From contig CAYFPS010000001.1 of the NCBI GenBank assembly GCA_964345075.1, positions 133,726-197,725 on the forward strand: a DNA stretch of 64,000 nucleotides, given 5' to 3'. Position numbers and translations under genes: made by a program. Source of the DNA: an uncultured Bacteroidaceae bacterium (lineage in GTDB: Bacteria > CAIWAD01). Shown here piece by piece: positions 1-64,000 of the stretch. The notes below the pieces were generated by a model. That model did not search any database. It was not told the DNA's origin and saw nothing but the letters and a program-made list of their open reading frames with translations. Numbering within the stretch: the stretch's first letter is position 1; every line of letters starts with the position of its first letter.

Positions 1-2
1 AT

Positions 3-938
3 TTTATCGCACTGGTTGAGCGACATGGCATTGCCTATGTGGAAAAGGATGCCGGCAAGCTCTTCTGCAAGGGAAGCTCGCGGGCCATCCTCGAGTTGTT
101 GCTTGGGGAGTTAAAGCAGGCCGGTGCCAGCCTGCAAACCGGAACAAAGATCCTGTCTGTATCACGGGATGGACAGGGCTTTTCCGTCAAGACCGACAGC
201 AAAATCTATCGCTGCGATTCGCTTGTTGTTGCCACCGGCGGCCTTTCCCTGCCCCGGCTTGGCGCAAGCTCATTCGGTCTGGATCTGGCAGTGCAGATGG
301 GTCACACACTTGTATCACAATCGCCCGGCCTTGTTCCATTTACCCTTTCACCCGACAAGCGCGAACTTGCCGCGGAACTGGCCGGTGTTTCTCTTTCCGT
401 GCGTGTTACATCTCCTGCCCGCACGGTCAGGGACAGTCTGCTCTTCACGCACCGGGGGCTTAGCGGGCCAGCTATTCTTCAGCTATCGAATTACTGGCAG
501 CCGGGCGAAACCATTCGGATCAACCTGCTGCCCGAGCATGAGCTGCCCGGCCTGTTTGAGACCTGGGCCCGCCAACAGCCTGCACGCAATGTGGGCAGCC
601 TGCTTGCAGGAATCCTGCCGCGCCGTGTGATACAACGAATGGTTGATCAGAAGATTCGTGATACACGGATATCTTCGCTTGGTGAGAAGGAGATGAAGGA
701 TCTGTCGCAGAGCCTTTCCAACTGGACCCTGCTGCCTGCCGGAACCGAGGGCTATCGCACGGCTGAAGTGATGCGAGGCGGCGTCAACTGCAACGAGCTT
801 TCGCAAAAGACCATGGAGAGCCGGCTGGTGCCGGGGCTTTACTTCATCGGAGAAGTTGTGGATGTAACCGGACAGCTGGGTGGCTACAATTTTCAGTGGG
901 CCTGGGCTTCGGGCTGGTCTGCCGGGCAGGTTGTCTGA
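3..938 (+). CDS. NAD(P)/FAD-dependent oxidoreductase of the HI0933 (YhiN / aminoacetone oxidase) family. The 5' end lies upstream of the window.
   Basis: The open frame runs from the window edge and reads ...IAYVEKDAGKLFCKGSSRAILELL...VVATGGLSLP... The C-terminal HI0933 beta-domain motifs are present (GLYFIGEVVDVTGQLGGYNFQWAWASGWSAG). Confidence 0.8.
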   Translation, partial: FIALVERHGIAYVEKDAGKLFCKGSSRAILELLLGELKQAGASLQTGTKILSVSRDGQGFSVKTDSKIYRCDSLVVATGGLSLPRLGASSFGLDLAVQMGHTLVSQSPGLVPFTLSPDKRELAAELAGVSLSVRVTSPARTVRDSLLFTHRGLSGPAILQLSNYWQPGETIRINLLPEHELPGLFETWARQQPARNVGSLLAGILPRRVIQRMVDQKIRDTRISSLGEKEMKDLSQSLSNWTLLPAGTEGYRTAEVMRGGVNCNELSQKTMESRLVPGLYFIGEVVDVTGQLGGYNFQWAWASGWSAGQVV

Positions 939-1430
939 TCAGCGGTTTCGGCTGTCCAGCAGAATGGTCACAGGGCCGTCATTCCTGGCCTCTATTTCCA
1001 TGTGATCTCCAAAAACGCCCGTCGCCACGCGCAAACCACGCGCCCTTAGTCCGTCAATCAATCGTTCATAGAGCGGAATCGCCTTCTCGGGATCCGCGGC
1101 CTGCCCGTAGTGCGGACGCCGGCCCTTGCGCGTATCCGCGTGCAGCGTGAACTGACTCACCACAAGCAGCTCGCCCGCCTGGCTGGCCGGGCCCGTTGCG
1201 TGCTCGCCCGCCTCGGCCATGTTCATCTCTTCAAGCGAGAGATTCATCACGCCCGCGGCATCGGGAAAGAGCCGCAGCTCAGGCAGCTTCTTCACCAGAA
1301 AATCCACATCCGCGAATTCGTCATCCCGCGAGATGCCCACCAGAACAAAATGCCCGCGCCCGATTTCCTCCTGATGCCCACTTGAACAGCGAATCGTGGC
1401 GCGTGATACACGCTGAATGACAGCCCTCAT
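939..1430 (-). CDS. dtd: D-aminoacyl-tRNA deacylase
   Basis: Conserved N-terminus MRAVIQRVSRA...GRGHFVLVGISRDD...SQFTL and about 160 aa length. The start is the internal ATG at 1430; the annotated ORF extends to 1511. Confidence 0.85.
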   Translation of the reverse strand: MRAVIQRVSRATIRCSSGHQEEIGRGHFVLVGISRDDEFADVDFLVKKLPELRLFPDAAGVMNLSLEEMNMAEAGEHATGPASQAGELLVVSQFTLHADTRKGRRPHYGQAADPEKAIPLYERLIDGLRARGLRVATGVFGDHMEIEARNDGPVTILLDSRNR

Positions 1431-1527
1431 GCATGCTCCTTGATTGAAGGAGCAATATGGGATTTGCCACAGGCCTGAAAAAAGCCCGACCGAAAGGCCG
1501 GGCTTGTGCAATCTGCTTTCAGGCTGC

Positions 1528-2709
1528 CTAGACAGGCACGACCATCTTGCCTTCCAGCTCCTCTACCTCGGGATCGATGGCAATGGCGCGAGAGAGCTCG
1601 TCGTCATCCTGCAGATAGCTGCCGGATGAGATCTCTTCGTAGTCATCCAGCCAGCGCGCTTCTGGATTGCGCTTCAACACAAGCAGACGGCCCGTGTTGG
1701 AAGGATCGGCCGCGCGGTGATAGCGCAGGAGGGTTTCGCGCTCCGTGACACAAAGCACTTCGATCTTGCCGGTATGGTGTGACATGCAGAGCCTGGCGCG
1801 TCGGCCAAGCCCGCTGCAGATGGCGCGCGCGCGGTCGAAGATCTCGTAGCTCTGCTCAATGGGCACAGAGTAAGTATCGTTGCCCAGCGTCGGGCGGCAG
1901 ACGAAGAGATAATAGGGCGGAATGCCGGCAAAGGCCAGACGGTCGAAAAGCTCGGCCAGCACCAGCGGGTCGTCATTCACGCCGGCAATCAGGGGTGTCT
2001 GGTTGACCGTAACAACACCGGCCTTCTGCAGCATGCTCATACCCTGAATCGCGATGTCGGTCAGCTCGCGCGGATGATTGAAGTGCGCCATCACATAGAT
2101 CTTCTGATCGTCGCGACTGTGGCGACCCAGCACCTCCAGCAGTTGCGGGTCTTCCGTGATACGATACGGGTTGAAGACCGGCATCTTGCTGCCAATGCGA
2201 ATGATGCGCACATGCGGAATCTCGCGCAGCTTCGTCAGGATGGCGTCCAGCTTGGCCGTGGACATCAGGAGCGGATCGCCTCCCGTCAGCAGCACATTGC
2301 TGATCTCGCTGTGTTCGCGAATGTAGTCGAGGCCCTGTGATACATCGCGCACGACCTCGTCGTTATCATCCAGAAAGAGCCGCTTGCGAAAGCAGAAGCG
2401 GCAATAGGCGCCGCAGACACCATTGACCAGCAGGAGGGCCGTGTCAAAGTATTTGTGCTCCAGTCCGGGCACGCGCGTGTAGGTTTCTTCGCCGGAGGCA
2501 TCCAGCTCGCCCCATTCGGACATTTCCTCGGCATCGGGCATGACAATGCGGCGGATGGGATCCTCGGGATCATTCCAGTCGATCAGGCCCTGATAGTAGG
2601 TGTTTGAACGAAACACGAAACGTTCCGCTACGGGGGCCAGGGCCGCGCGCTCTTCGGCACTCAGCTCAGGGACCTGTTCAAGTCGGGTGATGTACTTCGG
2701 CTTGCTCAT
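1528..2709 (-). CDS. kamA: KamA-family radical SAM protein (lysine 2,3-aminomutase-like)
   Basis: CGAYCRFCFRK radical-SAM CxxxCxxC motif, and conserved KamA blocks (LLTGGDPL, RIIRIGSKMPVFNPYRI). The start MSKPKYI at 2709 is preceded by GGAGGAAACC. Confidence 0.8.
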   Translation of the reverse strand: MSKPKYITRLEQVPELSAEERAALAPVAERFVFRSNTYYQGLIDWNDPEDPIRRIVMPDAEEMSEWGELDASGEETYTRVPGLEHKYFDTALLLVNGVCGAYCRFCFRKRLFLDDNDEVVRDVSQGLDYIREHSEISNVLLTGGDPLLMSTAKLDAILTKLREIPHVRIIRIGSKMPVFNPYRITEDPQLLEVLGRHSRDDQKIYVMAHFNHPRELTDIAIQGMSMLQKAGVVTVNQTPLIAGVNDDPLVLAELFDRLAFAGIPPYYLFVCRPTLGNDTYSVPIEQSYEIFDRARAICSGLGRRARLCMSHHTGKIEVLCVTERETLLRYHRAADPSNTGRLLVLKRNPEARWLDDYEEISSGSYLQDDDELSRAIAIDPEVEELEGKMVVPV

Positions 2710-2958
2710 GGTTTCCTCCGTTATTTGAGACACGTCTGTGAGGCTCGGGCGGAAACCGGGCATGGCAGGTTAACTGCCGGTCGGTGGCAAGGTGGCGCTG
2801 GATTCCTCTTGGATCACCCGTGATACATGGAGTGACGCTTTGCGTCTACACGGAACGCGATGGAAGCACCGGGGTGGCTTCAAACCTTGCAAATCGGCTC
2901 GCCGAGCCGCTTGAAACAGCCTCTGAGAGTAACAAAGGGGCTCCAGAGTGGCAAACAG

Positions 2959-4143
2959 CTACATGTGCGGGTCGGGATCGACGGCCTCGTCATAGTTGAC
3001 GCCAGCCACGCCGAAGCCAAACAGGCGCAGGAAATCCTTGTGATAGGCATGCACATCGCAGAAGTCGGCCGCATTGTCCTCTCGAATCAGCTCCCAGCGG
3101 CGCTTGACTTCAGCCTGCACCTCTTCACGCATCTCCCAGTCGTCAATCCGAATGCGATTGCGCTCATCCAGTGTGGGCCTTTTGCCTTCGCCAGCGTGTT
3201 CGGCAAAGAGCCGGATCATCTGCTCGATGGTGTCTTCGTGCAGGCCCTTTTCCTTCATCACATCAAAGACAAGCGAGATGTACATCGAAATGCCGGGAAT
3301 GGCTGAAGAGCTCTGTGTTACAACGGACTTGGCCACAACCGTGTGACACCAGCCGCCAACGCTCTCGTTCATTCGCTGATTGAGGTGGTCGCAGGTGGCC
3401 TCCAGGTGCAGCTTGGCCTGTCCAATTGTGCCGTCGCGGTAAATCGGCCGTGTGACATCCGGCCCGATGTAGGAAAAGGCCATCACCTTGGCCTCTGGTG
3501 CCAGCAGGCCCTCTTCCAGCAGGCGCTCGGTCCAGCGCTCAAGATCTTCGCCACCCATCACCTTGATGGTGTGGGCAATCTCTTCTTCAGTGGCGACTTC
3601 GTAAATGCCCTCACTGACATCACCCGTGCGCGTGTCCAGCATCTTGGTCGTGACCTTGGAGCCAATGGCCTTCAAGCTGCTGGTGTAGACATCGCCCGTC
3701 TCCGGGTCCGTCCGGCGCGGGGCCGCCAGAGAGTAGACGAGGTAGTCGATCGGCCCCCAGGCGCGGAGCATGGCAACCACATCTTCCAGCACTTCGCGGC
3801 TGAAGGCGTCACCCATAATGGTCTCGGCCTTGAGTCCTTTGGCGCGCGCCTCCTGATGAAAGGCCGCCGTGTTGTACCAGCCAGCACTGCCCGAGCGCTT
3901 GTTCTTGGGCGGGCGCTCGAAGGCCACGCCCAGCGTGTCCATACCCAGACCGAAAGCGCCCGTGATGCGAGCGGCCAGTCCGTATCCCATGGAAGATCCC
4001 AGCACCAGCATGCGCCCGCCACGCTTCACGGATGAAGCTTCGGCAATCTCGATCTGCCTGCGGATTTCGCGCGCGCAGCCTTCCGGGTGGGCGGTCGTGC
4101 AGATGAAGCCGAAGACTTTCGGCTTGATGACGATTTTTTCCAT
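2959..4143 (-). CDS. fabV: trans-2-enoyl-CoA/ACP reductase, FabV family
   Basis: MEKIVIKPKVFGFICTTAHPEGC... matches the FabV N-terminus. Length is about 394 aa and SDR-like motifs are present. Start ATG is at 4143. Confidence 0.85.
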   Translation of the reverse strand: MEKIVIKPKVFGFICTTAHPEGCAREIRRQIEIAEASSVKRGGRMLVLGSSMGYGLAARITGAFGLGMDTLGVAFERPPKNKRSGSAGWYNTAAFHQEARAKGLKAETIMGDAFSREVLEDVVAMLRAWGPIDYLVYSLAAPRRTDPETGDVYTSSLKAIGSKVTTKMLDTRTGDVSEGIYEVATEEEIAHTIKVMGGEDLERWTERLLEEGLLAPEAKVMAFSYIGPDVTRPIYRDGTIGQAKLHLEATCDHLNQRMNESVGGWCHTVVAKSVVTQSSSAIPGISMYISLVFDVMKEKGLHEDTIEQMIRLFAEHAGEGKRPTLDERNRIRIDDWEMREEVQAEVKRRWELIREDNAADFCDVHAYHKDFLRLFGFGVAGVNYDEAVDPDPHM

Positions 4144-4496
4144 GCTCTCTTCCTGTGATACAAAAAGCCCCGGCGCGCGTACGGATTCCGGCCAGCCGAG
4201 CTGGTCATGAATGTCCTCAGTACCGTCGGGGAGTGTCAATCAAGTCTGCAAGGTAGGGATTTGGCGGCTCAATGGGCGGGATTATTGACCTAGAGTGCTA
4301 TAATGGTCCAAATAAACCGGAAAGTGTAACCCATCCTCCCGGCTCGTTCACATGTTTTCTGGGCAAACAGCCCGCCACGGCTCGCGAAGAGTTGAAGTTC
4401 AGACCTTAGCAAGCATAGAGCACAAAACATGGTGTCAAGTTCATCTCGAATGAGAAAGAAATCAGTGCTGCAAGAGTCTTCGATTGCGCAAAGTCA

Positions 4497-7400
4497 ATGC
4501 TGCATTCTGTAACACTTAGAGCTTACATATCTTTCTTAACGGTATTCCTGGGCTTCTCCACCGCTTACCCCTTAGAGCATTATAGAGACATGATTGGCTA
4601 TAACAATGAATTCTATGGGGCAAATTTATTTGGCATCGATGAGTTTGAGTATTGTGGGACTGTATATGACTTTACAAAAGACGTTGGGAACTGGACGTGT
4701 ATTGGCGTGAGTTGGCATGTTGCTGAATCTGGCAACAGTAATCTGACTGGCGATTTTCATTTGGAGCGATATGATGCGTTGCTTGACAGCGCTCTCGCCA
4801 GAGATCTCAAGGTTGTAATGATTCTTTCAGGCACTCCATATTTGGCATCGATCCCTGAATTTAGAGGCGATGAAGAGCTTTACTCAACTTCAGCGATTTA
4901 TCTTGAGACTGGGCCTTCCGGAGACACTCTCGCCGTTGAAAGGTGGAGAGAGTTTTGTGCAGAAGTTGCTGGGCGGTATTATCCGCGTGTTAAGCACTTT
5001 CAAATAGGAAATGAGGTCAACTACCAAGAGTATTATCGCTACGCGGATGAGACATTCACAGCAGTCTCTGGCCACTATCTACCGTATTCCGACTATCTTG
5101 CGATGGGTTCTCATGCAATGCAGGAGATTGGAGATGCCATTGCTCAAGGCGTTGATTCACTGGTTAACAAACCTCTCAAGATTCTCGCAGGAGGGTTGTT
5201 TGCTTCGACAGAAACAGAGTATTTCCAAACAGGCACACCCAGGATCGTTGCTGCTGTCGACTATTTAGAATCATTGTATGACTATGCTAGCAACAACACA
5301 TTAGATCCTGATGAGTACTTTGATATTGTATCCTACCATCCATATGGTCGATTTGAGCTTGAGCTTTTCACGAATAATGTTTTGCTAGAACATGAGCAAA
5401 ACACCTTCCTCGAAACTGAAAACATACATCAGTTGATGGTGGCCAGAGGAGATTCGGAAAAAGAAATCTGGGGGACAGAATGTGGTCCGCCATTGGAATG
5501 TGCCGCTGCGGCGTCGCAAATGACACTGGAGACTCAAGCACTTTGGGCAGACCAGTATTTGCAAATGTGGACCAATTGGACTTTTACGGGACCTTTGTTC
5601 TGGTGGTGTCTTCGGGAGCAAGTTCGCCATAATCCTGATTCCGACAGCCTGATGAATTGCTGGGGAGCAATGGATTCGGATTGGACGTTTCGTCCCGCCT
5701 ATCACGTCTGGCATGCCTGGGGCAACTCGAGTACGGAACGAATGGATCTTCACATCGGAGAAGGCCCCGACTTCTTGTATCACGCGTGGGACGATGCGTT
5801 TGAACACCGTTTTCAGCTGGAAGCAGCAAATAGAGACACGGTTCGGGTCTACATTCATGCCTCCGATTCCCCAATCTTCGTGCAATCGCCCACTGTTATT
5901 GGTGTGGGGCCAACATCTATCGAGGTCATCGGGGTTACGGGATCGCCTTCCGAGATGGAGGAGGCGCTGGCAGGACAGGTTGTGCTTGAAGCCGTGGGAA
6001 ACCTTGGGCATCTCCCTTTTCTGACAGTTCTTGATTCTGCGACAAATCTCACGCTTGAAAATCTGACGCTTCAGGGCTTTGGTGAAGGAGAAGACCTGAA
6101 TTACCGCGAGCTGATGACTTTTGGCCACTGTGTTCATTTTTCAGGGAAGGCGCTGCACATTGATAATTGCCGCTTCCTTGATAACGGGCTTGCCTCTTTC
6201 AATAGCGAGCATGGACTCTGGGATGGCTTTGGGCCTGTTCTTTTCGTAGACGGCTCAACCAGTTGCCTGCATGTTGAGAACAGCCTCTTTGTGGGAAATG
6301 AGTCCGGCTGTCAGCCGGGTGCCTGTCTTGTTGCCCTGAATGCGGACAGCCTGACCTTGCTGTCCACTACGTTTCACGACAATACGATCAACATCTATTA
6401 TCCGGGAAGAAACGAAGATGCCGAATGCGGCCCCGCTATTGATCACGCTGTTTCCGGTCATGCCATCCATGTGATTCAGGCGCAGCATACTGCCATTAAA
6501 GGCTGCCTGTTTACAGGCGAGTATCCCGGCGGAGAATGGGATTCCGGCCGGCTTCCTCAGTTCGACATTCAGGCTGGTAGCGGCCAGGTGAGCTTCAGCG
6601 CCACGGATCAGGATGGGTGGGCAAGTGATCAGCAAGCCTTTCCAGAAGCCTTGGGGAATGTGGTTGTGCCTCATGCAGAATCGGAAGTGCGCATTGGCTA
6701 TGTGGATGCTGACAACCGTGACTTCCGCCTTCGCCAGAACAGTGAACTGCTGGACAGGGGGGATCCCAACCCGGAAAAGAAAAACTTCGATCTTACACGC
6801 TCGGACATCGGCTGGACACCCAACTATCAGGTGATTGAACTCGGAGCTTATGCGCAAGGCCCCTTGTCTGCTGGATTCTACGAGGTCAGCGGCCCGGTTT
6901 GCGCAATCAATCATGACATTGCAGCTGGAGCCGTGATTCGTGTGCACGAGGGTAGCTTGCTACAAATCCTCACCTCCGCTGGCAGCAATCGGCGTATCGG
7001 GGATCTTGACGGCCCGCGTACAGCCATTGTCGGACGTGGTTCACAAGTCGGAGCGCCGGCTGCTGGAATTGAGCTGCTGAATGTGTCGAGCGATAGCAGC
7101 CTGCTCTTGGAAGGTGTGTTGTTCAACTACGCTCCACGCTCTTATGACCAGAGCGGACATGGTGCTTCCCTTCATATCTACGACAGTGGCCATGCGGACA
7201 TCCTCTCCGTGTCTTTTGACCACGTCAGCTTTGAAAACTACGTGAATGTGCCTGATCCCGATGGCCAAGCTTATGACGGGAGTCTCTTGTTTCGTGACTG
7301 CGAGGCTACGCTTTCCGGCCTGGATGTGGGAGATGCAAACGGGGATCGATACGGTATCGGGCAACTTCAATTGGTCAATTCCAATGTGCGTGTGGAGGCC

Positions 7401-8804
7401 AGCACATTTATCCCAACTGCTCGGAGCATTCTGTCAGGTGAACCGGCCTTGAAGATCCACGGTGTGCTAGCAGGGGGCGAGACGGAATTGGTGGACAACA
7501 CCTTCCATGGACTACCGGGTAGTATGAGCGACCCGATTCTGCTGGATATCACGGGAAGCACGGTCCGGATGGAGGGCAACCAGTTTCTGGATCTGCGAAA
7601 CACGGCCCTGATTGAGTCCAATTCCAGCCTCTATCTGGATCGAGAAGCAAGGAATCACTTCCAGGCCTACATGTATCCTGATTCTTTCGACAATAACGCA
7701 CCCTTGCTTGCAATGGAATCCGGCAATCTGGATCTTTTCTGTGGCCGCAACAACCTGATAGTGAATGCATACAGTGGAAGCTGGCCGGTTATTTCCTGGC
7801 AAGTGGCCAATCCGGAAACTTTGCAGACGGTACCCCAGGTGTGGCGGGACAATTTTTGGGGGACGGACTGCGTTGCTGGAATTCCTCCAGGAGACCTTGA
7901 ATCACTGAATCTGATCCCAGTCTGGGCTACGCTTGAAAGCACCCTGGATGCGTGTGTCACGCCCTTGGATCCCGCCAATCCGCTTTGCCCCTTTACCGCG
8001 TATGAACCCTACGAGCTTCTGGTTGCGGGTAAGGACGCAGAAAAGAATGGGGACTTTGCGCTGGCCCATGTGAACTATACGGCACTCCTGCACCTTTATC
8101 CGCTGGCCAAGGAAGTCAACGACGGAACACTTCGCCTGAAAGCCGTCGGGCTGGACAAGACCTACGGCCCGCTCCATGTCGAATCGGTTCGGGATGACCT
8201 TTTCATTGCCGCAGATTCAACGGAAGCAAACAAGCGTCACTCGCTGTCCATTTTGCAGCTTTGCTCCGGTTGGTGCACGGCAGCGCGCTGGGGAGATCGT
8301 GCGAGCGCCATTGCAGCGCTTGAAGGCCTGCTAACCGTGGAACCGAATCCGCTCTGCCGGGATACGATCAACCGGGCGCTGCTTGAAATCGCTACCTACC
8401 CCCCGCTTGAGGGAGCTTTGCTGGCGGCTTCTCCGGAAGCCAGACTGAATCGGGCCATCCAGGAAGGCCGGGCGGTATCCGCACTTTTGTCCTACAGGCG
8501 AGGAAGCGAACTGACAAGTGAAGTGAGTCTGCTGCTGCCCACGGAGTTCGCCATCACCCGGATCTACCCGAACCCCTTCAATCCAACGACCACCATCGAG
8601 CTGGCGCTACCCAACGAGCAGCACGTTCGCGTCCGGATCTACAACATGCTGGGCCAGCTGGTGGCAGAAGTCCTGAATGAGAACCTGACAGCGGGAACGC
8701 ACAACCTCATTCTCGATGGCTCGCGCAATGCAAGTGGTGTCTACCTTGCGAGAGCAGAGAGTCAGGGATTGACGAAGATCAAAAAGTTGCTGCTCTTGAA
8801 ATGA
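4497..8804 (+). CDS. Giant secreted protein with an N-terminal clan GH-A (TIM-barrel glycoside hydrolase-like) domain, right-handed parallel beta-helix repeats, and a T9SS C-terminal sorting domain.
   Basis: Signal peptide. HFQIGNEVN (the GH-A acid/base NE motif) and WGTECG. Many PbH1-like repeats (NCRFLDNG, SLFVGNESG, TFHDNTINIY). The C-terminus IYPNPFNPTTTIELALP...VRIYNMLGQLVAEVL...GVYLARAE...KKLLLLK is a T9SS C-terminal sorting domain. Low-GC coding sequence. Confidence 0.75.
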   Translation: MLHSVTLRAYISFLTVFLGFSTAYPLEHYRDMIGYNNEFYGANLFGIDEFEYCGTVYDFTKDVGNWTCIGVSWHVAESGNSNLTGDFHLERYDALLDSALARDLKVVMILSGTPYLASIPEFRGDEELYSTSAIYLETGPSGDTLAVERWREFCAEVAGRYYPRVKHFQIGNEVNYQEYYRYADETFTAVSGHYLPYSDYLAMGSHAMQEIGDAIAQGVDSLVNKPLKILAGGLFASTETEYFQTGTPRIVAAVDYLESLYDYASNNTLDPDEYFDIVSYHPYGRFELELFTNNVLLEHEQNTFLETENIHQLMVARGDSEKEIWGTECGPPLECAAAASQMTLETQALWADQYLQMWTNWTFTGPLFWWCLREQVRHNPDSDSLMNCWGAMDSDWTFRPAYHVWHAWGNSSTERMDLHIGEGPDFLYHAWDDAFEHRFQLEAANRDTVRVYIHASDSPIFVQSPTVIGVGPTSIEVIGVTGSPSEMEEALAGQVVLEAVGNLGHLPFLTVLDSATNLTLENLTLQGFGEGEDLNYRELMTFGHCVHFSGKALHIDNCRFLDNGLASFNSEHGLWDGFGPVLFVDGSTSCLHVENSLFVGNESGCQPGACLVALNADSLTLLSTTFHDNTINIYYPGRNEDAECGPAIDHAVSGHAIHVIQAQHTAIKGCLFTGEYPGGEWDSGRLPQFDIQAGSGQVSFSATDQDGWASDQQAFPEALGNVVVPHAESEVRIGYVDADNRDFRLRQNSELLDRGDPNPEKKNFDLTRSDIGWTPNYQVIELGAYAQGPLSAGFYEVSGPVCAINHDIAAGAVIRVHEGSLLQILTSAGSNRRIGDLDGPRTAIVGRGSQVGAPAAGIELLNVSSDSSLLLEGVLFNYAPRSYDQSGHGASLHIYDSGHADILSVSFDHVSFENYVNVPDPDGQAYDGSLLFRDCEATLSGLDVGDANGDRYGIGQLQLVNSNVRVEASTFIPTARSILSGEPALKIHGVLAGGETELVDNTFHGLPGSMSDPILLDITGSTVRMEGNQFLDLRNTALIESNSSLYLDREARNHFQAYMYPDSFDNNAPLLAMESGNLDLFCGRNNLIVNAYSGSWPVISWQVANPETLQTVPQVWRDNFWGTDCVAGIPPGDLESLNLIPVWATLESTLDACVTPLDPANPLCPFTAYEPYELLVAGKDAEKNGDFALAHVNYTALLHLYPLAKEVNDGTLRLKAVGLDKTYGPLHVESVRDDLFIAADSTEANKRHSLSILQLCSGWCTAARWGDRASAIAALEGLLTVEPNPLCRDTINRALLEIATYPPLEGALLAASPEARLNRAIQEGRAVSALLSYRRGSELTSEVSLLLPTEFAITRIYPNPFNPTTTIELALPNEQHVRVRIYNMLGQLVAEVLNENLTAGTHNLILDGSRNASGVYLARAESQGLTKIKKLLLLK

Positions 8805-8832
8805 GAGACAAGAGCCAACTGCTGGAGCCACT

Positions 8833-11319
8833 ATGAATCAAAGTATCTGGGTTCTTTTGCTTGCCCTTCAAGGAATGGCTGCCGTAATTCATGTGCCGGA
8901 GGACCAACCCACCGTTCAGCTGGGTCTTGATGCCACGGCCCCAGGTGATACGGTGCTTGTTGCGCGAGGCACCTACCAGGAGCTGCTCACAAGTCCCGAT
9001 CACAGCTTCACACTCATCTCGAACTTCCCATTTACTCAAGACTCGATGGATATTGTGGAGACGGTGTTGGACGGAGACTATGGAGGCTGCATTCTTTTCA
9101 TCGCATTGAATGATGGCGAAACGGCCAAAATTCAAGGCTTCACCTTTCAACACGGAATGGGAGCTTATGAAGGCAGCTATTATCGAATCACAGGGGGTGC
9201 GATTCAATTCTTCGTTCCTGTGTTGGAGGAACGTGCTTCGAATTTGGTCTTGATGGACTGTGTATTCCAAGAAAATAGTTCCGTTTCCGGCGCAAGTGTG
9301 ATTTACGTTGGGGGTGAGGGTCCATGGCCAGCTTATGGTTCAATGAACTTCTCACGGCTGCACTTTGAAGATTGCGAGGATCCCGAAGAATCCAATTATG
9401 CAAGCATTGAGATTCGCGCCCATTCTTCAGAACAGTTGTTTGAGGACTGGATATTTGATGCCGGCACATCTTCGGTTGATCCCGTTCGATTGAATCTGGA
9501 TCCGGACTCGCTCGTTGTCCGGCGGATTACACTGATCAACGGGAATGGAGGAGCTTTCGGTTGTACCATTGTACCCACTGTTGAACATGGTGCCCTGTTT
9601 GAGAATCTCCGAACGGCCTCGTTCAACGGATTGCTTGGAACACGAATCAGCATGGGTATAGGTGCATCAAACAGGGAAAACCGAGCAGCAATCTGCACGA
9701 TTCGCAACATAGAGGTGGATGGTACAGGGTGGGGCGGATTGTTTGTCAATGGGAGTGAGGCTGGACCAAGGCTCCATTTCGATGGCCTTCACCTGCACCA
9801 TATCACGGGGCCTGGGGTTCTAGGTGCTTTTGGAGGCGATGCAGGTGCTGCTTTACACGGAGAACTTCGAAACCTGCATGTGCATCACAATGTGGTGGGT
9901 GACAGTGTCAGTCTCTTCGGCAGTATTGTAGCAGAATTTGGGTTGAGTATCTACGATGCTCACATCCATGACAACACCGTGATCATTCCACCTCACCCGA
10001 ATCCAGGTGGAACAGGTGCTGGTGGGAATCATCTGGACGGACCGATCCTGTCGACCTTTGGGCCTCATGTGGATCAGGCTCTTCACTACGAAAACATCAC
10101 ACTGGAAAACAATACGGTGATTGATTTGGACGATTACAGTGATCCCTTTCCAGAACATGCATACAGGGAGAACATCGCACGTGAGTTTCATTTTGTGCTA
10201 GCTTGGGATGACACCACGTACGTGAAGAATATCACCATTCGCCATAGCAGACAGCCCAACCATTGCCCTGAGATCTACATTCCAGAAAACTTCGAGAAAA
10301 GCAATCCTGGTTATGTTATGGGGCAATATGCGCGGCATCTCGTTGCTGAGAATATCCTCCTTGAGGATTGTGACGATGGTGGTCTGCTGGCTGGAGGTGC
10401 ATCTGTTTCTCTGGACAATGTGGTCTTGAGAAATGTTGCTCGTGTCGGGCTTATCATGGGCGCAGGGATTGCCCGAAATGTGCTGATTGACGGAACAGTA
10501 GCGAAGGACGACTGGCTGCATCTTACACCAGGCTTTGAGAATCTGACGTACCAGGCCGCGATCTTCAAGACAGACGTTGCCAACGTCTTTGAAAACCTCA
10601 CCATCACGAATTGTGACAGCATGCGGGCTCTGATTCAGGAGCATTCGCTTAACGGGAGCCAGGCACTTGTGTTCCGCAATGCAATCATTGCAGGCAACAC
10701 GTACGACTACCTGTTCGAAGACATCGATGCCTCAAGAATCACCTGGGAGAACTGCTTTGTGCAGGAAGCCGTTGCTGGTGATGGGAACATCATCGGCCAG
10801 GATCCTCTGTTTGATCCAGAGTTTGGACCCCCTTTTCTATCACCAGAGTCACCCTGTATCGATGCTGGAAATCCAGAATCTGTCTACAACGATGTCGAAG
10901 ATGCTGACAATCCAGGTTGGGCCAGGTGGCCTTCCCAGGGCGGATTGCGAAATGACATAGGTTTTTTCGGTGGGCCGGGCGTGGACAGCCTGGCAGTCGA
11001 TTGGCTGCCTGTAATGCCCCAGGATCCTGTGATACAGCCAAAGCATTTTGTGCTTGGCGATCCTTACCCGAACCCCTTCAATCCTGTAACACGGATACCC
11101 TTCACACTTGAAAGCACCTCCCGTGTGACAATGCGAGTCTATAATCTACGAGGTCAGCTTGTCCGGCATGTGGGGTCATCGCTTTTTGGCGGCAGCTACT
11201 ACACGGCGGGCAGTCACGAGCTTGAGCTGGACGGTAGCCGATTGGCCAGCGGCGTGTATGTTGTGGAGATTCAGGCAGGGGAGCTTCGGGAAGTGCGGAA
11301 GGTTGTGCTGCTTAGATGA
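8833..11319 (+). CDS. Secreted right-handed beta-helix repeat protein with T9SS C-terminal sorting domain
   Basis: Signal peptide MNQSIWVLLLALQGMAAV. Beta-helix repeats (GNGGAFGCTI, IHDNTVII, LENNTVI). C-terminus DPYPNPFNPVTRIPFTLESTSRVTMRVYNLRGQLV...GVYVVEIQAGELREVRKVVLLR. Low-GC body. Confidence 0.75.
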   Translation: MNQSIWVLLLALQGMAAVIHVPEDQPTVQLGLDATAPGDTVLVARGTYQELLTSPDHSFTLISNFPFTQDSMDIVETVLDGDYGGCILFIALNDGETAKIQGFTFQHGMGAYEGSYYRITGGAIQFFVPVLEERASNLVLMDCVFQENSSVSGASVIYVGGEGPWPAYGSMNFSRLHFEDCEDPEESNYASIEIRAHSSEQLFEDWIFDAGTSSVDPVRLNLDPDSLVVRRITLINGNGGAFGCTIVPTVEHGALFENLRTASFNGLLGTRISMGIGASNRENRAAICTIRNIEVDGTGWGGLFVNGSEAGPRLHFDGLHLHHITGPGVLGAFGGDAGAALHGELRNLHVHHNVVGDSVSLFGSIVAEFGLSIYDAHIHDNTVIIPPHPNPGGTGAGGNHLDGPILSTFGPHVDQALHYENITLENNTVIDLDDYSDPFPEHAYRENIAREFHFVLAWDDTTYVKNITIRHSRQPNHCPEIYIPENFEKSNPGYVMGQYARHLVAENILLEDCDDGGLLAGGASVSLDNVVLRNVARVGLIMGAGIARNVLIDGTVAKDDWLHLTPGFENLTYQAAIFKTDVANVFENLTITNCDSMRALIQEHSLNGSQALVFRNAIIAGNTYDYLFEDIDASRITWENCFVQEAVAGDGNIIGQDPLFDPEFGPPFLSPESPCIDAGNPESVYNDVEDADNPGWARWPSQGGLRNDIGFFGGPGVDSLAVDWLPVMPQDPVIQPKHFVLGDPYPNPFNPVTRIPFTLESTSRVTMRVYNLRGQLVRHVGSSLFGGSYYTAGSHELELDGSRLASGVYVVEIQAGELREVRKVVLLR

Positions 11320-11562
11320 GCTTGTCCCTCTGCTAACAACTAGCTGCACTGTGTTCCCGGCTTGTCCCGGTCACGCGCCTTCGGCAAAGAGCAGCTGTCC
11401 ATAACGCTTAACAGTCAACCACTTCCCTTACAGGGCCTCGCCTTTTCTCCTCTTTCAGGCCCCGCAGAGCCTTTCGGCAATTGCGAAAAAGGGGAGATAT
11501 TTCCAATTTTTTAACAATTCAGTCTTGAACACGGACTGGCCGAAAGCGAAGGACTTGCCAGC

Positions 11563-12885
11563 ATGAGTGATGATCAGGTAAGGGTTGACGCAATTGTCGT
11601 GGGTGCCGGCCCGGCTGGGCTGGTCGCGGCGCTCACCATGGCCCGTCAGGGGCTTGAGGTCATTGTGGTTGAGCGCGGTGAAAGTGCTGGCTCAAAAAAT
11701 CTGGGCGGCCTGCTCTACGGCACCGTGCTGGAGGAACTGCTGCCCGGCTTTCACAAGGAGGCCCCTGTTGAGCGCGCCGTTGTCAGGCGCCGCGTCTGCT
11801 ATCTGGGCAAGGGCGACCAGTTCCATCTGGACTTCGGGCGCGAGGCCTGGGGTCAGGAGCCCTATAACCATACATGGACCGTTCATCGCAGCGCCTTTGA
11901 CCGCTGGCTTGCCGGCAAAGTCGAAGAAGAGGGCGTCGGCCTGGTTGAAGGCATGCTGGTGGAGGATCTGCTTTACGAGGGCGAAGGCCCGGCACGCAAG
12001 GCCTGCGGTGTAAAGCTGGCTGGTGATGAAGTCTTTCATGCGGATCTGGTAATTCTCGCCGATGGCGCGCACAGCCTGGTCACGAAAAAGGCTCGCCGCG
12101 AACTGGGAATTGAAGGCCCCGCGCCCCAGCACTTCGCCCTTGGGGTGAAGGAGACCATTTCGCTTCCCGCCAAAGTCATTGAAGACCGCTTTGCCCTGGA
12201 TGAAAAGACGGGTGCAGCCTTTGATTACATCGGTGCCCCTTTTGAAGGGCTGATTGGCGGCGGCTTCATTTACACGCAGAAGGAAACGGTTTCCATCGGC
12301 ATGGCAGCGCGGATTGACACGCTCAAGGATGCCGGACTGGAGCCACCGGAAGTCATGGAGCGCTTTCGCAGTCACCCCGAAATCCGTCACCTGCTAAAGG
12401 GCGGTGAGCTGCTGGAATACGGGGCGCACATGATTCCCGAAGGCGGGTTTGACTCCCTTGCGCCTTTCTGCGGTAACGGAGTAATGATCGCCGGCGATGC
12501 CGCCGGACTGGTCAATATGAGCCTTTACAAGGAAGGCACGAATCACGCCATGTTCTCCGGCAAGCTGGCGGGTGAATGCGCCGTAAAGGCAAAGTCCGCC
12601 GGTGACTTCAGCCGGCAGGGATTAAGCGCTTACGAGAGCGGCATGCTGGCCAGCGCGGCTGTAGCCGACCTGAAGAAGTACCGCGAACTGCCCAGACTGA
12701 TGGAAGAGCTGCCGGAGGTGCTTAACCAGTACCCCGAAAAGCTGGCACGGCTGCTGGCCGACTACTTCACCATCTCCTCCGAGCCCAAGGCTGTAACACA
12801 GGCCCGGGCACGGGGCGACTTTTTTAGTGGACTCTCGAAACTCAAGCTGGCGCGGGACCTCTTAAAAGCCCGCAAGCTGCTTTAG
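11563..12885 (+). CDS. fixC: FixC-type electron-transfer-flavoprotein:quinone oxidoreductase (FAD-dependent)
   Basis: IVVGAGPAGLVAALTMARQGLEVIVVERGE FAD-binding motif. About 440 aa. Followed by fixX-etfB-etfA. Confidence 0.85.
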   Translation: MSDDQVRVDAIVVGAGPAGLVAALTMARQGLEVIVVERGESAGSKNLGGLLYGTVLEELLPGFHKEAPVERAVVRRRVCYLGKGDQFHLDFGREAWGQEPYNHTWTVHRSAFDRWLAGKVEEEGVGLVEGMLVEDLLYEGEGPARKACGVKLAGDEVFHADLVILADGAHSLVTKKARRELGIEGPAPQHFALGVKETISLPAKVIEDRFALDEKTGAAFDYIGAPFEGLIGGGFIYTQKETVSIGMAARIDTLKDAGLEPPEVMERFRSHPEIRHLLKGGELLEYGAHMIPEGGFDSLAPFCGNGVMIAGDAAGLVNMSLYKEGTNHAMFSGKLAGECAVKAKSAGDFSRQGLSAYESGMLASAAVADLKKYRELPRLMEELPEVLNQYPEKLARLLADYFTISSEPKAVTQARARGDFFSGLSKLKLARDLLKARKLL

Positions 12886-12893
12886 GGGGAAAA

Positions 12894-13193
12894 ATGTCAG
12901 ATCTCTTTTCGATGAGTCTGGAAGACAAGCTTTACCGCACGCGCTACGAACCGGATAGCGATCATCCGCACATTGAAGTAGACAACAGCATCTGCACGGG
13001 CTGCACGGGCAAGCCCTGTGTCCTGCTCTGCCCCGCGCATGTCTACAAGAAGGATCCGGCGCGGGATGGTGAAGTGCTTGTATCACACGACAACTGCCTT
13101 GAGTGCGGCACCTGTGTGCAGGTTTGCCCCACCGAGTCACTCAAATGGAAATACCCCGAAGGCGGCATGGGTGTCAAGTATCGCTTTGGATAG
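12894..13193 (+). CDS. fixX: Ferredoxin-like protein FixX
   Basis: 99 aa with two Cys clusters, CTGCTGKPCVLLCP and CLECGTCVQVCP. Sits directly after fixC. Confidence 0.85.
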   Translation: MSDLFSMSLEDKLYRTRYEPDSDHPHIEVDNSICTGCTGKPCVLLCPAHVYKKDPARDGEVLVSHDNCLECGTCVQVCPTESLKWKYPEGGMGVKYRFG

Positions 13194-13220
13194 ACCCTGC
13201 CCCAAAAGCAAGGAACACAC

Positions 13221-13997
13221 ATGGCTCTGAACATGGTTGTGATCGCCCGCGAGATCTGGGACACGCGGGATCTGGCTGTTGATGTCGTGGATGACGGCGG
13301 CCAGTTGAAGCCCGGCACAATGAGTCGGCGCTATGACCCGGAAGACCTGAACGCCCTTGAGCAGGCCCTGCAGATCAAGGATAGCCAGGGAGGAACAGTA
13401 ACGCTTCTCTCCGTTGGTGCAGCAGCCGACACCGATGTCCTGCGCGAAGGCCTTTATCGCGGGGTGGACCGCGTGGTGCGCCTATTGCCTGCCGGTGATA
13501 CAGACACGGCCGGGCGAAGCGCCATGCTCGCTGCGGCAATTGCCAAGCTTGGTGATACACAGTTGATCCTGGCCGGCGTAACTGTTCCCGAAGGCGAGAA
13601 TTCGCTGCCGGGCGCGGAAATTGCCGGAAGGTTGAATCTGGATCACATCAGCTATGTGGACCGGCTGGAAGAGCTGAACGAGAGCAGCGTGCTCTGCAAG
13701 CGCGAGATTGAAATGGGCAGCGAGTACATTCGTGTTACACTGCCGGCCGTGCTCTCCATGGGCGTCTACCTGCTGAAGGACGATCCACGTACGCCGCGTT
13801 CCGCCAAGGCAATGCTCAAACTCAAAATGAAGAAGGCTCCCATTGAGGAGTGGAGCGAGGCCGATCTTGGGCTTTCCCCTGGGAAAAAGGTGAAGGTCGC
13901 CCGCATGACCGCCATTCCGCCGCGCAAGGTCGAGACCGTCGAGGTGGATCCGGAAAACGAAGCCGCGCTGAAGGCCATGCTTCAGGACATTCTGTAG
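13221..13997 (+). CDS. etfB: Electron transfer flavoprotein beta subunit (EtfB/FixA)
   Basis: 258 aa. MALNMVVIAREIWDTRDL... matches the EtfB family pattern. Operon context. Confidence 0.85.
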   Translation: MALNMVVIAREIWDTRDLAVDVVDDGGQLKPGTMSRRYDPEDLNALEQALQIKDSQGGTVTLLSVGAAADTDVLREGLYRGVDRVVRLLPAGDTDTAGRSAMLAAAIAKLGDTQLILAGVTVPEGENSLPGAEIAGRLNLDHISYVDRLEELNESSVLCKREIEMGSEYIRVTLPAVLSMGVYLLKDDPRTPRSAKAMLKLKMKKAPIEEWSEADLGLSPGKKVKVARMTAIPPRKVETVEVDPENEAALKAMLQDIL

Positions 13998-14006
13998 GAG
14001 ATCACG

Positions 14007-14945
14007 ATGACACGCATTCTTGTCTATATGGAACACGAAGGCGGCGTGGCTTCCGATGTCTCGCTGCAGCTTTTGGCCCTTGCCTGCAAACAGGATGGCG
14101 CGGAAGTCACGGCGCTCTGTGCTGCCGCCGAGCCCAGCGGGCTTGCGGCTCAGGCCCTGGCACACGGTGCGAATGAGGCCCTGGTCGTGGCCGATGCCAG
14201 TCTGGCCAGCTACCTGGGAAGACCTGTATCACAAGCAATGAAAGCCGCCATCGAGGAAACACAGCCTCGGCTGGTTCTGCTGCCTGCGGGAACAGTGGGC
14301 AATGACCTTGCCCCGCTCACGGCCGGGATGCTGGATGCCGCCTGCATGCTTGATGGCGACGGGCTTGAGCTTGACGGCTCTGTGACACGCGTATATCGCA
14401 CCGAATACGACGCCCGCGTGCGCGTGGCACTTGAGGCTGAAGGCCTTTGCTTTGTCACACTCAAGGATGGCATCTGCGAAAGCATGGAAGCGGCCGGTGG
14501 TGATACAAAGACCCTTGATGTGACAATTGATGCGGGCAGCGCCAGCGTCGAGTGCCGCGAAGTGGCCGCCAAGACAGTCAACCTGAAGGACGCTCCCGTG
14601 ATTGTGGGCGGCGGCGCTGGACTGGGCAATGCCGAAAACTTTGCTCTTCTCGAAAAGCTGGCCCGCAAGCTGGGCGGTGAACTGGGTGCCACCCGCGCCA
14701 GTGTCGATGCCGGCTGGATCAGCGCCGAGCGCCAGATTGGCCAGACCGGTGTCACGGTTCGGCCCGATCTCTATATCGCCTGCGGTATCAGCGGAGCCAT
14801 TCAGCATGTGGTCGGCATCCGTGATGCAAAGACCATTGTTGCCATCAACTCCGACGCGGGCGCGCCAATCTTCCGTGTATCACATTACAAGCTGGTGGGC
14901 GATCTCAACACAATCATCCCCAAGCTGCTTGAGCTGCTGGACTAG
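14007..14945 (+). CDS. etfA: Electron transfer flavoprotein alpha subunit (EtfA/FixB)
   Basis: 312 aa. C-terminal FAD-binding block PDLYIACGISGAIQHVVGIRDAKTIVAINSDAGAPIF. Confidence 0.85.
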   Translation: MTRILVYMEHEGGVASDVSLQLLALACKQDGAEVTALCAAAEPSGLAAQALAHGANEALVVADASLASYLGRPVSQAMKAAIEETQPRLVLLPAGTVGNDLAPLTAGMLDAACMLDGDGLELDGSVTRVYRTEYDARVRVALEAEGLCFVTLKDGICESMEAAGGDTKTLDVTIDAGSASVECREVAAKTVNLKDAPVIVGGGAGLGNAENFALLEKLARKLGGELGATRASVDAGWISAERQIGQTGVTVRPDLYIACGISGAIQHVVGIRDAKTIVAINSDAGAPIFRVSHYKLVGDLNTIIPKLLELLD

Positions 14946-14957
14946 AAAGGAACAGCC

Positions 14958-16652
14958 ATGGCTACCAGTGAAAATTTCTATCTGGACAATCAGGACTTGC
15001 GCTTTGTGCTCGAGGAAACTGTGGACTGGGCTTCCCTGCTCAAGCTGCGCGGTGATGTCGACGGGGCGGAGTCGCCCTTTGACAGTGTGGACGAGGCGCG
15101 CGAGGCTAACATCGACATGCTGACCGATCCCGTAGGCAGCTTGTCCGCTCAGCGCATTGCGCCCCGCGCCGAAGAGGTGGATCATCTGGGCTGCAGGCTC
15201 GAGAATGGTCAGGTTGTCTTTCCGGAGCCCATTCAGCGCAACATGGACGACCTGAAGGAAGCCCAGCTGATGGGCCTGACCATCGACCCGGCCTACGGCG
15301 GTCTGGGATTTTCCAAGACCTTCTATACTGCCGCCACCGAACTGATCAGTCGCGCCGATGCCAGCCTGATGAACTACTTCAGCCTGCAGGGCATTGCCGA
15401 GACCATCCAGCACTTTGCTGACGATGACATCAAAGAGCAGTACATCCCGGCCATGGCAACCGGTGAGCTTTCCGGCGCCATGGTGCTGACCGAGGCCGAT
15501 GCCGGCAGTGATCTGGGTGCTGTTCGCACCAAGTCGGAGCTGGAAGCCGAGCAGGATCCCGCCACCGGCGAATGGTTCATCACTGGTGCCAAGCGCTTTA
15601 TCACCAACGGCTGCGGTGATGTTCTGCTGGTGCTGGCCAGAAGCGAAGATCCTGCCAAGTACGGTGGCAGCCGCGGGCTTTCCTTCTTTGTAACACAGAA
15701 GAGCGAGCGCGTGCAGATTCGCCGCATTGAGGAGAAGCTGGGCATCCACGGAAGCCCAACCTGCGAGATCTATTTCGATCACGCGCCGGCCAGACTGATT
15801 GGTCGCCGTGGTCGTGGTCTGATCAAGTATACGGCCTGGCTGATGGCTGAAGCCCGTCTGGGAGTGGCCGCACAGTCGGTTGGCATCGGTGAGGCGGCAC
15901 TGCGTGAGGCGCGCATTTATGCCGATGAGCGCGAGCAGTTTGGCAAGCCGATTCGCGAACTGCCTGCAGTGGCCAGCATGCTGGCTGACATGCAGATGAT
16001 GACGGAAGCCTCGCGCGCCCTGCTCTACGATACGGCCTATTATGTGGATCTGAACGAGGCCGCCGAGAAGTTCGAGCGCAAGGACGAGATGAAAAAGTAT
16101 GGCCGGCTGGCTGACCTCTTGACGCCCATGGTCAAGTATTACGCCGCTGAACTTTGTAACACGGTCACCTATCAGGCGATTCAGGTGCATGGCGGCAATG
16201 GCTTCATGAAGGACTACCCGGTCGAGCGGCTCTACCGCGATGCTCGTATCACAAATATCTACGAAGGCACCAGCCAGATTCAGATCGAGTGGGCCATCAT
16301 GCGGCTGCTCCGTGGCGAGAGCGCCTCACTGCTGGATCCGAAGGAAAGCCAGTCCTTTGAGAACAGCGAGCTGACCGCCTTTGCCGATAGCCTGAAGCAG
16401 GCGCGGGCCGGGCTGGAAAAAGCCATCGTCCATGTCAAGGCTGGTGGTAACGAGCGCCGCGACCTTGAGGCCAGGCGGGTAGTGGACATGACCCTCGATC
16501 TCTATGTCGGCTGGCTGCTGCTGAAGCAGGCCTCGATCAAGGCCGAGAAGCTGAAGCTCGTGCGCCGCTACATGGCAACTGCCATGCCCCGTTTCCGCAT
16601 GAATCACGAAATGGTCATGGCCGGCCGCACGCTGGAGATGGAGCAGCTCTGA
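14958..16652 (+). CDS. Acyl-CoA dehydrogenase (long form with C-terminal extension)
   Basis: ACAD motifs (ITGAKRFITNG, YRDARITNIYEGTSQIQ). 564 aa. Start codon overlaps the etfA operon junction. Confidence 0.8.
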   Translation: MATSENFYLDNQDLRFVLEETVDWASLLKLRGDVDGAESPFDSVDEAREANIDMLTDPVGSLSAQRIAPRAEEVDHLGCRLENGQVVFPEPIQRNMDDLKEAQLMGLTIDPAYGGLGFSKTFYTAATELISRADASLMNYFSLQGIAETIQHFADDDIKEQYIPAMATGELSGAMVLTEADAGSDLGAVRTKSELEAEQDPATGEWFITGAKRFITNGCGDVLLVLARSEDPAKYGGSRGLSFFVTQKSERVQIRRIEEKLGIHGSPTCEIYFDHAPARLIGRRGRGLIKYTAWLMAEARLGVAAQSVGIGEAALREARIYADEREQFGKPIRELPAVASMLADMQMMTEASRALLYDTAYYVDLNEAAEKFERKDEMKKYGRLADLLTPMVKYYAAELCNTVTYQAIQVHGGNGFMKDYPVERLYRDARITNIYEGTSQIQIEWAIMRLLRGESASLLDPKESQSFENSELTAFADSLKQARAGLEKAIVHVKAGGNERRDLEARRVVDMTLDLYVGWLLLKQASIKAEKLKLVRRYMATAMPRFRMNHEMVMAGRTLEMEQL

Positions 16653-16676
16653 TCGCAGACTCAGATTCCAAGCAAA

Positions 16677-16706
16677 AGAGCGCCGGTGATGGCGCTCTTT
16701 TTTTGT
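16677..16706. terminator. Rho-independent terminator, bidirectional, between the convergent acd and DUF975 genes
   Basis: AGAGCGCC ggtgat GGCGCTCT gives a perfect 8-bp stem, followed by TTTTTTT. Confidence 0.7.
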
Positions 16707-16765
16707 GTAAGGCTGGGGTGACAAATCAACCTTCGCTGTTCCCGAGAGAGTTCCCGACAGCAAAA

Positions 16766-17374
16766 TCAAAAACGTCCACTCCCCTGGACAGCCACACCCC
16801 GCAAGTCCTCATAAAAGCAGGTCAAGCTGAGCCCCATGTAGGGAAAGACCCAGATCAGTCCGATGCCAAAGGTCAACATGCCCAGAATGAACCAGCCAAT
16901 GAAGCGGCAGGTGAGCAGGAAGAGCTTCATCCGGTTGCCCTGCATCATGCGCTTGGACTCTTCCATGGCTTCTGTTGCGCTAGCGGTGGGGTTGTCGGCC
17001 AGCACAAAGAAGGTCATGGCGTAGCCGTATGCGGCGATGATGCCAGGAATAATCAGCAAGAGTGACCAGAGGAAGACATAGAGGCCAACAAGCAGTCGCG
17101 CACCCAGCGCGTTGGAAAAGAACTGAAATCCGGAAAAGACCTGTGATACATCCGGGCTGTCCTGACGTAGAAAGCGCAGCTGAAAAATGTAGTAGCCCAG
17201 CATCAGCGGTCCGGAGATGATAATGGCTCCAATCCAGCCCAGAACTGGAATCACATTTCCTGCTGCAGCCACAAGCATGTACAAGAGGCAAGCGCCTATC
17301 GCAAGTCCCCAGCGCCCGCGCAAGGATTCCCGCGCCATTTGAGTGATCGCCGCATTGGGTGTGGTCGAAGTCAT
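16766..17374 (-). CDS. DUF975-family integral membrane protein
   Basis: Multi-pass hydrophobic profile. N-terminus ITQMARESLRGRWGLAIGACLLYMLV is typical of DUF975. Confidence 0.6.
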   Translation of the reverse strand: MTSTTPNAAITQMARESLRGRWGLAIGACLLYMLVAAAGNVIPVLGWIGAIIISGPLMLGYYIFQLRFLRQDSPDVSQVFSGFQFFSNALGARLLVGLYVFLWSLLLIIPGIIAAYGYAMTFFVLADNPTASATEAMEESKRMMQGNRMKLFLLTCRFIGWFILGMLTFGIGLIWVFPYMGLSLTCFYEDLRGVAVQGSGRF

Positions 17375-17413
17375 TTCAGGCTCCCGAATATTCTGTGATA
17401 CAAATGGATCGGC

Positions 17414-20400
17414 CTAGCTGCCCGCCACAACGCTGTGCCCGCTCATGATTTCCTTCAGCTCTTCCAGCGTCTGCGTAGTGATATCCAGACGGTACTTGTC
17501 GCTCTTGAAGAGCACGGGCACGCCGTCACGCCCGATCAAGCGGAAGAAAACTTCGCCCTGGCCGGGATGAGCACGCAGGAAGTTCTCCATGCGCTCCAGA
17601 TCTGGACTTGCCAGCAGCGACGCATCAATGCTGATGGTCACACGACTGGCCGAGCGTCCGAGCACGGCCTCGAGCGGCGTAACCTTCTCCACAATCAGCA
17701 GGACATCGTCGGCGTCCTTGATTGAGAGGCGGCCATTCAGGGCCACCAGCGCGTCGGCGTCGAGCATCTCCTGATACTGGATCAGCTGCTCTTCGAAAAT
17801 CATGAACTTGAGCGTGCCCGTAAAATCATCGATGGCGCCCAGTCCCATGCGCTTGTCACGGCGGTTGATCATGGTGCGCCAGCTGCTGATCATGCCGCAA
17901 GCCATGACAGAAGCCTTGTCCCCCAGATCCCCCACCTGCGCCAGCGGCCGGGTGGAAAAGTTCTCCACGATCTCGCGAAAGCGCTCCAGCGGGTGGCCGG
18001 AAACATATATGCCGATCAGGTCCTTTTCGCGCTTGAGGCGTTCCGCTTCTTCCCAGACAGGAACATCTTCCAGCTCCGGGGCGGCCAGCGCGACCTCCTC
18101 TGTATCACCAAAGAGGCTCACCTGATTCATGGCCGCCTGGCGGGCCGAGGCCTGCGCGTAGGCCACCAGCTGCGGAATGGCACAGAAGAGCCTCGCCCGG
18201 TTCTCCTCGAACTCGTCAAAAGCGCCTACCTGAATCAGGCTTTCAAGCACCTTGCTGTTGACCCGTGATCCATCCACACGGCCCATGAAGTCGAAGATAT
18301 CCTTGAAGGGGCCCTCTTCCAGACGCTTTTCCACCATGCTTTGAATGGCTGTATCACCGACATTCTTGATCGCGCCCAGACCAAAGCGAATGCCGTCCTC
18401 AACCACATGAAAATCACGGAAGCTGTGATTCACGTGGGGCGGATGCACGGCAATGCCGAACTTCCTGCACTCTTCAAGGAAGACGACCATTTTCTTGGTG
18501 TCGTGCATTTCGTCCGTCATCACGGCAGCGAGGAATTCGGCCGTGTAGTTTGCCTTCAGGTAGCCCGTCTGGTAGGCCAGCCAGGCATAAGCCGCGCTGT
18601 GACTTTTGTTGAACCCATATGAAGCAAAGCGCTCGAGCAGGTCCCAGACTTCCAGCGTGATCTTTTCCGGGATCTTGCGCTCGGAGGCCCCGCGGACGAA
18701 GTCGACCTTCATGGCCGCCATCACATCCAGCTTCTTCTTGCCCATGGCGCGCCGCATTTCATCGGCCTGTCCAAGCGGAAATCCGCCCACCGCCTGCGCA
18801 ATCTGCATCACCTGTTCCTGGTAAACGATGATGCCGTAGGTCACATTCAGGTACTGCTCGAGCACAGGGTGCAGGTAACTGACCTCTTCCCGCTCGTGCC
18901 TGCGCTCAATGTAGGTGGGAATGTTTTCCATCGGCCCCGGGCGGTAGAGCGCGTTCATGGCAATCAGATCGTCCAGACGGCTGGGCTGCAGCTTGCGCAG
19001 GTATTCGCGCATGCCTGAGCTTTCAAACTGGAAAATGCCGATTGTATCACCGCGGCCGAATAGCCTGAAGGTTTTCTCGTCATCACGGGGAATCGACTCA
19101 ATGTCGAATTCGATGCCGCGTTCACGCAGCCGGCGCTGGGTTTCCTTGATGATGGTTAGCGCGCGCAGGCCCAGGAAGTCCATCTTGAGCAGGCCGACCT
19201 CGTCGATCCAGCTGCCGTCCCACTGGGTCGTGATGTCACCGTCCTGGCCGCCCGCCCGCTGCAGGGGCACAAATTCCTGCAGCTCGCCCGGTGTGATCAC
19301 CACACCCGCAGCATGGATGCCCGTGGCGCGGTTAAGGCCCTCCAGGATCTCGGCATTCTTCCACATTTTCTCGTAGCGCGGATCACTCTTGATCAGCTCA
19401 TCGAGCTCGGGCACCTTGGCGCGGACATCGGGCAGCTTGACCTTCTTGTCCATGGCCATCTTGTCGGGGATCAGCTTGGTAAAGCGATCGGCCTCGGCAA
19501 AGGACAGCCCCAACACGCGGCACATGTCCTTGATCACGGCCTTCGTCATCAGGCGGCCAAAGGTCACAATCTGGGCGACATTCTTCTCGCCGTACTTTTG
19601 TCTCACATACTCGATCACATCGGCGCGATGCTTGTCCTCGAAATCGATATCGATATCGGGCATGGACACGCGCTCGGGATTGAGGAAACGCTCAAAGAGC
19701 AGATCGAACTCCAGCGGATCGATGTTGGTAATGCCCATCACAAAGGCCACCAGCGCGCCCGCCGCACTGCCACGACCCGGTCCGACGCGGATGTCGTTGT
19801 TGCGGGCGTAGTCGATAAAGTCCTTCACAATCAGGAAGTAGCCCGAGAAGCCCATCTTGCGTATCACGCCCATTTCGTAGCGCAGGCGATCCTCGGCTCC
19901 TTCCGGCACGGCATCACCGTAGCGCCACTTCAGGCCTTCAAGGCAAACCTCTTCGAAGTAGTCATCCAGCGTCTTGGCCTTGCTGCTGGAGGGAATCGGA
20001 AAGACCGGAATCTGCCTGGAATCAAAATCAAGTGATACATCACACTTGTCGGCAATCTCCCGCGTGATACGACAGGCATCCTGAAAGTCGGGGAAGGCCG
20101 CGTACATCTCTTCGGCACTCTTGAAGTAGAGCTGATCCGTGTTGTAGCGCATGCTCTTGGGATCGTGCGTTTTCTGATCCCGCACACAGATGTACATGTC
20201 GTGGGCGTATACGTGATCGGCCGCCAGATAATGGATGTCGTTGGTGGCGACAAGCGGAATGGCCAGCGCCTCCGACAATTCCTTCATGCGGACACGGGCG
20301 ATGTCTTCTTCCGGAATGTGATGGTTCTGCACTTCCAGATAGAAGTCGTCACCAAAAAGCTCGCGGTAGGCAAGGGCACAGCGCTTGGCTTCGTTCCAGT

Positions 20401-20854
20401 CTTCCTTGAGCAGCGCCTGATTCACCTCGCCGCCCAGGCAGGCCGTCTGGGCAATCAGCCCCTTGTGATACTTCTGAATCAGCTCCCAGTCCACGCGCGG
20501 CCGGTAGTAGTAGCCTTCGATATAACCGGCGCTCACCAGCCGGAGCAGGTTCTGGTAGCCTTCCTTGTCCTTGGCCAGCAGAACCAGGTGGAAGTAGTTC
20601 TTCTTGCCCGGCACTCGCTGCTTTTCGTGCCTGCTGCCATTGGCCACATAGACCTCGCAGCCAATGATCGGCTTGACCTTCTGCTTTCGGGCTTCTTTGT
20701 AGAAATCCAGCACGCCGTAAAGGTTGCCATGATCGGTCAGGGCAAAGGCGTCCATGCCGTATTCCACGCAGCGACCGACCAGCTGGTCCACCTTGGCGGC
20801 GCCATCCAGAAGCGAATAATGACTGTGATTGTGCAGGTGTATGAACTCGGGCAT
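17414..20854 (-). CDS. dnaE: DNA polymerase III alpha subunit
   Basis: MPEFIHLHNHSHYSLLDGA PHP-domain start. 1146 aa. Confidence 0.95.
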   Translation of the reverse strand: MPEFIHLHNHSHYSLLDGAAKVDQLVGRCVEYGMDAFALTDHGNLYGVLDFYKEARKQKVKPIIGCEVYVANGSRHEKQRVPGKKNYFHLVLLAKDKEGYQNLLRLVSAGYIEGYYYRPRVDWELIQKYHKGLIAQTACLGGEVNQALLKEDWNEAKRCALAYRELFGDDFYLEVQNHHIPEEDIARVRMKELSEALAIPLVATNDIHYLAADHVYAHDMYICVRDQKTHDPKSMRYNTDQLYFKSAEEMYAAFPDFQDACRITREIADKCDVSLDFDSRQIPVFPIPSSSKAKTLDDYFEEVCLEGLKWRYGDAVPEGAEDRLRYEMGVIRKMGFSGYFLIVKDFIDYARNNDIRVGPGRGSAAGALVAFVMGITNIDPLEFDLLFERFLNPERVSMPDIDIDFEDKHRADVIEYVRQKYGEKNVAQIVTFGRLMTKAVIKDMCRVLGLSFAEADRFTKLIPDKMAMDKKVKLPDVRAKVPELDELIKSDPRYEKMWKNAEILEGLNRATGIHAAGVVITPGELQEFVPLQRAGGQDGDITTQWDGSWIDEVGLLKMDFLGLRALTIIKETQRRLRERGIEFDIESIPRDDEKTFRLFGRGDTIGIFQFESSGMREYLRKLQPSRLDDLIAMNALYRPGPMENIPTYIERRHEREEVSYLHPVLEQYLNVTYGIIVYQEQVMQIAQAVGGFPLGQADEMRRAMGKKKLDVMAAMKVDFVRGASERKIPEKITLEVWDLLERFASYGFNKSHSAAYAWLAYQTGYLKANYTAEFLAAVMTDEMHDTKKMVVFLEECRKFGIAVHPPHVNHSFRDFHVVEDGIRFGLGAIKNVGDTAIQSMVEKRLEEGPFKDIFDFMGRVDGSRVNSKVLESLIQVGAFDEFEENRARLFCAIPQLVAYAQASARQAAMNQVSLFGDTEEVALAAPELEDVPVWEEAERLKREKDLIGIYVSGHPLERFREIVENFSTRPLAQVGDLGDKASVMACGMISSWRTMINRRDKRMGLGAIDDFTGTLKFMIFEEQLIQYQEMLDADALVALNGRLSIKDADDVLLIVEKVTPLEAVLGRSASRVTISIDASLLASPDLERMENFLRAHPGQGEVFFRLIGRDGVPVLFKSDKYRLDITTQTLEELKEIMSGHSVVAGS

Positions 20855-20963
20855 CGTGATCCTTTCAGGCCACCCGGATCGAACTGGAGGGTTCCGGGAA
20901 CAGCAGAAGATAAGGTAGGGATGGACGCTGCCGTGACCAAGCCTGCGGGCTCATTTCCTACCT

Positions 20964-22007
20964 TTGGCCATGCGAATTTCATGGATCCTCCTGCTGCTTG
21001 CGGCTTTTGCCCTGGCCGCTCCCTGCGAAGAAGTTGAAGCCACCAGGCGCGAGCTCAAGCTGGCGCTCTTTCCCGCCTTTGCCTGGATGCCCGAAACACG
21101 GGCCGTTGGCGGCGCTTACCTGCAGGGCATTGTCAAGGGTGACAGCCTGACCCACGATGGGCAGATTGCCCTTTACGCGGTGGCCACCCAGAACAAACAG
21201 GCCGAAATCGGTTTCATTCCTGAAACCTGGTGGCAACAAAACCGCTGGATGAGTCGCTTTGAAATCAGCTACCAGAAATGGCCAAGCGAGGTCTACGGCA
21301 TTGGCATGGACAGCCGCGAAGAGGACGCAAGCACCTTCAGCAGTGAAGGTCTGAAGCTGGAATTCCTCTTGCGGCGCGAACTGAGCCCCGGCCTCTACGC
21401 AGGACTTTATGCCATCTACCGGCAGGAGAGCTTTCAGGAACCGGGCGATGGCTTCATCTGGATGGAGGATGATGGGCGTGACGCGGGGCTTGGTCTCGAT
21501 CTTAGCTACGACACCCGCCGGTCAACGCTGCTTCCCGGTAGCGGCATGTATCACCAGCTGAGGTTGATTCGCCATGCCGGCTTCTCTGATCATGTGCGAA
21601 CGCGCCTGCTGGCCGACCTCCGTCTGTATCACAATCCAGGCCCCGTTCAGCTGGCCATACAGCTCGCGCTGGATCACACTCGCGGCGCAGCGGGCCTGAG
21701 TCAAATGGCCGAGCTGGGTGAATACCTGAGGGCCTATGGTGATACACGCTTCATTGATCGAAGCCTGGCCGCGTTAAGAGTGGAAGCCCGGCGGCATTTG
21801 TTCTGGCGCTTTGGCGCGGTTGCCTTTCTGGAAACGGGATCGGTTGCGCCCGGCCTGCCTGAGCTCGCCGAAACCGAATGGAAACTTTCGCCCGGCCTTG
21901 GGGGGCGCTTTCAGATGATTGAAGGCGAGGATCTTAATCTTCGTCTGGACGCTGCTTTTGGCGACGAGGGTGTCGCCGTTTATCTGAGGCTGGGCGAGGA
22001 GTTCTGA
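20964..22007 (+). CDS. Outer-membrane beta-barrel protein (Omp85 / surface-antigen-like domain)
   Basis: Signal peptide MAMRISWILLLLAAFALA. Alternating beta-strand pattern. C-terminal aromatic residue (...YLRLGEEF). Confidence 0.5.
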   Translation: MAMRISWILLLLAAFALAAPCEEVEATRRELKLALFPAFAWMPETRAVGGAYLQGIVKGDSLTHDGQIALYAVATQNKQAEIGFIPETWWQQNRWMSRFEISYQKWPSEVYGIGMDSREEDASTFSSEGLKLEFLLRRELSPGLYAGLYAIYRQESFQEPGDGFIWMEDDGRDAGLGLDLSYDTRRSTLLPGSGMYHQLRLIRHAGFSDHVRTRLLADLRLYHNPGPVQLAIQLALDHTRGAAGLSQMAELGEYLRAYGDTRFIDRSLAALRVEARRHLFWRFGAVAFLETGSVAPGLPELAETEWKLSPGLGGRFQMIEGEDLNLRLDAAFGDEGVAVYLRLGEEF

Positions 22008-23612
22008 TCAGGCCTGATCCAGCAACCTGGCGGCGGCTTCCTGGTCCTTGACTGTATCACGACCGGACTGCAGGCGGGCCAGATGCAGAATGCGCGCTTC
22101 ACGATCAAGGAAGCCCGCCTCCACACGAGTGTGTGAGCCCTCCGAGAACTTCTCCACGCCCAACTGCTGGTCCGCCGCTGCGGCGATCTGCGGTAAATGT
22201 GTAATACATAGTAGCTGATGCTGCGCAGCCAGCCTGCGCATCAGGCCGGCTACAGCAAGCGCAGCGCGCCCGCTGATACCGCTGTCAATTTCATCGAAAA
22301 TCAGGCACTGATTGTGCTCATCCTTCAGTAACAGACTTTTGAAGGCCAGCATGATGCGGCTGAGCTCGCCACCAGAGGCGATTTCCTCCAGCGGGCCCAG
22401 CGGTGTATCCGGATTGGTGGAAACCAGAAAGCGCGGGGCCTCCGCTCCGTCTGCAGCAAAGGGACTGCCGGCAGGTTCCATGGCCACAACCAGCCTGCCC
22501 GCCGGGATGCCGAGCTCTTCAAGCAGCGGCTCCAGCTCGCGGGTGAGTCGCTCTGCAGCAATCTGACGAGCCTTTGTCAGAGCGGCGCGGGCGCCTTCCA
22601 GCTCCAGACGCAGTCGCTGTTCTTCACGCTCAGCCAGTTGAATCTCACGGAGCAGGGCGTGACTCTGGTCTGCCGCTCGCAACAGCTCCTCTCTGCGCTC
22701 CAGCAGGGCATCCAGAGTGCCGCCGTATTTGCGAATCATGCGGTCCAGCAGCTCAAGACGCTCGCGGACCCGGGCCAGTCGCTCCGGGTCCAGCTCCAGC
22801 GAGTCGGCGCGATCCCGACAAAGGCTTGCTGCTTCCTGAAGATGCTCGCCTGCCTCGAAGAGCATCTGATAAGGCGAATTGAAGCTGGAGTCGAGTTTGG
22901 CCGCGCGCTCCAGCTCGCGCCTTAGCACCATCAGTTGATCATGGAGATTCTGATCGCCCTCGAAGAGGGCTTCTGTCACCTGGCCGGCGCGCTGCTTGAG
23001 CTCTTCCACGTTGGCCAGGACGCGATGCTCGTCCTCCAGCTGCTTGTCCTCGCCGGGTTTTGCGTCCAGCTCGTCCAGCTCGGCCAGCTGAAAGGCACGA
23101 AGCTCCTTCAACTCTTCTTCCCGGGCGAGCTGCCTGTTAAGGCCGTCGAGCCCCTGTTTGCAGGTATTCCAGTCCTGCCAGACAGCCTGGTGTGAGGCTC
23201 GTGAAGGCGCGACCTCACGCATGGAATCAAGCAGGATCATGTGGCGGGCAGGATCAAGCAGCTGACTCAGATCACGCTGACCATGAAGGTCGGCAAGGCG
23301 TGGCGCCAACTCTTTCAGGTCCTTCTGCAGAATGGGCTCACCATTGAGTGTAACACGGCTGCGTCCGGCTTGAAACTCCCGTCGTACAAGCCAGAAGCGG
23401 TCTTCTGCTGCAAACTCGCACTGAACCAATGACAGCTTGTCTTCTGGCAGCATCTCCCGTGATACACGGGCGCCCAGAGCTGCCGAGACAGCTCCCAGCA
23501 GCATGGACTTGCCTGCGCCAGTTTCTCCGGTGATCGAGGTAAATCCTGTGGGAAGCTCGATGCTCAAGGATCGAACAAGGCCGAAGTTCTCGATGTGAAG
23601 GCGGCGCAGCAT
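22008..23612 (-). CDS. recN: DNA repair protein RecN
   Basis: MLRRLHIENFGLV...ITGETGAGKSML Walker A motif. Coiled-coil middle region. 534 aa. Confidence 0.9.
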   Translation of the reverse strand: MLRRLHIENFGLVRSLSIELPTGFTSITGETGAGKSMLLGAVSAALGARVSREMLPEDKLSLVQCEFAAEDRFWLVRREFQAGRSRVTLNGEPILQKDLKELAPRLADLHGQRDLSQLLDPARHMILLDSMREVAPSRASHQAVWQDWNTCKQGLDGLNRQLAREEELKELRAFQLAELDELDAKPGEDKQLEDEHRVLANVEELKQRAGQVTEALFEGDQNLHDQLMVLRRELERAAKLDSSFNSPYQMLFEAGEHLQEAASLCRDRADSLELDPERLARVRERLELLDRMIRKYGGTLDALLERREELLRAADQSHALLREIQLAEREEQRLRLELEGARAALTKARQIAAERLTRELEPLLEELGIPAGRLVVAMEPAGSPFAADGAEAPRFLVSTNPDTPLGPLEEIASGGELSRIMLAFKSLLLKDEHNQCLIFDEIDSGISGRAALAVAGLMRRLAAQHQLLCITHLPQIAAAADQQLGVEKFSEGSHTRVEAGFLDREARILHLARLQSGRDTVKDQEAAARLLDQA

Positions 23613-23621
23613 GCTCGTCCT

Positions 23622-25952
23622 TTAGCGAATGATCGCAACCTTGCCTTCTGCACTACCACCACTGGAGGTGACCAGCAGAAGATAGACGCCCGGATCCAAC
23701 AGCTGGCCGGCTGTATCACGACCATCCCAGCCACGCTCGATTTCCAGCAGATCCAGCTCGCGCAGAACGCGGCCATCCAGCGAGTAAACCGCCATGCGCG
23801 CATTATTGGCCAGTCCACCCGCCTTTACGAGAGCACGATTGCTGCCGTCCGGCCTGAAGGGGTTGGGGTACATGTGCACGGTTTCGGCCGGGCTGCTCCC
23901 GTAGTCCAGAGCTCCTGTATCACAGACAAAGAAGCCGACGTTCGTTGCCGCCCAGATTTCGCCCGTCTGCGGATGGATGACGACTTCATTCACGGTAATG
24001 CCGCTCTGGGAACGAAGGAGATCCTGCAGGTCACTGGCCACAACAGGATCCTCAAAAGCCGCAACTCGCGGATCGTATACATTGAGGCCGGAAGAAGAGC
24101 CCAGCCAGACCCGGCCGCGGCCATCCATCGAAAGGCTGCTCAGGTTCTCGTTGACCAGTCCTTCCAGAAAGAGCACACGGCTGAACTGGGCAACACCCCC
24201 GTATACGCCGCCCTGATAGAATCCGTTGGTCGTGGCAATCCAGAGATTGTCCTCGGCATCGCTGGCAAAGCCGCTGATATAGCCGATGGACTCAAAACCG
24301 AAATTGTAGAGCTCACTGGAAAGCGTAAAGACCTCGTCCTGCCAGTTGCGCAAAAGAGACGGGCTGTTGCCCATACTGCGAAAGCGCAGAACACGCTTGG
24401 TTTCGTCACGCGCATCCTTGCCGGCAATTCCGGCCCAGACACTGCCGTCCACACCACGATGAATCCAGTAAGGAAAGCGAACGCCCGCCTGCGGATAATA
24501 AGCGCGGCCGAAGGGCTCATCCGGATTATCAAACCAGGCGGCTGGCACAACCACCAGACAGGAATCGTCAAGGGCCTGGTGATTGACGACCCAGACATTG
24601 CCCTGCTCGTCGAGCTCTACATCGGAGACCAGCGGAAAGCTCGCGCCTTCGCCCACCTGATTGTTGCGAAAGCCGACAATCTGCTGGCCGGCGGGACTGT
24701 CCCAGCTGAAGCGTGATACATCGCCACTTGCCGGCAGATAGCGCCCGAGGCCCTTGCCCCAGGTTCCAAACCAGACACCACCTTCTGGATCACATGCAAG
24801 GCTTGTCGGGTAGTTGCCCATGATGCCCGTGCCGGGCAACCAGGCATCCCATTCGCCATCAGCCAGGTGATACAAACCATTGCGCGCTGTGTTCGCGGCC
24901 ACGCCAACAGCCCACAGGCTGCCATCGTCCGCGACATCCAGATCCACGAATTCATCAGCCGAAGGCACATTGGGAATGTGTTCTTCGACCTCGCCTGAGG
25001 CCGTCACCTTGAGCAGGCCGCCGGACAGAGTTCCCGGACTGCGTGCCAGCCAGAGATCGCCAGCAAGAAAGCAGGAGGCTTCCATGCGCCCAGCAAGCTC
25101 AAGAGCGCCCGTGTTACCAGAACGGAAAAGGTGACTTGTCTGGTCATCGCCCAGAAGCAGGGCCCACTCATTTTCGGTGGCAGACAAGGCAAGCAAGTCG
25201 AGGTCATCAACCGCAAGCTCTTCCACCATTGCGGTGGAGCCGTCCCAGTGCCCGAACCAGATCTCACCATCAGCATCCTTGACGGCCAGATGAAAACTGC
25301 CAGCGGAGTATTCAACTCGAGCCTGTGTCACAGCGCCGGGATAACTGTTTTCATTCAGCCGTGTCCAGCTGGCCGGTCGCTCCGGATAGCCACTGCCGAT
25401 GGCCGCACCCTGCGAGGTGACAACCAGCAGTTCGCCTCCGTGAGCACAGGCGGCAAGCACTTCTGTCTGCAGGGGAAAATCGGCAATCGAGTAGAGGTTC
25501 CAGTCGACAAGAAATTCGTCGGTGGCCGCCTGATAACTGAAGCGGGTCAGACCGAGCGAGTGACTGACCAGCACCGCACCTTCCGCGCCAAAGAGATCAT
25601 TCAGGCGCGAAATCAGACCGTGTTCGGCAAAGTCCATAAAGCCGCGGGAAGGGCTGCCGTCCAGAGCCAGCGCGCTGATGCTCAAATCCTGCCCGGCCCA
25701 GAAAAGGTTTCCCAGCCCATCGGCGCAGACATCCAGCTGATCCAGACTGCGCATGCCGTCGGCCAGACTCAGGTGCACCCACTCCTCACCGGCACCCGGC
25801 GAAAAGAGCACGGCCCCGCGGCTGCAGGCTGCGGCCAGACCCTCTTCATGGACGACCAGCGCGCTGATCTCCGTGTAGTCGGTCAGGTGCCGCCAGACCG
25901 AAGCCTGTGCGGAAAGCACCAACAGAAGCGGGACGGCCAGGAAAAATCTCAC
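23622..25952 (-). CDS. Secreted beta-propeller protein (two-component-regulator propeller-like repeats) with T9SS C-terminal sorting domain
   Basis: Signal peptide. Repeated [12 protein letters not shown]-like blades. C-terminus [10 protein letters not shown]...[14 protein letters not shown]...[22 protein letters not shown]. Confidence 0.7.
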
Positions 25953-26419
25953 GCCTTTTCCAGACGCTTGAAGAGGTCGGCCATCTCAATTGCGGAAATG
26001 GCGGCATCCCAGCCCTTGTTGCCGGCCTTGGTTCCAGCGCGCTCAACGGCCTGCTCAATGGTGTCCGTGGTCAAAATGCCGTAGGAGACGGGCAGCTTGC
26101 TCTCCAGCATGACATGGGCGATGCCCTTGGCCGACTCGGAAGCCACATAGTCAAAGTGCGGGGTGGCACCTCGTATCACGGCCCCCAGACAGATGATCGC
26201 ATCCACCTTGCTGCTGTCGGCCAGCTTGGCCGCTGCCAGCGGAATCTCGAATGCACCAGGCACGCGCAGCAGGGTCACGGCTTCCCGCGATCCACCGTGG
26301 CGCTCGATGCAGTCCAGCGCACCGTCCAGGAGGCGGTTGCCGATCATGTCGTTGAAGCGCCCCAGCACAATACCGAAACGCAGTCCGGCGGCGTTCAGCT
26401 GTCCGTTGATTTCCTTCAT
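25949..26419 (-). CDS. ribH: 6,7-dimethyl-8-ribityllumazine synthase
   Basis: 156 aa. [16 protein letters not shown]...VPGAFEIP matches the RibH pattern. Confidence 0.9.
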
Positions 26420-26441
26420 GGGTCCTCCTCTGAGCGGAAAA

Positions 26442-27656
26442 TCACATGTTCAGCATGTGTCCCAGCTTGGTCTTCTTGGTTCGAAGATAACGTTCGTTGC
26501 TGTCGCAGTGCGGCATCTGAATCGGCACACGCTCGACAACCTCGATGCCAAAGCCCTTCAGGCCGACAATCTTGCGCGGATTGTTGGTCAACAGGCGAAT
26601 GCGCGTCAGTCCCAGTTCCTTCATGATCTGCGCGCCGATGCCATAGTTCCTGAGGTCCGGCGCGAAGCCAAGCTTCTCATTGGCCTCCACCGTGTCAGCG
26701 CCCCCATCCTGCAGAGCGTAAGCCTTAAGCTTGTTGGCCAGCCCGATGCCCCGGCCCTCCTGCCGCATGTAGAGCACGACACCACGCCCGGCTTCAGCCA
26801 CCAGCTCCATTGCGCGGTGCAGCTGATTACCGCAGTCGCAGCGCATGCTGCCAAAGACATCGCCCGTCAGACATTCCGAGTGGACGCGCACCAGTACGGG
26901 CTCGCCCTCCTGTGTGACATCGCCCAGCACGAGCGCCAGATGATCTCTCTTGTCCACCGGCGAATAGAAGTGATGCAGGCGGAAAGTTCCCCAGGGTGTG
27001 GGCATGTCAACCGAGACCCGTTCGGCCACCTGGGATTCCGTGTGCTGACGCCATGCAATCAAATCTTCGATGGTGATCATTTTGAGGCCGAAGGTCCGCT
27101 TGACCTGAACCAAATCGGGCACACGGGCCATGGTGCCGTCGTCGTTCATGATCTCGCAAAGAGCGCCAAGAGGCTTGCGACCGGCCAGCTGAGCCAGATC
27201 AACGGCGGCTTCCGTGTGACCTGCGCGTTGTATCACGCCGCCGCGCATGGCCATTAGCGGGTGAATGTGTCCTGGCCTGGCCAGGTCCTCGGGTCGGGCG
27301 TCCGGATCCGCCATGACCTGAATGGTCTTGGCGCGGTCTGCGGCGCTGATGCCTGTGGTGGTTCCCTCGACTGCGTCCACACTGACCGTGAAGGCTGTAG
27401 AATGGCGGGCCGTGTTCTTGCCCACCATCAGGTCAAGGTCAAGCTCCTTGCAGCGGTCCTTGGTCAGTGATACACAGATCATGCCTCGGCCGTGCTTGGC
27501 CATGAAGTTGACCTTTTCCGGTGTGATCAGATCCGCCGCCATGATGAAGTCACCCTCATTCTCGCGATCGTGATCATCTACCACAATGATAATCTCACCC
27601 CGGGCAATGGCCTCAAGGGCTTCTTCTATGGAATCGAACGGTTCTTGCGGGTTCAT
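26442..27656 (-). CDS. ribBA: Bifunctional 3,4-dihydroxy-2-butanone-4-phosphate synthase / GTP cyclohydrolase II
   Basis: 404 aa. DHBP synthase N-terminal half ([12 protein letters not shown]). GTP cyclohydrolase II C-terminal half (Cx[20 protein letters not shown]). Confidence 0.9.
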
Positions 27657-27669
27657 GGCCGTCTCCTTT

Positions 27670-28332
27670 TCAGTAACCCAGTTCGCGCAGGCGGTCCATG
27701 CTCAGATTTCCGCCAGCAGTGGGATCGCTATTGTGGCGAAGCAGCTGCTCCATGTACTTCGCCAGACAGTCAAATTCAACATTGATGCCGTCACCGGCGG
27801 AAAGCCGGCCCAGCAGTGTCGCTTCAAGCGTGTAGGGAATAAGCGCAACGCGTATCACGGCCTCCTGGCCTTCTACCAGAGCATCGTGACTCAGGGTCAG
27901 GCTGACGCCGTCCAGGCAGATCGATCCTGTGCGTGGCGTATAGCGCGCGAACTCAGCGGGCACAGCCAGGTGCAAAAGCTTACCCGGCCGCGCATCATCC
28001 AGCCGCCGGACACGCCCCACACAGTCCACATGGCCCTGCACAAAATGACCGCCCATTCGGGTGCTTGGCAGTAGCGCGCGCTCCAGATGCAGCCTGTCGC
28101 CCGCAACAAGCTTCCCGATGCCGGTCTTGGACAGTGTCTCGGCTACCGCCTGTACCCGGACCGTTTCCCCATTCCGTGATACAACCGTCAGGCAGACGCC
28201 ATTAACAGCAAGTGAATCTTCCGGCTTGACATCAGCAAGCACGCGATCACAGGCAATGAAAAGCTCAGCGCCATCTCCGGCTGGCGTGATGCGCTGCAGT
28301 GTGCCGATTTCTTCAACTATTCCGGTGAACAC
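27670..28332 (-). CDS. ribE: Riboflavin synthase alpha subunit
   Basis: (V)FTGIVEEIG... canonical start. AGGAGG lies upstream of a probable GTG start; the annotated ORF extends to 28371. Confidence 0.8.
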
Positions 28333-29387
28333 ACATCCTCCTGACGACGCCAGATGCGCCACATGTCGCAACCATGCCAGGTGGTCGCCAGCTGCTTCAA
28401 GCCAGACTGAAGCAGCCGCTCATTCGCGGGAGCAGGAACTCCTCCCGATAAATCAAGCGGTGATACAATCTGCACCGCCTCATCAACCAGGCCGGCTTCC
28501 AGAAACGACTCAAGCACGCGCACACCTCCCTCAACCAGCACACCATTCAGACCCCGGGATTGCAGGTCTTCCAGAAGTTCTTTCAAGGGCCAGCGCGGAA
28601 GGCTATCGTGTAATACAAACTCCAGCTCACGCCCGGCCAGCCGTGTTGCCAGCTGCTGATCAGTCTGCAATCCGGCATAAACAAGCGAACGCACACCTGC
28701 CGGCTTAAGGCCTTCTGCAGCGGCCAGCCTGGCCCTGCCATCCAGCACAACCCGGGCTGGCGCGTTTCCCGGTTTCCCGTCAAGACCCAGGCGCGGCCGG
28801 TCAACCAGAGCGGTCTGAGAACCAACAAGAATGGAGGGCAACCAGGAACGCAGCTGTATCACAGCCTTGCGGCTTTCCGCGCCGCTTATCGCCGAACGCC
28901 TGCCGGGCGCTTCAGCGATGAAGCCATCCCGGCTTTCGGCCCACTTAAGCAGCACGAAGGGCCTGCCCTTTTCTACAAAGGAAAAAAAGGGGGCATTGAG
29001 TCGCCGTGCCTCCAGTTCCAGCAGACCCACATCCACCTTGAGCCCAGCCCTGCGCATGCGGGAAAGCCCGCGCCCGGCCACCAAAGGGTTGGGATCGGGC
29101 GTTGCCACCACGACACGCTTTGGCCGGTAGGCGATGACCAGATCTGCACAGGGCGGCGTCATCCCCGTGTGCGAGCACGGCTCGAGGGTGACAAAGAGCG
29201 TGGCATCGGAAGCATCCTGCCTGGCAAGCTGCTTAAGGCAGTTCACCTCCGCATGGGCTTCGCCGGCCCGCTGGTGAGCGCCTTCGGCCAGTACCTCTCC
29301 GCCCCGGGCAAGCACAGCTCCCACCATCGGGTTGGGACTGGTGGCGCTGCCGGCCATTCGAGCCAGCATGAGCGCGCGGCGCATCAT
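28317..29387 (-). CDS. ribD: Bifunctional diaminohydroxyphosphoribosylaminopyrimidine deaminase / 5-amino-6-(5-phosphoribosylamino)uracil reductase
   Basis: MMRRALMLARMAG...HAEVNCL...LEPCSHTG deaminase zinc motif plus a reductase domain. Start ATG is at 29387. Confidence 0.9.
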   Translation of the reverse strand: MMRRALMLARMAGSATSPNPMVGAVLARGGEVLAEGAHQRAGEAHAEVNCLKQLARQDASDATLFVTLEPCSHTGMTPPCADLVIAYRPKRVVVATPDPNPLVAGRGLSRMRRAGLKVDVGLLELEARRLNAPFFSFVEKGRPFVLLKWAESRDGFIAEAPGRRSAISGAESRKAVIQLRSWLPSILVGSQTALVDRPRLGLDGKPGNAPARVVLDGRARLAAAEGLKPAGVRSLVYAGLQTDQQLATRLAGRELEFVLHDSLPRWPLKELLEDLQSRGLNGVLVEGGVRVLESFLEAGLVDEAVQIVSPLDLSGGVPAPANERLLQSGLKQLATTWHGCDMWRIWRRQEDVCSPE

Positions 29388-29498
29388 GGCAGTATCGGTC
29401 TGCGAAAACACGGCATCCTTACAGGCTGATGGGGAAAAGGAGAAAGTGGGCGCATAGCGCACCCTTGGCAGGCGGCAGGCACAGGACCCGTGGCTTGC

Positions 29499-29620
29499 GT
29501 CTCTCTCCCATCCGGACTTTAACCGTCGGCATCCGAATTTCACGGATTCAGTCCCGAATAAACCGGGAGTCGCGGGCTGTCACCGCCGGCAGGGAATTTC
29601 ACCCAACCCCGAGAAACGAT
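29499..29620 (-). promoter_or_regulatory. FMN riboswitch (RFN element) leader of the rib operon
   Basis: Minus strand reads CTCGGGGTTGGGTGAAATTCCCTGCCGGCGGTGACAGCCCGCGACTCCCGG...GGACTGAATCCGTGAAATTCGGATGCCGACGGTTAAAGTCCGGATGGGAGAGAGA. These are the canonical RFN conserved blocks. It lies upstream of ribD. Confidence 0.9.
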
Positions 29621-29699
29621 TCCCAAATATAGCTCTCGAGCTTCGCTTCTCCCTCACGCGCAGCTTCAATGCTACCTTGCTCGAAAAGGAGTCTGGCTA

Positions 29700-30503
29700 A
29701 TGTGGCAGGGAACCCTCTGCAAGATGGACGCACGGCATGGGGCGGTGGTCGACTACACGCTTCAGGACAATCGCTCGCCCGAAAACCGCGTGGGCATGAA
29801 TCAGCTGCTGGGCAAGAAGCTAAGCATGAAAGCCACGGGAGCCCGTTTCTGCGTGGACTGTGGGGCACCTTCAACCAGCCTCTTTCGCCAGGGATCGTGT
29901 TACACATGCTTCACAACCCTACCGCAGAATGACGAATGCATTTTCAAGCCAGAACTCTGCCACTTCCACAGCGAAAGCAATCCTTGTCGCGACCCTGAAT
30001 GGGGGCGACAGGTGTGTTTCGCCCCCCATGTGCTATACCTGGCCGTCAGCAGCAACCTCAAGGTTGGCATCACTCGCCAGACACAGGTTCCCGTGCGCTG
30101 GATGGATCAGGGCGCAAGCTATGCCATGCCAGTTTTAAAGGTGCAGGATCGGCTGACTGTTGGCCTGATCGAGCACTCTCTAAAAAGCCATTTTGCCGAC
30201 AAAACCAACTGGCAGCGCATGCTGAAAAATGAAGTGGCGGAAGTTGATCTGAAGGCCGCCAGGCAGCAGGTGCTCGAGCTTGTATCACACGAACTTGAAG
30301 TGATCGACACCCCCCCGACTTACACATTTGAATACCCCAATCTGGAATGGCCTGCGAAAATCAAGAGCTTCAATCTGGAAAAGAATCCGCTGGTTGAGGG
30401 TCGCCTGATCGCCATCAAGGGTCAGTACCTGCTTCTGGATTCAGGAGTGATCAACATCAGGAAATTCGGCGGCTGGGAAGTTTCGCTGGATGTGGAAGAC
30501 TGA
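29700..30503 (+). CDS. Conserved hypothetical protein, DUF2797-like, with a Cys-rich N-terminal zinc-ribbon-like region
   Basis: 267 aa. CVDCG...CYTCF...CHFH...C Cys/His cluster. Stop codon overlaps the patatin start (ATGA). Confidence 0.5.
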   Translation: MWQGTLCKMDARHGAVVDYTLQDNRSPENRVGMNQLLGKKLSMKATGARFCVDCGAPSTSLFRQGSCYTCFTTLPQNDECIFKPELCHFHSESNPCRDPEWGRQVCFAPHVLYLAVSSNLKVGITRQTQVPVRWMDQGASYAMPVLKVQDRLTVGLIEHSLKSHFADKTNWQRMLKNEVAEVDLKAARQQVLELVSHELEVIDTPPTYTFEYPNLEWPAKIKSFNLEKNPLVEGRLIAIKGQYLLLDSGVINIRKFGGWEVSLDVED

Positions 30504-31372
30504 TGTTGCGCATATTTGTCCTGATTCTACTTGTGTCACAAGCTTTTTGCTCGGATAACGAAAAGCCCGTATTCGCACTTGCTCTTGGCGGCGGAGCTGC
30601 GCTGGGCTATGCCCATCTGGGCGTGATACAAGTACTGGAAGAAGAGGGCTTAAGGCCGGACCTGGTGATCGGCACTTCCATGGGTAGCATTGTCGGCGGC
30701 TACTACTGTGCGGGTGTCCCCTTTGATGGGATCATCAAAGAAGCCAACCGCCTCAACATTTTCAATCTGATCGACTGGAAGGTCGGTCGGCTGGGCTTCT
30801 TTGAATGGAAGAAGGTCAGGCGCAGAATGAAGCCCCTTCTGGGCGAGCTGGAATTTGCAGACGTGAATCCCCGCCTGCTTTGCGTGGCTACGGACCTGAA
30901 GAGCGGTGAAAAGGTTGTCGTGGGCGATGGCCCGTTGATTGACGGCATGCTCGCCTCCGCCACCATACCTGGCCTTTACCGGCCAGTTGAATGGCAGGGC
31001 CGCCTGCTGGTTGACGGTGGGCTGGTCGACGAAGTACCCGTGTATACGGCGCGGGAGGCAGGCGCTGATGTGGTGATTGCCGTTGACGTAAGTCACCCCC
31101 TGCTGGATGAAGAGCTGAAGGGCCCCTTCGACGCCATGCGACAGGCCTACTTCATTATTCAAATGCATAATGTGGACCAACGAAATGAGCTTGCCGATCT
31201 GATGATTCGTCCTGATCTTCAGGGGCTGGATTTTCATCGCTTCGGCGAAGTGGATGATGCCGTTGAACGGGGCCGCCAGGCCGCTCGGCAATCCCTCGCC
31301 GAGATCCGCGCTATCCTTGCCCGCAAGGGATGGACACCCTCCCCTCAACAACAGGAAAGGAGTTCACCATGA
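30503..31372 (+). CDS. Patatin-like phospholipase (RssA/NTE family)
   Basis: GGGAALGYAHLGV oxyanion motif, GTSMGS (GxSxG) serine, and DGG catalytic Asp motif. Confidence 0.85.
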   Translation: MLRIFVLILLVSQAFCSDNEKPVFALALGGGAALGYAHLGVIQVLEEEGLRPDLVIGTSMGSIVGGYYCAGVPFDGIIKEANRLNIFNLIDWKVGRLGFFEWKKVRRRMKPLLGELEFADVNPRLLCVATDLKSGEKVVVGDGPLIDGMLASATIPGLYRPVEWQGRLLVDGGLVDEVPVYTAREAGADVVIAVDVSHPLLDEELKGPFDAMRQAYFIIQMHNVDQRNELADLMIRPDLQGLDFHRFGEVDDAVERGRQAARQSLAEIRAILARKGWTPSPQQQERSSP

Positions 31373-31548
31373 GTCATTCCGTGGAAGATCGCCTGATTCG
31401 ACTTGAGGAGAAAATCGCGCACATGGAGCGCCTGCTGGAACAGCTCAATCAGGCCACCCTGGATCAGGAGCTGCGCATTGAGCGTGTGCAGGCCGGACTT
31501 GAACATGTGAAGCACAGCGTTGCCAGCACAGGCGGTAGCGATTCGTGA
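31369..31548 (+). CDS. slyX: SlyX-family coiled-coil protein
   Basis: 59 aa. VEDRLIRLEEKIAHMERLLEQLNQ... is a SlyX-like heptad pattern. AAAGGAG RBS present. Start overlaps the patatin stop. Confidence 0.6.
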   Translation: MSHSVEDRLIRLEEKIAHMERLLEQLNQATLDQELRIERVQAGLEHVKHSVASTGGSDS

Positions 31549-33005
31549 TACAAGACGCCAAGCGCCTGCTGACAGAAATCTGGGGACACTCAACCTTTCG
31601 TGGCAGCCAGCAGGCCGTAATTGAGCGGACACTTGGCAAACAGAGCACGCTCTGTATCATGCCGACAGGCTCGGGCAAGAGCCTGTGTTATCAGATTCCC
31701 GCCATGTTGCTGGATGGCTGCTGCGTGGTTGTATCACCGCTGGTCGCCCTGATGAAAGATCAGGTTGACCGCCTGAAGACCCTGGGCGTCCGCGCCGAGA
31801 CCATCAACTCCAGCCTTTCCCGCGAAGCCCGAGAAGCCGTTCAGGCAAAGCTTGGAGATGACCCTCCGGATCTGCTCTACGTTACGCCAGAGCGCTTCAG
31901 AAAGCCCGAATTCCGCGAGCAACTGACGCAGCTGAAGGTCAACCTGCTGGCTGTGGACGAGGCGCACTGCATCAGCGAATGGGGCCATGACTTCAGACCC
32001 GATTACACACGCATGCGCGAGATCCGCGGGCTTCTGGGCAATCCACCCGTGATCGCCCTGACGGCCACGGCAACGCCTTCTGTGCAGGAGGACATTCGCC
32101 AGCAGCTGGGCTTGGAAGCCCGTGACTTTCCCGTGATTCACGATGGCGTAGAGCGTCCGAATCTGGCGCTGGCCGTAGGCGACATGCACGGCGAGGCTGA
32201 AAAGATCCGTCGCATTCAACAGCTGCTCGCCCGCGCGCGCGGATCGGCAATCCTCTACTTCGCCCTGATCAAAACGCTTAGTCAGTTCAGCCTCAAACTG
32301 GAAAAGGCCGGGATCAGGCACATCGTGTATCACGGCAAGCTGAGCGCAGCAGAGCGCAGGCGAAATCAGGAAGCCTTCATGCAGGGCCGCGAGAGGCTTG
32401 TGCTGGCAACCAACGCTTTTGGTCTTGGTGTTGACAAGGCCGACATCGGCTTGATCATACATGCCGAAGCGCCGGGAAGCCTTGAGGCCTATGCGCAGGA
32501 AATCGGCCGCGCCGGGCGTGATGGCCTGCCCGCTCACTGCGAGCTGCTCTACGATCAGCAGGATCTGCTGATTCAGATGGAATTTGTGGACTGGGCCAAT
32601 CCCTCGCCGGATTTCACCGAGAGGCTATTCGGGCTGCTCAAGAGTCGCCTGCGCGAGTTTCAGGGCAAGGGCGGGCTGGAGGCGCTGCGCGAAGAAATGG
32701 TCTTCAAAACCCGTGGCGACTTTCGACTGGAAACGGCCATCAGACTGCTTGAACGACACGGTGCGCTGGAAGGCGACCTGGACGAGCATAATCTGCGGCT
32801 GAAGGTCGATGAGCTGCCCGATCTCCTGGCCGATCCCGACTGGATTGAGTCCAAGAAAAAGCGCGATCTCTCGCGCCTGCACGACCTGGTGCGTTATGCC
32901 GGGGAGGAGATATGTCGCCGCAGCTGCCTGCATGCGCATTTTGGCTTTAATGAAACAAGGCCTTGCGGCATCTGTGATTTGTGCATGATGGATAGCGCGG
33001 TTTAG
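31545..33005 (+). CDS. recQ: ATP-dependent DNA helicase, RecQ family
   Basis: FRGSQQAVI...MPTGSGKSLCYQIP, DEAH (VDEAHCISEWGHDFR), and RecQ-Ct zinc-binding Cys cluster. 486 aa. Confidence 0.9.
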   Translation: MIQDAKRLLTEIWGHSTFRGSQQAVIERTLGKQSTLCIMPTGSGKSLCYQIPAMLLDGCCVVVSPLVALMKDQVDRLKTLGVRAETINSSLSREAREAVQAKLGDDPPDLLYVTPERFRKPEFREQLTQLKVNLLAVDEAHCISEWGHDFRPDYTRMREIRGLLGNPPVIALTATATPSVQEDIRQQLGLEARDFPVIHDGVERPNLALAVGDMHGEAEKIRRIQQLLARARGSAILYFALIKTLSQFSLKLEKAGIRHIVYHGKLSAAERRRNQEAFMQGRERLVLATNAFGLGVDKADIGLIIHAEAPGSLEAYAQEIGRAGRDGLPAHCELLYDQQDLLIQMEFVDWANPSPDFTERLFGLLKSRLREFQGKGGLEALREEMVFKTRGDFRLETAIRLLERHGALEGDLDEHNLRLKVDELPDLLADPDWIESKKKRDLSRLHDLVRYAGEEICRRSCLHAHFGFNETRPCGICDLCMMDSAV

Positions 33006-33034
33006 CTGGTGTAGGTGTGTTAGGGTTGGTGTAT

Positions 33035-33073
33035 GAAAAGTGCCAGACACGTGCCAGACACGTGTCTGGCGCC
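33035..33073. repeat. GAAAAG-led palindromic repeat, copy A (truncated): TGCCAGACACG TGCCAGACACG TGTCTGGC
   Basis: Direct copy of the element at 33383-33438. Perfect hairpin GCCAGACACGTGTCTGGC, located 30 nt after the recQ stop. Confidence 0.8.
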
Positions 33074-33382
33074 CGGCTTGCCTGAACCACCGCTACATGC
33101 CACCTTGTTAGCCAAGCCAAACTTTGGGGCGCGCAGGTGAAAGCAGCTGAAAAATCGGTCGCATCGTGGTGGCGACGGTTTAGCCAATCAGCCAGAAAAT
33201 TGGGCCCATATGCCTTCTTCTTCTTTCTGGCCAAGGGCCTTCTCTGGCTCATTCTGCCCAGCCTGCTGCTGATTGAGTCCTGCGCGCTTTCCTGATCTCC
33301 AGGCTGAACTTCCAGAACGTTATCCTCCCCGGGGAGCCAGAGCCATCGTCTTACGAGGATAGCTGTGCGATGATTTCGTAAA

Positions 33383-33438
33383 GAAAAGTGCCAGACAGGT
33401 GCCAGACACGTGTCTGGCACCTGTCTGGCACCGTGTCC
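33383..33438. repeat. GAAAAG-led 42-bp perfect palindrome, copy B: TGCCAGACAGGTGCCAGACACGTGTCTGGCACCTGTCTGGCA
   Basis: 21-bp perfect inverted arms around a CACGTG core. Matches copy A with one half-site substitution. Confidence 0.8.
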
Positions 33439-33501
33439 ACTTTCCCTGTCAACTCTCCCCCCAATTCACGATCCTTCGGCCACAGCGAGGAGGACCCTTC
33501 C

Positions 33502-34212
33502 ATGAAAACGAATCAACCAAGCATCGAGCATCTGGTTCATCGGCAGGCCAGGCTCTTTGATCTGCGCAGCCGCTTGCAAGTTGAGCCCAGTGAAAAGGTT
33601 CAGCCCTTCATTACCATTTCCCGCGAGTTTGCCTGCACGGGCTTCCGGCTTGGCATGGCTCTGCTGGACTGCCTGAATGCAGGCCTGATGGAAGAAGAGC
33701 AATGGTCCATTTATGATCGCCGCATTTTCGAGCTGATCGAGGGTGATCCGGAAATGAATCGCCGCTTTTTTGAGGAGCACATTCAGCGGCGCAACATGGA
33801 GTTCGAGGAATACCTCAATTCAACCTTTGGCTCGGCGCCTTCGGACATCAGTCTCTTCAACCGCTGGGCCAATGCCATGCGCAACCTGGCGCGCAAGGGC
33901 CGCTGCATTTTCGTCGGTCGCGCCAGTCAGCTTGTCACACGGGATATCCTCGGTGGCATCCACATTCGCATTGTAGCGCCCTTCGAATGGCGGGTGGCTG
34001 AGCACGCCAAGAACTACGGCCTGCTGGAAACCGAAGCTCGCACACTTACCCGGCTTAAAGACCGGGAGCGAAAGGAGTTCCTCAACCGTTACTTCGGTGC
34101 GGACACGACAGACACTTCCGGCTTTCACCTGCTTATCAACAACGCGCTTGTATCACAGGATGACATGGTGCGCATCATTCTTGGGCTGATGGGAATGAAG
34201 TGCAGGAAATAG
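33502..34212 (+). CDS. Cytidylate-kinase-like family protein (P-loop NTPase fold, PF13189-like)
   Basis: MKTNQPSIEHL...PFITISREFACTG... CMP-kinase-like N-terminus. GAGGAGG RBS. The annotated ORF extends upstream into the palindrome. Confidence 0.55.
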   Translation: MKTNQPSIEHLVHRQARLFDLRSRLQVEPSEKVQPFITISREFACTGFRLGMALLDCLNAGLMEEEQWSIYDRRIFELIEGDPEMNRRFFEEHIQRRNMEFEEYLNSTFGSAPSDISLFNRWANAMRNLARKGRCIFVGRASQLVTRDILGGIHIRIVAPFEWRVAEHAKNYGLLETEARTLTRLKDRERKEFLNRYFGADTTDTSGFHLLINNALVSQDDMVRIILGLMGMKCRK

Positions 34213-34296
34213 CCGGCAGCGCCAGGTGCCTTAAATAGAAAAGCGTCCCGATTATTCGGGACGCTTTTTGATTCATGCTAATTGATCAGGCTCTGT

Positions 34297-37200
34297 CTAC
34301 TTGACCAGCAACATCTTCTCCACCGCGCTTCCATAAGCGCTTTCCACACGCAGCACATAGAGTCCGGCCGGACGACCCGCCATGTCCAGTGATACATTGT
34401 GGCTGCCAGCATTCAGCCCGGCAACCAGCTGCCGCTCGACACGCTGTCCAGCCAGATTGTATACGGCCAGCTCGACATCGCCCATGGCTGGCATGCTGAA
34501 GGCCACAGTGGTCGTGGGGTTGAAGGGGTTCGGGTAAAGGCCCGTCAGCTCAAAGCGCCCGGGAAGGGACTTCGGATCACTGACATCATTAAAGTCCGCC
34601 GTGCCGCCCGCATCATGATAGCGCTGGGCGAACTCCTGCAGGTACTGGTTGGCAATCAGGTTGTCGTGTATCACAACCAGATTTTCGTCGTTATCGTATT
34701 CGGCACTGTTGGACCAGTTGTAGCTGCCCGTGATCACCATTGGATCGCTGCCGGGCTCTTCAGCATCAATGATCATGTACTTGTGATGCAAAATGCCCGT
34801 GCCCGCATCGGTGAAGATATCGGCACCCCAGGCCTGCATTAGCGCGTACTCGCTGTACTGGTCGCCCTCGTCATCAAACACACCACGCACGGCCGCGCCG
34901 CGATCAAAGGCATCGTTCATGGCGTAATTCAGCTCGTTGCGTGTAAAGACCAGAATGCAGAAGTAGATGGACTCTTCAGCCGTGTCGATGTAGTTGACCA
35001 GACGCTGGCTGACATTGTCGCCCTGGCTGAAAAGCACTTCAACAGGCACACCGCCTACCGTGAAGTACTTGGGCGTGTTGTTCGTCTTGTAGGCGCCGTA
35101 GCGTGCCTCGGTGGGATCAGGCGTCATGCCCGCGCTGCCCCACATCTCATTGAATTCCATCGTATACGCACGCGCCACGGCCTGATCGGCAATCAACACA
35201 CTGTTCTGCTTGGCCCAGATGCCGTAGCTGCTGGGTTCATCAATCAGGTTGAGGCTGCCCGTCCAGACACGGTCATTGGCAGGATCATCGTCGGCAGCGT
35301 CAACCACGATGAACTTGTTGTGCTGAATTCCGGCACCCGGGTGGGTACCAAAGTGATTGTCGATCACGGTCACACCGGCGTTTTCAATCTGGGCCACTTC
35401 GCCCTGACTGTGATCGGCATCATAGATGAAGCGCACGGCCACACCGCGATCGTGTGCGTCAATAATCGCCTGCGCGATCTCAAAAATGTTCAGGCTGTAG
35501 ATGGCGCAGTCGAGACTGACCGTCGCTCCATCAATCAGGTTGATGATCTCACTCAAGACATCGTGATCGCCGTTGGCTTCGTTGCCGGGGAAGGCATAGG
35601 CCGGGTCCACATCCTGTGTAAAGAAGACCTCGATGGTACCGGGGCTGCCGGCGGACACGGTCGAAAACCAGTAGGTGCCGGCCATGCTGGCGCCATCTTC
35701 GTTCCAGGCGCCGATGCGCGCCCAGTAGGGCGTTCCGGCATCAAGGCCGTCCAGGGTCACCTCATGAGTTGTGGTGCTGTTGCCAAGGGCAAGGCTGTCG
35801 AGAATTTCGCCGTCCAGCGTACCGTGTACGACAATGGTTCCACCAGGATTCTGGCTCTGCCAGGAAAGCGTGACGGAACTGGTCGTGTGATCGCTTTCAA
35901 AGGGGCCGGCCGCCAGACCCGGTCCGGCAATCTGAATCTGATCACTCAAAAGACGGGGCTGTAGCTGATAACCACTGGTATGCGGAGCGCTGAAGTCGTA
36001 CTGACCAACCACGCCCACCAGGTCGAACTCACCGGCAGGAATGGGCGCGCCCACCAGCCCGCAGGAAGCATTGATACGAACCGTCGTTGAACCCGTCGCG
36101 TCGCTCACCGAATAGTTTGTATTACCGGCCCAGGTGCCGGAGCCTTCAACCGTGATACCGCTCAGGCGAACCAGCATGCCTTCCCAGGGCTCGCCGGCGG
36201 CACCCTGGTTTTCGATATCGGCGCAGCCCAGCAGTGCAGGCTCAACATCCACGCCAGTAGCGTTGGTGGAAAGAATCGTAGCGGGGGTGAGCTCAACAAG
36301 ACCATTGTAAAGCGTGACCACACCCAGCACGGTCACATCGTCGCCGATGCTCACGGCATTGGAAAAGGCGAAATCGTAACACACGATGCCGCCCGTTGCG
36401 TCCTGCATGTAGGAGGCGCTGCCCAGCTGATTGGAGGCCGTGACCACACCGCGAACCACAACCGTTTCGCCCAGCAGGTAAGGAATACCGTTGGTGTCGT
36501 TGTTATGCAGTTCGGCGATTTCGATCGGGTCGCCGATCACATTGATCACGGGCGGGGTACCGATAATGGAAGGAACACCGCCCTCAACGGCCGTACGCAC
36601 GGCAATTGTATACGGACCGCTCGCGGTGGTAAAGGAAACCTGTGTCAGCTCGAAAGTCCCGGAAACACCCGTATTCACGGTCGATCCCGTCACACGCCAG
36701 GTATCACCGTCCTGCTCCAGGCTGGCTCCGGAAAAGCCGTCACCGCTCAAGTTGACCTCGGCAGCCGACCAGCCCGCGGGCAGCTCAAGCTCGATGGTGG
36801 GCAGCAGGTATTCGCCGCCCGTAATTGTCACATCAAAATCCTCAGGGCCGGGCGCGTAGAGTTGAGCCACGCTGCAGGTGGCCGTTCCGGAACCATCCGT
36901 CAGCGGCTCGTCCGGCTCGGGCGTCGAGCTCGAGTTCTGCGGATTGGAATTACCCAGGGCGTGTATCACAAAGTCGGCTGCGTTGTTGCCGCTATCCCAG
37001 GCGTTTCCTTCAAGACTGTGCGCGCCACCGGCCACCATGTCGGCCAGCGTCGAGTTTTCAAAGGCCTTGCGCTCAAAGGATGCGCCGCGCTCGTGAGCAT
37101 CCAGCCCAGTGCCCTCGGGAGAGTCTGCAGCCAGCCAGCCCACGCGGTCGATCTCTTCCTGTGAGCCATTGATGATGCGCACATGGCCGCCGCTGTTGCC

Positions 37201-37524
37201 CAGTCCCATGGCAACGGTAAAAGGATAGTCAGGCGTGGTCTCGGTGGATGTGCCGCCAATCAGCAGGAAGCTGTGCGGGCCAATCTGCGCTCCAGCGGCA
37301 AAGGTCTGCTTGTCCAGCCAGCTGTCGCCGGTGGAGGACTTGTACTGCAGCTTCCAGCCGCTCATGTCCACACTGAAGTTGGTTGGATTGTAGAGTTCGA
37401 CAAACTCTTCCAGCACAAGCGAGGTCTCGTAGAAGCGAAGCTCGCTGATCACCGGGTAGTCGGCCATCTGGGCCAGAAGGGGGCCGGCCACCATCAGTCC
37501 GGCAAGCAGGGGAAGTGTCTTCAT
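34297..37524 (-). CDS. Secreted lamin-tail-domain / phospholipase-D (HKD) superfamily protein with T9SS C-terminal sorting domain. Candidate extracellular nuclease or phospholipase.
   Basis: Signal peptide. N-terminal lamin-tail-like region (LYNPTNFSVDMSGWKL). Two HKD motifs (IQHNKFIVVD, ILHHKYMIID). C-terminus GLYPNPFNPTTTVAFSMPAMGDVELAVYNLAGQRV...VEKMLLVK. Confidence 0.75.
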   Translation of the reverse strand: MKTLPLLAGLMVAGPLLAQMADYPVISELRFYETSLVLEEFVELYNPTNFSVDMSGWKLQYKSSTGDSWLDKQTFAAGAQIGPHSFLLIGGTSTETTPDYPFTVAMGLGNSGGHVRIINGSQEEIDRVGWLAADSPEGTGLDAHERGASFERKAFENSTLADMVAGGAHSLEGNAWDSGNNAADFVIHALGNSNPQNSSSTPEPDEPLTDGSGTATCSVAQLYAPGPEDFDVTITGGEYLLPTIELELPAGWSAAEVNLSGDGFSGASLEQDGDTWRVTGSTVNTGVSGTFELTQVSFTTASGPYTIAVRTAVEGGVPSIIGTPPVINVIGDPIEIAELHNNDTNGIPYLLGETVVVRGVVTASNQLGSASYMQDATGGIVCYDFAFSNAVSIGDDVTVLGVVTLYNGLVELTPATILSTNATGVDVEPALLGCADIENQGAAGEPWEGMLVRLSGITVEGSGTWAGNTNYSVSDATGSTTVRINASCGLVGAPIPAGEFDLVGVVGQYDFSAPHTSGYQLQPRLLSDQIQIAGPGLAAGPFESDHTTSSVTLSWQSQNPGGTIVVHGTLDGEILDSLALGNSTTTHEVTLDGLDAGTPYWARIGAWNEDGASMAGTYWFSTVSAGSPGTIEVFFTQDVDPAYAFPGNEANGDHDVLSEIINLIDGATVSLDCAIYSLNIFEIAQAIIDAHDRGVAVRFIYDADHSQGEVAQIENAGVTVIDNHFGTHPGAGIQHNKFIVVDAADDDPANDRVWTGSLNLIDEPSSYGIWAKQNSVLIADQAVARAYTMEFNEMWGSAGMTPDPTEARYGAYKTNNTPKYFTVGGVPVEVLFSQGDNVSQRLVNYIDTAEESIYFCILVFTRNELNYAMNDAFDRGAAVRGVFDDEGDQYSEYALMQAWGADIFTDAGTGILHHKYMIIDAEEPGSDPMVITGSYNWSNSAEYDNDENLVVIHDNLIANQYLQEFAQRYHDAGGTADFNDVSDPKSLPGRFELTGLYPNPFNPTTTVAFSMPAMGDVELAVYNLAGQRVERQLVAGLNAGSHNVSLDMAGRPAGLYVLRVESAYGSAVEKMLLVK

Positions 37525-37525
37525 A

Positions 37526-38026
37526 TCAGACTCCTTTGATGTTCATGAAGGCTTCCAACTGGAAGCGGTGCCGAAGCGGGTGCATGACCGCGTGCTCCAG
37601 CATGGAATCGATGCAGTACTGGACCTCCCAGTCCGAAGGGTAGGAGGGAATGTAAAAGGCGCGCTGCTTCACGCCCTTCAGCCGCTCACCCCAGCGTTCC
37701 AGCAGGTGCTCGAGCCAGGCGAGGGCTTGCCTGTAGTTGGTGTCCAGATCCTGTGATCCATCCAGCTTTGGTGCCGGCTGAATTTCGGGATCAGGCAGGT
37801 CCAGCTGTTTGCAGATCCAGAGCATTTCGCTTCGCGCGGCAGAGTGCACGTGATACAAAAGTGCTTCGGGGCTGGCGTAATCCGGATCTTCATTGTCCGA
37901 GAGCGTTCCGCCACCAGCCACCCAGCGCCGCCAGACTTCAAGAAAGGCGCGCTGCTCGCGCTCGTGCAGCTCAACCAGTGCTCGCGCGCCGCCGTAAAGA
38001 AATTCGGCTGTGGCCGGATTGCTCAT
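37526..38026 (-). CDS. Hypothetical protein, possibly a DinB/YfiT-like metal-dependent four-helix-bundle enzyme
   Basis: 166 aa with His-rich motifs (HVHSAA, LEHAVMHPLRH). Spaced 2 nt from the downstream PLD gene. Confidence 0.35.
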   Translation of the reverse strand: MSNPATAEFLYGGARALVELHEREQRAFLEVWRRWVAGGGTLSDNEDPDYASPEALLYHVHSAARSEMLWICKQLDLPDPEIQPAPKLDGSQDLDTNYRQALAWLEHLLERWGERLKGVKQRAFYIPSYPSDWEVQYCIDSMLEHAVMHPLRHRFQLEAFMNIKGV

Positions 38027-38027
38027 C

Positions 38028-39074
38028 TCAATAACCTACAAGCACACCGTCATAACCCATGTCCACCAGCGCGTCATGCAGCATGGACCGCTTCTCGCGA
38101 TAGGGCAGAAAGGCGCTCTTGAATCCGTTGGTGATGATCTTGGCAACTTCGCGCTCGTTCAGGTGGAAAGTCGTGGCTACGCGATAGAGCTCTTCGCTCA
38201 GTGTGACATCACTGATCAGACGGTTGTCTGTGTTGACTGTAACACGCAGGCCGTAATCCAGATAGAACTTGATCGGGTGTGCGTCGATGCTTTGTGTCAC
38301 ACCGGTCTGCACATTGCTGGTCGGGCAGGCTTCAATGGGAATGCGCTGGTCATTCATGTAATTCAGCAAGTCGCCGTCTTCCTTCAGCCGCGTCGAATGG
38401 CCGATGCGGTGCGCGTTCAGGTAGTGCAGGGCCTGATGAATACTCTCCGGGCCATAGGCCTCGCCGGCATGCACGGTGCAATTGATGTTGTTGTTACGGA
38501 TCAGGTAAAAGGCCTCGCGGTGATCCTTGGCCGGGAAGTTTGCCTCGGCGCCGGCCAGGTCGAATCCGACCACACCCGAAATCTTGTAAGCCACGGCCAG
38601 CTCGGCCAGGCGCAGACTGGTGGCAGGGTTGATGTTGCGAATGCCGCAGACGATCACGCCACAGCGAATGTCATACTTCTTCTCCGCGCGGCGCAGGCCC
38701 TTCAGCACCGCATCCATCACCTGTGTTACAGACAAGCCCTGATCCGTGTGAAGAATGGGCGAGTAGCGAACTTCCAGCCAGCGCACATTTTCCTGCGCGC
38801 AGTCTTCAGCCATTTCAAATGCCGTGCGTTCCAGCGCTTCTTCGTCTTGCATCACGGAAAGCGTGTGACGAAAGACTGTCAGGTAATCGTTCAGGTTCTC
38901 AAAGTTCTGACCCAACCGCAGCAGACGGAAGAGTTCGTCTTCATCCGTTGAGGGTAGTTCGACCTTGCGCTCGGCTGCCAGTTCGATCATGGTGGAAAGG
39001 CGAAGTGAGCCGTCCAGGTGGCAATGCAGTTCGGCCTTGGGCAGGCTGTGGATGTATTCACGGGTCAGAGTCAC
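38028..39074 (-). CDS. add: Adenosine deaminase
   Basis: SLPKAELHCHLDGSLR... zinc-binding motif, and the C-terminal block SDVTLSEELYRV...TNGFKSAFL. GTG start with a GGAGG RBS at 39074. Confidence 0.85.
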   Translation of the reverse strand: MTLTREYIHSLPKAELHCHLDGSLRLSTMIELAAERKVELPSTDEDELFRLLRLGQNFENLNDYLTVFRHTLSVMQDEEALERTAFEMAEDCAQENVRWLEVRYSPILHTDQGLSVTQVMDAVLKGLRRAEKKYDIRCGVIVCGIRNINPATSLRLAELAVAYKISGVVGFDLAGAEANFPAKDHREAFYLIRNNNINCTVHAGEAYGPESIHQALHYLNAHRIGHSTRLKEDGDLLNYMNDQRIPIEACPTSNVQTGVTQSIDAHPIKFYLDYGLRVTVNTDNRLISDVTLSEELYRVATTFHLNEREVAKIITNGFKSAFLPYREKRSMLHDALVDMGYDGVLVGY

Positions 39075-39089
39075 GCTTAACCTCCTTGC

Positions 39090-39119
39090 AGAAAAGGCCG
39101 CTCCACCGGGGAGGGCCTT
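39090..39119 (-). terminator. Probable Rho-independent terminator downstream of mazF
   Basis: GC-rich imperfect hairpin AGGCCCTCC..GGAGCGGCCT followed by TTTTC on the minus strand. Confidence 0.45.
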
Positions 39120-39165
39120 TTGCGTTTGAGACTGATTGGTCAATATAGAATAGAGCGGGGCGCTT

Positions 39166-39513
39166 TCAAGAGTCAGGCGAAACGAGCATTCCAACGAGCT
39201 CCAGCACTCGCCCAAGCGCTTTTTCGCTTAGCTTGCCAATGAAGCGTGCTCGTCGCGCCCGCCAGTCGAGGCTTTTCAGTTGATCGGCCAGAATCTCACC
39301 GGAAAGATCCGCCGATTGGACGAGCTCGACTTCAAAGGGATAGCCCTTTACATGCGTTGTCAGTGGACAAAACAGGGCGAGACCTGTTCTGGCGTTGTAT
39401 GCCCTGGGTGAGACAACGAGCGCCGGGCGCCTGCCCGCCTGTTCATGCCCTGCCTGTGGATTGAACTCAAGCCAGACCAGATCGCCGCGCGCAGGTGTGT
39501 AGGGAGCGGTCAT
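39166..39513 (-). CDS. mazF: Type II toxin MazF/PemK-family endoribonuclease
   Basis: GDLVWLEFNPQAGHEQAGRRPALVVS is the PemK/MazF signature. 115 aa. ATGA overlap with the upstream antitoxin gene. Confidence 0.85.
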   Translation of the reverse strand: MTAPYTPARGDLVWLEFNPQAGHEQAGRRPALVVSPRAYNARTGLALFCPLTTHVKGYPFEVELVQSADLSGEILADQLKSLDWRARRARFIGKLSEKALGRVLELVGMLVSPDS

Positions 39514-39752
39514 TACCAGACTTCCCGGCCTGAGGGCGGGCCGCTGTCCTCTTCACCATGCAGGTTTTCATCGGTGATTGCGTCCAGTAGCTCGGCCAGC
39601 TGCCCACTTGCGGGAACGGGCCTTAATACCAGGGCTTTGTCCTCCAGGCTAAGCTCCAGCTCGGATCCATAGCCGATGGCGGCTTCCCGGGCCATTGCCT
39701 GCGGAATGCGCAGCCCAAGACTATTGCCCCATTTCATCAGGCGAACACGCAC
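39513..39752 (-). CDS. mazE: Type II antitoxin MazE (AbrB/SpoVT-type swapped-hairpin)
   Basis: MKWGNSLGLRIPQAMA is the MazE/AbrB-family N-terminus. 79 aa. Confidence 0.8.
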   Translation of the reverse strand: MRVRLMKWGNSLGLRIPQAMAREAAIGYGSELELSLEDKALVLRPVPASGQLAELLDAITDENLHGEEDSGPPSGREVW

Positions 39753-39858
39753 AAAAAACCCCGCGTATCTTCATTGTATCTACGCGGCAAAATAGACTAG
39801 GCAAGGCTGCTTGTCAAGCAAGATCGACCAGGCAGGAAATATGGGAGTAACTCCGCCC

Positions 39859-42069
39859 TCAGGCCCCCAGCCGCCCTGTGGCAATCGCCGTACTCATGCG
39901 CTCCAGAGCTTCGTAGGAGGCGCCCAGCTTGCGCTGCGGAACGGCCCGAGACTGGCCACGGTCTTCTTCGGAAATCTGCCCGTCCACCAGACGCAGCAGT
40001 TCGCCCAGCTCCGGGTGCACGCGATCGGCATATTCATAAGCCTTGAGCATGGCCAGAATGCCCGTCTTTTCTTCCTGGCTGAGCTCCAGCTGCTCCTGCC
40101 CCTCATCAATGACGGCATCCCAGCGCACGCGGGGCATGTAGCCCATGCGCCTCAGGTCCTCCACCATACGCGGCACGCGTGTAGAAGCGCTGAGCAGCAT
40201 CAGGCAGGGCTGATAGAGCGCCAGCCAGTCCTTGCGCAGGGCGGGCATCAGCGAGAGCTCCTGCATCAGGCGCTCGTCTTCGGTCTTCAGCACCATCAGC
40301 TGCGGATCCACCAGAATGTGACCGTGACGGCTGCTGACTTCTTCCAGCAGGTAGTCCACATTCTGAGGAATTTCCTGGGCGCTGTGCTCCAGGAAGAAGC
40401 CGCGGATACGTCCCAGATCCAGGCCACTGTCGAGGCCGCGGGAAAGGGACTGTGAATTGATGCGGAACTTGCCGCGCTCGTAATCGGCAAAGCGCGAGAG
40501 GAAAAGCGTGCGCTCCGGCGGCAGGCGCTTGGGCAGGTATACTTCCAGATTGGCCTGCACCAGGAGCTTCTCTTCTGACAGAAAGAGGCGACTCAAGCTG
40601 AGATCTTCTTCGTTGTCCTGCAAAAGGGCCTTGCCCCGGGCACTCAGTCGGAAGATCAGCCCACCCTCTTCGGCGCGCTGCGAAAGCTCGACCAGTCCGA
40701 ACCAGAAGAGTCCGCGCTGCAACAGATGGCCGATGAAGCGCTCGATGCCGGCACGGTGCTGATCACCCCGGTAACCGCCTTCGGAGCGGGCATAAAGGTG
40801 AGCCAGCTCTTCCTCCGTGATCCAGGCTTTGGGGCTGATATGCTTCAAGAGCCAGAGGACGCGCACGGGATCCAGCACACCGGAATCGGGATGCTCGATA
40901 CGCATGGACAGCTCTTCCTCGTCCGTCGGATCGGCACCAAAGAAGTCACGAAGCAGCTGGCGGAAACTGGCGCAGGGCTCGCGGAAGAACTCGGCCGCGC
41001 GGGCCATATTGACTGCCCAGACATCGTTCTTGATCTGCACGATTCCGTGCTGCTCGAAATAGTCAAAGAGGTAGTGGAACTGCTGATGGTCTTCCTGCGG
41101 CGGCTGGAACATGGCGCTGATGCGCTTGATCTCGGTCTTGTGAACCCCGCCCTTCTGGATTTGTGTCACACGATGACTGATCAGGTAGATCAGGATGACC
41201 TGTGCATTGTGAAAGAGCATGGACTCTTCAAAACGCACCTTCCAGCTTTCCGGCTGCAGGCGGCCGGCAAAACTGGGATAAATCTGCAGGGGCGGCGCGC
41301 TCAAGGTGAAGTTGCTGCGCACCATGTTGACGACATCCTGCACCAGCATGATGCGGGTCTCGCTGGGGAAGTACTGGTCGTGCTTCAGCAGTGTATCACC
41401 GCCGCTGGTCATGACAAAGCCGCTGTCCCGGTGCAGGTGAATCAGCTCGCGCTTGAGTTCTTCCGAGTCGAGCTTCTGGCCGAAAAAGCCCACATGCTTG
41501 CGCAGGTCACGCAGGGTGAGGCCGTCGGGGAACATGGCCAGCACCTTGATCAGAATGCGGCCGGGCAGACTGATGTGTTCTTCCACCGCGGCAGACAGCG
41601 CATCGCGATCCAGAATCATCGCCTTGAAGCTGGCCAGAAAATCCACCGGATTGCGTGACTCGGGATCAACCGGGCGGGAGCTGCGAGCGTAAAAGCCCTC
41701 CGACATGCGCTTCAGCTCGACCAGATCACGGGAACCCAGACGGGCCCGCAATCGACGCCGGTAAAAGGGCGGCAGCTGCAGCAAGCCTTCGAGATCTTCT
41801 TCAAGGGAAATAACGGGCATGGCCTTGCCGGCAGACTGCTGTCGACGATTGCGAATCAGTCCGGCCTTCTGCATGCTGGAGAGCATGTTCGTGGCGTCGG
41901 GTGCGTTTTCAAGGCCTTTCAGCACAGTGACCAGCTCGTCCCTTGGAACGGCACCCCCTTCGGCGGCCAGATAGTAAAGAACTTCCATGTGGAGATTCTG
42001 TCGTTCCTGCAGAGTAGCCAGGCGGCGCAGCGAGCGCTGAAATTCAAGGGAAAAAGGGTAGGCGGTCAT
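39859..42069 (-). CDS. Large conserved hypothetical protein (736 aa) with no recognisable catalytic motif. Possibly a helicase-associated or winged-helix-rich protein.
   Basis: Long uninterrupted ORF in host-like GC. No Walker, HKD, or metal-binding motifs found by eye. Confidence 0.5.
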   Translation of the reverse strand: MTAYPFSLEFQRSLRRLATLQERQNLHMEVLYYLAAEGGAVPRDELVTVLKGLENAPDATNMLSSMQKAGLIRNRRQQSAGKAMPVISLEEDLEGLLQLPPFYRRRLRARLGSRDLVELKRMSEGFYARSSRPVDPESRNPVDFLASFKAMILDRDALSAAVEEHISLPGRILIKVLAMFPDGLTLRDLRKHVGFFGQKLDSEELKRELIHLHRDSGFVMTSGGDTLLKHDQYFPSETRIMLVQDVVNMVRSNFTLSAPPLQIYPSFAGRLQPESWKVRFEESMLFHNAQVILIYLISHRVTQIQKGGVHKTEIKRISAMFQPPQEDHQQFHYLFDYFEQHGIVQIKNDVWAVNMARAAEFFREPCASFRQLLRDFFGADPTDEEELSMRIEHPDSGVLDPVRVLWLLKHISPKAWITEEELAHLYARSEGGYRGDQHRAGIERFIGHLLQRGLFWFGLVELSQRAEEGGLIFRLSARGKALLQDNEEDLSLSRLFLSEEKLLVQANLEVYLPKRLPPERTLFLSRFADYERGKFRINSQSLSRGLDSGLDLGRIRGFFLEHSAQEIPQNVDYLLEEVSSRHGHILVDPQLMVLKTEDERLMQELSLMPALRKDWLALYQPCLMLLSASTRVPRMVEDLRRMGYMPRVRWDAVIDEGQEQLELSQEEKTGILAMLKAYEYADRVHPELGELLRLVDGQISEEDRGQSRAVPQRKLGASYEALERMSTAIATGRLGA

Positions 42070-42120
42070 GTGGTGTGAAGGATCGCTGGGTTAAACCATA
42101 TTGGCCCGCATTCGCGGTCT

Positions 42121-43029
42121 TTGAGCCGCCAGGCTTTGGAAAGCAGGGCCTTCAACCAGCCTGAAAGAGTTGAGAGAGTAGCACATCGCCCCATGGGAGT
42201 CAAGCCGCTAACAAGCACACCCCCCAAACCTGTGTCACAAAATGCCTCCATCTTGCGCCGCTGGGGCCCGCTTTTGCTGCTTGCCCTTCTGGCCGGAGGC
42301 TGCTTTATAGGCACGATCAACCGGCTCTGGCAGACGCGCCGGCAGATGCTTCGCTATGAAGAATACATCCGTTACGAGCCATCAACAGCCGAGCGCGGGC
42401 CGGGCCTGACTTTTCTTGACCCGAAGCTGACTCGCGAAGATATTCTGAGCCTGGCGAGCGATCGTGTGCCCAGCACCATCGACAGCCTGGACGGGCGCGA
42501 GCACTGGGTCTTCACCTGGCACCGTCGCCCAATGATGCGCGGCAAGTCGATCAACCTGCACCTGCTTTTCATGGATGATCGCATGGAGATGCTCTACATT
42601 GATCGCCGTTTTGCCGAAGCCCTGGGCGAGGACCGAATTGAAATGCTCGCCAGGAATTTTGTTGGCAGAAAAACCGATCTGGACCTGTCTGGAAGGCGCA
42701 TTGTCTGCTCGGTGCCGGCCGAAGAGCTGGCCCCCTTCAGCCCCCTGATGCTTGAGGACCTTCACAAAATCTTCGGCAAGGAAAACCGGCGCCGAAGCGG
42801 TGACAACATTCCCGAAGACGAGGTCAAGCTGATTTTCCGCTACCGCTTGAAGGGCGCCAAGGGCGACAAGGCAGCCATGAGCTTCGGGGCGACCATCAAA
42901 ATGGACAGCGGCCTTCTGGGAAGAATCACCAGCCGCATTGGCTCCTTTCAATTGGAATTTGACCTTAGCCAGCAGCCCCTGGTATCAGAATCTTCGAACA
43001 GCGGCGTGATACAAGTGGGTTCTGAATGA
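42121..43029 (+). CDS. Hypothetical membrane-anchored protein. An alternative start at 42193 (MGVKPLTS) is possible.
   Basis: Single N-terminal transmembrane helix (WGPLLLLALLAGGCFIGTI). Divergent from the 736-aa gene. Confidence 0.45.
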   Translation: MSRQALESRAFNQPERVERVAHRPMGVKPLTSTPPKPVSQNASILRRWGPLLLLALLAGGCFIGTINRLWQTRRQMLRYEEYIRYEPSTAERGPGLTFLDPKLTREDILSLASDRVPSTIDSLDGREHWVFTWHRRPMMRGKSINLHLLFMDDRMEMLYIDRRFAEALGEDRIEMLARNFVGRKTDLDLSGRRIVCSVPAEELAPFSPLMLEDLHKIFGKENRRRSGDNIPEDEVKLIFRYRLKGAKGDKAAMSFGATIKMDSGLLGRITSRIGSFQLEFDLSQQPLVSESSNSGVIQVGSE

Positions 43030-43096
43030 GCTTCCACTTGCAAAGACGAGCCAATGAACGGTATTTTCAAAGCATGATGAACCGAAAGCTGCAGTC

Positions 43097-43564
43097 ATGA
43101 ATCCACGCGTGGCCGAAATCCTCATTCACATTCTGCGCCGAGTGGCGGAGATGGGAGGCGTGAGCGATTTTCCCTTTGAGGTCATGATGGAAGAACTGAT
43201 CGGGATGGGCTTCAACCCGGAGGATGTCCGGGCGGCCCTGACCTGGATCGCTGACCGCTCCGACCCCATGGGCGAAAGCCCGGTGGAAGAGGCGGCCAGC
43301 CCCGACAGCCGGCGGATTCTGCATCATGCCGAAAGCCACTACCTGACGCCCGAAGCGCGCTCCATGCTGGCCGAGCTGCAGAACGCTCACCTTCTGCAAC
43401 CCGGCGAAACCGAAGCGCTGATTGAAAGGGCCGTCTGGATGGAGCGCACCCATACCAGCATTGATGAGCTCAGGGCCTTCGCCCAGCAGATGATGCTCGG
43501 GCAGCCGCACATTGAGCCGGGGCAGGAATTCCGGATTGTTCCCGGAGCCTCCAGCCACCACTAA
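43097..43564 (+). CDS. smg: Smg protein (DUF494)
   Basis: 155 aa acidic protein. Position immediately upstream of topA matches the conserved (dprA)-smg-topA neighbourhood. The N-terminus resembles Smg (ILIHILRRVAEMGG...EEL). Confidence 0.55.
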   Translation: MNPRVAEILIHILRRVAEMGGVSDFPFEVMMEELIGMGFNPEDVRAALTWIADRSDPMGESPVEEAASPDSRRILHHAESHYLTPEARSMLAELQNAHLLQPGETEALIERAVWMERTHTSIDELRAFAQQMMLGQPHIEPGQEFRIVPGASSHH

Positions 43565-43615
43565 ACCAAGCCCGCCGGTCGCACATGCGCCGCGGATCGA
43601 TCAGAAAGTGTCCGT

Positions 43616-45928
43616 TTGATGTCTCATATCCTTGTTGTCGTCGAGTCTCCCACCAAAAGCAAAACGATCAAGCGCTACCTCGATGGCTGGCAGCAGGGCC
43701 GTTTTCAGGTAACCAGCAGCGTCGGTCATATCATCGATCTGCCGGAGAAGGAACTGGGCGTGGATCTTGAAAACAATTTCGAGCCAACCTACGTACCGGC
43801 TTCCCGCAAGGACAAGGTCATCAGCGAACTGAAAAAGCTGGCCAAGGGCGCGGAAAGTGTGCTGCTGGCAACTGACCAGGACCGCGAGGGAGAAGCGATT
43901 GCCTGGCATATCGAGCGCCTTCTGAAGGCCGGTCGCAAGGTGCCGCCTATTTCCCGCATTCGCTTCAACGAGATCACCAAACAGGCCATCATTGAGGCCA
44001 TCAGCCACCCCGAACTGATTGACACAAACCGCGTGGACGCCCAGCAGGCCAGGCGCGTGATGGATCGTCTGGTGGGCTATCAGGTCAGTCCACTCCTTTG
44101 GAAGACGGTCTCGCGCGGTCTCTCTGCCGGTCGCGTACAGAGTGTGGCCGTCCGGCTGATCTGCGAGCGCGAAGAAGAAATCAATGCCTTTGTCCCGCAG
44201 GAATACTGGACCTTTACGGGCCTCTTCCGCGATCTGGCTGCTGAAGAATTTCACGCCGACCTGCACAAGGTCTGGCCCGATGCCGCCACAGCCGTGAAGG
44301 AAGCCGGCAAGAAAACTGCCGGCGAAAAGCCTGCCGTCTCCAGTGAAGCCGAAGCCATGGCCTGGAAGCGGGATATGCTGGCCGCCGACTGGCGCGTTCA
44401 GACGATCCAGGAAAAGCAGGTTTCCCGCAAGGCGCCCGCGCCTTTCATCACCTCGACCATGCAGCAGGACGCGGCCCGCCGTCTGGGCTTCAGCCCGAAG
44501 AAGAGCATGATGCTGGCCCAGCAGCTTTACGAAGGTGTAGAACTGGCCAATGGCGAAGTCGCGGGTCTGATTACCTACATGCGTACCGACTCTACCCGTC
44601 TGGCGGACTCCGCCCTGGAAGATGCGCGCGGCTACCTGGAAAAGCGCTTCGGCAAGGATTCGATTCCCGCCAAGCCGAATGTCTTCAAGTCAAAAGGCAA
44701 GGCCCAGGACGCCCACGAGGCCATTCGCCCCACGACCACCCGCTGGTCCCCGGCCGACCTGAAGGACAGCCTGAGCCGCGACCAGCTGCGCCTGTACACC
44801 CTCATCTGGAATCGTTTTCTGGCCAGCCAGATGGTGCCCGCGCTCTATCAGCAGCGCTCGGTCGATCTGCTGGGCGATCGCTTCCTCTTCCGCTGCACGG
44901 GCAGCGTCCTTAGCCGCAAGGGCTTCCTGGAGCTCTACGAGGATGTGAAGGAAAAGAAGAAGAAAAGCGAGGAAGGCAGCTCGAAGCGGCCGGAACTGCC
45001 GGTGCCTGTCAATTTGAAGGAAGGCGAGGCCGTCACCCTGAAGGAAATGGGTGCCGATCAGCACTTCACCAAACCGCCGGCGCGCTTTTCGCAGGAAAGC
45101 CTGATCAAGGCTCTTGAAGAACTGGGCATCGGTCGTCCTTCAACCTACGCCAGCATTGTGGACATGATCCTCAAGCGCAGTTATGTGGAGCTGAAGGAAA
45201 AACGCTTTCACCCCACGGATCTGGGCCAGACGGTCAACCGCATTCTTGTGACACACTTTGCGGATATCTTCAATGTGGACTTTACGGCCCGCATGGAAGC
45301 CGAGCTGGACTCCATTGAAAGTGGTCGTGGCTGGAAGTCCGTGATGCACGATTTCTACGGGCCCTTTTCCGCGGCCTTGAAGGAGGCCGACGCCAAGCGC
45401 GGCGAGATTCGTGCCTCAACCACCGAAAAGCTGGGCGAGGCCTGCCCCGAATGCGGGGGCGAACTCATTTACAAATGGGGACGCAACGGACGCTTCATTG
45501 CCTGCAACAACTTCCCCGATTGTCGCTACACGCGCGACCCCAATGAGGGTTCGGGGGAAGAAGCCGAAGGCGAACTTTGTGATGAGTGCGGCGCGCCCAT
45601 GCTCGTCCGCAACAGCCGCTTCGGCCGTTTTCTGGGCTGCTCGCGCTACCCGGAATGCAAGGGCAAGCGCCCGATCGATCTGGGCGTAAGTTGCCCGCAG
45701 GAGGGCTGTGACGGCAAGCTGGCCGAGCGCAAGGGCCGCCGGGGCGTCTTTTATGGATGCACGCGCTACCCCAAGTGCACGTTTGCCACCTGGGACAAGC
45801 CGACCAAGACGGCCTGTCCGGCCTGTGGACATGCCTGGATGGGACTGAAACAGCGCAAACAGGGCGATGACAAACTGATCTGCCCGGTTTGCAAATATGA
45901 GCACGATCCCGCGGAAGCGGAGCTCTAA
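43616..45928 (+). CDS. topA: DNA topoisomerase I
   Basis: Toprim N-terminus (ILVVVESPTKSKTI), active-site region (YMRTDSTRL), and three C-terminal C4 zinc ribbons (CPECGGEL, CDECGAPM, CPQEGC). 770 aa. Confidence 0.95.
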   Translation: MMSHILVVVESPTKSKTIKRYLDGWQQGRFQVTSSVGHIIDLPEKELGVDLENNFEPTYVPASRKDKVISELKKLAKGAESVLLATDQDREGEAIAWHIERLLKAGRKVPPISRIRFNEITKQAIIEAISHPELIDTNRVDAQQARRVMDRLVGYQVSPLLWKTVSRGLSAGRVQSVAVRLICEREEEINAFVPQEYWTFTGLFRDLAAEEFHADLHKVWPDAATAVKEAGKKTAGEKPAVSSEAEAMAWKRDMLAADWRVQTIQEKQVSRKAPAPFITSTMQQDAARRLGFSPKKSMMLAQQLYEGVELANGEVAGLITYMRTDSTRLADSALEDARGYLEKRFGKDSIPAKPNVFKSKGKAQDAHEAIRPTTTRWSPADLKDSLSRDQLRLYTLIWNRFLASQMVPALYQQRSVDLLGDRFLFRCTGSVLSRKGFLELYEDVKEKKKKSEEGSSKRPELPVPVNLKEGEAVTLKEMGADQHFTKPPARFSQESLIKALEELGIGRPSTYASIVDMILKRSYVELKEKRFHPTDLGQTVNRILVTHFADIFNVDFTARMEAELDSIESGRGWKSVMHDFYGPFSAALKEADAKRGEIRASTTEKLGEACPECGGELIYKWGRNGRFIACNNFPDCRYTRDPNEGSGEEAEGELCDECGAPMLVRNSRFGRFLGCSRYPECKGKRPIDLGVSCPQEGCDGKLAERKGRRGVFYGCTRYPKCTFATWDKPTKTACPACGHAWMGLKQRKQGDDKLICPVCKYEHDPAEAEL

Positions 45929-46007
45929 TAGTGCGATCTTGAGTGAAGATGGTCCTTCCCTTGGCCGATGAGAGGGGAAGGCCACAGAGCCGTGAAAGGC
46001 ATCTTCC

Positions 46008-46949
46008 TTGAACGACCGCCCGCACAGCCAGACATTTGATCTGCTTGAAGCCTTTCTTGACCACCTGCGTCACGAACGACGGCTCTCCGCCGCAACCCTC
46101 CGTGCCTATGATGCCGATCTGAAAAGCTACCTGAAGGAGCTGAGTCCCGAGGCCGAAGCCTTTGACAGGTATGAAATGCACGACTATCTGGCCGGACGTC
46201 TGAAGCGGGGAATCACTCGTCGCAGCATTCAGCGGGCACAGGCCGCACTGCGTGGCTGGTGCAAGTACCTGCACGCGCGCGGGCATATCGAGAGCAATCC
46301 GGCAGCCAGACTGAGTCCGGTCAAGCAGGAAAAACCCCTGCCCACGGTTTTGAGCGAAAAGGAAATGAACGAAGCGATTGAGGCTGTGGGACAGGAAAGC
46401 CCCGCTTCCTGTCGTGATCGCCTGATTCTCGAGCTGCTTTACGACAACGGCCTGCGCCTTTCGGAACTGGCCTCGCTGAATGTCACCGACCTGCAGGGCG
46501 AAACCCTGCGTGTGATGGGCAAGGGCAGAATAGAGCGCCTCCTGCCCATGAGCCGTTCGGTGCAGCGGGTCTTCAAACGCTGGCTGCCCTTGAGGAGCTC
46601 GCTATTAAGGGAAAAGGCCATCAGCGGTGAAAAGGCCCTGCTGCTCAACCTGCGCGGTGGGCGCCTGGGACCGCGCGGCATTCAAAAGCTGGTGGAAGCC
46701 CGACTGCGTGCGGTCTGCAATCACAAGAAATTATCCCCCCATGTTTTACGTCACAGTTTCGCAACGCACCTTCTGGATCGCGGAGCGGAGCTGCGCGTGG
46801 TACAGGAGCTGCTGGGTCATGCCAGCCTGTCCACAACCCAGGTTTACACGCACATCAGCGTGACACACATGAAGGAAAGTTACCTCAGGGCCCATCCGCG
46901 GGCCGGAGCGGGACCTGTCTTACCCTTAGAGTCGGAGGATGCATCATGA
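46008..46949 (+). CDS. xerC: Tyrosine site-specific recombinase XerC/XerD
   Basis: R...HxxR...Y catalytic motifs (LRHSFATHLL, HASLSTTQVYTH). TTG start. Confidence 0.85.
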   Translation: MNDRPHSQTFDLLEAFLDHLRHERRLSAATLRAYDADLKSYLKELSPEAEAFDRYEMHDYLAGRLKRGITRRSIQRAQAALRGWCKYLHARGHIESNPAARLSPVKQEKPLPTVLSEKEMNEAIEAVGQESPASCRDRLILELLYDNGLRLSELASLNVTDLQGETLRVMGKGRIERLLPMSRSVQRVFKRWLPLRSSLLREKAISGEKALLLNLRGGRLGPRGIQKLVEARLRAVCNHKKLSPHVLRHSFATHLLDRGAELRVVQELLGHASLSTTQVYTHISVTHMKESYLRAHPRAGAGPVLPLESEDAS

Positions 46950-47239
46950 AGACGACCATCACCTCTCGCCACTTCAAAGCCAGTGAGAAGCTGACCGGTT
47001 ATGCCACCACGGAAGTTGAACGCCTGAACAAGTTCTTTCCCGGAATCGTGGACTGCGAGGTGATCCTCAGTTACGATGTGCATCAGAACAAAACGGCTGA
47101 AGCCTCGCTCAATGTGCCGGGCGACACCATTGTGGCCAGCGAGACCAGCGAAGACTTCTACAAGTCCATCGATCAGATGGTGGGCAAGCTGGAGGTTCAG
47201 ATTCGCCGCTACAAGGACAAGCTGAAGAAAAAGCACTGA
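46946..47239 (+). CDS. hpf: Ribosome hibernation promoting factor (HPF/RaiA, short form)
   Basis: MKTTITSRHFKASEKLTGYATTEVERLNKFF... Sigma-54 modulation protein fold. 97 aa. Confidence 0.85.
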   Translation: MKTTITSRHFKASEKLTGYATTEVERLNKFFPGIVDCEVILSYDVHQNKTAEASLNVPGDTIVASETSEDFYKSIDQMVGKLEVQIRRYKDKLKKKH

Positions 47240-47319
47240 GCACAGGCGCGCACAGGCGCGCCACCTCTGACGACCCTGCGGCGCCCAATTGGGCGCCGCT
47301 GCAATCAAAGGAAGCCCCT

Positions 47320-48294
47320 ATGTTCGACAAGCAGCTGACGGTCAGGCAGATGGTTGAAGAGGAAGGCGAAGAGCTCCGCCTGCGCGTCCTCAACGATCAG
47401 GAACATCTGGCCAGAGGGGTGCCACAGAAAAACCTCCACCGCCCGGGGCTGGCGCTGGCCGGCTTTCTGGAGCTCTTCACCCACGACCGGATTCAGGTGC
47501 TGGGCAACACGGAAATCACCTACCTGCAGTCGATCAGCGAAGAAAAGCGGCGCAGCTCACTTGAGGCCTTGTTCAAACTCGAGATTCCCTGTCTGGTGAT
47601 CACCAACGAAAACGAGGCCCCCGTGCCCCTTCTGGAGATTGCCTCGAAGGCGGGCGTGCCCGTTCTGGAGTCGGAGCTGGACACCACGGCCTTGTATCAC
47701 CTGCTTTCCGACTATCTGGACGATTTCTTTGCCCCCACCGAATCGCTTCACGGCTCACTGGTGGACGTGCACGGAACCGGTCTGCTGCTTACGGGAAAGA
47801 GCGGCATTGGCAAGAGCGAAGTGGCGCTGGATCTGGTCGAGCGTGGACACCGGCTGGTTGCCGACGACGTGGTGAATGTGACACGCAAGGCCGACCGCAT
47901 GCTGATGGGGCAGGGCAACGACATGCTCCAGCACCTGATGGAGATTCGTGGTCTGGGTATTATTGACGTGCGTCAGATCTACGGTATTAGCGCTGTGCGC
48001 ATGCAGAAGCGCGTGGAAATGGTAGTGGAAATGTGCCTGTGGGAAGAGCGTGGATCCATCGACCGAACCGGCCTGGAAAAGGAGAGCACGGAAATTCTGG
48101 GCATTCAAATCCCGCTGGTTCGCTTGCCGATTTTCCCGGGTAAGAACATCACCGTGATCTGTGAGACACTGGCCCTTAATCATCACCTGAAAGTATACGG
48201 CTACGACAGCGCGGAAGAACTCAACCGCCGGCTGCTGCGCACCATGGAAGATCGAAAGCGGCTGAAGGCTTATCTGAGGCGGGATCCGGAGTAA
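47320..48294 (+). CDS. hprK: HPr kinase/phosphorylase
   Basis: Walker A GKSGIGKSEVALDLVERGHRLVADD and a C-terminal capping helix. Confidence 0.9.
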   Translation: MFDKQLTVRQMVEEEGEELRLRVLNDQEHLARGVPQKNLHRPGLALAGFLELFTHDRIQVLGNTEITYLQSISEEKRRSSLEALFKLEIPCLVITNENEAPVPLLEIASKAGVPVLESELDTTALYHLLSDYLDDFFAPTESLHGSLVDVHGTGLLLTGKSGIGKSEVALDLVERGHRLVADDVVNVTRKADRMLMGQGNDMLQHLMEIRGLGIIDVRQIYGISAVRMQKRVEMVVEMCLWEERGSIDRTGLEKESTEILGIQIPLVRLPIFPGKNITVICETLALNHHLKVYGYDSAEELNRRLLRTMEDRKRLKAYLRRDPE

Positions 48295-48686
48295 TGACCA
48301 GTGCGCTGATTGTAACACACGGAAAGCTCGGCTGCTGCCTCAAGTGCGCGGGTGAGAAGATTGTCGGCGCGGCCGAAGGGCTTGCCTGCCTGAGCAATGA
48401 CGGGCTGAGTCTTGCACAATTGACCGAGGCTGTTTCCAGTCATGTTTCCAGCTGTGATACAGCCCTGTTCATCTTCAGTGACTTCAAGGGTGGTTCGTGT
48501 TGCAACGCCGTCAAGCGTGCGATTCTGGCAAATCCACAGAAAAAGGTGACCCACATTAGTGGAATCAATCTTCCCATGCTGCTTGCCTTTCTCAACAAGC
48601 GGATTACCTTGTCCGGCCGGGAACTGCTCGAGGCTGTCCACGAGCGCGCCCTGGCAGGTATCAACGTAGACGAGGTTGCCGAATGA
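48294..48686 (+). CDS. PTS EIIA component, mannose/fructose class
   Basis: IVTHG (phospho-His loop) and SDFKGGS motif. 130 aa. Confidence 0.75.
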   Translation: MTSALIVTHGKLGCCLKCAGEKIVGAAEGLACLSNDGLSLAQLTEAVSSHVSSCDTALFIFSDFKGGSCCNAVKRAILANPQKKVTHISGINLPMLLAFLNKRITLSGRELLEAVHERALAGINVDEVAE

Positions 48687-49162
48687 AACAGGGCTGGATG
48701 CTGCGTGTGGATGATCGCCTGATCCATGGTCAGGTCTGTGTGGGCTGGTGCGGGGCCATGGATATCAACCAGCTGGTGCTGGCCGATGACGAGATTGCAG
48801 ACAGCGAATTCGAGCAGGACTTGTACCTCTCCTGCCTGGGTGAGGACCAGGAGCTGCGCTTCTGGTCGCTGGAAAGATTGGCCGAAGAGCTGGAAGACGA
48901 TGCCAGCGAGCGCACCATGGTGGTTGTTCCAGCCCTGGACGCGCTCTCCCGGCTGAAGAAGATGAAAGCAAGCCTGCCGGCAACCATTGTTCTGGGTGGT
49001 CTGCACGACCGTCCCGGCGCCCGTGAAATAGCCGATTACCTCTTTCTGACCCCGGCACAGGAGAAGCTTCTGGCCGAGCTGATTGACGGGGGCCTGAACA
49101 TTATCGGTCAGCCCCTGCCCTCAAGTCCCAGGCTCGAGCTGCGCAAACTGCTGGCTGTGTAG
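48683..49162 (+). CDS. PTS EIIB component, mannose/sorbose class
   Basis: RVDDRLIHGQV is the PTS_IIB (Man) phospho-His motif. Confidence 0.75.
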   Translation: MKQGWMLRVDDRLIHGQVCVGWCGAMDINQLVLADDEIADSEFEQDLYLSCLGEDQELRFWSLERLAEELEDDASERTMVVVPALDALSRLKKMKASLPATIVLGGLHDRPGAREIADYLFLTPAQEKLLAELIDGGLNIIGQPLPSSPRLELRKLLAV

Positions 49163-49169
49163 AACCGAC

Positions 49170-49631
49170 CTAGTTTTTGACCGGCTTCAGCACGAATTTC
49201 AGGTAGCTGTCCTTACCGAAGCGCACTACGCCGTCTCTTGCTGCAAAGGGCCATTTGCCGATTTTGGGTGTGGGCGGAATGGTGTAGCGGGAGGTCTCGG
49301 CCACCAGCGCCTGTTCTTCAATCACCAGTTGATAGTTTTGCTGCGGGTTGAATTCCACCAGCCAGCGCAGCGGCTTTTTCAAGCGGCGCTGCCCGCGAAT
49401 ACCAGGCAGGATTCCACTCGTTGAAGGCCTGAGTTCCCGGCCATCAGAGAGCAGACGAATCTCGATATCGAGCGGCTCATCACCCAGAAGCGTCGTATGA
49501 AAATCAGCCGGTGATACCTGAACTTCCACCAGCTGAATCATCCAGTCACCCTTCTTTTCCGGCTGTATCACATGCGAGGCGCAAGCTGCCAGGAGCAGAA
49601 GGCCAAGAACCAGAACCTGTAGCTTTTTCAC
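49170..49631 (-). CDS. Hypothetical lipoprotein
   Basis: MKKLQVLVLGLLLLAAC lipobox signal. 153 aa. Confidence 0.55.
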   Translation of the reverse strand: MKKLQVLVLGLLLLAACASHVIQPEKKGDWMIQLVEVQVSPADFHTTLLGDEPLDIEIRLLSDGRELRPSTSGILPGIRGQRRLKKPLRWLVEFNPQQNYQLVIEEQALVAETSRYTIPPTPKIGKWPFAARDGVVRFGKDSYLKFVLKPVKN

Positions 49632-49640
49632 ACGAGCCTC

Positions 49641-50153
49641 CTACTTCCAGATCGTCTTGTGTTCAACTTCCAGCACCAGCGCTTCAAAAAGGCGCAGCAC
49701 ATCCTGATTGGTCTTGTCCAGGTGCCCGGCCAGAATGCGGGCAATCTCTTTTAGCAGGGCCCAGCCGATATCCGGTCGACGGTCGCCCAGCTGCTGAAAG
49801 GCTTCCCGGTGAAACACCGCGCAGCGACTCGGCCTTCGTGATACAACTGTCGCCAGACGCTTGCCGGGGCCAACAAGGGCAACCTCACCAAAGACAGCGT
49901 TCAGCTCACCGGTCAATACCGCCCGGGTAAAGGGCTCCTGATCCATCGTGTAATCGAAGATCTCCACTTCGCCTTCCAGCAAAAGATAGGCGCAGTCCCC
50001 GGTGTCGTTCTTGTGCAGAATCTCCTCGCCGGCGGCAAAGCTCTTTTCCTCCAGCACTCCGGCGATCATGGCCAGAACGTCTTCATCCTGTGATACAGCC
50101 GAAAAGAGCTGAAAGGCTGCCAGGCGCTGAATGAGTTCGGGATGGGCTTTCAT
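49641..50153 (-). CDS. Stand-alone cyclic-nucleotide-binding domain protein
   Basis: cNMP-binding-domain pattern (GE.LF, FGEVAL) with no DNA-binding HTH. 170 aa. Start overlaps the upstream channel gene. Confidence 0.7.
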   Translation of the reverse strand: MKAHPELIQRLAAFQLFSAVSQDEDVLAMIAGVLEEKSFAAGEEILHKNDTGDCAYLLLEGEVEIFDYTMDQEPFTRAVLTGELNAVFGEVALVGPGKRLATVVSRRPSRCAVFHREAFQQLGDRRPDIGWALLKEIARILAGHLDKTNQDVLRLFEALVLEVEHKTIWK

Positions 50154-51316
50154 CCTTTGCCTCCAGCGTGTCTGTAAACCACAACCGCCATGCTGCGGGC
50201 CGTCAGCACATGATCAGGATCGGGGCATAGCACGGGATTGTGCGGCCGAACCTGCTTGACCTCTCTCAGTCGTGATACAAGGTGACTGACATCCGGTGTT
50301 TTCTGGGCTTCGCGCAGCGCCTCGCGCTTGATCTGGGTGGGGTTGCCCACGTTTTCCACAAGCCCCACCAGCAAAGCCCCGGCGCGACCGGCATAGTGGC
50401 TCTGAAGATCACGGAAGCGCTGACCGTGCAGCTCCTGCGGAAGATCTTCAAATCCAATAAAGGCGCCGGTATCCATGCGCAGCAGGTCGTAGAAAACATT
50501 ACCCATGCCGGGTGAAGCCAGGATCTGTGCCGCCATGGCCCGCCGAAACGCCCCCGGGTCGATCAGCTCGTCCGCGCCTGCATCCTTGACATAGCGGACG
50601 AAGCGCTGTTCATGAACCTCGGCACAGACATGGGCTTCCTTGTTCAGCTGCCGGACGGCCATCACGGCCAGCAAGGTCTTGGAGTCGGGTGATTTTTCCC
50701 GCTGATCGGCCAGAACCAGAACAGAGGCCGCGCCCTCGGCGCTTGCCCGCTGCAGGTCTTCCGGGCTGGTAAAGTCTCCGCTGACAAGAACCAGCCCGCC
50801 AAGCTGTTCGCGGCTGCGCAGGGCATTCACGCGGTCGGCATCCTGATCCGTGACCAGCACAAGGTCCGCCGAGGTCACCCTGCTGTTCTGTGTGACAAGG
50901 GTCTGCAGAATATTACCCAGGTCGTCGCTCCAGCCGCAGACCAGCGTGTGTCCTTGTCGAGCTTTCATGCGCCCCAGTCCTCTCATCTGTTCCAGTCGAA
51001 GCTGTAGAAAGTGGCCGCCCGCTTTTGCCACCAGCGTCGTCACCACCGAGACACCCGCCAGCACCACAAGAATGACCACGAGCTTGCCACCCTGCGTGTG
51101 TGGCGAAACATCACCGTATCCAACGGTCGTGCAGGTGATTACCCACCAGTAGAGCACATCGATGGGCGTTTCAAGCAGGCCGGCCTGCGCGGGGTGATCC
51201 TTTTCCAGAAGCCAGAAGAGCCACGCGCTCCCCGCAAAAAACGCAACAAGCGCAAGAAGGGCGAAACGCAGATTTCGCCCAAGTCCCGTCAGCCCCTGCC
51301 CGATTGTGCTTCTCAT
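50150..51316 (-). CDS. Potassium channel (two-TM pore, TVGYGD selectivity filter) with cytoplasmic RCK/TrkA-N domain
   Basis: ITCTTVGYGDVSP selectivity filter. RCK-like HTLVCGWSDDLGNIL Rossmann motif. Confidence 0.85.
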   Translation of the reverse strand: MRSTIGQGLTGLGRNLRFALLALVAFFAGSAWLFWLLEKDHPAQAGLLETPIDVLYWWVITCTTVGYGDVSPHTQGGKLVVILVVLAGVSVVTTLVAKAGGHFLQLRLEQMRGLGRMKARQGHTLVCGWSDDLGNILQTLVTQNSRVTSADLVLVTDQDADRVNALRSREQLGGLVLVSGDFTSPEDLQRASAEGAASVLVLADQREKSPDSKTLLAVMAVRQLNKEAHVCAEVHEQRFVRYVKDAGADELIDPGAFRRAMAAQILASPGMGNVFYDLLRMDTGAFIGFEDLPQELHGQRFRDLQSHYAGRAGALLVGLVENVGNPTQIKREALREAQKTPDVSHLVSRLREVKQVRPHNPVLCPDPDHVLTARSMAVVVYRHAGGKG

Positions 51317-51669
51317 TCGCCCAGCAGCTCCAGCACCTTTTCCGGGGGGCGGCCCAGCACGGCCCGGTCTCCCAAAACGACAATCGGCCGCTCGATCAGC
51401 ACAGGATTTTCGGCCATGATCTTCAGCCAGTCATCGCTCTTGCGATCGTCCTTCAGCGACAGGCCCAGCTCGCTCATTCTGGCCTCCTTGTGGCGCAGAA
51501 AGGCCCTTGCCTCAAGGCCCAGTTTTGACGCAAGCTTTTTCAACTCAGCGAAGCTCGGCCGGTCCTGCAGGTAGTGGACAACCTGTGGCTCATGGCCCCT
51601 GGAGCGGATGATTTCCAGTGTCTGACGACTCTTGCTGCAGCGGGGATTGTGATAGATGATCAGGGACAT
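51313..51669 (-). CDS. arsC: Arsenate reductase / ArsC-family (Spx/YffB-like) thiol oxidoreductase
   Basis: IYHNPRCSKSRQTLEII catalytic Cys motif. 118 aa. Confidence 0.8.
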   Translation of the reverse strand: MSLIIYHNPRCSKSRQTLEIIRSRGHEPQVVHYLQDRPSFAELKKLASKLGLEARAFLRHKEARMSELGLSLKDDRKSDDWLKIMAENPVLIERPIVVLGDRAVLGRPPEKVLELLGE

Positions 51670-51725
51670 GCGGGCTCCTTGCCAGAATCAAACTGACCCA
51701 AAGGTAGCTCTCGCATGGCGGCCCA

Positions 51726-51759
51726 TAAACAAACCCGGCGCCTTTTCAGGGGCCGGGTT
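51726..51759 (-). terminator. Possible second Rho-independent terminator
   Basis: AACCCGGC..GCCGGGTT 8-bp stem followed by a T-rich tract on the minus strand. Confidence 0.4.
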
Positions 51760-51838
51760 GAAGTACAGGGATGAGTAAGGGGGAGGCTGGACCATCTTGT
51801 TGCCACGATCCCGAAAGCGGTGGACGGCAGCTGATGCC

Positions 51839-51866
51839 CAAAAGGCAGGGCCCCCGAAGGGGCCCT
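51839..51866 (-). terminator. Rho-independent terminator after the T9SS protein gene
   Basis: AGGGCCCC ttcg GGGGCCCT hairpin followed by GCCTTTT on the minus strand. Confidence 0.6.
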
Positions 51867-51879
51867 CTCAATCCGTGAT

Positions 51880-52938
51880 TTACTTGACGAGGACCATCTT
51901 GCGGGTCTCGCCCATTCCAGCGGTTTCCAGGGTGTAGAAGTACACGCCGGAAGCCATGTTGCTGGCGTCGAAGACCACGCTGTGCTGGCCTTCCTCAACC
52001 AGACCGTCCACCAGGGTGGCCACATTGCGACCGGACAGGTCAAAGACGCGCAGGGCGGCTTCTCCGGTGGCGGGCACCATGTAGTTGATGGTGGTGGTGG
52101 GGTTGAAGGGATTCGGCACGTTCTGGGCCAGCTCGAAATTACCGGGCAGGACATTCGAGTCTACCGTCTGATCATGTTCGTCGGTGATCGTGAGGCAGAT
52201 GTCGTCGATGTACTGGTAGCCGCCATACATGGCGAAGCCACCAAAGCCGAGGTAACCGGTGGAGGGGCCGTTCACGGGCGTCCAACCGACAACTTCAACT
52301 TCAGCCAGGAACTCGAAGAGGTCAACCTTGACCATGTTGTACAGGTCGTCATAGCGCACGCGCAGCAGGTGGAAATTGCTGTCGAAGACAGGAATCACAT
52401 AGTTGCCCACGTGGCCGTTGAGGTCGTAGATGTCAAGGAAGGTGCTGGCAGTGTTCGTGCCACCCACGCGGGTGATGACGAAGGACAGGCCGCTGACGCT
52501 GGTGGCGCTCATCGGCTCGGCAGTCAGCTGCGTGTCGCTGATGTAGTAGCCGAGCGCGTCGGCATCACCCTGGGCAGCGAAGTAGAAGGTCATGTCCAGC
52601 ACGCGGTCTGTCCAGTCCTTCATGTCCGGATTCTGCAGGTAGGTGGCCGGAGCAAAGGCACCGCTGTTCATGCCGGAGGTCATGCGCATGACATCGAAGC
52701 TCTCGATGAGCGTCGGGTCCTGCGTGGTGAAACCGGGGAACAGTTCGTAGGTGCTGCCGGGCATGCAGAAACATTCGTTCCAGGCATTGTCGGCATCCAG
52801 AGTCGTGCTGATGTAGGCACCCGGGTGGAAGGGGAAACCGACATCGTGACCGAAGTCGGGATCCGTCACCGGATTGTCAGCGAACGCCACAACGGCCATC
52901 GTGACCGACACCGTAAGCAGCGTAGCAAAGCGCTTCAT
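51880..52938 (-). CDS. Secreted protein of unknown function with T9SS C-terminal sorting domain
   Basis: Signal peptide MKRFATLLTVSVTMAVVAFA. C-terminus NVPNPFNPTTTINYMVP...LRVFDLSGRNVATL...GVYFYTLETAGMGETRKMVLVK. Confidence 0.7.
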   Translation of the reverse strand: MKRFATLLTVSVTMAVVAFADNPVTDPDFGHDVGFPFHPGAYISTTLDADNAWNECFCMPGSTYELFPGFTTQDPTLIESFDVMRMTSGMNSGAFAPATYLQNPDMKDWTDRVLDMTFYFAAQGDADALGYYISDTQLTAEPMSATSVSGLSFVITRVGGTNTASTFLDIYDLNGHVGNYVIPVFDSNFHLLRVRYDDLYNMVKVDLFEFLAEVEVVGWTPVNGPSTGYLGFGGFAMYGGYQYIDDICLTITDEHDQTVDSNVLPGNFELAQNVPNPFNPTTTINYMVPATGEAALRVFDLSGRNVATLVDGLVEEGQHSVVFDASNMASGVYFYTLETAGMGETRKMVLVK

Positions 52939-53142
52939 GGGAAACCCCCTTAACATTGTTCGCAACGGATCCATGCGCACGAACCCCACCGTTTAAAGGG
53001 TACGCGAGCGACCTCGTCGCCAGACACCATTTGTTTTCGACTGTTTGTTAAGAGAGGTGGGCTTGATTGCTAATTCGAGTGCAAAGAAAAGCTTCTTGAA
53101 GCTGATTGTCAACTCAAAAAGAGACTTTCTCAAAGCTGTGCA

Positions 53143-54093
53143 TCAATCGTCCCAGTCATCGGGAAGAGGCCTGGCCGCCTCTTCGGCCTGCCACCGGGAT
53201 CTTATCTTCCTGTTTCGCAAGGACTTAACCAGAAAAGCAAGCAGGGCAAGCAGCAGAATCAGGATCCAGATCCAGCTTCCAATGTCCGTCAAAAAAAGTA
53301 AACCACCTTTGTCCGAAAGCCAGTCTCGCCACTCTTCTTCAAAGCGAAACCAACCTCCGCCGGTGGCTTCATCAAAGGCCTGATGAAAGGGCGTTCCCCT
53401 GCCGACCTTCCCCAGCAGCTGCACAAGAGACACACGCCCGTAACGCTCAAGAAAAAAGCGAACGGCGGATTCGGACTCCATATAGGCCAGGCCCACCTGC
53501 TCGCCGGCATAGCCGTTAAGGGATTCAATCTCATCCAGATCCAGCAGCGAGCCTGTTGCCATCGCGCGGGAAAGACCCATGCGGGCGCCGTCGGGCGCAA
53601 AGGCCAGCGGCAGGCCGCTGAGCACGACCGCAACCCCCTCCTCCATCCAGGTGGGAATCCAGTTGCCCCGGTGAAGCAGCCCCATGCCCAGATGGGCCAG
53701 CTCGTGGCGCATTGTGGCGGAAAGATCGTCTCCAACATCGCCCCAGCGTGGACTGCGAAAGACGATCAGCCGGCGAGAGGCCAGGGTGACGGCCCCGGCC
53801 CAGTGTGGCGTGCTGCCACCACTGATTCGGTAGAAGTGATCCTTGTCAAAGGCAATCACGATACTTGCCCTGGGCAGTTCACGAATGTCCAGCTCGTCGG
53901 CCAGGCGCCTGCTACTCACACCAACCGCTTCTGCCAGACGACGTGCCATGCCCTCGTCCACACGGTGATACAGGATGCGCATGCGGCCGCTCTTGATCTC
54001 GTGATACTGAGCAGCGACATCAGGCGGAAGAGGTTCCAGCAGGCTTTCTGCGCGCAGGCAGATAGCCAGAAGTAACATCAGCAGTAGTTTCAC
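53143..54093 (-). CDS. Membrane-anchored zinc metallopeptidase (HExxH; peptidase MA-like/DUF)
   Basis: Signal peptide. MRHELAHLG contains HExxH. C-terminal transmembrane helix (IWILILLLALLAFLV). Confidence 0.55.
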   Translation of the reverse strand: MKLLLMLLLAICLRAESLLEPLPPDVAAQYHEIKSGRMRILYHRVDEGMARRLAEAVGVSSRRLADELDIRELPRASIVIAFDKDHFYRISGGSTPHWAGAVTLASRRLIVFRSPRWGDVGDDLSATMRHELAHLGMGLLHRGNWIPTWMEEGVAVVLSGLPLAFAPDGARMGLSRAMATGSLLDLDEIESLNGYAGEQVGLAYMESESAVRFFLERYGRVSLVQLLGKVGRGTPFHQAFDEATGGGWFRFEEEWRDWLSDKGGLLFLTDIGSWIWILILLLALLAFLVKSLRNRKIRSRWQAEEAARPLPDDWDD

Positions 54094-56588
54094 AGAAGTG
54101 CCTGCGGATCCATGTCAAGCACCAGGCTTAAGCCGGCACGCTTGAGCTTTTTCTCGAAGTGCTCGCGCAATTCCCGGGCAAGGCCGCGAATCGCCTTGCC
54201 CGACGGGTCACGGTCTCGAAGCACGCGAAGTAAAAAGTGATAACGAAACTCGCGCCGGACCATGCGCACAGGCGCTGGTCCCGGCTGCAAGGCTGCAACC
54301 AGAGCGTGTCCGCTGGCCTTGCCGTAGAGCTGACGAATGGCGTGCTCCGCGTGGTCTTCTTTTTCGCTCTTGCAAAGAATGCGGCAAAGTCTGGCGGCCG
54401 GCGGGTAGCCGGCAATCAACCTGTTCTCCAATTCCATGGCGGCAAAGCCCAGATAATCATGGCCTGCCGCATGCTGAAAGACTTCATGGTCGGGCTGCGA
54501 AGATTGAACAAGCACACGGCCGGGTTTTTCACCGCGCCCGCTGCGCCCGGCCAGCTGACTGATCAACTGAAAGGTCCACTCTCTGGCGCGAAAATCCTGC
54601 AGGTTGATCTCCGTGTCCGCCTGTATCACGGCGGCCAGGGTGACGCCCGGGAAGTCCAGACCCTTGGCGACGCCCTGAGTGCCAAGCAGGAGGTCGTATT
54701 GCCCGCTGTTGAAATCCCTCACCATGCGAACATAGGCTCCGCGCCGGGAGGTTGTATCACGGTCCATGCGCAGTATTCGCACGCCGGGAAAGGCTTCGGC
54801 CAGTTGCTCCTCGACCTTTTGCGTGCCAGCGCCCTGACGGTTATGCCTGGTGGACCCGCAGGCCACACAGGGCTTTTCAGCAGAAAGCTCTGCCCCGCAG
54901 AGATGACAATGACAGCGGTCTGTCACACGGTGCCATACTAGACTGACATCGCAGCGCGGACAACTTTTTACTTCACCGCAATCCATGCACTGAATCCACG
55001 GGCTGTGTCCACGCCGGTTCTGCAAAATGATCGCCTGCTCGCCAGCATCAATCGTTTCGCGCAGTGCCTTCAACAGGCCGTCCCCCAACAGGTGAACGGT
55101 CTCGCCCCGGCCGGCCATGCGCTCGTGCTCTTCACGCATGTTGATCAACTCAACTCTTGGGAGCGGGCGATCTGAAACTCTGCAGGGCAATTCGAGCAGC
55201 GAGTAGCGGCCAGCCTGCACATTGGCCCAGGACTCGAGCGATGGCGTTGCGCTGCCCATCAAGACTGGAACACCCAGCTGGTGAGCGCGCATCACGGCGG
55301 CATCGCGCGCATGATAGCGTGGAACCGGCTCCATTTGCTTGTAGGAGCTCTCGTGCTCTTCATCAATAATGATCAGGCCCAGGCCTTCAAGTGGGGCAAA
55401 CAGGCTCGAACGCGCGCCAACCACAACCCTTAGCTCGCCCCGGCGCACACCCTGCCAGATGTCAAAGCGCTGCTGGCTTGTCAGTCGGCTGTGTATCACG
55501 GCAACACGCCTTCCCAGAAAACCCTGGAAGCGGGCGACAATTTGCGGCGTCAGGGCAATTTCCGGAACAAGCACAAGCACGCTGCGACCACGATCCAGCG
55601 CTCGCCGGGCAAGTTCCAGATAGACCTGCGTTTTACCGCTTCCGGTAACACCGCGGAGCAGAAAAGCCTTGTAACTTCCTCCGCGACCCTTGCTGTCGGG
55701 GATGTGTTGTGATACATGATCAAAGACGAATTGCTGCGCCGGGTTGAGCTCGATCTCTCGTACACTGGCATCTCGATCATACTCTTCTTCAGGAAGAGCC
55801 AGTTCACTGGACTCTTCCAGTAGCCCCTTCTCCAGCAGCCCCTTGATTACCGCGGCACTGTATCCTTCTGCCAGCAGCTCTTGCCGGTCTACCGGTGCGC
55901 CCTCCCCCGCCAGATACTCGAGCAGGGCCAGTTGTCTGGGCGCGCGCCGGCCAAGGGAGCTCAGCCCCTTGCGGTGCTCGGGCGTACCGGGCGCGTGGGC
56001 CAGTGCAATCCGGCGAACACGGCTTTCCCTTCGTGTGGCACTCTCGAGATTGTCCACTCGCGAGAGAAAGCCCGCGTTTGTCAGCTCGGCCAGATCGTGA
56101 TGACAGGCCGCGTTCAGTTCCTGCAGAATCCAGGATCGTGATACAACACCCCGATCCATGACCAGGCGCATGATCGCTTCACGCCGGGGCGAAAGCCGTA
56201 GCGGCTTGCGCAGGACCGTGTCCGGCTGGACTTCGTAGTGGCAGTTGACGGTGCCGTTGATCCCCGGTGGCAGCGCGGCCTTTAACACTTCACCCAGCGA
56301 ACACAGGTAGAGTTCTGCCAGTTGGCGACAAAAGCGAATCTGGTTCTGGGATATCAGCGGCTCTTCATCCAGAACATCAAGCAGGGGCTTGAGCTTGTGT
56401 CCTGTCGCGGCCTGTTCCTGAGGCTCCAGCGCAATCAGGTAACCCACCATCTGCCTGCGCCCAAAAGGCACAAACACGCGCGTACCGGGAAGGGCGGCAG
56501 CCTGTAGTGTTTCGGGCACGCTGTAGCTGTAGAGCTTGTCCAGTGGCAAGGGCAGTGCGACACGCGCAACAAGCGGGCACAGATCCAT
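54090..56588 (-). CDS. priA: Primosomal protein N' (replication restart helicase PriA)
   Basis: Walker A GVTGSGKTQVY, DEEH box, Cys4 zinc finger (CMDCG...CPRC..., C.C.LCG). 832 aa. Confidence 0.9.
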   Translation of the reverse strand: MDLCPLVARVALPLPLDKLYSYSVPETLQAAALPGTRVFVPFGRRQMVGYLIALEPQEQAATGHKLKPLLDVLDEEPLISQNQIRFCRQLAELYLCSLGEVLKAALPPGINGTVNCHYEVQPDTVLRKPLRLSPRREAIMRLVMDRGVVSRSWILQELNAACHHDLAELTNAGFLSRVDNLESATRRESRVRRIALAHAPGTPEHRKGLSSLGRRAPRQLALLEYLAGEGAPVDRQELLAEGYSAAVIKGLLEKGLLEESSELALPEEEYDRDASVREIELNPAQQFVFDHVSQHIPDSKGRGGSYKAFLLRGVTGSGKTQVYLELARRALDRGRSVLVLVPEIALTPQIVARFQGFLGRRVAVIHSRLTSQQRFDIWQGVRRGELRVVVGARSSLFAPLEGLGLIIIDEEHESSYKQMEPVPRYHARDAAVMRAHQLGVPVLMGSATPSLESWANVQAGRYSLLELPCRVSDRPLPRVELINMREEHERMAGRGETVHLLGDGLLKALRETIDAGEQAIILQNRRGHSPWIQCMDCGEVKSCPRCDVSLVWHRVTDRCHCHLCGAELSAEKPCVACGSTRHNRQGAGTQKVEEQLAEAFPGVRILRMDRDTTSRRGAYVRMVRDFNSGQYDLLLGTQGVAKGLDFPGVTLAAVIQADTEINLQDFRAREWTFQLISQLAGRSGRGEKPGRVLVQSSQPDHEVFQHAAGHDYLGFAAMELENRLIAGYPPAARLCRILCKSEKEDHAEHAIRQLYGKASGHALVAALQPGPAPVRMVRREFRYHFLLRVLRDRDPSGKAIRGLARELREHFEKKLKRAGLSLVLDMDPQALL

Positions 56589-58726
56589 CAGTTTTCTACC
56601 CGACTAAGTGCGCGCGCATGATCTACCGTAAGAACCTGACGCAGCGCGGGAACCGTATCCAGCGCGGCATCCCGTGATACAAGGTCAAAGGCTGCATCAC
56701 GCGCCTGCACCAGAAGATCCACATCGCGCATGATGTCGGCCAGCTTGAATTCGGGCAGCCCACTCTGTCGTGTTCCAAAAAAATCGCCCGTGCCGCGCAT
56801 ACGCAAATCGAACTCGGCAATCTCGAAGCCGTCCTGACTTTGTGCCATCATCTCCAGGCGCGCCTTACCCTCCTGGGAGAGCGCCTTGCCGGCCACCAGA
56901 ATACACCAGGATTTGGCGCTGCCCCTGCCAACGCGGCCTCTTAACTGATGAAGCTGGGCCAGACCAAAGCGCTCGGCCTGCTCCACGACCATCAGTGTGG
57001 CATTGGGGTTGTCCACACCAACTTCGATGACTGTGGTCGAGACCAGCACCTGTGTATCACCGGCCAGAAAGCGCTGCATGACGGCGTCCTTTTCCGGACC
57101 CTTCATTCGTCCGTGCAGAAGCTCCATGCGGCAATCGGCCAGCCATTCGCCCTTCAGCTCCTCATAGGCGATTTCGGCGGCGCGCAAGTCCATCTTGGCC
57201 GACTCTTCGATGAGCGGATAGACGATATAAGCCTGCGCGCCCTTCTCAACCTGTTCCCGCACAAACTGAAAGATCTGGGCCCGCTTTGTCTCACGGCGCC
57301 AGGCTGTGGTAATCGGCTGCCTGCCCGGAGGCAGCTCGCGGATGATCGAAATGTCCATGTCCCCGTAGCTGACAATCGCCAGTGTGCGTGGAATGGGTGT
57401 TGCCGTCATCACCAGCGTGTCCAGCTCGGGCGATTTGGCCCTTAAGCGAGCGCGCTGCTCGACACCAAAACGGTGCTGCTCGTCGATAATGGCCAACCCC
57501 AGCGAGTGGAAGTTCACCGCATCCTGAATAAGCGCGTGGGTGCCGATCACAATCTGTGACCAGCCGGATTCGATTTCCTGCTGAGCCTGCCGCTTCAGTG
57601 CCGCCGTGCGCGATCCGGTCAGGAGCGTGACCCTTAAGCCCATTTCCTGCGCCAGACGGTCGATGTTTCGAAAATGCTGCTCTGCCAGAATTTCCGTGGG
57701 CGCCATCAGGGCCGCCTGATGGCCGGTCTCCACGGCAAGGAGCATGGCGCAGAGCGCAACCATGGTCTTGCCCGAGCCGACATCACCCTGAAGTAGACGG
57801 TTCATGGGAGCCGGGCTGCGCATGTCGCCCAGAATTTCATCCAGTGAACGCTGCTGATCGCCGGTTAGCGTAAATGGCAGGCGCGAGAGCAAATCACGAA
57901 TCAGCGCGCCGTCACCCGTAAAGCGCAGACCCTTTTCCGTCTGGCCAATCTGGGACTTGCGCCAGGCCAGCATCAGCTCCAGCATGAAAAATTCCTGAAA
58001 CTTGATGCGGCGACGGGCGCGATCAACCTCTTCCAGACTTTCACCCAGATGGACATCGTGCATGGCCGTGTCCAGATCGGTCAGATGGTAACGCTCGCGG
58101 ATCTCGATCGGCAGCGGATCTTCAAAGCGGGGAGCCTGCCTTTCGTAAAGCAGACGAATGATCTTGTGCAGCCCGCGGCTGTCCAGCCAGGCCTTGCGCA
58201 GCTCTTCAGTTCCCGGGTAAATCGGCACAAGCTGCCCGCGGTAGGCTAGCGCAGGGCCCTCCGACAGCTCCACTTCTTCCGGCAACTTTTCCACAGCCGG
58301 GTGCTGAATCTGCCAGCCGCGAAACTGCCCCGGCTTGCCTGAGGCTGCAATCACATCGCCTGTCGCCAGGAACTTCTTGATCCAGTGGAGACGATTGAAC
58401 CAGACAAGGCGAATCTGCCCGCTACCATCATCCAGAACAGCCTCAAACCAGCTTCGTTTGCGAAAACCTTTTGCCTCCGTGCGAATCACGCGCCCCACGA
58501 GCGTAATCTCGCCAAGCCCCTCATTCAGTTCAGCAACACGGGTAACCGAAGTGCGATCCAGATAACGACGAGGGTAGGTTTCCAGCAAGTCTCGCAAGGT
58601 GCAAACGCCATGATCGGCAAGGACTTTTGCCTTTGCAGGACCAACACCCTTCAGGTAGGTCAGGTCTTCTCCAAGCTGGGATAGTGGGGAATTCACAGGG
58701 GGTTGATCCTCACCAAAGCTAAACAA
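56588..58726 (-). CDS. recG: ATP-dependent DNA helicase RecG
   Basis: Wedge domain, GDVGSGKT Walker A, DEQH. 712 aa. Confidence 0.9.
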
Positions 58727-58860
58727 GTGTATTATTTGACATGGCGATGTTCACTTTTTCTCTTGACTCTCCCGAGGAAAGACTCTATTCTTGCTCCGCC
58801 CTTAGGGGAATCAAACGGTCAACCAACCTTCATCACAACAAGAACGGACAAAGGGGGAAA

Positions 58861-59031
58861 CATGTCCGATCTGAACGATGCCATCCAGGTACTGGGCATT
58901 GAACGCGTTGCGGAAATTCGCGCCGATGTCTCGGAGTTGCTGAAACACGTTCTGGCCAATCGCTCGCGCTATGCCAAGCGTGGTGCCGCCTCAATCGCAA
59001 ACGACCAGCTGCGCCCTAGCGTCGCTGCCTG
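58861..59031 (+). CDS. Small hypothetical protein (56 aa)
   Basis: AAGGGGGAAAC RBS 5 nt before ATG. A TTGACT-17-TATTCT promoter-like element sits upstream. No homology recognised. Confidence 0.3.
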
Positions 59032-60338
59032 ATATTCAGCATTACCTTTTCTGTCGCTCCGGCGGCAACAGGAACCTTCATCACAAGGGTGCGCGCATCG
59101 CGGCGTTCCCACTTGACACTGCACGAGAGGACTTCCCAGTCCCCCCAGAGGGACTCCTCAAGGGCAATCTCCACCGCATCCTTTTCCTTGCGATTCTTCA
59201 GCTCAAAGCCAAGTTGACGATCTGTCTGCCGACCGTCGACGGTCTCTTTCAGCACAGTGCGCTCAACCACCAGGTCAAAGGCGCGTCCGACCGTCAAGGC
59301 AATCTCTTCGTCAACAGGCGTGTGCTCGATGCGGTCCTCACCGACAAACTGGCGGCGACCGGCTGAATCCAGCTTGTACATGCGCACCATGCCGGCGGGC
59401 AGCGCCATGCCCGGGCCCCGGCCTTCGCTGTTTGTGAAGTTCAGCCTGGTTTGCACACCTGCATTCGGCCGATTGGACTGAAAGACGTGGCTCTTGCTGA
59501 TCGTGACCTCAAGCGGGTCAAAGAGTGGAACCTGTTTGTCCTGGTTGTTGGCCAGATCCACCGGCCGCTCAAGCGAGTAAAGGTGATACTCGAAAAAGCT
59601 CTCCTCGGCGAAAGCCGCCTCGCGGGCACCGGCATAGTCCATCATCACAGGCATGTTTTTCATCTGCGGCTGCTGACTGACGCGATTGACTTCGCCGGCC
59701 ACCAGCTGCAGTCCGGCATTCTGCCAGGCCAGTCCAGTGTTGTTGCTCAGGTTGACCCAGCTGGCCATTTCCATCGAACGGTCTGCCGCATCCAGCAGGC
59801 AGACATATTCGGCCCGCCAGCCAAGCCCGCCCGTGATATAGGAAATGTCCGCCTTGTGGCTGCCGGCCTTCTTCGCGTCAAGCTCCCAGCGCAGGGCGGG
59901 CTTCAGCCGAAGGCCATCAGGCAGCTCGGGAAAGCGAGTGGCGCGAATCGCACTGAATTGAACGCTCGTCACACCGCGATCGGTCTCCAGAATCACGCCG
60001 CCATCCGCGGAGAGCAGCGTACCCGAAATCCATTCGCCGTCTTCGTGCTGAAGCTCGATTTCCTTGCCCAGATAGCGCTTCATGAGCGTGCGGTCGTCCA
60101 CCAGATCGTACTCGAAGTTCTGCTCAACCAGGCTGACACCCTTGCAGTCAAAGAGAACACTCGAAGGCTCGATCCGGCTGCTCACGCCATCGAAAAGCCA
60201 ACTTTGTCGGCCCTTTTCCAACTCGATTTCACGGCTTTCACTAACCAGTCCAAAGCCGTCAGAGTAAATGGTCAGGTTGCTCTGGGCACTCGCAACAAGC
60301 GCGAGAAGACCCGAGAAGAGGATGGCGCGCGAGATCAT
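59016..60338 (-). CDS. DUF4139 domain-containing secreted protein (TIGR02231 / mucoidy-inhibitor MuiA-like family)
   Basis: Signal peptide [19 protein letters not shown]. 440 aa. Family-typical N-terminal (DUF4140) and C-terminal blocks. Confidence 0.5.
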
Positions 60339-60871
60339 GGCTTTGTCCTTTCATCTTCCTTTGCATCCGTCTCCCCGGCTTCGCTGGAGGAAAAGCCCAG
60401 CGAGGCGGAGTTCACGCAGAAGCGTACACCGGTCGGCTCGGGGCCGTCATCAAAAACATGACCCAAATGTGCCCCCCAGCCCGCACAGAGGATTTCCGTG
60501 CGCACCATGCCGTGGCTGTGATCGGGCCTGGTTGTCACACGTCCTTCGTTGGAGGCGAAGAAGCTGGGCCAACCACAGCCGCTGTCGTATTTGGTCTCGG
60601 AGGTGAAGAGCGTGTCGCCACAGACAATGCACGTGTAGCTGCCATCTGCCTTGTGGTTCCAGAAGCGACCGGTGAAGGGCGCCTCGGTTCCCCGCTGCTG
60701 TGTTACACGATACTCTTCAGCGCTGAGGCGCTCGCGGAGTTCCTCTTCGGTGAAGCTTGGCTTTTCGCTCATGGCGACTCCTTTCCGGGCAAGATCCGGC
60801 GCTGGTGAACATCCGGCCGAGCTTGCCAGCATGCCTGCCATCACAAGCATGATCGGGATTGATGTGTGCAT
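60335..60871 (-). CDS. msrB: Peptide-methionine (R)-S-oxide reductase MsrB, exported/lipoprotein form
   Basis: N-terminal signal peptide ([21 protein letters not shown]). CxxC...CxxC zinc site, and the catalytic block [21 protein letters not shown]. Start ATG is at 60871. Confidence 0.85.
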
Positions 60872-61020
60872 GGAATGACCTTTCTCTGATCGGGCAACAA
60901 CCTGGAACGCTTCTCTGCTTGAAAGGTTCAATTCGGCCGATCAGGCCCCTCGTCAATCATACCAGAAAGTAAGATACGAGGGTCTGGGTCACTGCCCGAC
61001 TCTTTTGGCAATGGCGCGAA

Positions 61021-62421
61021 TCATGTCGCGGAAACCAGGCTGTGCAGCGGCCAGATTCCATACCAGTACAGCAGGCCCGCCAAACCGGAAGGGTGAAAAA
61101 TGGCCGTCTGATGAAGACGGGACATTCCATCCCCGAGATCTTCCACCTCGAATTCCAGCCAGGCCTTGCCCGGCACTTTCATTTCGGCGACAAGGCGCAG
61201 ACGCCCGGGAGCATCCACCAATTCGACCCGCCAGAAATCAAGGGCGTCTCCAGCTCGCAGCCGGCCGTCCCGGGGTCTTCCCCGCCGCATGCCAACACCC
61301 CCAACCAGAAGATCAAGCAAGCCGCGCAGCTGCCAGAGCAGGTTCCAGGCATACCAGCCATTGCGGCCGCCAATGTTGTAGACGGGCTGAAAGAGCTTTT
61401 CCGGCGGACAGTTCACATCCAGACTGCGGGTATCGATCAGGCGACTGCCTTTGCGCAGGCCACCCCAGGGCTGGCCGGGACTCCCCGATGAAGAAAGCGA
61501 ATCCGACCACCTGGTTGCCGCAAAACTGGTTTCTTCCCGCTCCAGCGCCAGCCGGATGGCCTCGCGGGCGCCCATTGGTGATACATGAAAGTCCGCCGTG
61601 CTCTCCGGCCGTGTTACAACAGAAGGGTGGCGAATGCGCTCAATCAACCAGCGGCCAACACGGGCATAAAGCGGTGTGACAAGCCCGAGCCACAGGCTGC
61701 TCAGGCGGGGACTCAAAAAGGGAACAGGCAGCATGAAGCGCTTGAGCCCGCGGGCCTCGGCATAGGCCATGACCAGGTCGCCATAGGAGAGGACTTCCGT
61801 GCCTCCAATCTCCACCACGCGCCCACCCTCAGCCTCGACATGTGCCGCTTCACGCAGATAGGCCAGCAGATCACGGATTGCAATAGGCTGTGCCTTGACC
61901 TTGACCCAGGAGGGCGTGACCAAAACGGGCAGCTTTTCGGCAAGCGACCGCACCATTTCAAAAGAAAGACTGCCTGATCCGATTACAATGCTGGCGCGCA
62001 GCTCAATCAGGGGCGGCCCGTATTGGCGCAGAATTCTGCCTGTCTCCAGACGGCTTGCCATGTGATCGGACAAACTGTCACCCTCGCGGGCAAGACCACC
62101 GAGATAGATTATCCGTGATACACCCGCGCGTTTTGCTTCCCGGGCAAAGGCCCGGGCGGCCTGCCGATCCTGTTCGGCAAAGGCCTCGCCTGACCCCATG
62201 GAGTGGATCAGGTAATAAGCCACCTCAACTCCGTCCAGCGCGCGCTGAAGACTTCCCGTATCACGGGCATCGCCTTCAACAACCTCGACATCTGCCTCAA
62301 TGCGTGAGAGCAGAAAGTCCGGTCTGCGCGCCATGACCCGCAGCTGATGACCGTCCTGAACGAGAAGGGGCAGCAATCTGCCGCCCACATAGCCCGTTGC
62401 GCCTGTCAGCAAAACCTTCAC
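61021..62421 (-). CDS. SDR-family NAD(P)-binding protein fused to a DUF2867 domain
   Basis: MKVLLTGATGYVGGRLL Rossmann motif. C-terminal DUF2867-like region. 466 aa. Adjacent to the photolyase gene. Confidence 0.7.
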   Translation of the reverse strand: MKVLLTGATGYVGGRLLPLLVQDGHQLRVMARRPDFLLSRIEADVEVVEGDARDTGSLQRALDGVEVAYYLIHSMGSGEAFAEQDRQAARAFAREAKRAGVSRIIYLGGLAREGDSLSDHMASRLETGRILRQYGPPLIELRASIVIGSGSLSFEMVRSLAEKLPVLVTPSWVKVKAQPIAIRDLLAYLREAAHVEAEGGRVVEIGGTEVLSYGDLVMAYAEARGLKRFMLPVPFLSPRLSSLWLGLVTPLYARVGRWLIERIRHPSVVTRPESTADFHVSPMGAREAIRLALEREETSFAATRWSDSLSSSGSPGQPWGGLRKGSRLIDTRSLDVNCPPEKLFQPVYNIGGRNGWYAWNLLWQLRGLLDLLVGGVGMRRGRPRDGRLRAGDALDFWRVELVDAPGRLRLVAEMKVPGKAWLEFEVEDLGDGMSRLHQTAIFHPSGLAGLLYWYGIWPLHSLVSAT

Positions 62422-63827
62422 CGCCCCCCCTGTCGCATGATCTGATATGCCTCAAGCGCCTGCTGGCGCGCTTCTGCGTGATTGACAATGGGAGCTGGAT
62501 AGTTCCTTGGTGTGAAGGCCCCCGCCAGCCAGGGTTGGTGAATCAACTTGCCGGAAAGCCCGGCAAGTTCTGGCAACCAGCGGCGCAGATACTGCCCGTC
62601 AGGGTCGAGCTTCTCCGACTGTGATACAGGGTTGAAAATGCGGAAATAGGGGGCAGCATCCGCTCCGCAGCCAGCCACCCACTGCCAGCCCAGCGTGTTG
62701 TTGGCAAGATCCGCATCAACCAGTGTATCCCAAAACCAGCGAGCGCCTGCCTGCCAGGGGATAAAGAGATCCTTGACCAGAAAGCTGGCCACAATCATGC
62801 GGACACGATTGTGCATCCAGCCGGTCGTCCACAGTTCGCGCATACCAGCGTCGACAATCGGGTAGCCGGTTTTGCCCTTCTCCCAGGCAATGCGGCCGGG
62901 CTCCGCTCCCCGTATGGGAAAACGACCGAAATCCTCCTTGAGTGGTTGATTGACGGTATGCGGGTAGTGATACAAAAGGTGCCAGGCGAAATCGCGCCAG
63001 GCCAGTTGACGAATCCAGGCCTCTGCGCTTGCCGCATGAGCCCCGCCCGCCATTTCCAGCAAGCGATGCGGACTGATTTCACCAAACACCAGATGGGGTG
63101 AAAGCCGCGATGTCCCGGCCAGAGCCGGACGATCCCGAGTGTCCGGGTAGGCCGCGACAGGGTAATCGAGAAAGGCGCAGGCCTTGTCCCAGGCGGCCTT
63201 CTCGCCCGGCTGCCAGGCCTCATAAAAAGCCTTGTCCCAGCCGCGGGTGGGCAGCAGCCGCAGGGCATCCAGGCGTAGGGCCTCCGGCAGACGTTCAGGT
63301 AGTGGAATCCGTTTCGGAGCGGGTTCCAGCAATCCCGGACCAACCTTCTCCCGCAGGGCCTTCCAGAAGGGAGTGAACACACGATATGGTTTTCCCGATC
63401 CGGTTTCGATTTTCCACGGCTCCATCAAAACGTTACCGGGTTTACTTGTAACCCCGATGCCCGCCTCTGACAGGCTTCGCTTCAGGCCTGTATCACGCTC
63501 GATCAGATCCGGCTCGTAGCGGCGATTCCAGCAGACCGCTTGCGCGCCCGTTTGCCTGATGATGCACATAAGGACATCAAGCACCGGGCCGTGAAAAAGA
63601 AAAAGCCGCGAGCCGCAGTCCTTAAGAGAGGCATCCAGCGCGGCAAGGGAGTGATGAAGCCACCAGCGCGAGGCCCCGCCTTCCCGCGAAAGGGCCTCCT
63701 CTTTCGGCGAATGAATGTATACGGGCAGAACTGGAGCGCCGGTGGACAATGCATGGCTGAGTGCAGGATTGTCGGCCAGCCTGAGGTCGCGCCGGAACCA
63801 GAGAATCAGAGGGGCTTTGCTGGACAA
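62418..63827 (-). CDS. phr: Deoxyribodipyrimidine photolyase (class I CPD photolyase / cryptochrome family)
   Basis: LILWFRRDLRLADNPAL N-terminus. FAD-binding C-terminal block (WQWVAGCGADAAPYFRIFNP). Confidence 0.9.
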   Translation of the reverse strand: MSSKAPLILWFRRDLRLADNPALSHALSTGAPVLPVYIHSPKEEALSREGGASRWWLHHSLAALDASLKDCGSRLFLFHGPVLDVLMCIIRQTGAQAVCWNRRYEPDLIERDTGLKRSLSEAGIGVTSKPGNVLMEPWKIETGSGKPYRVFTPFWKALREKVGPGLLEPAPKRIPLPERLPEALRLDALRLLPTRGWDKAFYEAWQPGEKAAWDKACAFLDYPVAAYPDTRDRPALAGTSRLSPHLVFGEISPHRLLEMAGGAHAASAEAWIRQLAWRDFAWHLLYHYPHTVNQPLKEDFGRFPIRGAEPGRIAWEKGKTGYPIVDAGMRELWTTGWMHNRVRMIVASFLVKDLFIPWQAGARWFWDTLVDADLANNTLGWQWVAGCGADAAPYFRIFNPVSQSEKLDPDGQYLRRWLPELAGLSGKLIHQPWLAGAFTPRNYPAPIVNHAEARQQALEAYQIMRQGGR

Positions 63828-63833
63828 TCAGTG

Positions 63834-64000
63834 CGCCTTTCTTTGGGCAAACAACTCAAACAACCAACCAATCAGGCCGCTCAGCATCAAGACAGGCGCG
63901 ATCAACACCGCCAGAAAAAAGGACACGACCGCAATCGCCTGCAGCGGCCAGACCAGAAGTCCCGGCAAGGTCGGCATACCGGCAACGGCTTCACCGACAT
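63834..64000 (-). CDS. C-terminal end of a hydrophobic (membrane) protein. The 5' end lies beyond the window.
   Basis: Open minus-strand frame to the window edge, ending ...LIGWLFELFAQRKAH*. Hydrophobic residues. Confidence 0.3.

Follow-up and report, generated by a model that had tools for sequence, protein, structure and literature searches.

The octamer GTGATACA is strongly over-abundant in the 64,000-nucleotide stretch of DNA analysed here (referred to as the window), which derives from an uncultivated Delongbacteria (FCB group) bacterium, and it is written into genes at the level of the DNA, at the cost of codon choice and amino-acid sequence. Our preferred but tentative interpretation (probability roughly 45%) is that it represents a self-signature word of the DUS/USS or HIP1 type, under DNA-level drive and probably linked to natural transformation. 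This would add a new phylum and a new word to the class of signature words by which Neisseria and Haemophilus mark their own DNA for uptake. A published description of the word was not found, and we know of no case of natural transformation in this uncultivated phylum.

An exact search recovered 67 copies (1.05 per kb); the + strand reads GTGATACA at 37 of them and TGTATCAC at 30. The numbers expected were 0.71 ± 0.86 (max. 4) for dinucleotide-preserving shuffles (n = 100), 1.1 for a third-order Markov model in which the word family was masked, and 2.64 ± 1.56 (max. 9, versus 65 in-gene copies observed) for a synonymous-codon shuffle of all window genes that held protein sequences and codon usage constant. 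Depending on which null model is applied, this amounts to a 25- to 95-fold enrichment. The octamer was the top-ranked 8-mer of the window (runner-up: 34 copies). Unrelated bacteria, sampled at 44 loci of matched GC content (585 kb), had it 4 times (0.007 per kb). The over-representation of about 60-fold, at some one copy per kb, that was reported in the first-pass annotation is thus borne out (67 versus 0.71 expected); the over-abundance is real and exceeds that estimate. The count of 64 (34 + 30) given there was slightly low, and a few of the listed positions are off by 1-10 bases (157, 18340, 23713 and 23926 should read 158, 18350, 23712 and 23916). The GC content, put at about 62%, was measured as 58.2%, and the single-mismatch variant GTGTTACA and the 7/8 variant GTGATACG are indeed present, but 15 and 8 times rather than 13 and 5 times.

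Genes hold 65 of the 67 copies and 2 are intergenic (Table 1). The word is found in ~40 unrelated genes on both strands, is uniformly located along them, and makes use of four of the five frames that contain no stop (xVSx 28, [GRC]DT 16, VI[QH] 12 and [LMV]YH 9), in line with the earlier remark that it occupies several frames on coding and template strands. A preference for DNA-maintenance genes was absent in the window, where topA and xerC carry no copy. As many as 64 of the 99 peptide sites (~65%) that are able to hold the word synonymously do hold it, including 9 of 9 [LMV]YH sites, and the codons GTA, TCA and ATA are elsewhere used at 5-10%, as anticipated from the proposal that the motif forces rare codons. 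Comparison of orthologues showed that the word stands at the conserved PriA peptides VIH and RDT where word-free relatives have GTCATCCAC and CGCGACACC, and that its copies in recG and in the MA-peptidase gene accompany the replacements GE[IL] to GDT, LVER to LVSR and xFH to LYH. The peptides encoded by the word were 2-4 times more common than in word-free relatives, an effect that Findlay and Redfield described for USS/DUS (PMC2817400). The non-coding share of the copies (2/67 in the window, and 4/19 and 2/16 in the related lineages L082 and L172, respectively) matches the non-coding share of the sequence. The protein-preserving shuffle (2.64 versus 65), the use of frames and the synonymous recoding all agree with the original conclusion that selection, or drive, acts at the DNA level and not at the protein level.

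Table 1. Copies of GTGATACA in the window, from an exact search and the gene context of each copy; the last row is from word counts.
Position	Strand	Context	Reading	Encoded	Remark
158..165	-	CDS 3-938(+)	antisense	SVSR	
311..318	-	CDS 3-938(+)	antisense	LVSQ	
627..634	+	CDS 3-938(+)	sense	VIQ	
658..665	+	CDS 3-938(+)	sense	RDT	
1403..1410	+	CDS 939-1511(-)	antisense	RVSR	
2337..2344	+	CDS 1528-2763(-)	antisense	DVSQ	
2820..2827	+	intergenic			
4155..4162	+	CDS 2959-4239(-)	antisense	FVSQ	
5776..5783	-	CDS 4497-8804(+)	antisense	LYH	low-GC block
11029..11036	+	CDS 8833-11319(+)	sense	VIQ	low-GC block
13079..13086	-	CDS 12894-13193(+)	antisense	LVSH	
13495..13502	+	CDS 13221-13997(+)	sense	GDT	
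13552..13559	+	CDS 13221-13997(+)	sense	GDT	
14225..14232	-	CDS 14007-14945(+)	antisense	PVSQ	
14500..14507	+	CDS 14007-14945(+)	sense	GDT	
14876..14883	-	CDS 14007-14945(+)	antisense	RVSH	
17143..17150	+	CDS 16766-17374(-)	antisense	DVSQ	
17395..17402	+	intergenic			between dnaE and DUF975 gene
18101..18108	-	dnaE 17414-20854(-)	sense	GDT	
18350..18357	-	dnaE 17414-20854(-)	sense	GDT	
19043..19050	-	dnaE 17414-20854(-)	sense	GDT	
20032..20039	+	dnaE 17414-20854(-)	antisense	DVSL	
21547..21554	-	CDS 20964-22007(+)	antisense	MYH	
21625..21632	-	CDS 20964-22007(+)	antisense	LYH	
21739..21746	+	CDS 20964-22007(+)	sense	GDT	
22053..22060	-	recN 22008-23612(-)	sense	RDT	
23459..23466	+	recN 22008-23612(-)	antisense	RVSR	
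23712..23719	-	CDS 23622-25952(-)	sense	RDT	
23916..23923	-	CDS 23622-25952(-)	sense	CDT	
24713..24720	+	CDS 23622-25952(-)	antisense	DVSR	
24867..24874	+	CDS 23622-25952(-)	antisense	LYH	
27229..27236	-	CDS 26442-27656(-)	sense	VIQ	
27467..27474	+	CDS 26442-27656(-)	antisense	CVSL	
28176..28183	+	CDS 27670-28371(-)	antisense	VVSR	
28460..28467	+	CDS 28317-29543(-)	antisense	IVSP	
28855..28862	-	CDS 28317-29543(-)	sense	VIQ	
30281..30288	-	CDS 29700-30503(+)	antisense	LVSH	
30623..30630	+	patatin gene 30503-31372(+)	sense	VIQ	
31545..31552	+	recQ-like ORF 31545-33005(+)			at first possible start (GTG); may lie directly upstream of the true start
31730..31737	-	CDS 31545-33005(+)	antisense	VVSP	
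32326..32333	-	CDS 31545-33005(+)	antisense	VYH	
34149..34156	-	CDS 33388-34212(+)	antisense	LVSQ	
34389..34396	+	CDS 34297-37524(-)	antisense	NVSL	
34667..34674	-	CDS 34297-37524(-)	sense	VIH	
36962..36969	-	CDS 34297-37524(-)	sense	VIH	
37850..37857	+	CDS 37526-38026(-)	antisense	LYH	
41392..41399	-	CDS 39859-42069(-)	sense	GDT	
43006..43013	+	CDS 42121-43029(+)	sense	VIQ	
47693..47700	-	CDS 47320-48294(+)	antisense	LYH	
48454..48461	+	CDS 48294-48686(+)	sense	CDT	
49564..49571	-	CDS 49170-49631(-)	sense	VIQ	
49838..49845	+	CDS 49641-50153(-)	antisense	VVSR	
50090..50097	+	CDS 49641-50153(-)	antisense	AVSQ	
50272..50279	+	CDS 50150-51316(-)	antisense	LVSR	
53965..53972	+	CDS 53143-54093(-)	antisense	LYH	relatives xF/YH
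54622..54629	-	priA 54090-56588(-)	sense	VIQ	
54753..54760	-	priA 54090-56588(-)	sense	RDT	conserved; word also in L082, L088; CGCGACACC in word-free relatives
55492..55499	-	priA 54090-56588(-)	sense	VIH	conserved; word also in L082; GTCATCCAC in L083
55709..55716	+	priA 54090-56588(-)	antisense	HVSQ	
56138..56145	+	priA 54090-56588(-)	antisense	VVSR	
56674..56681	+	recG 56588-58726(-)	antisense	LVSR	relatives LVER/LVAR
57053..57060	-	recG 56588-58726(-)	sense	GDT	relatives GEI/GEL
61578..61585	+	CDS 61021-62421(-)	antisense	HVSP	
62115..62122	+	CDS 61021-62421(-)	antisense	GVSR	
62621..62628	+	photolyase gene 62418-63827(-)	antisense	PVSQ	
62967..62974	+	photolyase gene 62418-63827(-)	antisense	LYH	
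63489..63496	-	photolyase gene 62418-63827(-)	sense	RDT	
1..64000	.	GTGNNACA sites with other centre (n = 49 beyond GTGATACA)			

The flanks of the copies are unique (≤0.21 bit per position), and the octamer therefore stands on its own rather than belonging to a longer or dispersed repeat. Positions 1, 2, 3 and 7 are strict and positions 4, 5, 6 and 8 looser, and besides GTGTTACA the centre variants include GTGTGACA (14), GTGACACA (9), GTGTCACA (9), GTGAGACA (4) and GTGTAACA (4), where some words overlap on opposite strands at one site. The spacing is Poisson-like to slightly clumped and no more even than random (CV of the gaps 1.2 versus 0.99 for random placement, p = 0.046). The uneven density that had been reported holds in this limited sense, but the gaps that were stressed are close to random expectation (longest gap 5.3 kb, p = 0.21). 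The low-GC block (4497-11319) is poor in copies, as stated before (2 versus 7.1 expected, p = 0.02).

The word is non-palindromic and its orientation is unbiased (37:30, binomial p = 0.46), with both orientations present in each 8-kb bin, which sustains the distinction from Chi that was made at the outset. The Chi of E. coli is an asymmetric 8-mer as well, and a Chi-like signal that a RecBCD/AddAB-type enzyme reads on a single strand, that protects and recombines linear own DNA and that is selected in both orientations, would accord with the enrichment in core sequence, the rarity in the atypical block and the asymmetry itself, which suggests single-strand or directional reading. However, Chi shows a leading-strand skew, as do all Chi sequences known to us, whereas local skew is absent from the window; moreover, GTGATACA is not G-rich, and its enrichment and proteome cost are far above those of Chi, which makes this explanation very improbable. 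A role as mismatch-repair guide site, also suggested initially, is unlikely because a non-palindromic site does not mark both parental strands symmetrically.

The word was also recovered outside the window. Two other lineages, with a RecG that is ~65% identical, have it at a density of 0.7-0.9 per kb, alongside different centre variants: L082 (RecG 65% identical; 3.72-Mb contig) contains 19 copies in 22 kb and its sister L172 contains 16 in 22 kb, together with GTGCTACA (7) and GTGACACA (6). L090 carries the word weakly (5 versus 0.28 expected) and L088 has a degenerate GTG-NN-ACA form (GTGNNACA, 31 versus 4.4 expected). No copies were found in three related lineages of 69% GC (L083, L085 and L086). 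Between L082 and L172 (~80% nucleotide identity), 4 of 12 word sites are common and 6 of the 8 others are one base apart; the conservation of word sites is 44-57%, versus a baseline of 21.5% for any identical 8-mer, and most losses are one base away. Word sites thus turn over between relatives, while the core is common to deep lineages and the centre varies.

An independent ENA metagenome assembly (99.89% identical) has the same 10 copies, and therefore the word is not an assembly artefact. The more general view that it is no DNA-level feature but a dispersed repeat, a by-product of protein motifs or an artefact draws on the fact that the apparent enrichment of some related words does have such causes: the enrichment of TGTCACA in L083 and L085 reflects the CXXCH haem-binding motifs of multihaem cytochrome genes, and that of GGTGATACAGG in viral contigs reflects collagen-like Gly-Asp-Thr repeats. 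For GTGATACA this view has next to no chance, as it is refuted by the unique flanks, by the occurrence in four frames, both strands and ~40 unrelated genes, by the protein-preserving shuffle (2.6 versus 65) and by the presence of the word in assemblies made independently by other projects and for other species.

In the preferred reading as a self-signature word, GTG-W-N-ACA would be read by a conserved cellular component that binds DNA, with GTGATACA as its best site. The reader would probably be an uptake or transformation component, most probably a part of the apparatus by which external DNA is bound, imported or recombined in natural transformation, and with such a reader word-bearing fragments and alleles would be passed on more often. 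Mutations that create or improve copies could then spread (molecular drive) until mutational decay, together with selection on the proteins that hold the word, offsets the gain. The earlier assignment to DNA uptake sequences or other signature words can be maintained with respect to class: GTGATACA resembles the DUS/USS of Neisseriaceae and Pasteurellaceae in its density and strand symmetry, in its cost to the proteome, in having lineage variants and in being depleted from an atypical block. One hallmark of known uptake sequences is not found, however, since DUS/USS are enriched between genes, with about half in terminators and often as inverted pairs (bioRxiv 10.1101/2025.10.24.684340), whereas GTGATACA lacks a link to terminators or intergenic regions (2/67) and forms no inverted pairs in the window. 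USS in addition has an extended flanking consensus, unlike GTGATACA (flanks ≤0.21 bit). The cyanobacterial octamer HIP1, for which we propose the same class, is likewise hyper-abundant and has been tied to transformation in recent work (bioRxiv 10.1101/2024.09.10.611283; 10.64898/2026.06.24.733823). Genes for uptake, pilus or pilin, ComEC/ComEA/DprA or methyltransferases were not found in the 64-kb window.

All sequence-level features observed would also be expected from drive within the cell or from selection for protein binding. With respect to the former, words that differ from GTGATACA by one base at strict positions 1-2 are few (2 versus 6.4 expected) and G precedes TGATACA in 67 of 68 occurrences, which could imply that GTGATACA has no function and arises through biased repair or gene conversion of a sequence-specific kind, for instance by a very-short-patch-type nuclease and a partner methyltransferase (strand-specific, and Type IIG/III-like or orphan) that convert near-matches to the word. 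The conversion of ~65% of the synonymously accessible sites, the equal density in genes and between genes and the link of HIP1 to two orphan methyltransferases (PMC4390886) point the same way. We nevertheless consider such an origin unlikely. The window holds no methyltransferase or Vsr-like gene. Restriction-modification specificities usually differ from strain to strain, whereas lineages whose RecG proteins are only 62-66% identical retain this core, and known repair biases (E. coli Vsr/Dcm) shift word frequencies modestly and not 25- to 95-fold. A model of this kind was also argued against for HIP1 by Xu et al. (PMC5861425).

With respect to protein binding, the word might be the site of an abundant chromosome-organising or nucleoid-associated protein, kept for chromosome structure and unrelated to uptake. 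The similar coding and non-coding density, the uniform placement along genes, the single core retained across deep lineages and the sites common to diverged genomes are consistent with this, and HIP1 copies have been interpreted by Xu, Lawrence and Durand as kept by selection for chromosome structure (PMC5861425). Yet it appears rather unlikely, as selection per site would be very weak among thousands of sites while codon preference is overridden and amino acids are changed, the conservation between L082 and L172 (44-57% versus 21.5%) is turnover-like and not that of fixed sites, three related lineages lack the word, and the window contains neither palindromic full sites nor parS. As leads only, GTGATACA is presumably one base off the parS half-site GTGAAACA and contains GTGATA, which we take to be the lambda-operator half-site. 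Palindromes of the form TGTATCAC-GTGATACA occur in clusters on one viral contig, and therefore helix-turn-helix proteins that read the word probably exist.

The + strand of the window bears 37 exact copies of the octamer GTGATACA and the - strand 30; the total of 67 corresponds to 1.05 per kb at a GC content of 58.2%. The first-pass annotation had counted 64 copies; its claim of a high abundance stands, its exact figure does not, and a few of its coordinates were off by 1-10 bases. The count was compared with several null models: i) dinucleotide-preserving shuffles of the window gave 0.71 ± 0.86 copies (maximum 4); ii) an order-3 Markov model, fitted after masking of the word family, gave 1.1; and iii) a synonymous-codon shuffle across all genes, which preserved the protein sequences and the overall codon usage (a usage that is itself inflated by the word), gave 2.64 ± 1.56 (maximum 9) against 65 intragenic copies observed. 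Depending on the null model the over-representation is 25- to 95-fold. GTGATACA tops all 8-mers of the window, the second being a codon-driven GC-rich word with 34 copies. Unrelated bacteria yielded 27 copies in 160 loci (2.18 Mb) that had been fetched incidentally, and the 44 of these loci that are GC-matched (54-63% GC, 585 kb) yielded 4, or 0.007 per kb. The abundance is not an assembly artefact: a 7.9-kb contig (L081) of the independent ENA metagenome assembly ERZ930065 is 99.89% identical to positions 13512-21445 and shares the same 10 copies, and none of the 9 differences between it and the window lies in the word or its near-matches. The sequences flanking the copies carry at most 0.21 bit per position, with weak tendencies (A avoided at -1/-2, A favoured at +1) and no added consensus at 9-12 bases. 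Since the flanks are unique, the word is free-standing and not the core of a dispersed repeat; a REP- or MITE-like family is ruled out by these flanks and by the intragenic position of 97% of the copies.

The gene set spans 94.5% of the window and contains 65 of the 67 copies, of which 28 lie in sense and 37 in antisense orientation. A TGA closes one of the sense frames, which leaves five open; copies occur in four of them: xx-T GTA TCA C-xx, read as x-Val-Ser-x (28 copies); nGT GAT ACA, read as [G/R/C]-Asp-Thr (16); GTG ATA CAn, read as Val-Ile-Gln/His (12); and nTG TAT CAC, read as [L/M/V]-Tyr-His (9). The remaining Cys-Ile-Thr frame has no copies, and such a peptide is present just once. 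The codons that the word brings in are otherwise rare (ATA 5% of Ile, GTA 9% of Val and TCA 10% of Ser), and still 64 of the 99 peptide sites where it is synonymously accessible hold it, including all nine [LMV]YH sites and 11 of the 16 VI[QH] sites. The copies are distributed uniformly along the genes (KS p = 0.87), with no bias to the gene ends in the window. Comparison with orthologues shows the same at individual sites. Both the window and L082, a word-rich relative, spell the conserved VIH and RDT peptides of PriA as GTGATACAC and CGTGATACA; the spellings of the word-free relatives are GTCATCCAC, GTGGTCCAC, CGCGACACC and similar. In RecG the window has GDT where six relatives have GE[IL], GRL or GDV, and LVSR where relatives have LVER or LVAR, and an MA-family peptidase has LYH where relatives have xF/YH; in both proteins the amino-acid changes at word copies fall on variable residues. 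Overall, word-rich loci have 2-4 times as many of the peptides encoded by the word, counted per 1000 residues, as the word-free relatives do. It is at the DNA level that the word is imposed on the coding sequence.

Single-base variants define the shape that is recognized. Changes at positions 1, 2, 3 and 7 are as frequent as expected or rarer (for positions 1 and 2 jointly 2 observed versus 6.4 expected), and of the 68 occurrences of TGATACA all but one have a G in front. Enriched variants are A to T at position 4 (15 versus 0.6 expected), T to C at position 5 (9 versus 1.5), A to G at position 6 (8 versus 2.6) and A to G at position 8 (8 versus 1.3). These raw centre-variant counts are partly inflated, as words like GTGTCACA and GTGACACA coincide in part when read from opposite strands; with overlaps collapsed, the window has 67 exact sites and 49 other sites of the general pattern GTGNNACA. 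Together, the strict and the enriched positions delineate a strict core GTG..AC(A) with a preferred AT centre. The preference for the centre differs between lineages, being AT and then TT in the window, AT, AC and TT in L082, AT, CT and AC in its sister L172, and diffuse in L088, so that dialects around a conserved GTG..ACA core are seen in the 22 kb sampled per relative lineage. The adenosine deaminase gene of the window lacks exact copies and has six centre-variant word counts, partly overlapping (GTGTGACA, GTGTTACA, GTGACACA, GTGTCACA); these may hint at exchange with a lineage of different variant usage, or may be due to chance.

Within the window the placement of the copies is close to random. 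Their spacing is near Poisson (CV 1.2 versus 0.99, p = 0.046) and the longest gap between copies is 5.3 kb (p = 0.21), by which the density gaps that had been pointed out at first reading prove unremarkable. Non-coding DNA accounts for 2 of 67 copies of the window, 4 of 19 of L082 and 2 of 16 of L172, about as expected from its share of the sequence. Neither inverted pairs nor palindromic doublets of the word were found in the window, and its DNA-maintenance genes show no excess (priA 5, dnaE 4, topA 0, xerC 0). One low-GC block (4497-11319) is depleted, with 2 copies versus 7.1 expected (p = 0.02 for this one block). The two strands are used about equally (37:30, p = 0.46) and every 8-kb bin has both orientations; by this local test an orientation skew of the Chi or KOPS type was rejected. 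Like Chi and KOPS/AIMS, GTGATACA is an asymmetric word of 7-8 bases of the kind that is enriched genome-wide and read directionally, but those signals are strongly skewed with replication and far less enriched, and a Chi-like signal that has dispensed with skew is very improbable. The word also resembles the parS half-site GTGAAACA, from which it differs by one base, and contains the lambda operator half GTGATA, a likeness that we regard as no more than a lead. Unlike the word, which is found as single half-sites once per kb, parS and the lambda operator are palindromic pairs in few, clustered copies; GTGAAACA itself occurs once in the window, and a 16-base palindrome of the parS/NBS type was rejected, the window having no parS within 3 mismatches and no palindromic doublets. 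Viral contigs searched for paired copies gave collagen-like repeats, tandem repeats and one operator-like cluster (on L286, see the table); a phage in which the copies are dispersed was not among them.

The window is a stretch of ordinary chromosome. Its genes include dnaE, recN, a recQ-like helicase, smg-topA-xerC, priA-recG and a photolyase, as well as a riboflavin operon with an FMN riboswitch and genes for ETF, acyl-CoA dehydrogenase and PTS components, and several of its proteins bear type IX secretion (T9SS) sorting domains. The database matches of RecG comprise one identical protein (on a 324,649-bp NCBI contig) and one of 96%, followed by a clade of 62-69% identity that includes proteins named Candidatus Delongbacteria and by a tier of about 50% identity from other FCB-group phyla; one fetched contig is labelled Delongbacteria_CAIWAD01. 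Exact-protein searches with recN and the protein P0001 gave no match. A DnaE search of genome contigs gave, among the matches listed, relatives of at most 45% identity, which served as outgroup baseline, as did the 79 outgroups that a DUF4139 search of metagenome contigs gave, among the matches listed, beside the short clade member L092.

Relatives were compared around the syntenic recG-priA region, 22 kb per lineage. L082 (a 3.72-Mb contig; RecG 65%, GC 58%) has 19 exact copies in 22 kb, with 9 of GTGACACA and 7 of GTGTTACA, and its sister L172 (about 80% nucleotide identity; GC 57%) has 16, with 7 of GTGCTACA and 6 of GTGACACA; the density in these two lineages is 0.72-0.86 per kb. L090 (RecG 64%, GC 63%) has 5 exact copies versus 0.28 expected. 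L088 (GCA_030429345.1; RecG 61%, GC 63%) has 2, with 31 occurrences of GTGNNACA versus 4.4 expected and 5-8 for other arrangements of the half-words. L083, L085 and L086 (RecG 67-69%, GC 69%) have no exact copies and no real enrichment. A GC-rich dialect, TGTSACA, was considered for L083 and L085 and rejected, its occurrences being clustered in multihaem cytochrome genes at CXXCH (TGT CAC) codons. Across the seven lineages the density of the word falls as GC rises. In a neighbour-joining tree of RecG the word-bearing L088, L082/L172 and L090 branch below the lineage of the window, which is sister to the word-free 69%-GC group. The simplest reading of this single-gene tree, with 22 kb per lineage, would be that the word is an old trait that was lost in the GC-rich lineages.

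The alignment of L082 and L172 shows how copies come and go. Of 12 aligned sites with the word in at least one genome, 4 are common to both, and at 6 of the 8 unshared sites the other genome is one base away (e.g. GTGACACA, GTGATACG, GTGATCCA). Retention is 4/9 and 4/7, small numbers, versus a baseline of 21.5% for any aligned 8-mer. Of the 5 PriA sites, the window has 2 in common with L082, both on conserved peptides. The retention and the one-base losses indicate that copies are kept somewhat above background, yet are continually lost and re-made. For these small numbers, a balance of decay against a creating force appears to fit better than fixed functional sites.

To our knowledge, hyper-abundant unskewed genome words are known in very few groups (Neisseriaceae, Pasteurellaceae and cyanobacteria). 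With the DUS of the Neisseriaceae and the USS of the Pasteurellaceae (together DUES), DNA that bears the word is preferentially bound and taken up, the receptor in Neisseria being the minor pilin ComP; copies of DUS/USS number in the hundreds to thousands. GTGATACA is like DUS/USS in that it is short, asymmetric and present about once per kb on both strands, is fitted into genes at a cost to codon usage and amino-acid sequence, makes the encoded peptides about twice as frequent or more, and has related lineages with variants round a strict core and single-base turnover. As DUS/USS are in recently acquired DNA, it may also be rarer in atypical DNA, to judge from the one low-GC block, which might be acquired. 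For USS/DUS, tripeptide frequencies are about doubled and copies lie at poorly conserved residues (Findlay and Redfield, PMC2817400). The word is unlike DUS/USS in its host phylum (Delongbacteria, FCB group) and its unrelated sequence, in having just 8 bases and no flanking consensus, and in lacking intergenic enrichment, terminator location, inverted pairs and, in the sample, a preference for DNA-maintenance genes; known uptake sequences are enriched between genes, with about half in terminators and often as inverted pairs (bioRxiv 10.1101/2025.10.24.684340).

The other point of comparison is HIP1, GCGATCGC, the highly iterated palindrome of the cyanobacteria. It too is an octamer, 15- to 300-fold over-represented and reaching about 1 copy per gene, which lies both in genes, in several frames, and between them, and is kept across a phylum-level group of which some lineages have lost it; its function was long unknown and is now linked to transformation. 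HIP1 is however palindromic and holds GATC and CGATCG, the sites of two orphan methyltransferases, whereas GTGATACA is non-palindromic and has neither. Because of that same non-palindromic nature the idea that the word guides mismatch repair, put forward in the first-pass annotation, is unlikely. A biased repair process tied to a strand-specific methyltransferase would be another possible creating force, which we consider quite improbable; the 64-kb window has no methyltransferase, Vsr-like, competence or pilin gene. For HIP1 a structural role has been argued by Xu et al. (PMC5861425), and site conservation and a periodicity of 10-90 kb have been reported, to be set beside the 64 kb that the window spans. 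That GTGATACA binds a nucleoid protein, as was once proposed for HIP1, is rather unlikely; such a role would agree with the uniform placement of the copies along the genes, and the turnover seems to fit less well with fixed sites. More recently, HIP1 has been tied to DNA-transfer genes and to natural transformation, which it enhances in a methylation-dependent manner (bioRxiv 10.1101/2024.09.10.611283; 10.64898/2026.06.24.733823).

The unskewed hyper-abundant self-signature words are the only known class that matches all features: 25- to 95-fold over-representation, about 1 copy per kb, strand symmetry, unique flanks, coding cost, core variants, turnover and a relative rarity in the atypical block. 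This class has two documented kinds, DUS/USS, which are proven uptake signals, and HIP1, long unexplained. By analogy we rank first, at a probability of roughly 0.45, that GTGATACA is linked to transformation; own DNA would then be taken up or recombined in preference to other DNA, which would act as a molecular drive for the word. Our confidence is restrained because terminator and intergenic enrichment are lacking, unlike in DUS/USS, and because the search for uptake machinery covered just the window, which has none. Somewhat more tentatively, the Delongbacteria, an uncultivated FCB phylum, might have an uptake-type self-recognition word of their own with a GTG-N2-ACA core and dialects, which would be the first outside the Proteobacteria and the palindromic cyanobacterial HIP1 and of a new mode, asymmetric and almost wholly intragenic instead of located in terminators. 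If so, these bacteria would be naturally transformable with a preference for own DNA, and competence with self-preference could be read straight from metagenome-assembled genomes.

The phenomenon is the same as that of DUS/USS and HIP1; the phylum, the asymmetric word and the almost purely intragenic distribution are new, and full-text literature searches (the word, Delongbacteria, uptake-sequence surveys) gave no description of GTGATACA. The earlier cases, in Neisseriaceae, Pasteurellaceae and cyanobacteria, were each informative on the discrimination between own and foreign DNA, and a third, unrelated instance in an uncultivated phylum makes the phenomenon more widespread than thought. The effect of the word is such that about two thirds of the accessible sites are recoded and amino acids altered, and HIP1, with its long-debated function, has in it a natural counterpart for comparison. 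It provides an 8-base probe for finding a reader protein and, for work on Delongbacteria genomes, a practical marker in binning and in the recognition of foreign DNA, and the word-rich and word-free sister lineages are a ready phylogenetic-profiling design for the responsible gene.

Features of the window and of the loci fetched for comparison, with coordinates on the respective sequence
Sequence	Position	Strand	Feature	Remarks
Window	4497-11319		Low-GC block	GC 49-55%; encodes very large T9SS cargo proteins, two in number (1435 and 828 aa), whose sole recognisable part is the sorting domain at the C-terminus
Window	29496-29620	-	FMN riboswitch	Rfam RF00050, 109 bits; upstream of ribD, ribE, ribBA, ribH
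Window	33040-33072		Shorter, related copy	About 330 bp upstream of the 44-nt hairpin
Window	33389-33432		Perfect 44-nt hairpin	GTGCCAGACAGGTGCCAGACAC / GTGTCTGGCACCTGTCTGGCAC; RNA fold -44 kcal/mol, z = -10
Window	34297-37524	-	Candidate large secreted nuclease	Lamin-tail, DUF5689, two PLD/NucT-like nuclease domains, T9SS tail
Window	38028-39215	-	Adenosine deaminase gene	0 exact copies
Window	39166-39513	-	MazF/PemK-type toxin gene	Adjoins the next gene; 39166-42069 poor in exact copies
Window	39859-42069	-	Gene of a 736-aa protein	Helicase_C_3 the sole recognisable domain
Window	42121-43029		ORF	No Pfam match at E = 1
Window	43097-46949		smg (DUF494)-topA-xerC cluster	0 exact copies in 3.9 kb
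L083	166-4677		Multihaem cytochrome cluster	Adjoins recG; GC-rich Delongbacteria lineage
L085	508-6065		Multihaem cytochrome cluster	Adjoins recG; GC-rich Delongbacteria lineage
L088	171-18315		Word CACGGTGA	9 copies in 22 kb, about 17x expectation; both strands, both gene orientations, unique flanks
L172	19089-20817		13 near-identical tandem 144-bp repeats	In a very large TIR-NACHT-CHAT-TPR gene
L099 (outgroup metagenome contig)	3762-6682		Clustered short palindromes, REP-like	CACGGACT-nnn-AGTCCGTG
L286 (viral contig, GC 60%)	9879-10235		Clustered palindromes TGTATCAC-GTGATACA	About 350 bp, non-coding; also direct repeats of TGTATCA

Several of these features deserve a remark. The half-site of the viral cluster is the same 8-mer as the Delongbacteria word, and the cluster looks like an operator or iteron region. 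The word CACGGTGA may be a second signature word of the L088 lineage, or a codon effect, and the CXXCH codons of the L083 and L085 cytochromes imitate an enrichment of TGTCACA. In the window, the ORF upstream of smg-topA-xerC was considered as dprA, for its Bacillus-like arrangement, and rejected on its lack of a domain match. The toxin gene and its Helicase_C_3 neighbour may form a small defence or addiction module, and the candidate extracellular DNase is of interest if the host bacteria handle external DNA. The hairpin and its shorter copy lie in the intergenic stretch that separates the recQ-like gene from a cytidylate-kinase-like one, and may represent a REP-like element, a terminator or the two ends of a small insertion. 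The FMN riboswitch overlaps the first-start ORF call of ribD, so that the true start of ribD lies further downstream.

Follow-up and report, generated by a model that had tools for sequence, protein, structure and literature searches.

PslG of Pseudomonas aeruginosa is a GH39 endoglycosidase that cleaves the biofilm exopolysaccharide Psl (PDB 5bx9, 4zn2); it is a single-domain protein, periplasmic or membrane-anchored, and its gene resides in an exopolysaccharide (EPS) biosynthesis operon. Cargo proteins of the type IX secretion system (T9SS) that carry a type A C-terminal sorting domain (CTD) include the gingipains, mirolase, and the CTD-bearing glycoside hydrolases and chitinase of Flavobacterium. 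The locus described here, located between fabV and fixC in the window (the whole stretch of 64,000 nucleotides that was analyzed), encodes two large proteins with CTDs of this type, and for the N-terminal head of the first one, PslG is the best solved relative identified by profile search, the match spanning the entire TIM-barrel domain. In our assessment, the locus is probably (at roughly 0.7) an accessory two-gene glycan-depolymerase cassette that undergoes recombination and inserted at a hotspot between fabV and fixC. The host would be an uncultured bacterium of the FCB group that employs type IX secretion.

Domain architecture of the two proteins

ORF1 (4497..8804, plus strand; 1435 aa) and ORF2 (8833..11319, plus strand; 828 aa) were delineated by ORF calling and annotated using Pfam and TIGRFAM along with profile searches for ORF1 and structural models for both; the two ORF lengths are the same as those given in a preliminary description of this DNA. 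From the N-terminus, ORF1 comprises a signal-peptide-like segment and a GH39-like head, then a pair of beta-rich repeat regions and a TPR-like alpha-helical region, and it ends with a T9SS CTD. The hydrophobic N-terminal stretch AYISFLTVFLGFSTA, recognized by eye, depends on a translation start at 4497; it is missing from P0001, the 1404-aa gene call in the database, which begins 31 aa downstream, and an exact-protein look-up retrieved no record for ORF1, FixC or P0001.

The PslG-like GH39 (clan GH-A) domain (4614..5726, plus strand; aa ~40-410) emerged only from a phmmer search of a 1.8-billion-protein set and from profiles. Curated glycoside hydrolase models from Pfam and NCBIfam did not match ORF1 itself, the best hit being DUF5722 (E 0.035), and a direct sequence search of the PDB with the head returned nothing usable. 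The phmmer search yielded 629 relatives of the head; among the best 59 of these, Pfam identifies GH5 in 35 and GH39 in 24, and GH42 domains are also present among the top matches. The head profiles match PslG (E 4.5e-46) and GH39 xylosidases first, and a profile constructed from close relatives only detects PslG at E 9.4e-10, with the NEP and TE motifs aligned. The profile searches thus bear out the GH-A-like domain of the preliminary description, which a direct search of Pfam does not. The residues N172, E173, H281, P282, Y283 and E328 are invariant in the head; E173 (5013-5015, motif IGNEVN) is the putative acid/base and E328 (5478-5480, motif WGTECG) the putative nucleophile. N172-E173 and E328 are invariant in both the 59-sequence and the 6-sequence alignments, and align with the WNEPN and STEWG motifs of PslG.

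The conserved scaffold of ORF1 (5697..8561, plus strand), characterized using an AF2 model and Foldseek, includes beta-helix-like regions (aa ~415-700 and 780-1120) and an alpha-helical repeat (aa 1171-1332, nt 8007-8492). The model of aa 401-1355 is mediocre (pLDDT 70, pTM 0.50), and the best Foldseek matches of the scaffold, namely, pectin methylesterase, alginate epimerase/lyase and the TPR proteins BamD/YbgF, have E values of at least 2e-3. The scaffold is followed by the T9SS type A CTD (8562..8792, plus strand; PF18962, 44.3 bits; TIGR04183, 42.9 bits; the respective cut-offs are 27 and 23 bits). The complete GH39-beta-helix-TPR-CTD architecture is found in about 10 full-length relatives among 1.8 billion cluster representatives. 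From these sequence matches, ORF1 is predicted to be a modular glycan depolymerase, with a PslG-like GH39 retaining endoglycosidase head mounted on a beta-helix/TPR-like/CTD scaffold.

ORF2 starts with a putative signal peptide, MNQSIWVLLLALQGMAAV, that looks typical by eye, followed by a right-handed parallel beta-helix (aa 18-640, nt 8884-10752), a disordered linker and a T9SS CTD (aa 745-825, nt 11065-11307; PF18962, 37.0 bits; TIGR04183, 34.2 bits) that superposes on the mirolase CTD (8qb1). The beta-helix is recognizable at the level of the fold: the Pfam Beta_helix (PF13229)/PbH1 models score 12.6-14.6 bits on the window proteins versus a cut-off of 25.9 (E 0.11 for ORF1, below threshold), and PF13229 does match 5 of 19 ORF2 relatives as well as the ORF2 counterpart in one more distant pair (L002). 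Of the beta-helix repeats originally ascribed to both proteins, those of ORF2 stand, at the fold level, and those of ORF1 are at most suggested, the Pfam model remaining sub-threshold on both. The ORF2 family profile has no match among PDB sequences at E <= 1. As judged by its modeled fold, ORF2 may be a beta-helix partner of ORF1 from the polysaccharide lyase/hydrolase/epimerase fold class. The likeness is confined to the fold, and assignment of ORF2 to the PL6 alginate lyases was rejected; furthermore, the catalytic residues of ORF2 cannot be mapped, so it may instead function as a binder or adhesin. The possibility that ORF1 and ORF2 are paralogs was also rejected because they have only the CTD in common.

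The presence of T9SS CTDs in both proteins, as originally proposed, holds by the Pfam and TIGRFAM cut-offs alike. Together with the GH39 profile match, the two CTDs uphold the notion of a secreted carbohydrate-active pair, with secretion predicted from the domains. Following the usual T9SS route, both products would be exported by Sec, recognized through the CTD, and released or attached to the cell surface, where together they might bind and cut an extracellular polysaccharide; the candidate substrates are the matrix of the producer itself, that of a competitor, and environmental exopolysaccharide. No T9SS machinery genes are encoded within the window; a relative (L047) shows a weak PorV match. 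A literature search for PslG in conjunction with T9SS found nothing relevant.

Insertion between fabV and fixC

On the left, the island is flanked by fabV (enoyl-ACP reductase; 2959..4143, minus strand; NCBIfam FabV, 509 bits). The ATG of this gene is at 4141-4143, with the start read as MEKIVIKPKVFGF, rather than the TTG at 4239, and homology of the relatives to the long fabV ORF starts only at its aa 35; the start at 4239 given in the preliminary description is therefore corrected to 4143. In the left intergenic region (4144..4496), alignment with a related contig that has an empty site (L088) identifies 4144 to ~4215 as ancestral fabV-proximal sequence, and the left junction can be placed no closer than ~4215-4362. 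A promoter-like motif at 4362-4411, GGCAAACAGCCCGCCACGGCTCGCG..TGAAGTTCAG..TTAG, occurs once in the window and also precedes accessory genes in L002 (two instances), L094 and L042. A search of this region against Rfam produced no match.

On the right, comparison with L042-L046, L094 and the close relatives resolves a junction zone (11320..11410) in which 11322-11387 moves with the cassette, being 95% identical past the ORF2 stop codon in L042-L046; the sequence from 11364 on is common to L094, which carries a different cargo, and that from 11411 on is common to all close relatives. The right host flank comprises the fixC promoter region, with the element TTTCCAATTTTTTAACA conserved in the alignment with L088, and fixC itself (ETF-quinone oxidoreductase; 11411..12885, plus strand; NCBIfam PRK10015/FixC); this flank is 93-95% identical at the nucleotide level to L086, L087 and L092-L097. 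The window copy lacks flanking direct or inverted repeats, tRNA genes, terminators, integrase and IS, in agreement with the original statement that integrase, tRNA and border direct repeats are absent, so the mechanism of insertion is one that we infer.

The island interrupts a conserved arrangement, rSAM-fabV|fixC-fixX-etfBA-acad. In about 7-8 relatives, fabV and fixC are adjacent and divergent, 290-350 bp apart; empty sites are present in L088 (FixC 77% identical) and in L003, L005, L048, L050, L051 and L074 (62-68%). The adjacency of the two genes elsewhere, which had been put forward as a check, implies that the pair is an insertion. Upstream of fixC, different cargo is present in the close relatives, whose fixC-acad segments match the window at 93-95% nucleotide identity: in L094, the match (94%) begins at 11364 and Fic plus MazE/Fic lie upstream, and in L087, L092 and L095, it begins at 11411 (93-95%) and the upstream sequences are unrelated. 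These alternative cargos identify the site as a strain-variable hotspot. A metagenome scan with FixC detected no relatives above 68% identity and added empty-site contigs, none of them nearly identical; among the close relatives, none yielded a contig that is intact on the fabV side.

The gene pair in other genomes

An orthologous pair with the same low GC is present in L042, an octamer-bearing relative (0.58 copies per kb of the octamer discussed below), between PhoD and a GT1 gene. There, the pair is flanked by a 210-bp, 98% identical direct repeat of the target, and the 3' flank retains 24-45 nt of fixC-locus sequence. In an unrelated host with 70% GC (L089), the pair forms a sharp low-GC trough, with GC3 of 0.53 and 0.68 versus 0.85-0.93 for the host. 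In L002 and L090, the pair shows ordinary GC (GC3 0.74-0.79); hence not all members of this family are low in GC, and a composition intrinsic to the family was rejected as an explanation. The two-gene pairing is retained in the window, L042, L002, L089 and L090, at 29-77% identity.

Searches for the pair in 50,697 phage records, IMG/VR and PHROGs gave no matches, the only match in the plasmid search was to the CTD, and the PADLOC search for defense genes was negative. After these searches, phage, plasmid and defense interpretations were abandoned.

Sequence composition of the island

The GC fraction of the island (4240-11562) is 0.519 against 0.590 in the rest of the window (51.9% versus 59.0%). 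Within the window, 1-kb segments below 0.54 GC are confined to the island, and the tetranucleotide distance flags this region alone; both codon and tetranucleotide usage of the island are aberrant. The GC3 values of ORF1 and ORF2 are 0.551 and 0.515, respectively, compared with a host mean of 0.690 (standard deviation 0.043; 44 host genes), and GC2 is unchanged. Thus, the GC deficit is synonymous and resides at third codon positions. The sliding-window GC and codon analyses proposed earlier accordingly bear out the low GC (GC3 z scores of -3.2 and -4.0 for ORF1 and ORF2, respectively), and the low-GC example quoted at the time is the start of ORF1, at 4497. The drop is real, but the original figures of 62% outside and 45-50% inside overstate it, the flanks being at 58-60% and the island ranging from 42 to 60%. 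GC is uneven within the island, rising from 42% at the N-terminus of ORF1 to 60% at its C-terminus (8200-8650); the head is both the part with the lowest GC (GC3 0.44) and the variable part. Elsewhere in the window, GC3 is host-like in two further genes for CTD cargo (0.71 and 0.80).

The octamer GTGATACA occurs 67 times in the window versus 0.7 expected. By word count, two copies fall within the island (5776..5783, minus strand; 11029..11036, plus strand) compared to 7.7-8.4 expected (binomial p 0.014 for a pre-defined region). The count of two given previously is correct, but 45% of random placements yield some 7.3-kb segment with at most 2 octamers and a gap of this size appears in 21%; the depletion, although seen again in one relative, was not retained as a stand-alone argument, being weak once scanning is allowed for. 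Nothing relevant to the octamer was found in the literature.

Mosaic evolution and origin of the cassette

Comparison of the window with L042 shows that the two orthologous copies are mosaics. At the amino acid level, residues 1-400 of ORF1 are ~40% identical to the L042 ortholog and residues 401-1435 are ~92% identical, with a knife-edge breakpoint at the GH39/scaffold boundary; ORF2 includes a variable segment (aa 101-350, nt 9133-9882). In ORF1, dS is 0.06 over aa 401-700 and 0.30-0.41 beyond this segment; in the conserved part of ORF2, it reaches 0.6-0.8, and the heads are saturated. Under the assumption that L042 and L092, both of which occur in run SRR30352471, represent one population, the dS of housekeeping genes is 0.19-0.37, so that of the cassette is equal or higher over most of its length; the dN/dS ratios are 0.15-0.32 for the pair and 0.02-0.13 for housekeeping genes. 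An ortholog with equally low GC, combined with dS at or above the housekeeping level, implies that the low GC either has persisted or is replenished as the cassette recombines with alleles from an external pool.

Under the scenario we favor, the cassette, without a recombinase of its own, would be spread and reshuffled by host recombination, the catalytic head and part of ORF2 having been exchanged for very divergent alleles, and the low GC3 would stem from an ancestry that is foreign and pooled, not from one acquisition in the recent past. The latter, that is, a single recent transfer from a distant, lower-GC donor with amelioration yet to occur, was the preliminary model. It would account for the low GC3, the aberrant codon and tetranucleotide usage, the scarcity of the octamer (2 versus ~8 expected) and the interruption of conserved synteny, and the L089 pair indicates that the family does transfer between hosts. 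We nevertheless regard it as unlikely: the nearest homologs reside in octamer-bearing genomes (L042) and are equally low in GC, the copies differ by dS of 0.3-0.8 over most of their length, at least at the housekeeping level, the divergence is mosaic rather than uniform, and GC already resembles that of the host toward the C-terminus of ORF1. What survives of this model is a strain-specific insertion of foreign composition; what does not are the recency and the single step, with dS ranging from 0.06 to saturation.

A more speculative extension of the recombining-cassette reading, to which we likewise attach little probability, is that the T9SS scaffold accepts divergent GH39 heads through recombination at the domain boundary and that the cassette, lacking a recombinase, hops from one chromosomal hotspot to another, with natural transformation as a possible route. 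In such a system, GTGATACA, which is lineage-specific, occurs about once per kb and is scarce in the cassette (2 copies), could be a DNA uptake signal.

A native, vertically inherited pair appears still less probable; its low GC3 would then be due to weak expression, to relaxed selection on codons or to a mutational bias toward AT in fast-evolving surface genes. Such an origin is compatible with the low GC of orthologs in relatives, the elevated dN/dS relative to housekeeping genes and borders free of mobility genes, tRNA and repeats, but not with the empty fabV|fixC site in seven relatives, the other cargos at this site in close relatives, or the location of the L042 ortholog elsewhere, with a target duplication; moreover, the GC3 gap in L089 (0.53 versus 0.9) cannot be native, and GC3 is at the host level in the window's other genes for CTD cargo. 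We consider it highly improbable that the island is a chimera of assembly or binning, or what is left of a depolymerase module from a phage or plasmid. In favor of such an origin, the source was probably assembled from a metagenome, many related contigs end exactly at the fabV|fixC locus, and the structural neighbors include tailspikes and beta-helix depolymerases. Against it, the fixC-locus sequence at the 3' end of the L042 cassette and the L094 match from 11364 imply that the window junction exists in nature, the phage and plasmid searches were negative apart from the CTD, and the CTDs match the secretion type of the host itself.

Seen as a recombining cassette, the locus exemplifies how an uncultured FCB-group bacterium might vary its secreted glycan-degrading repertoire: a recombinase-free cassette in an intergenic hotspot between housekeeping genes would swap the catalytic head and retain the secretion scaffold. 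If the heads determine substrate specificity, such loci would constitute a natural library of PslG-related enzymes degrading exopolysaccharides and biofilms.

Comparison with known systems

Unlike PslG, the GH39-like domain in the window forms the N-terminal part of a T9SS cargo protein of 1435 aa, its sequence identity to PslG is low, and, unlike in the PslG operon, no EPS synthesis genes are found near the island. ORF2 belongs to the fold class that includes the PL6 alginate lyases (AlyGC, 5gkq; 8bwk), the AlgE4/AlgG epimerases, RbmB, pectate lyases, GH28 and phage tailspike depolymerases, but shows no sequence-level relation to any solved chain among these beta-helix glycan enzymes. The exchange of heads, if it occurs, would resemble the specificity changes of phage tailspikes. 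In their CTDs, which score above the PF18962 and TIGR04183 cut-offs, both proteins resemble T9SS type A cargo of Bacteroidota and the FCB group; they differ from the known examples in their host, an uncultured lineage outside the Bacteroidia.

The locus is an ordinary kind of accessory genomic island, albeit with some unusual details, and does not represent a new biological category. The mobility hallmarks of genomic islands (integrase, tRNA, flanking repeats) are absent from the window copy, which instead resembles integrase-less islands at intergenic hotspots in its atypical composition, interrupted synteny, alternative cargos and occurrence of the same cassette at a second locus. It differs from typical islands of this kind in the unusually long, 210-bp target duplication at the sister copy in L042 and in the strong intragenic mosaicism, with a breakpoint at a domain boundary.

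Insertion between fabV and fixC

In seven contigs of relatives, fabV and fixC are adjacent and divergent, 290-350 bp apart (L088, with a 77% identical FixC, and L003, L005, L048, L050, L051 and L074, with 62-68%), so that the two genes separating them in the window, ORF1 (4497-8804, forward strand, 1435 aa) and ORF2 (8833-11319, forward strand, 828 aa), both present as originally described, are an insertion, as the preliminary description had proposed. In these empty-site contigs, fixX-etfB-etfA-acad usually follows fixC, and in L048 the same radical-SAM gene precedes fabV-fixC. The start of fabV is placed at 4143 because the long ORF is homologous to relatives only from its residue 35 on. In agreement with the initial reading, no tRNA, integrase or flanking repeat was found at the window island (4240-11562). 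A phage, plasmid or defence reading was rejected, database searches being negative for each.

In a group of much closer relatives (L086, L087 and L092-L097), with about 98% identical FixC, 93-95% nucleotide identity across fixC-acad and the same host octamer, the match to the window always ends shortly before fixC (variable stretch: window 11364-11562, L094 1-2160, L087 1-176, L095 1-196). Divergence sets in at window position 11411 in L087, L092 and L095, with unrelated sequence upstream, and at 11364 in L094, with a Fic gene and a MazE/Fic pair upstream. With the ORF1-ORF2 pair, the Fic genes and the unrelated sequence, at least three different cargos are thus found at this strain-variable site among near-identical backbones.

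The Fic and MazE/Fic module shares 88% identity with the Fic region of L002. Most related contigs break just upstream of fixC, and in some strains an element of about 50 nt (..CCCACTTTTGCACAAATATCGGGACACA..), which may be a repeat or a mobile-element end, lies exactly at this junction (L087 130-179; L095 144-196; L092 4-46); it also lies at the end of L002 (9083-9134, opposite strand) and is not found in the window. A second variable point lies nearby: after the acyl-CoA dehydrogenase gene (compare window about 16650-16705), L092 carries about 3.2 kb of additional sequence (5390-8592) encoding a peroxidase and an IS3-type transposase (HTH_Tnp_1 plus rve). On the left side, the motif GCCCGCCACGGCTCGCG-N6-8-AGAAGTTCAG-N3-4-TTAG is conserved in front of several accessory genes, namely those for ORF1 homologues, an FG-GAP protein and Fic, at a distance of 35-110 nt (window 4362-4411; L002 1-50 and 7579-7624; L094 about 190-235; L042 about 5497-5540), and may be a promoter or leader; the window copy has no match in Rfam.

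Composition of the island

The GC content of the island is 51.9%, compared with 59.0% for the remainder and a mean of 58.2% for the window; no 1-kb window outside it falls below 0.547, and five inside are at 0.49-0.54. Resolved at 300 nt, GC is about 0.60 in fabV, reaches 0.42 at 4450-4750, stays at 0.42-0.48 up to about 5650, rises to 0.50-0.57 and regains the host level (0.58-0.61) over 8050-8650; across ORF2 it is low once more (0.47-0.53), and it recovers past 11500. The drop from 62% to 45-50% noted by eye is thus real but was overstated and is heterogeneous. It is synonymous: GC3 is 0.551 in ORF1 and 0.515 in ORF2 versus 0.690 +/- 0.043 in 44 other ORFs (z = -3.2 and -4.0), with GC2 unchanged. 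Codon-usage misfit and tetranucleotide distance pick out the same stretch, and the foreign composition originally proposed is upheld.

The octamer GTGATACA, the top-ranking one of the window (67 copies in 64 kb versus 0.7 expected), is scarce in the island, as first noticed (2 copies versus about 8 expected; binomial p = 0.014), and the depletion is replicated in L042, a contig carrying an orthologous pair (1 copy in the 6.9-kb pair versus 12 in 15.6 kb of flanks). However, if the region is taken as chosen by scanning, 45% of random placements yield an equally poor 7.3-kb window, so the depletion is supportive but not decisive. The octamer is non-palindromic and spans the whole window (e.g., 158, 311, 627 ... 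63489), with 65 of the 67 copies intragenic, in several frames and both orientations without polarity. Its density is equal in close relatives (L042, L047, L086 and L092; 0.5-0.9 per kb), and it is not present in relatives whose FixC is at most 77% identical; in these, GTGACACA stands in place of the copy next to the start of fabV. The octamer could be a lineage-specific word, for example one resembling an uptake signal.

The pair in other loci and hosts

Orthologous pairs (1447-1449 and 825 aa; 75-77% identity) are located between PhoD-like and GT1 genes in L042-L046 and L001. L042 also carries the octamer of the window host (0.58 per kb), and its pair is low in GC too (0.52 vs 0.58-0.62; GC3 0.53-0.56 vs 0.61-0.72). 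This pair is flanked by a 98% identical 210-bp direct repeat (5237-5446 and 12568-12777) that consists of the PhoD and GT1 3' ends and is a target duplication. Such a duplication is unusually long for a recombinase-less element and would be compatible with a Campbell-type event in which a circular intermediate with target homology integrated. Past the ORF2 stop, the window and L042 are 95% identical over 67 nt and then diverge; the last 24 nt of this stretch also occur in L094, beside different cargo. Because these 24 nt are common to all three contigs, the L042 copy seems to have taken along a piece of the fixC locus; the sharing also shows that the junction in the window is genuine and not chimeric.

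In L089, an unrelated host (GC 0.69, GC3 0.85-0.93, octamer absent), a pair homologous to ORF1 (residues 682-1424) and ORF2, with 38% identity to each, stands out as a sharp trough (GC 0.39-0.60; GC3 0.53 and 0.68). At L089 9799-9996, a frame change separates the ORF1-like gene from the C-terminal domain (CTD) of the type IX secretion system (T9SS); the tblastn match goes on in another frame, a 57-aa ORF is called there, and either decay of a transferred gene or a sequencing error could be responsible. The octamer-bearing L047 carries a solo ORF2 homologue with GC3 of 0.57 versus 0.65-0.78 in its neighbours; the pairs of L002 and L090 have ordinary GC3 (0.74-0.79). The L090 copy (358-1122 and 1501-3000; 36-37% identity) is without the N-terminal GH39-like head of ORF1, and upstream of it lie an IS1595-family transposase and 1.5 kb of AT-rich sequence (37-40% GC). 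That the two genes remain neighbours in five contexts speaks for their being a functional unit.

Mosaic evolution

Compared with L042, ORF1 is about 40% identical over residues 1-400 and about 92% from residue 401, the switch taking place within 50 residues, where the GH39-like domain ends; for ORF2 the values are about 50% over residues 101-350 and 78-98% elsewhere. The dS values for the same comparison are 0.06, 0.30 and 0.41 for ORF1 residues 401-700, 701-1000 and 1001-1435, 0.6-0.8 for the conserved parts of ORF2, and saturated for the variable segments. Housekeeping genes show dS of 0.19-0.37, measured against L092, which is linked to L042 solely by co-occurrence in the same sequencing run. 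This heterogeneity implies that the cassette recombined repeatedly with a divergent allele pool. The exchanged ORF1 head is the lowest-GC segment of the island. A single recent acquisition, as originally suggested, is not supported, given the mosaic structure, dS ranging from 0.06 to saturation and the likewise low GC of the L042 pair.

The encoded proteins

Both proteins carry a T9SS type A CTD above curated cut-offs, as had been claimed, and share no similarity beyond it. Direct Pfam and PDB searches gave no match for the first 420 residues of ORF1. A library of 1.8 billion proteins contains 629 relatives of the head, the best only 49% identical; among the 59 top relatives, Pfam assigns GH5 to 35, GH39 to 24 and GH42 to 13. 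Their profile matches PslG (5bx9, 4zn2; E = 4.5e-46) and then GH39 beta-xylosidases; a profile from only the six closest sequences still ranks PslG first (E = 9.4e-10), with the NEP acid/base and TE nucleophile motifs in register. Given these matches and the invariant N172-E173 and E328 (H281-P282-Y283 is also invariant), the head is predicted to be a PslG-like GH39 domain of clan GH-A with an intact catalytic pair; the GH-A-like domain first noted from the sequence is thus recovered by profile rather than direct Pfam search. For ORF1 residues 401-1355, the structure model (pLDDT 70) comprises two beta-rich repeat regions and a helical repeat, for which Foldseek weakly matches TPR proteins and enzymes of the beta-helix type.

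ORF1 as called in the database (P0001, 1404 aa) begins 31 codons 3' of the first ATG and leaves out window 4497-4589, the sole signal-peptide-like segment of ORF1; in the L042 orthologue, MKYRLPSIILLAFMFSITLMAAQA is clearly a signal peptide. Two further T9SS-CTD proteins are encoded at 34297-37524 and 51880-52989 (both reverse strand), one with PLD-like, lamin-tail and DUF5689 domains. Their GC3 (0.71 and 0.80) is host-typical, which suggests that the host uses the T9SS route natively.

Taken together, the island is probably an accessory, recombining cassette for two predicted T9SS-secreted, glycan-active proteins, located in a hotspot that has housekeeping genes on either side; the CTDs and the GH39-like head are consistent with the secreted, carbohydrate-active cargo initially proposed. 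The ORF1 and ORF2 families are rare and uncharacterised, and elements of this kind, genomic islands whose cargo is T9SS CAZymes, are already known.

Follow-up and report, generated by a model that had tools for sequence, protein, structure and literature searches.

Two long palindromes lie in direct orientation between a recQ-like helicase gene and a cytidylate-kinase-like gene, and they raise the question of what kind of element they belong to and whether the DNA enclosed by them has a content of its own. The features of the region are collected in Table 1, where the coordinates refer to the window, i.e. the whole stretch of 64,000 nucleotides that was analysed.

Table 1. Features of the recQ to cytidylate-kinase-like region, with positions counted from the first letter of the window (a dot marks features without strand).
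Feature	Position	Strand	Description
recQ-like helicase gene, upstream neighbour	31545..33005	+	Pfam DEAD, Helicase_C, RecQ_Zn_bind
Spurious 157-aa ORF across the repeat	32947..33420	-	GTG start inside array B; overlaps recQ 3' end and ORF52
5' flank of array A	33012..33039	+	TAGGTGTGTTAGGGTTGGTGTATGAAAA; conserved, belongs to the repeated module; homologous to the 5' flank of B (D1)
Array A	33040..33072	.	Three 11-nt units, two forward and one reverse with one mismatch; fold -27.8 kcal/mol, z = -4.5
ORF52, small peptide with one hydrophobic helix	33137..33295	+	GTG start, 52 codons; homologue P0024; no family assignment
Unconstrained spacer after ORF52	33296..33355	.	57-60% identity with indels relative to relatives
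5' flank of array B	33360..33387	+	Distal part TAGCTGTGCGATGATTTCG conserved; proximal part TAAAGAAAA (the GAAAAG leader) not conserved
Array B	33388..33431	.	Four 11-nt units, perfect 44-nt palindrome; fold -44 kcal/mol, z = -8.9
Leader/promoter region of the cytidylate-kinase-like gene	33440..33501	+	Strongly conserved; begins 8 nt past array B
Cytidylate-kinase-like gene, downstream neighbour	33502..34212	+	PF13189

Inspection of the two palindromes, referred to as arrays A and B, showed that forward and reverse units alike fit a single consensus, GTGYCWGRCAC, which is itself a dyad. The units of array B follow in the order GTGCCAGACAG GTGCCAGACAC | GTGTCTGGCAC CTGTCTGGCAC. The first-pass annotation had described this copy as a 42-bp perfect palindrome, and the perfect symmetry was confirmed while the length had to be corrected to 44 nt. 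Array A reads GTGCCAGACAC GTGCCAGACAC GTGTCTGGCGC, the fourth unit being absent, in agreement with its earlier description as the same unit with one arm shortened, and comparison with the related contigs L029 and L035 showed that this unit was lost in the window. The GAAAAG leader reported before both copies, about 350 bp apart, was found twice with a start-to-start distance of 348 bp between the arrays.

The similarity of the two copies extends upstream of the arrays, as their 5' flanks are homologous to each other and the A and B modules form a repeat, D1, of 70 nt with 77% identity at the same 348 bp spacing. A flank of the form G[GA]TT..GTA[TAG] followed by a purine run is common to A, B and the unrelated tRNA-Pro locus L017, and GGTTGGTGTATGAA precedes the array at A as well as in L029 and again at L017. 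In the sister clade, GTAGGAGAG stands in front of B where the window has GAAAAG, and the leader is thus not conserved.

Both palindromes are genuine and lie far beyond chance expectation. The window contains seven unit matches compared with 1.43 expected, a number that none of 100 shuffles reached, while the degenerate unit returned four exact matches against 0.13 expected and the 18-mer core has an expectation of 0.03. Neither long hairpins other than A and B nor further array copies were found in the 64 kb. RNA folds calculated across the cores of the family (22-44 nt) gave z values from -4.5 to -10.5.

The segment enclosed by the arrays had been considered non-coding, with no convincing ORF, and this view was overturned by comparison with related contigs. 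On the evidence of its conservation, ORF52 is a real 52-codon gene for a predicted membrane peptide, whose N-terminus is basic and which contains a single hydrophobic helix. Its product is 81% identical to P0024, a protein encoded at the same place after recQ in contig L029, where JGI annotated the gene. No break in the frame was seen in L029 or L032-L040, and the nine contigs of the sister clade other than L029 keep the GTG start as well. Over codons 19-52, four synonymous changes were counted against one conservative change in the comparison with related contigs. The peptide returned no match in Pfam, and the gene has been missed by several annotations. The proposal that the palindromes are processing hairpins of a small RNA found no support either, the interior consisting of this conserved protein-coding ORF and an unconstrained spacer (60% identity). 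An Rfam scan of the region and of the whole window returned only sub-threshold matches resembling miRNA precursors on the hairpin, which are spurious. Rfam also recovered an FMN riboswitch, unrelated to the arrays, and a neighbouring protein in the window is T9SS-tailed.

The minus-strand ORF spanning the repeat had already been judged an artefact, and this judgement was borne out, since it runs antisense to the 3' end of recQ and to ORF52 and its frame is broken in L033, where indels of 10/11 nt and 1 nt split it into shorter ORFs. GTG starts inside the palindrome lead to false gene calls. This 157-aa ORF is one of them, and the kinase-like gene, which truly starts at the ATG at 33502, acquires N-terminal extensions in the same way. 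A scan for sigma-70 promoters returned no sites.

We then compared the locus with its relatives. In L010, L011, L012 and L015, whose proteins show 70-76% amino acid identity, the gap between recQ and the kinase gene measures 68-95 bp and contains no array or palindrome, so that the block of about 430 bp (about 33010-33439) is lineage-specific. At this identity the intergenic DNA of the empty-site relatives is not alignable, and its divergence is too great for insertion boundaries to be placed or for a target site to be recognised, which in IS200/IS605-type miniature elements is a tetra- or pentanucleotide at the left junction. In L013 the same spot is taken by another repeat with a palindrome, 3 x ~160 bp in size, and the recQ/kinase intergenic site thus evidently tolerates repeated hairpin DNA. 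An origin of the insert by tandem duplication of the 5' region of the kinase gene was considered and rejected, as positions 33073-33387 have no similarity to the downstream DNA.

The order recQ, A, ORF52, B, kinase is retained throughout the sister clade (L029, L032-L040), where the arrays themselves differ in composition. Array A is arranged forward-reverse-reverse in L033, L034, L036 and L037, forward-forward-reverse-reverse in L035 and as a four-unit variant in L029, while array B has three units in the sister clade versus four in the window. Unit number and orientation thus vary in steps of 11 nt among near-identical strains. Several metagenome contigs begin or end exactly at an array, and the arrays break metagenome assemblies.

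Identity to the sister clade amounts to 87-88% for the arrays and 86-87% for the 5' flanks (86% for that of A, which is also identical to L029 at 23 of 23 positions), compared with a neutral reference level of about 60-65% defined by the spacer and the third codon positions of recQ. The leader of the kinase gene is identical at 58 of 62 positions (93.5%), a value above that of the coding sequence, and includes a CTTTCC motif which is common to relatives without the array. As judged from these alignments, the above-neutral conservation of arrays and flanks points to constraint at the level of the host rather than to a decaying selfish repeat. Among six four-unit arrays, two-sided changes occurred in 4 of 20 stem pairs and 95.8% of cells were paired, values matched by at most 3 of 500 shuffles, and these compensatory changes in the arms indicate that the dyad is actively maintained. 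The orthologous Verrucomicrobiota loci L003, L006, L008 and L028 are 98% identical and too close for a test of conservation.

As regards the distribution of the family, the idea that the palindrome might occur only here holds within the window and fails across databases, where other phyla, and loci without relation to this one, yielded arrays of the unit. Species-representative genomes, scanned for exact matches to the 18-mer core, returned seven loci, four of them in Verrucomicrobiota MAGs with the full 22-nt palindrome, and a metagenome scan with a 20-mer returned 13 contigs, corresponding to about ten independent loci, seven of them with additional units that keep the 11-nt register exactly. 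The arrays comprise 2-4 units at the unrelated loci of Verrucomicrobiota MAGs and of metagenome contigs from soil and freshwater. One further locus, L030, was the only gain of a protein-database search with translated array peptides, which was aimed at spurious ORFs. Two versions of a 44-46-mer recur, one with the outer unit GTGCCTGACAC (L017, L022, L029) and one with the outer unit GGTGCCAGGCAC (L016, L019, L020), with one outer unit lost in some copies; they are lineage-specific masters with decayed partial copies.

Most family members are solo arrays that bracket nothing, and paired arrays within one intergenic region were seen twice, in the window and in L030, where an epimerase gene and a TetR/RND operon flank the pair and the two arrays are separated by 110 bp. 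All placeable arrays stand upstream of one gene or more, at 21-100 nt from the gene start or tRNA, and about six of the roughly 11 placeable loci are divergent, with none convergent. Arrays occupy short divergent promoter regions in L004, L006, L016 and L030, and L004 (lysA/EVE) and L006 (TPR/ROK-kinase) are different divergent intergenic loci of a single Verrucomicrobiota MAG. The adjacent genes have unrelated functions (ABC transporter, aldehyde dehydrogenase, amidinotransferase-like, LacI-type regulator, pilin-like and tRNA-Pro). The copy number seen is one locus with two arrays in 64 kb, no other array in about 130 kb of other loci and at least two loci in the Verrucomicrobiota MAG. Viral contigs gave no match to the core or to the degenerate three-unit pattern, plasmids did not match the 44-mer, and the only matches to the unit and the core in a literature search were eukaryotic primers without relation to the arrays. 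The repeat is of a kind previously undescribed but recognisable as a bacterial hairpin repeat.

The anatomy of the arrays, their non-random occurrence and dispersal, the empty sites, the changes in unit number, the symmetry kept by compensatory changes and one case of an array beside a RAYT-like gene fragment are the observations from which we tentatively read A and B as members of a low-copy, REP/TIR-like family of hairpin repeats. The REP-like or MITE-like role listed among the initial suggestions is accordingly the direction best supported, by the dispersal, the empty sites and one array beside a RAYT-like fragment, although the copy number here is low. The module would consist of a conserved 5' flank of about 30 nt and 2-4 head-to-tail units of 11 bp, the whole array being palindromic. 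The arrays may extrude as single-stranded hairpins on which a tyrosine-transposase-like HUH (Y1) protein of the RAYT/TIRYT type, presumably encoded elsewhere in the genome, would act in trans. The lineage-specific block of about 430 bp, with A and B at its ends and ORF52 inside, might have been inserted as a unit between recQ and the kinase-like gene, in a layout resembling that of a miniature element derived from IS200/IS605, with its two subterminal hairpins in the same sense. Afterwards the arrays would evolve fast by gain and loss of 11-nt units, with the arms staying complementary. The recQ, ORF52 and kinase genes are adjacent and probably co-transcribed in relatives, and as a local side effect the strong hairpins in their transcripts could separate the three genes.

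The adjacency to a RAYT-like gene was observed in L021, where an array precedes by 52 nt a minus-strand ORF that is truncated to 41 aa at the end of the contig. A tblastn search with this fragment against a plasmid collection returned a single match, residues 1-40 of a Legionella "transposase", and pairwise BLASTP with the Legionella protein gave 43% identity (E = 6e-8). A phmmer search with the Legionella protein in turn returned the L021 fragment as the sole match among 4134 ORF fragments (E = 0.0023). The Legionella protein matches Pfam Y1_Tnp and scores 79 bits against a cutoff of 80 for the NCBIfam model "REP-associated tyrosine transposase". The 41-aa fragment alone showed no match in Pfam or NCBIfam, gave only insignificant and unrelated matches in the PDB (E 0.6-1.7) and was absent from the cluster collection. 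No Y1_Tnp gene was found in the window or in any family locus except L021.

The arrays share with the REP/REPIN-RAYT systems the character of short, GC-rich extragenic palindromes that are dispersed, lineage-specific in sequence, often paired and accompanied by decayed singletons, with one member (L021) adjoining the start of a RAYT-like gene, and their cores of 22-44 nt correspond to the 20-40 nt extragenic stem-loop palindromes of that class. They differ in their perfect, bulge-free stems, in their modular build of 2-4 tandem 11-nt units and in the occurrence of the GTGYCWGRCAC unit across phyla. Classical REPs occur in tens to hundreds of copies per genome, whereas the copy number here appears low. 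No GTAG or CGTC tag stands at the stem; GTAT, GTAA or GTAG occurs 5-7 nt upstream of the array and is absent in the Verrucomicrobiota copies. The arrays are found 5' of genes or between divergent genes, the opposite of the bias reported for REPs, which lie 3' of genes, between convergent or unidirectional ones (PMC3733652).

The closest published description is that of the TIR repeats. RAYT-like genes have GTAG REPs on their flanks in some cases and long TIRs, a part of which are self-complementary, in others (Di Nocera et al. 2013, PMC3733652), and such TIRs form moderately abundant families often arranged as dimers (PMC3733652). The repeats of these TIRtrons/TIRYT elements resemble the arrays in being long and of non-GTAG type, with some of them self-complementary throughout, in belonging to families of no more than moderate abundance and in their frequent occurrence as dimers at short distance. 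In contrast, no TIRYT gene with these arrays on both of its sides was found, only one truncated gene, and an 11-nt tandem structure is not described for the TIR class. The likeness to IS200/IS605 ends and PATEs lies in the two similar subterminal hairpins of the same orientation, in the homologous short sequences 5' of each foot, so that A and B present the paired direct hairpins with related 5' guide sequences of the miniature elements, and in a left overhang that is long (at least about 30 nt) and a right one that is short (at most 8 nt). Unlike IS200/IS605 elements, the block has no tnpA or tnpB, its cargo is a conserved host-like mini-gene, and the arrays are not strand-specific, because the hairpins are perfect palindromes.

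The evidence against the REP/TIR-like reading is real, and the same points support the alternative in which a candidate regulator would bind, as a dimer, to each 11-bp dyad unit in the double-stranded DNA. The low apparent copy number, the lack of an adjacent GTAG/CGTC tag, the position of all placeable arrays 5' of genes, the lack of a Y1 gene in the window and the above-neutral conservation count against the former, as do the shortness of the L021 fragment, which has no family match of its own, and the divergence of the empty-site relatives. Operator arrays represent the main rival, given the position of all arrays upstream of a gene and the level at which arrays and flanks are conserved, and we consider them possible though doubtful. 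One unit per helical turn would place the proteins on one face of the DNA, with A controlling ORF52 and B the kinase-like gene, perhaps bridged by looping, and with other arrays controlling other genes. The 11-bp period of one helical turn, the dyad within the unit, the promoter-proximal placement (in several cases within short divergent promoter regions), the two cases of paired arrays, the low copy number and the conserved sequence, with B abutting the kinase leader, are all consistent with this proposal. Asymmetric arrays of three units are common, and the units thus matter beyond the formation of a hairpin. Operator arrays such as those of Arc, CopG, omega and Rep iterons likewise consist of short units, some direct and some inverted, that recur roughly once per helical turn in promoter regions.

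However, no candidate regulator gene is linked to any array, and the neighbouring genes have no common functional theme that would make a coherent regulon. The sequences are also unlike those of known ribbon-helix-helix and iteron operators, and unrelated loci share copies of specific 44-mers together with the flanks, an unusual behaviour for operators. Even near-identical strains differ in the number and orientation of units, and tests of location bias (divergent versus convergent), an estimate from counts, were not significant when intergenic length was considered. On comparison by eye, the unit does not fit parS, dif/Xer, attC, LacI-type, CRP-type, NifA/NtrC or PpsR sites. The operator pair put forward in the first-pass annotation has the promoter-proximal placement and the dyad units in its favour, and neither a linked DNA-binding protein nor a regulon was found for it.

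A quite improbable explanation is that the palindromes act primarily as RNA hairpins, protein-specific recognition being unnecessary, A terminating or stabilising the recQ transcript and B that of ORF52, or, at the same level, both providing the genes downstream with 5' stabilisers or RNase III sites. The folds are indeed very stable, A begins 34 nt after the recQ stop codon and B 92 nt after that of ORF52, and the stem mismatches in A of the window and in A of L029 are both G.U on the plus (sense) strand, although G.U accounts for only two of the four stem mismatches examined. On the minus strand, CTTTTC follows both arrays and gives a terminator-like score, whereas no T-run or U-tract follows A or B on the sense strand, as a terminator would need. 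In addition, the L017 array follows a canonical terminator, several arrays lie between divergent genes where there is nothing to terminate, unpaired extra units recur, and structure alone leaves the conservation of the unit sequence across phyla unexplained.

Very little probability was assigned to site-specific recombination sites flanking an ORF52 cassette (attL/attR, a Xer module or an integron-like arrangement), in which a CACGTG crossover would lie between two inverted 11-bp arms bound by the recombinase and the extra units would be accessory. Direct repeats do bracket a small single-ORF insert, relatives have an empty site, an 11-6-11 parse is possible, and the forward-forward-reverse arrangement resembles FRT; but the empty sites lack a single array copy, no recombinase gene is nearby, most family members are solo and bracket nothing, and a symmetric crossover region gives no directionality. 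Integron attC/CALIN arrays share the succession of hairpin, small ORF and hairpin without a nearby integrase, whereas the present arrays have perfect stems without extrahelical bases, no R''/R' boxes (the AAC/GTT signature of attC), no resemblance to dif, and a mostly solo distribution. Finally, a sigma-54 promoter mimic, in which the reverse units carry CTGGCAC and the 11-nt spacing reproduces GG-N10-GC, was rejected as having a negligible chance of being correct, since the spacing that fits in array A of the window (TGGCGC-N5-TTGC) and in tandem reverse units (TGGCAC-N5-TGGCA) is not conserved in L029, whose orthologous array is 1 nt shorter in spacing and has AGG for TGG, while single palindromes at other loci have no -12 element and the sister clade has a different unit order.

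If the REP/TIR-like reading is correct, the class would extend to little-studied phyla (candidate Delongbacteria, Verrucomicrobiota) with an unusual modular build, in which 11-nt units expand and contract, and such repeats could bracket, and perhaps deliver, a small gene. If the arrays are operators, they would mark a candidate regulator with an unusually conserved site. A broader and unlikely extension is that GTGYCWGRCAC is the cognate site of an unrecognised, widespread DNA-binding protein and the arrays a promoter-proximal control element shared across phyla (Verrucomicrobiota, Delongbacteria-like and others); the binder could be a RAYT-like HUH protein that has been domesticated and carries a helix-turn-helix domain at its C-terminus. 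The strength of such an element would then be tuned by the gain and loss of units of a whole helical turn, and the window would contain a new mini-gene captured between two of these elements.

No family could be assigned to the peptide encoded by ORF52, the mini-gene lying between arrays A and B of the 11-nt palindromic unit, and a single 90%-cluster homologue was found in a collection of 5.8 billion proteins. The gene was overlooked by several annotations, the sister-clade loci L032-L036 carrying no gene call at its position. The 62 nt located 5' of the kinase-like gene (window 33440-33501) were 93.5% conserved, more than the gene itself, and contained a CTTTCC motif common to array-less relatives. 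No sigma-70-like consensus was found in this segment, which probably represents a promoter or leader for the kinase-like gene. On the other side of that gene, the position of the gene for a secreted protein beside it was kept in relatives. Elsewhere in the window, the mechanically called start of ORF 28317-29543 falls within an FMN riboswitch and the true start must therefore be located farther downstream.

Features of the window
Feature	Window position	Strand	Description
FMN riboswitch (RF00050, 109 bits)	29496-29620	-	Upstream of ribD-like gene
ORF52	33137-33295	+	Conserved, 52 codons; small peptide with one hydrophobic helix
Secreted protein, 1075 aa	34297-37524	-	Lamin-tail domain, DUF5689, two PLD-like domains, T9SS C-terminal sorting domain

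In independent metagenome assemblies, contigs ended at or beside arrays A and B (start of L002, end of L029, starts of L037-L040), as would be expected if strains differ in unit number or if palindromes are hard to assemble.

Palindromes were also observed outside the window. The recQ-kinase intergenic site of a relative (L013, 3380-3860) showed three tandem copies of a repeat of about 160 bp, each with a different long imperfect palindrome; the core of this palindrome, GTGTATCCGGCAcc aTGCCGGATACAC, is bordered by GAAAG...CTTCC. Locus L030 (1164-1295) carries two arrays of the GTGYCWGRCAC unit family, of four and two units, 110 bp apart and each followed by CAAC(C/T)T; they have an epimerase gene on one side and a TetR/RND efflux operon on the other, and lie 5' of a good TTGACA-17-TATTAA-like promoter. 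At L025 (130-215), the 22-nt palindrome adjoins a second perfect palindrome of 24 nt, built on a related 12-nt unit (GGTGCCTGTCCC GGGACAGGCACC), with one further copy upstream; these palindromes suggest sister unit types sharing a GTGCCWG core.

Finally, the transposase of the Legionella plasmid locus (L031, 1001-1864) is a RAYT-like Y1_Tnp protein with a C-terminal helix-turn-helix, which weakly resembles the Bac_DnaA_C and Sigma54_DBD models. In a RAYT-like protein, a domain that binds double-stranded DNA could be relevant to the recognition of 11-bp units.
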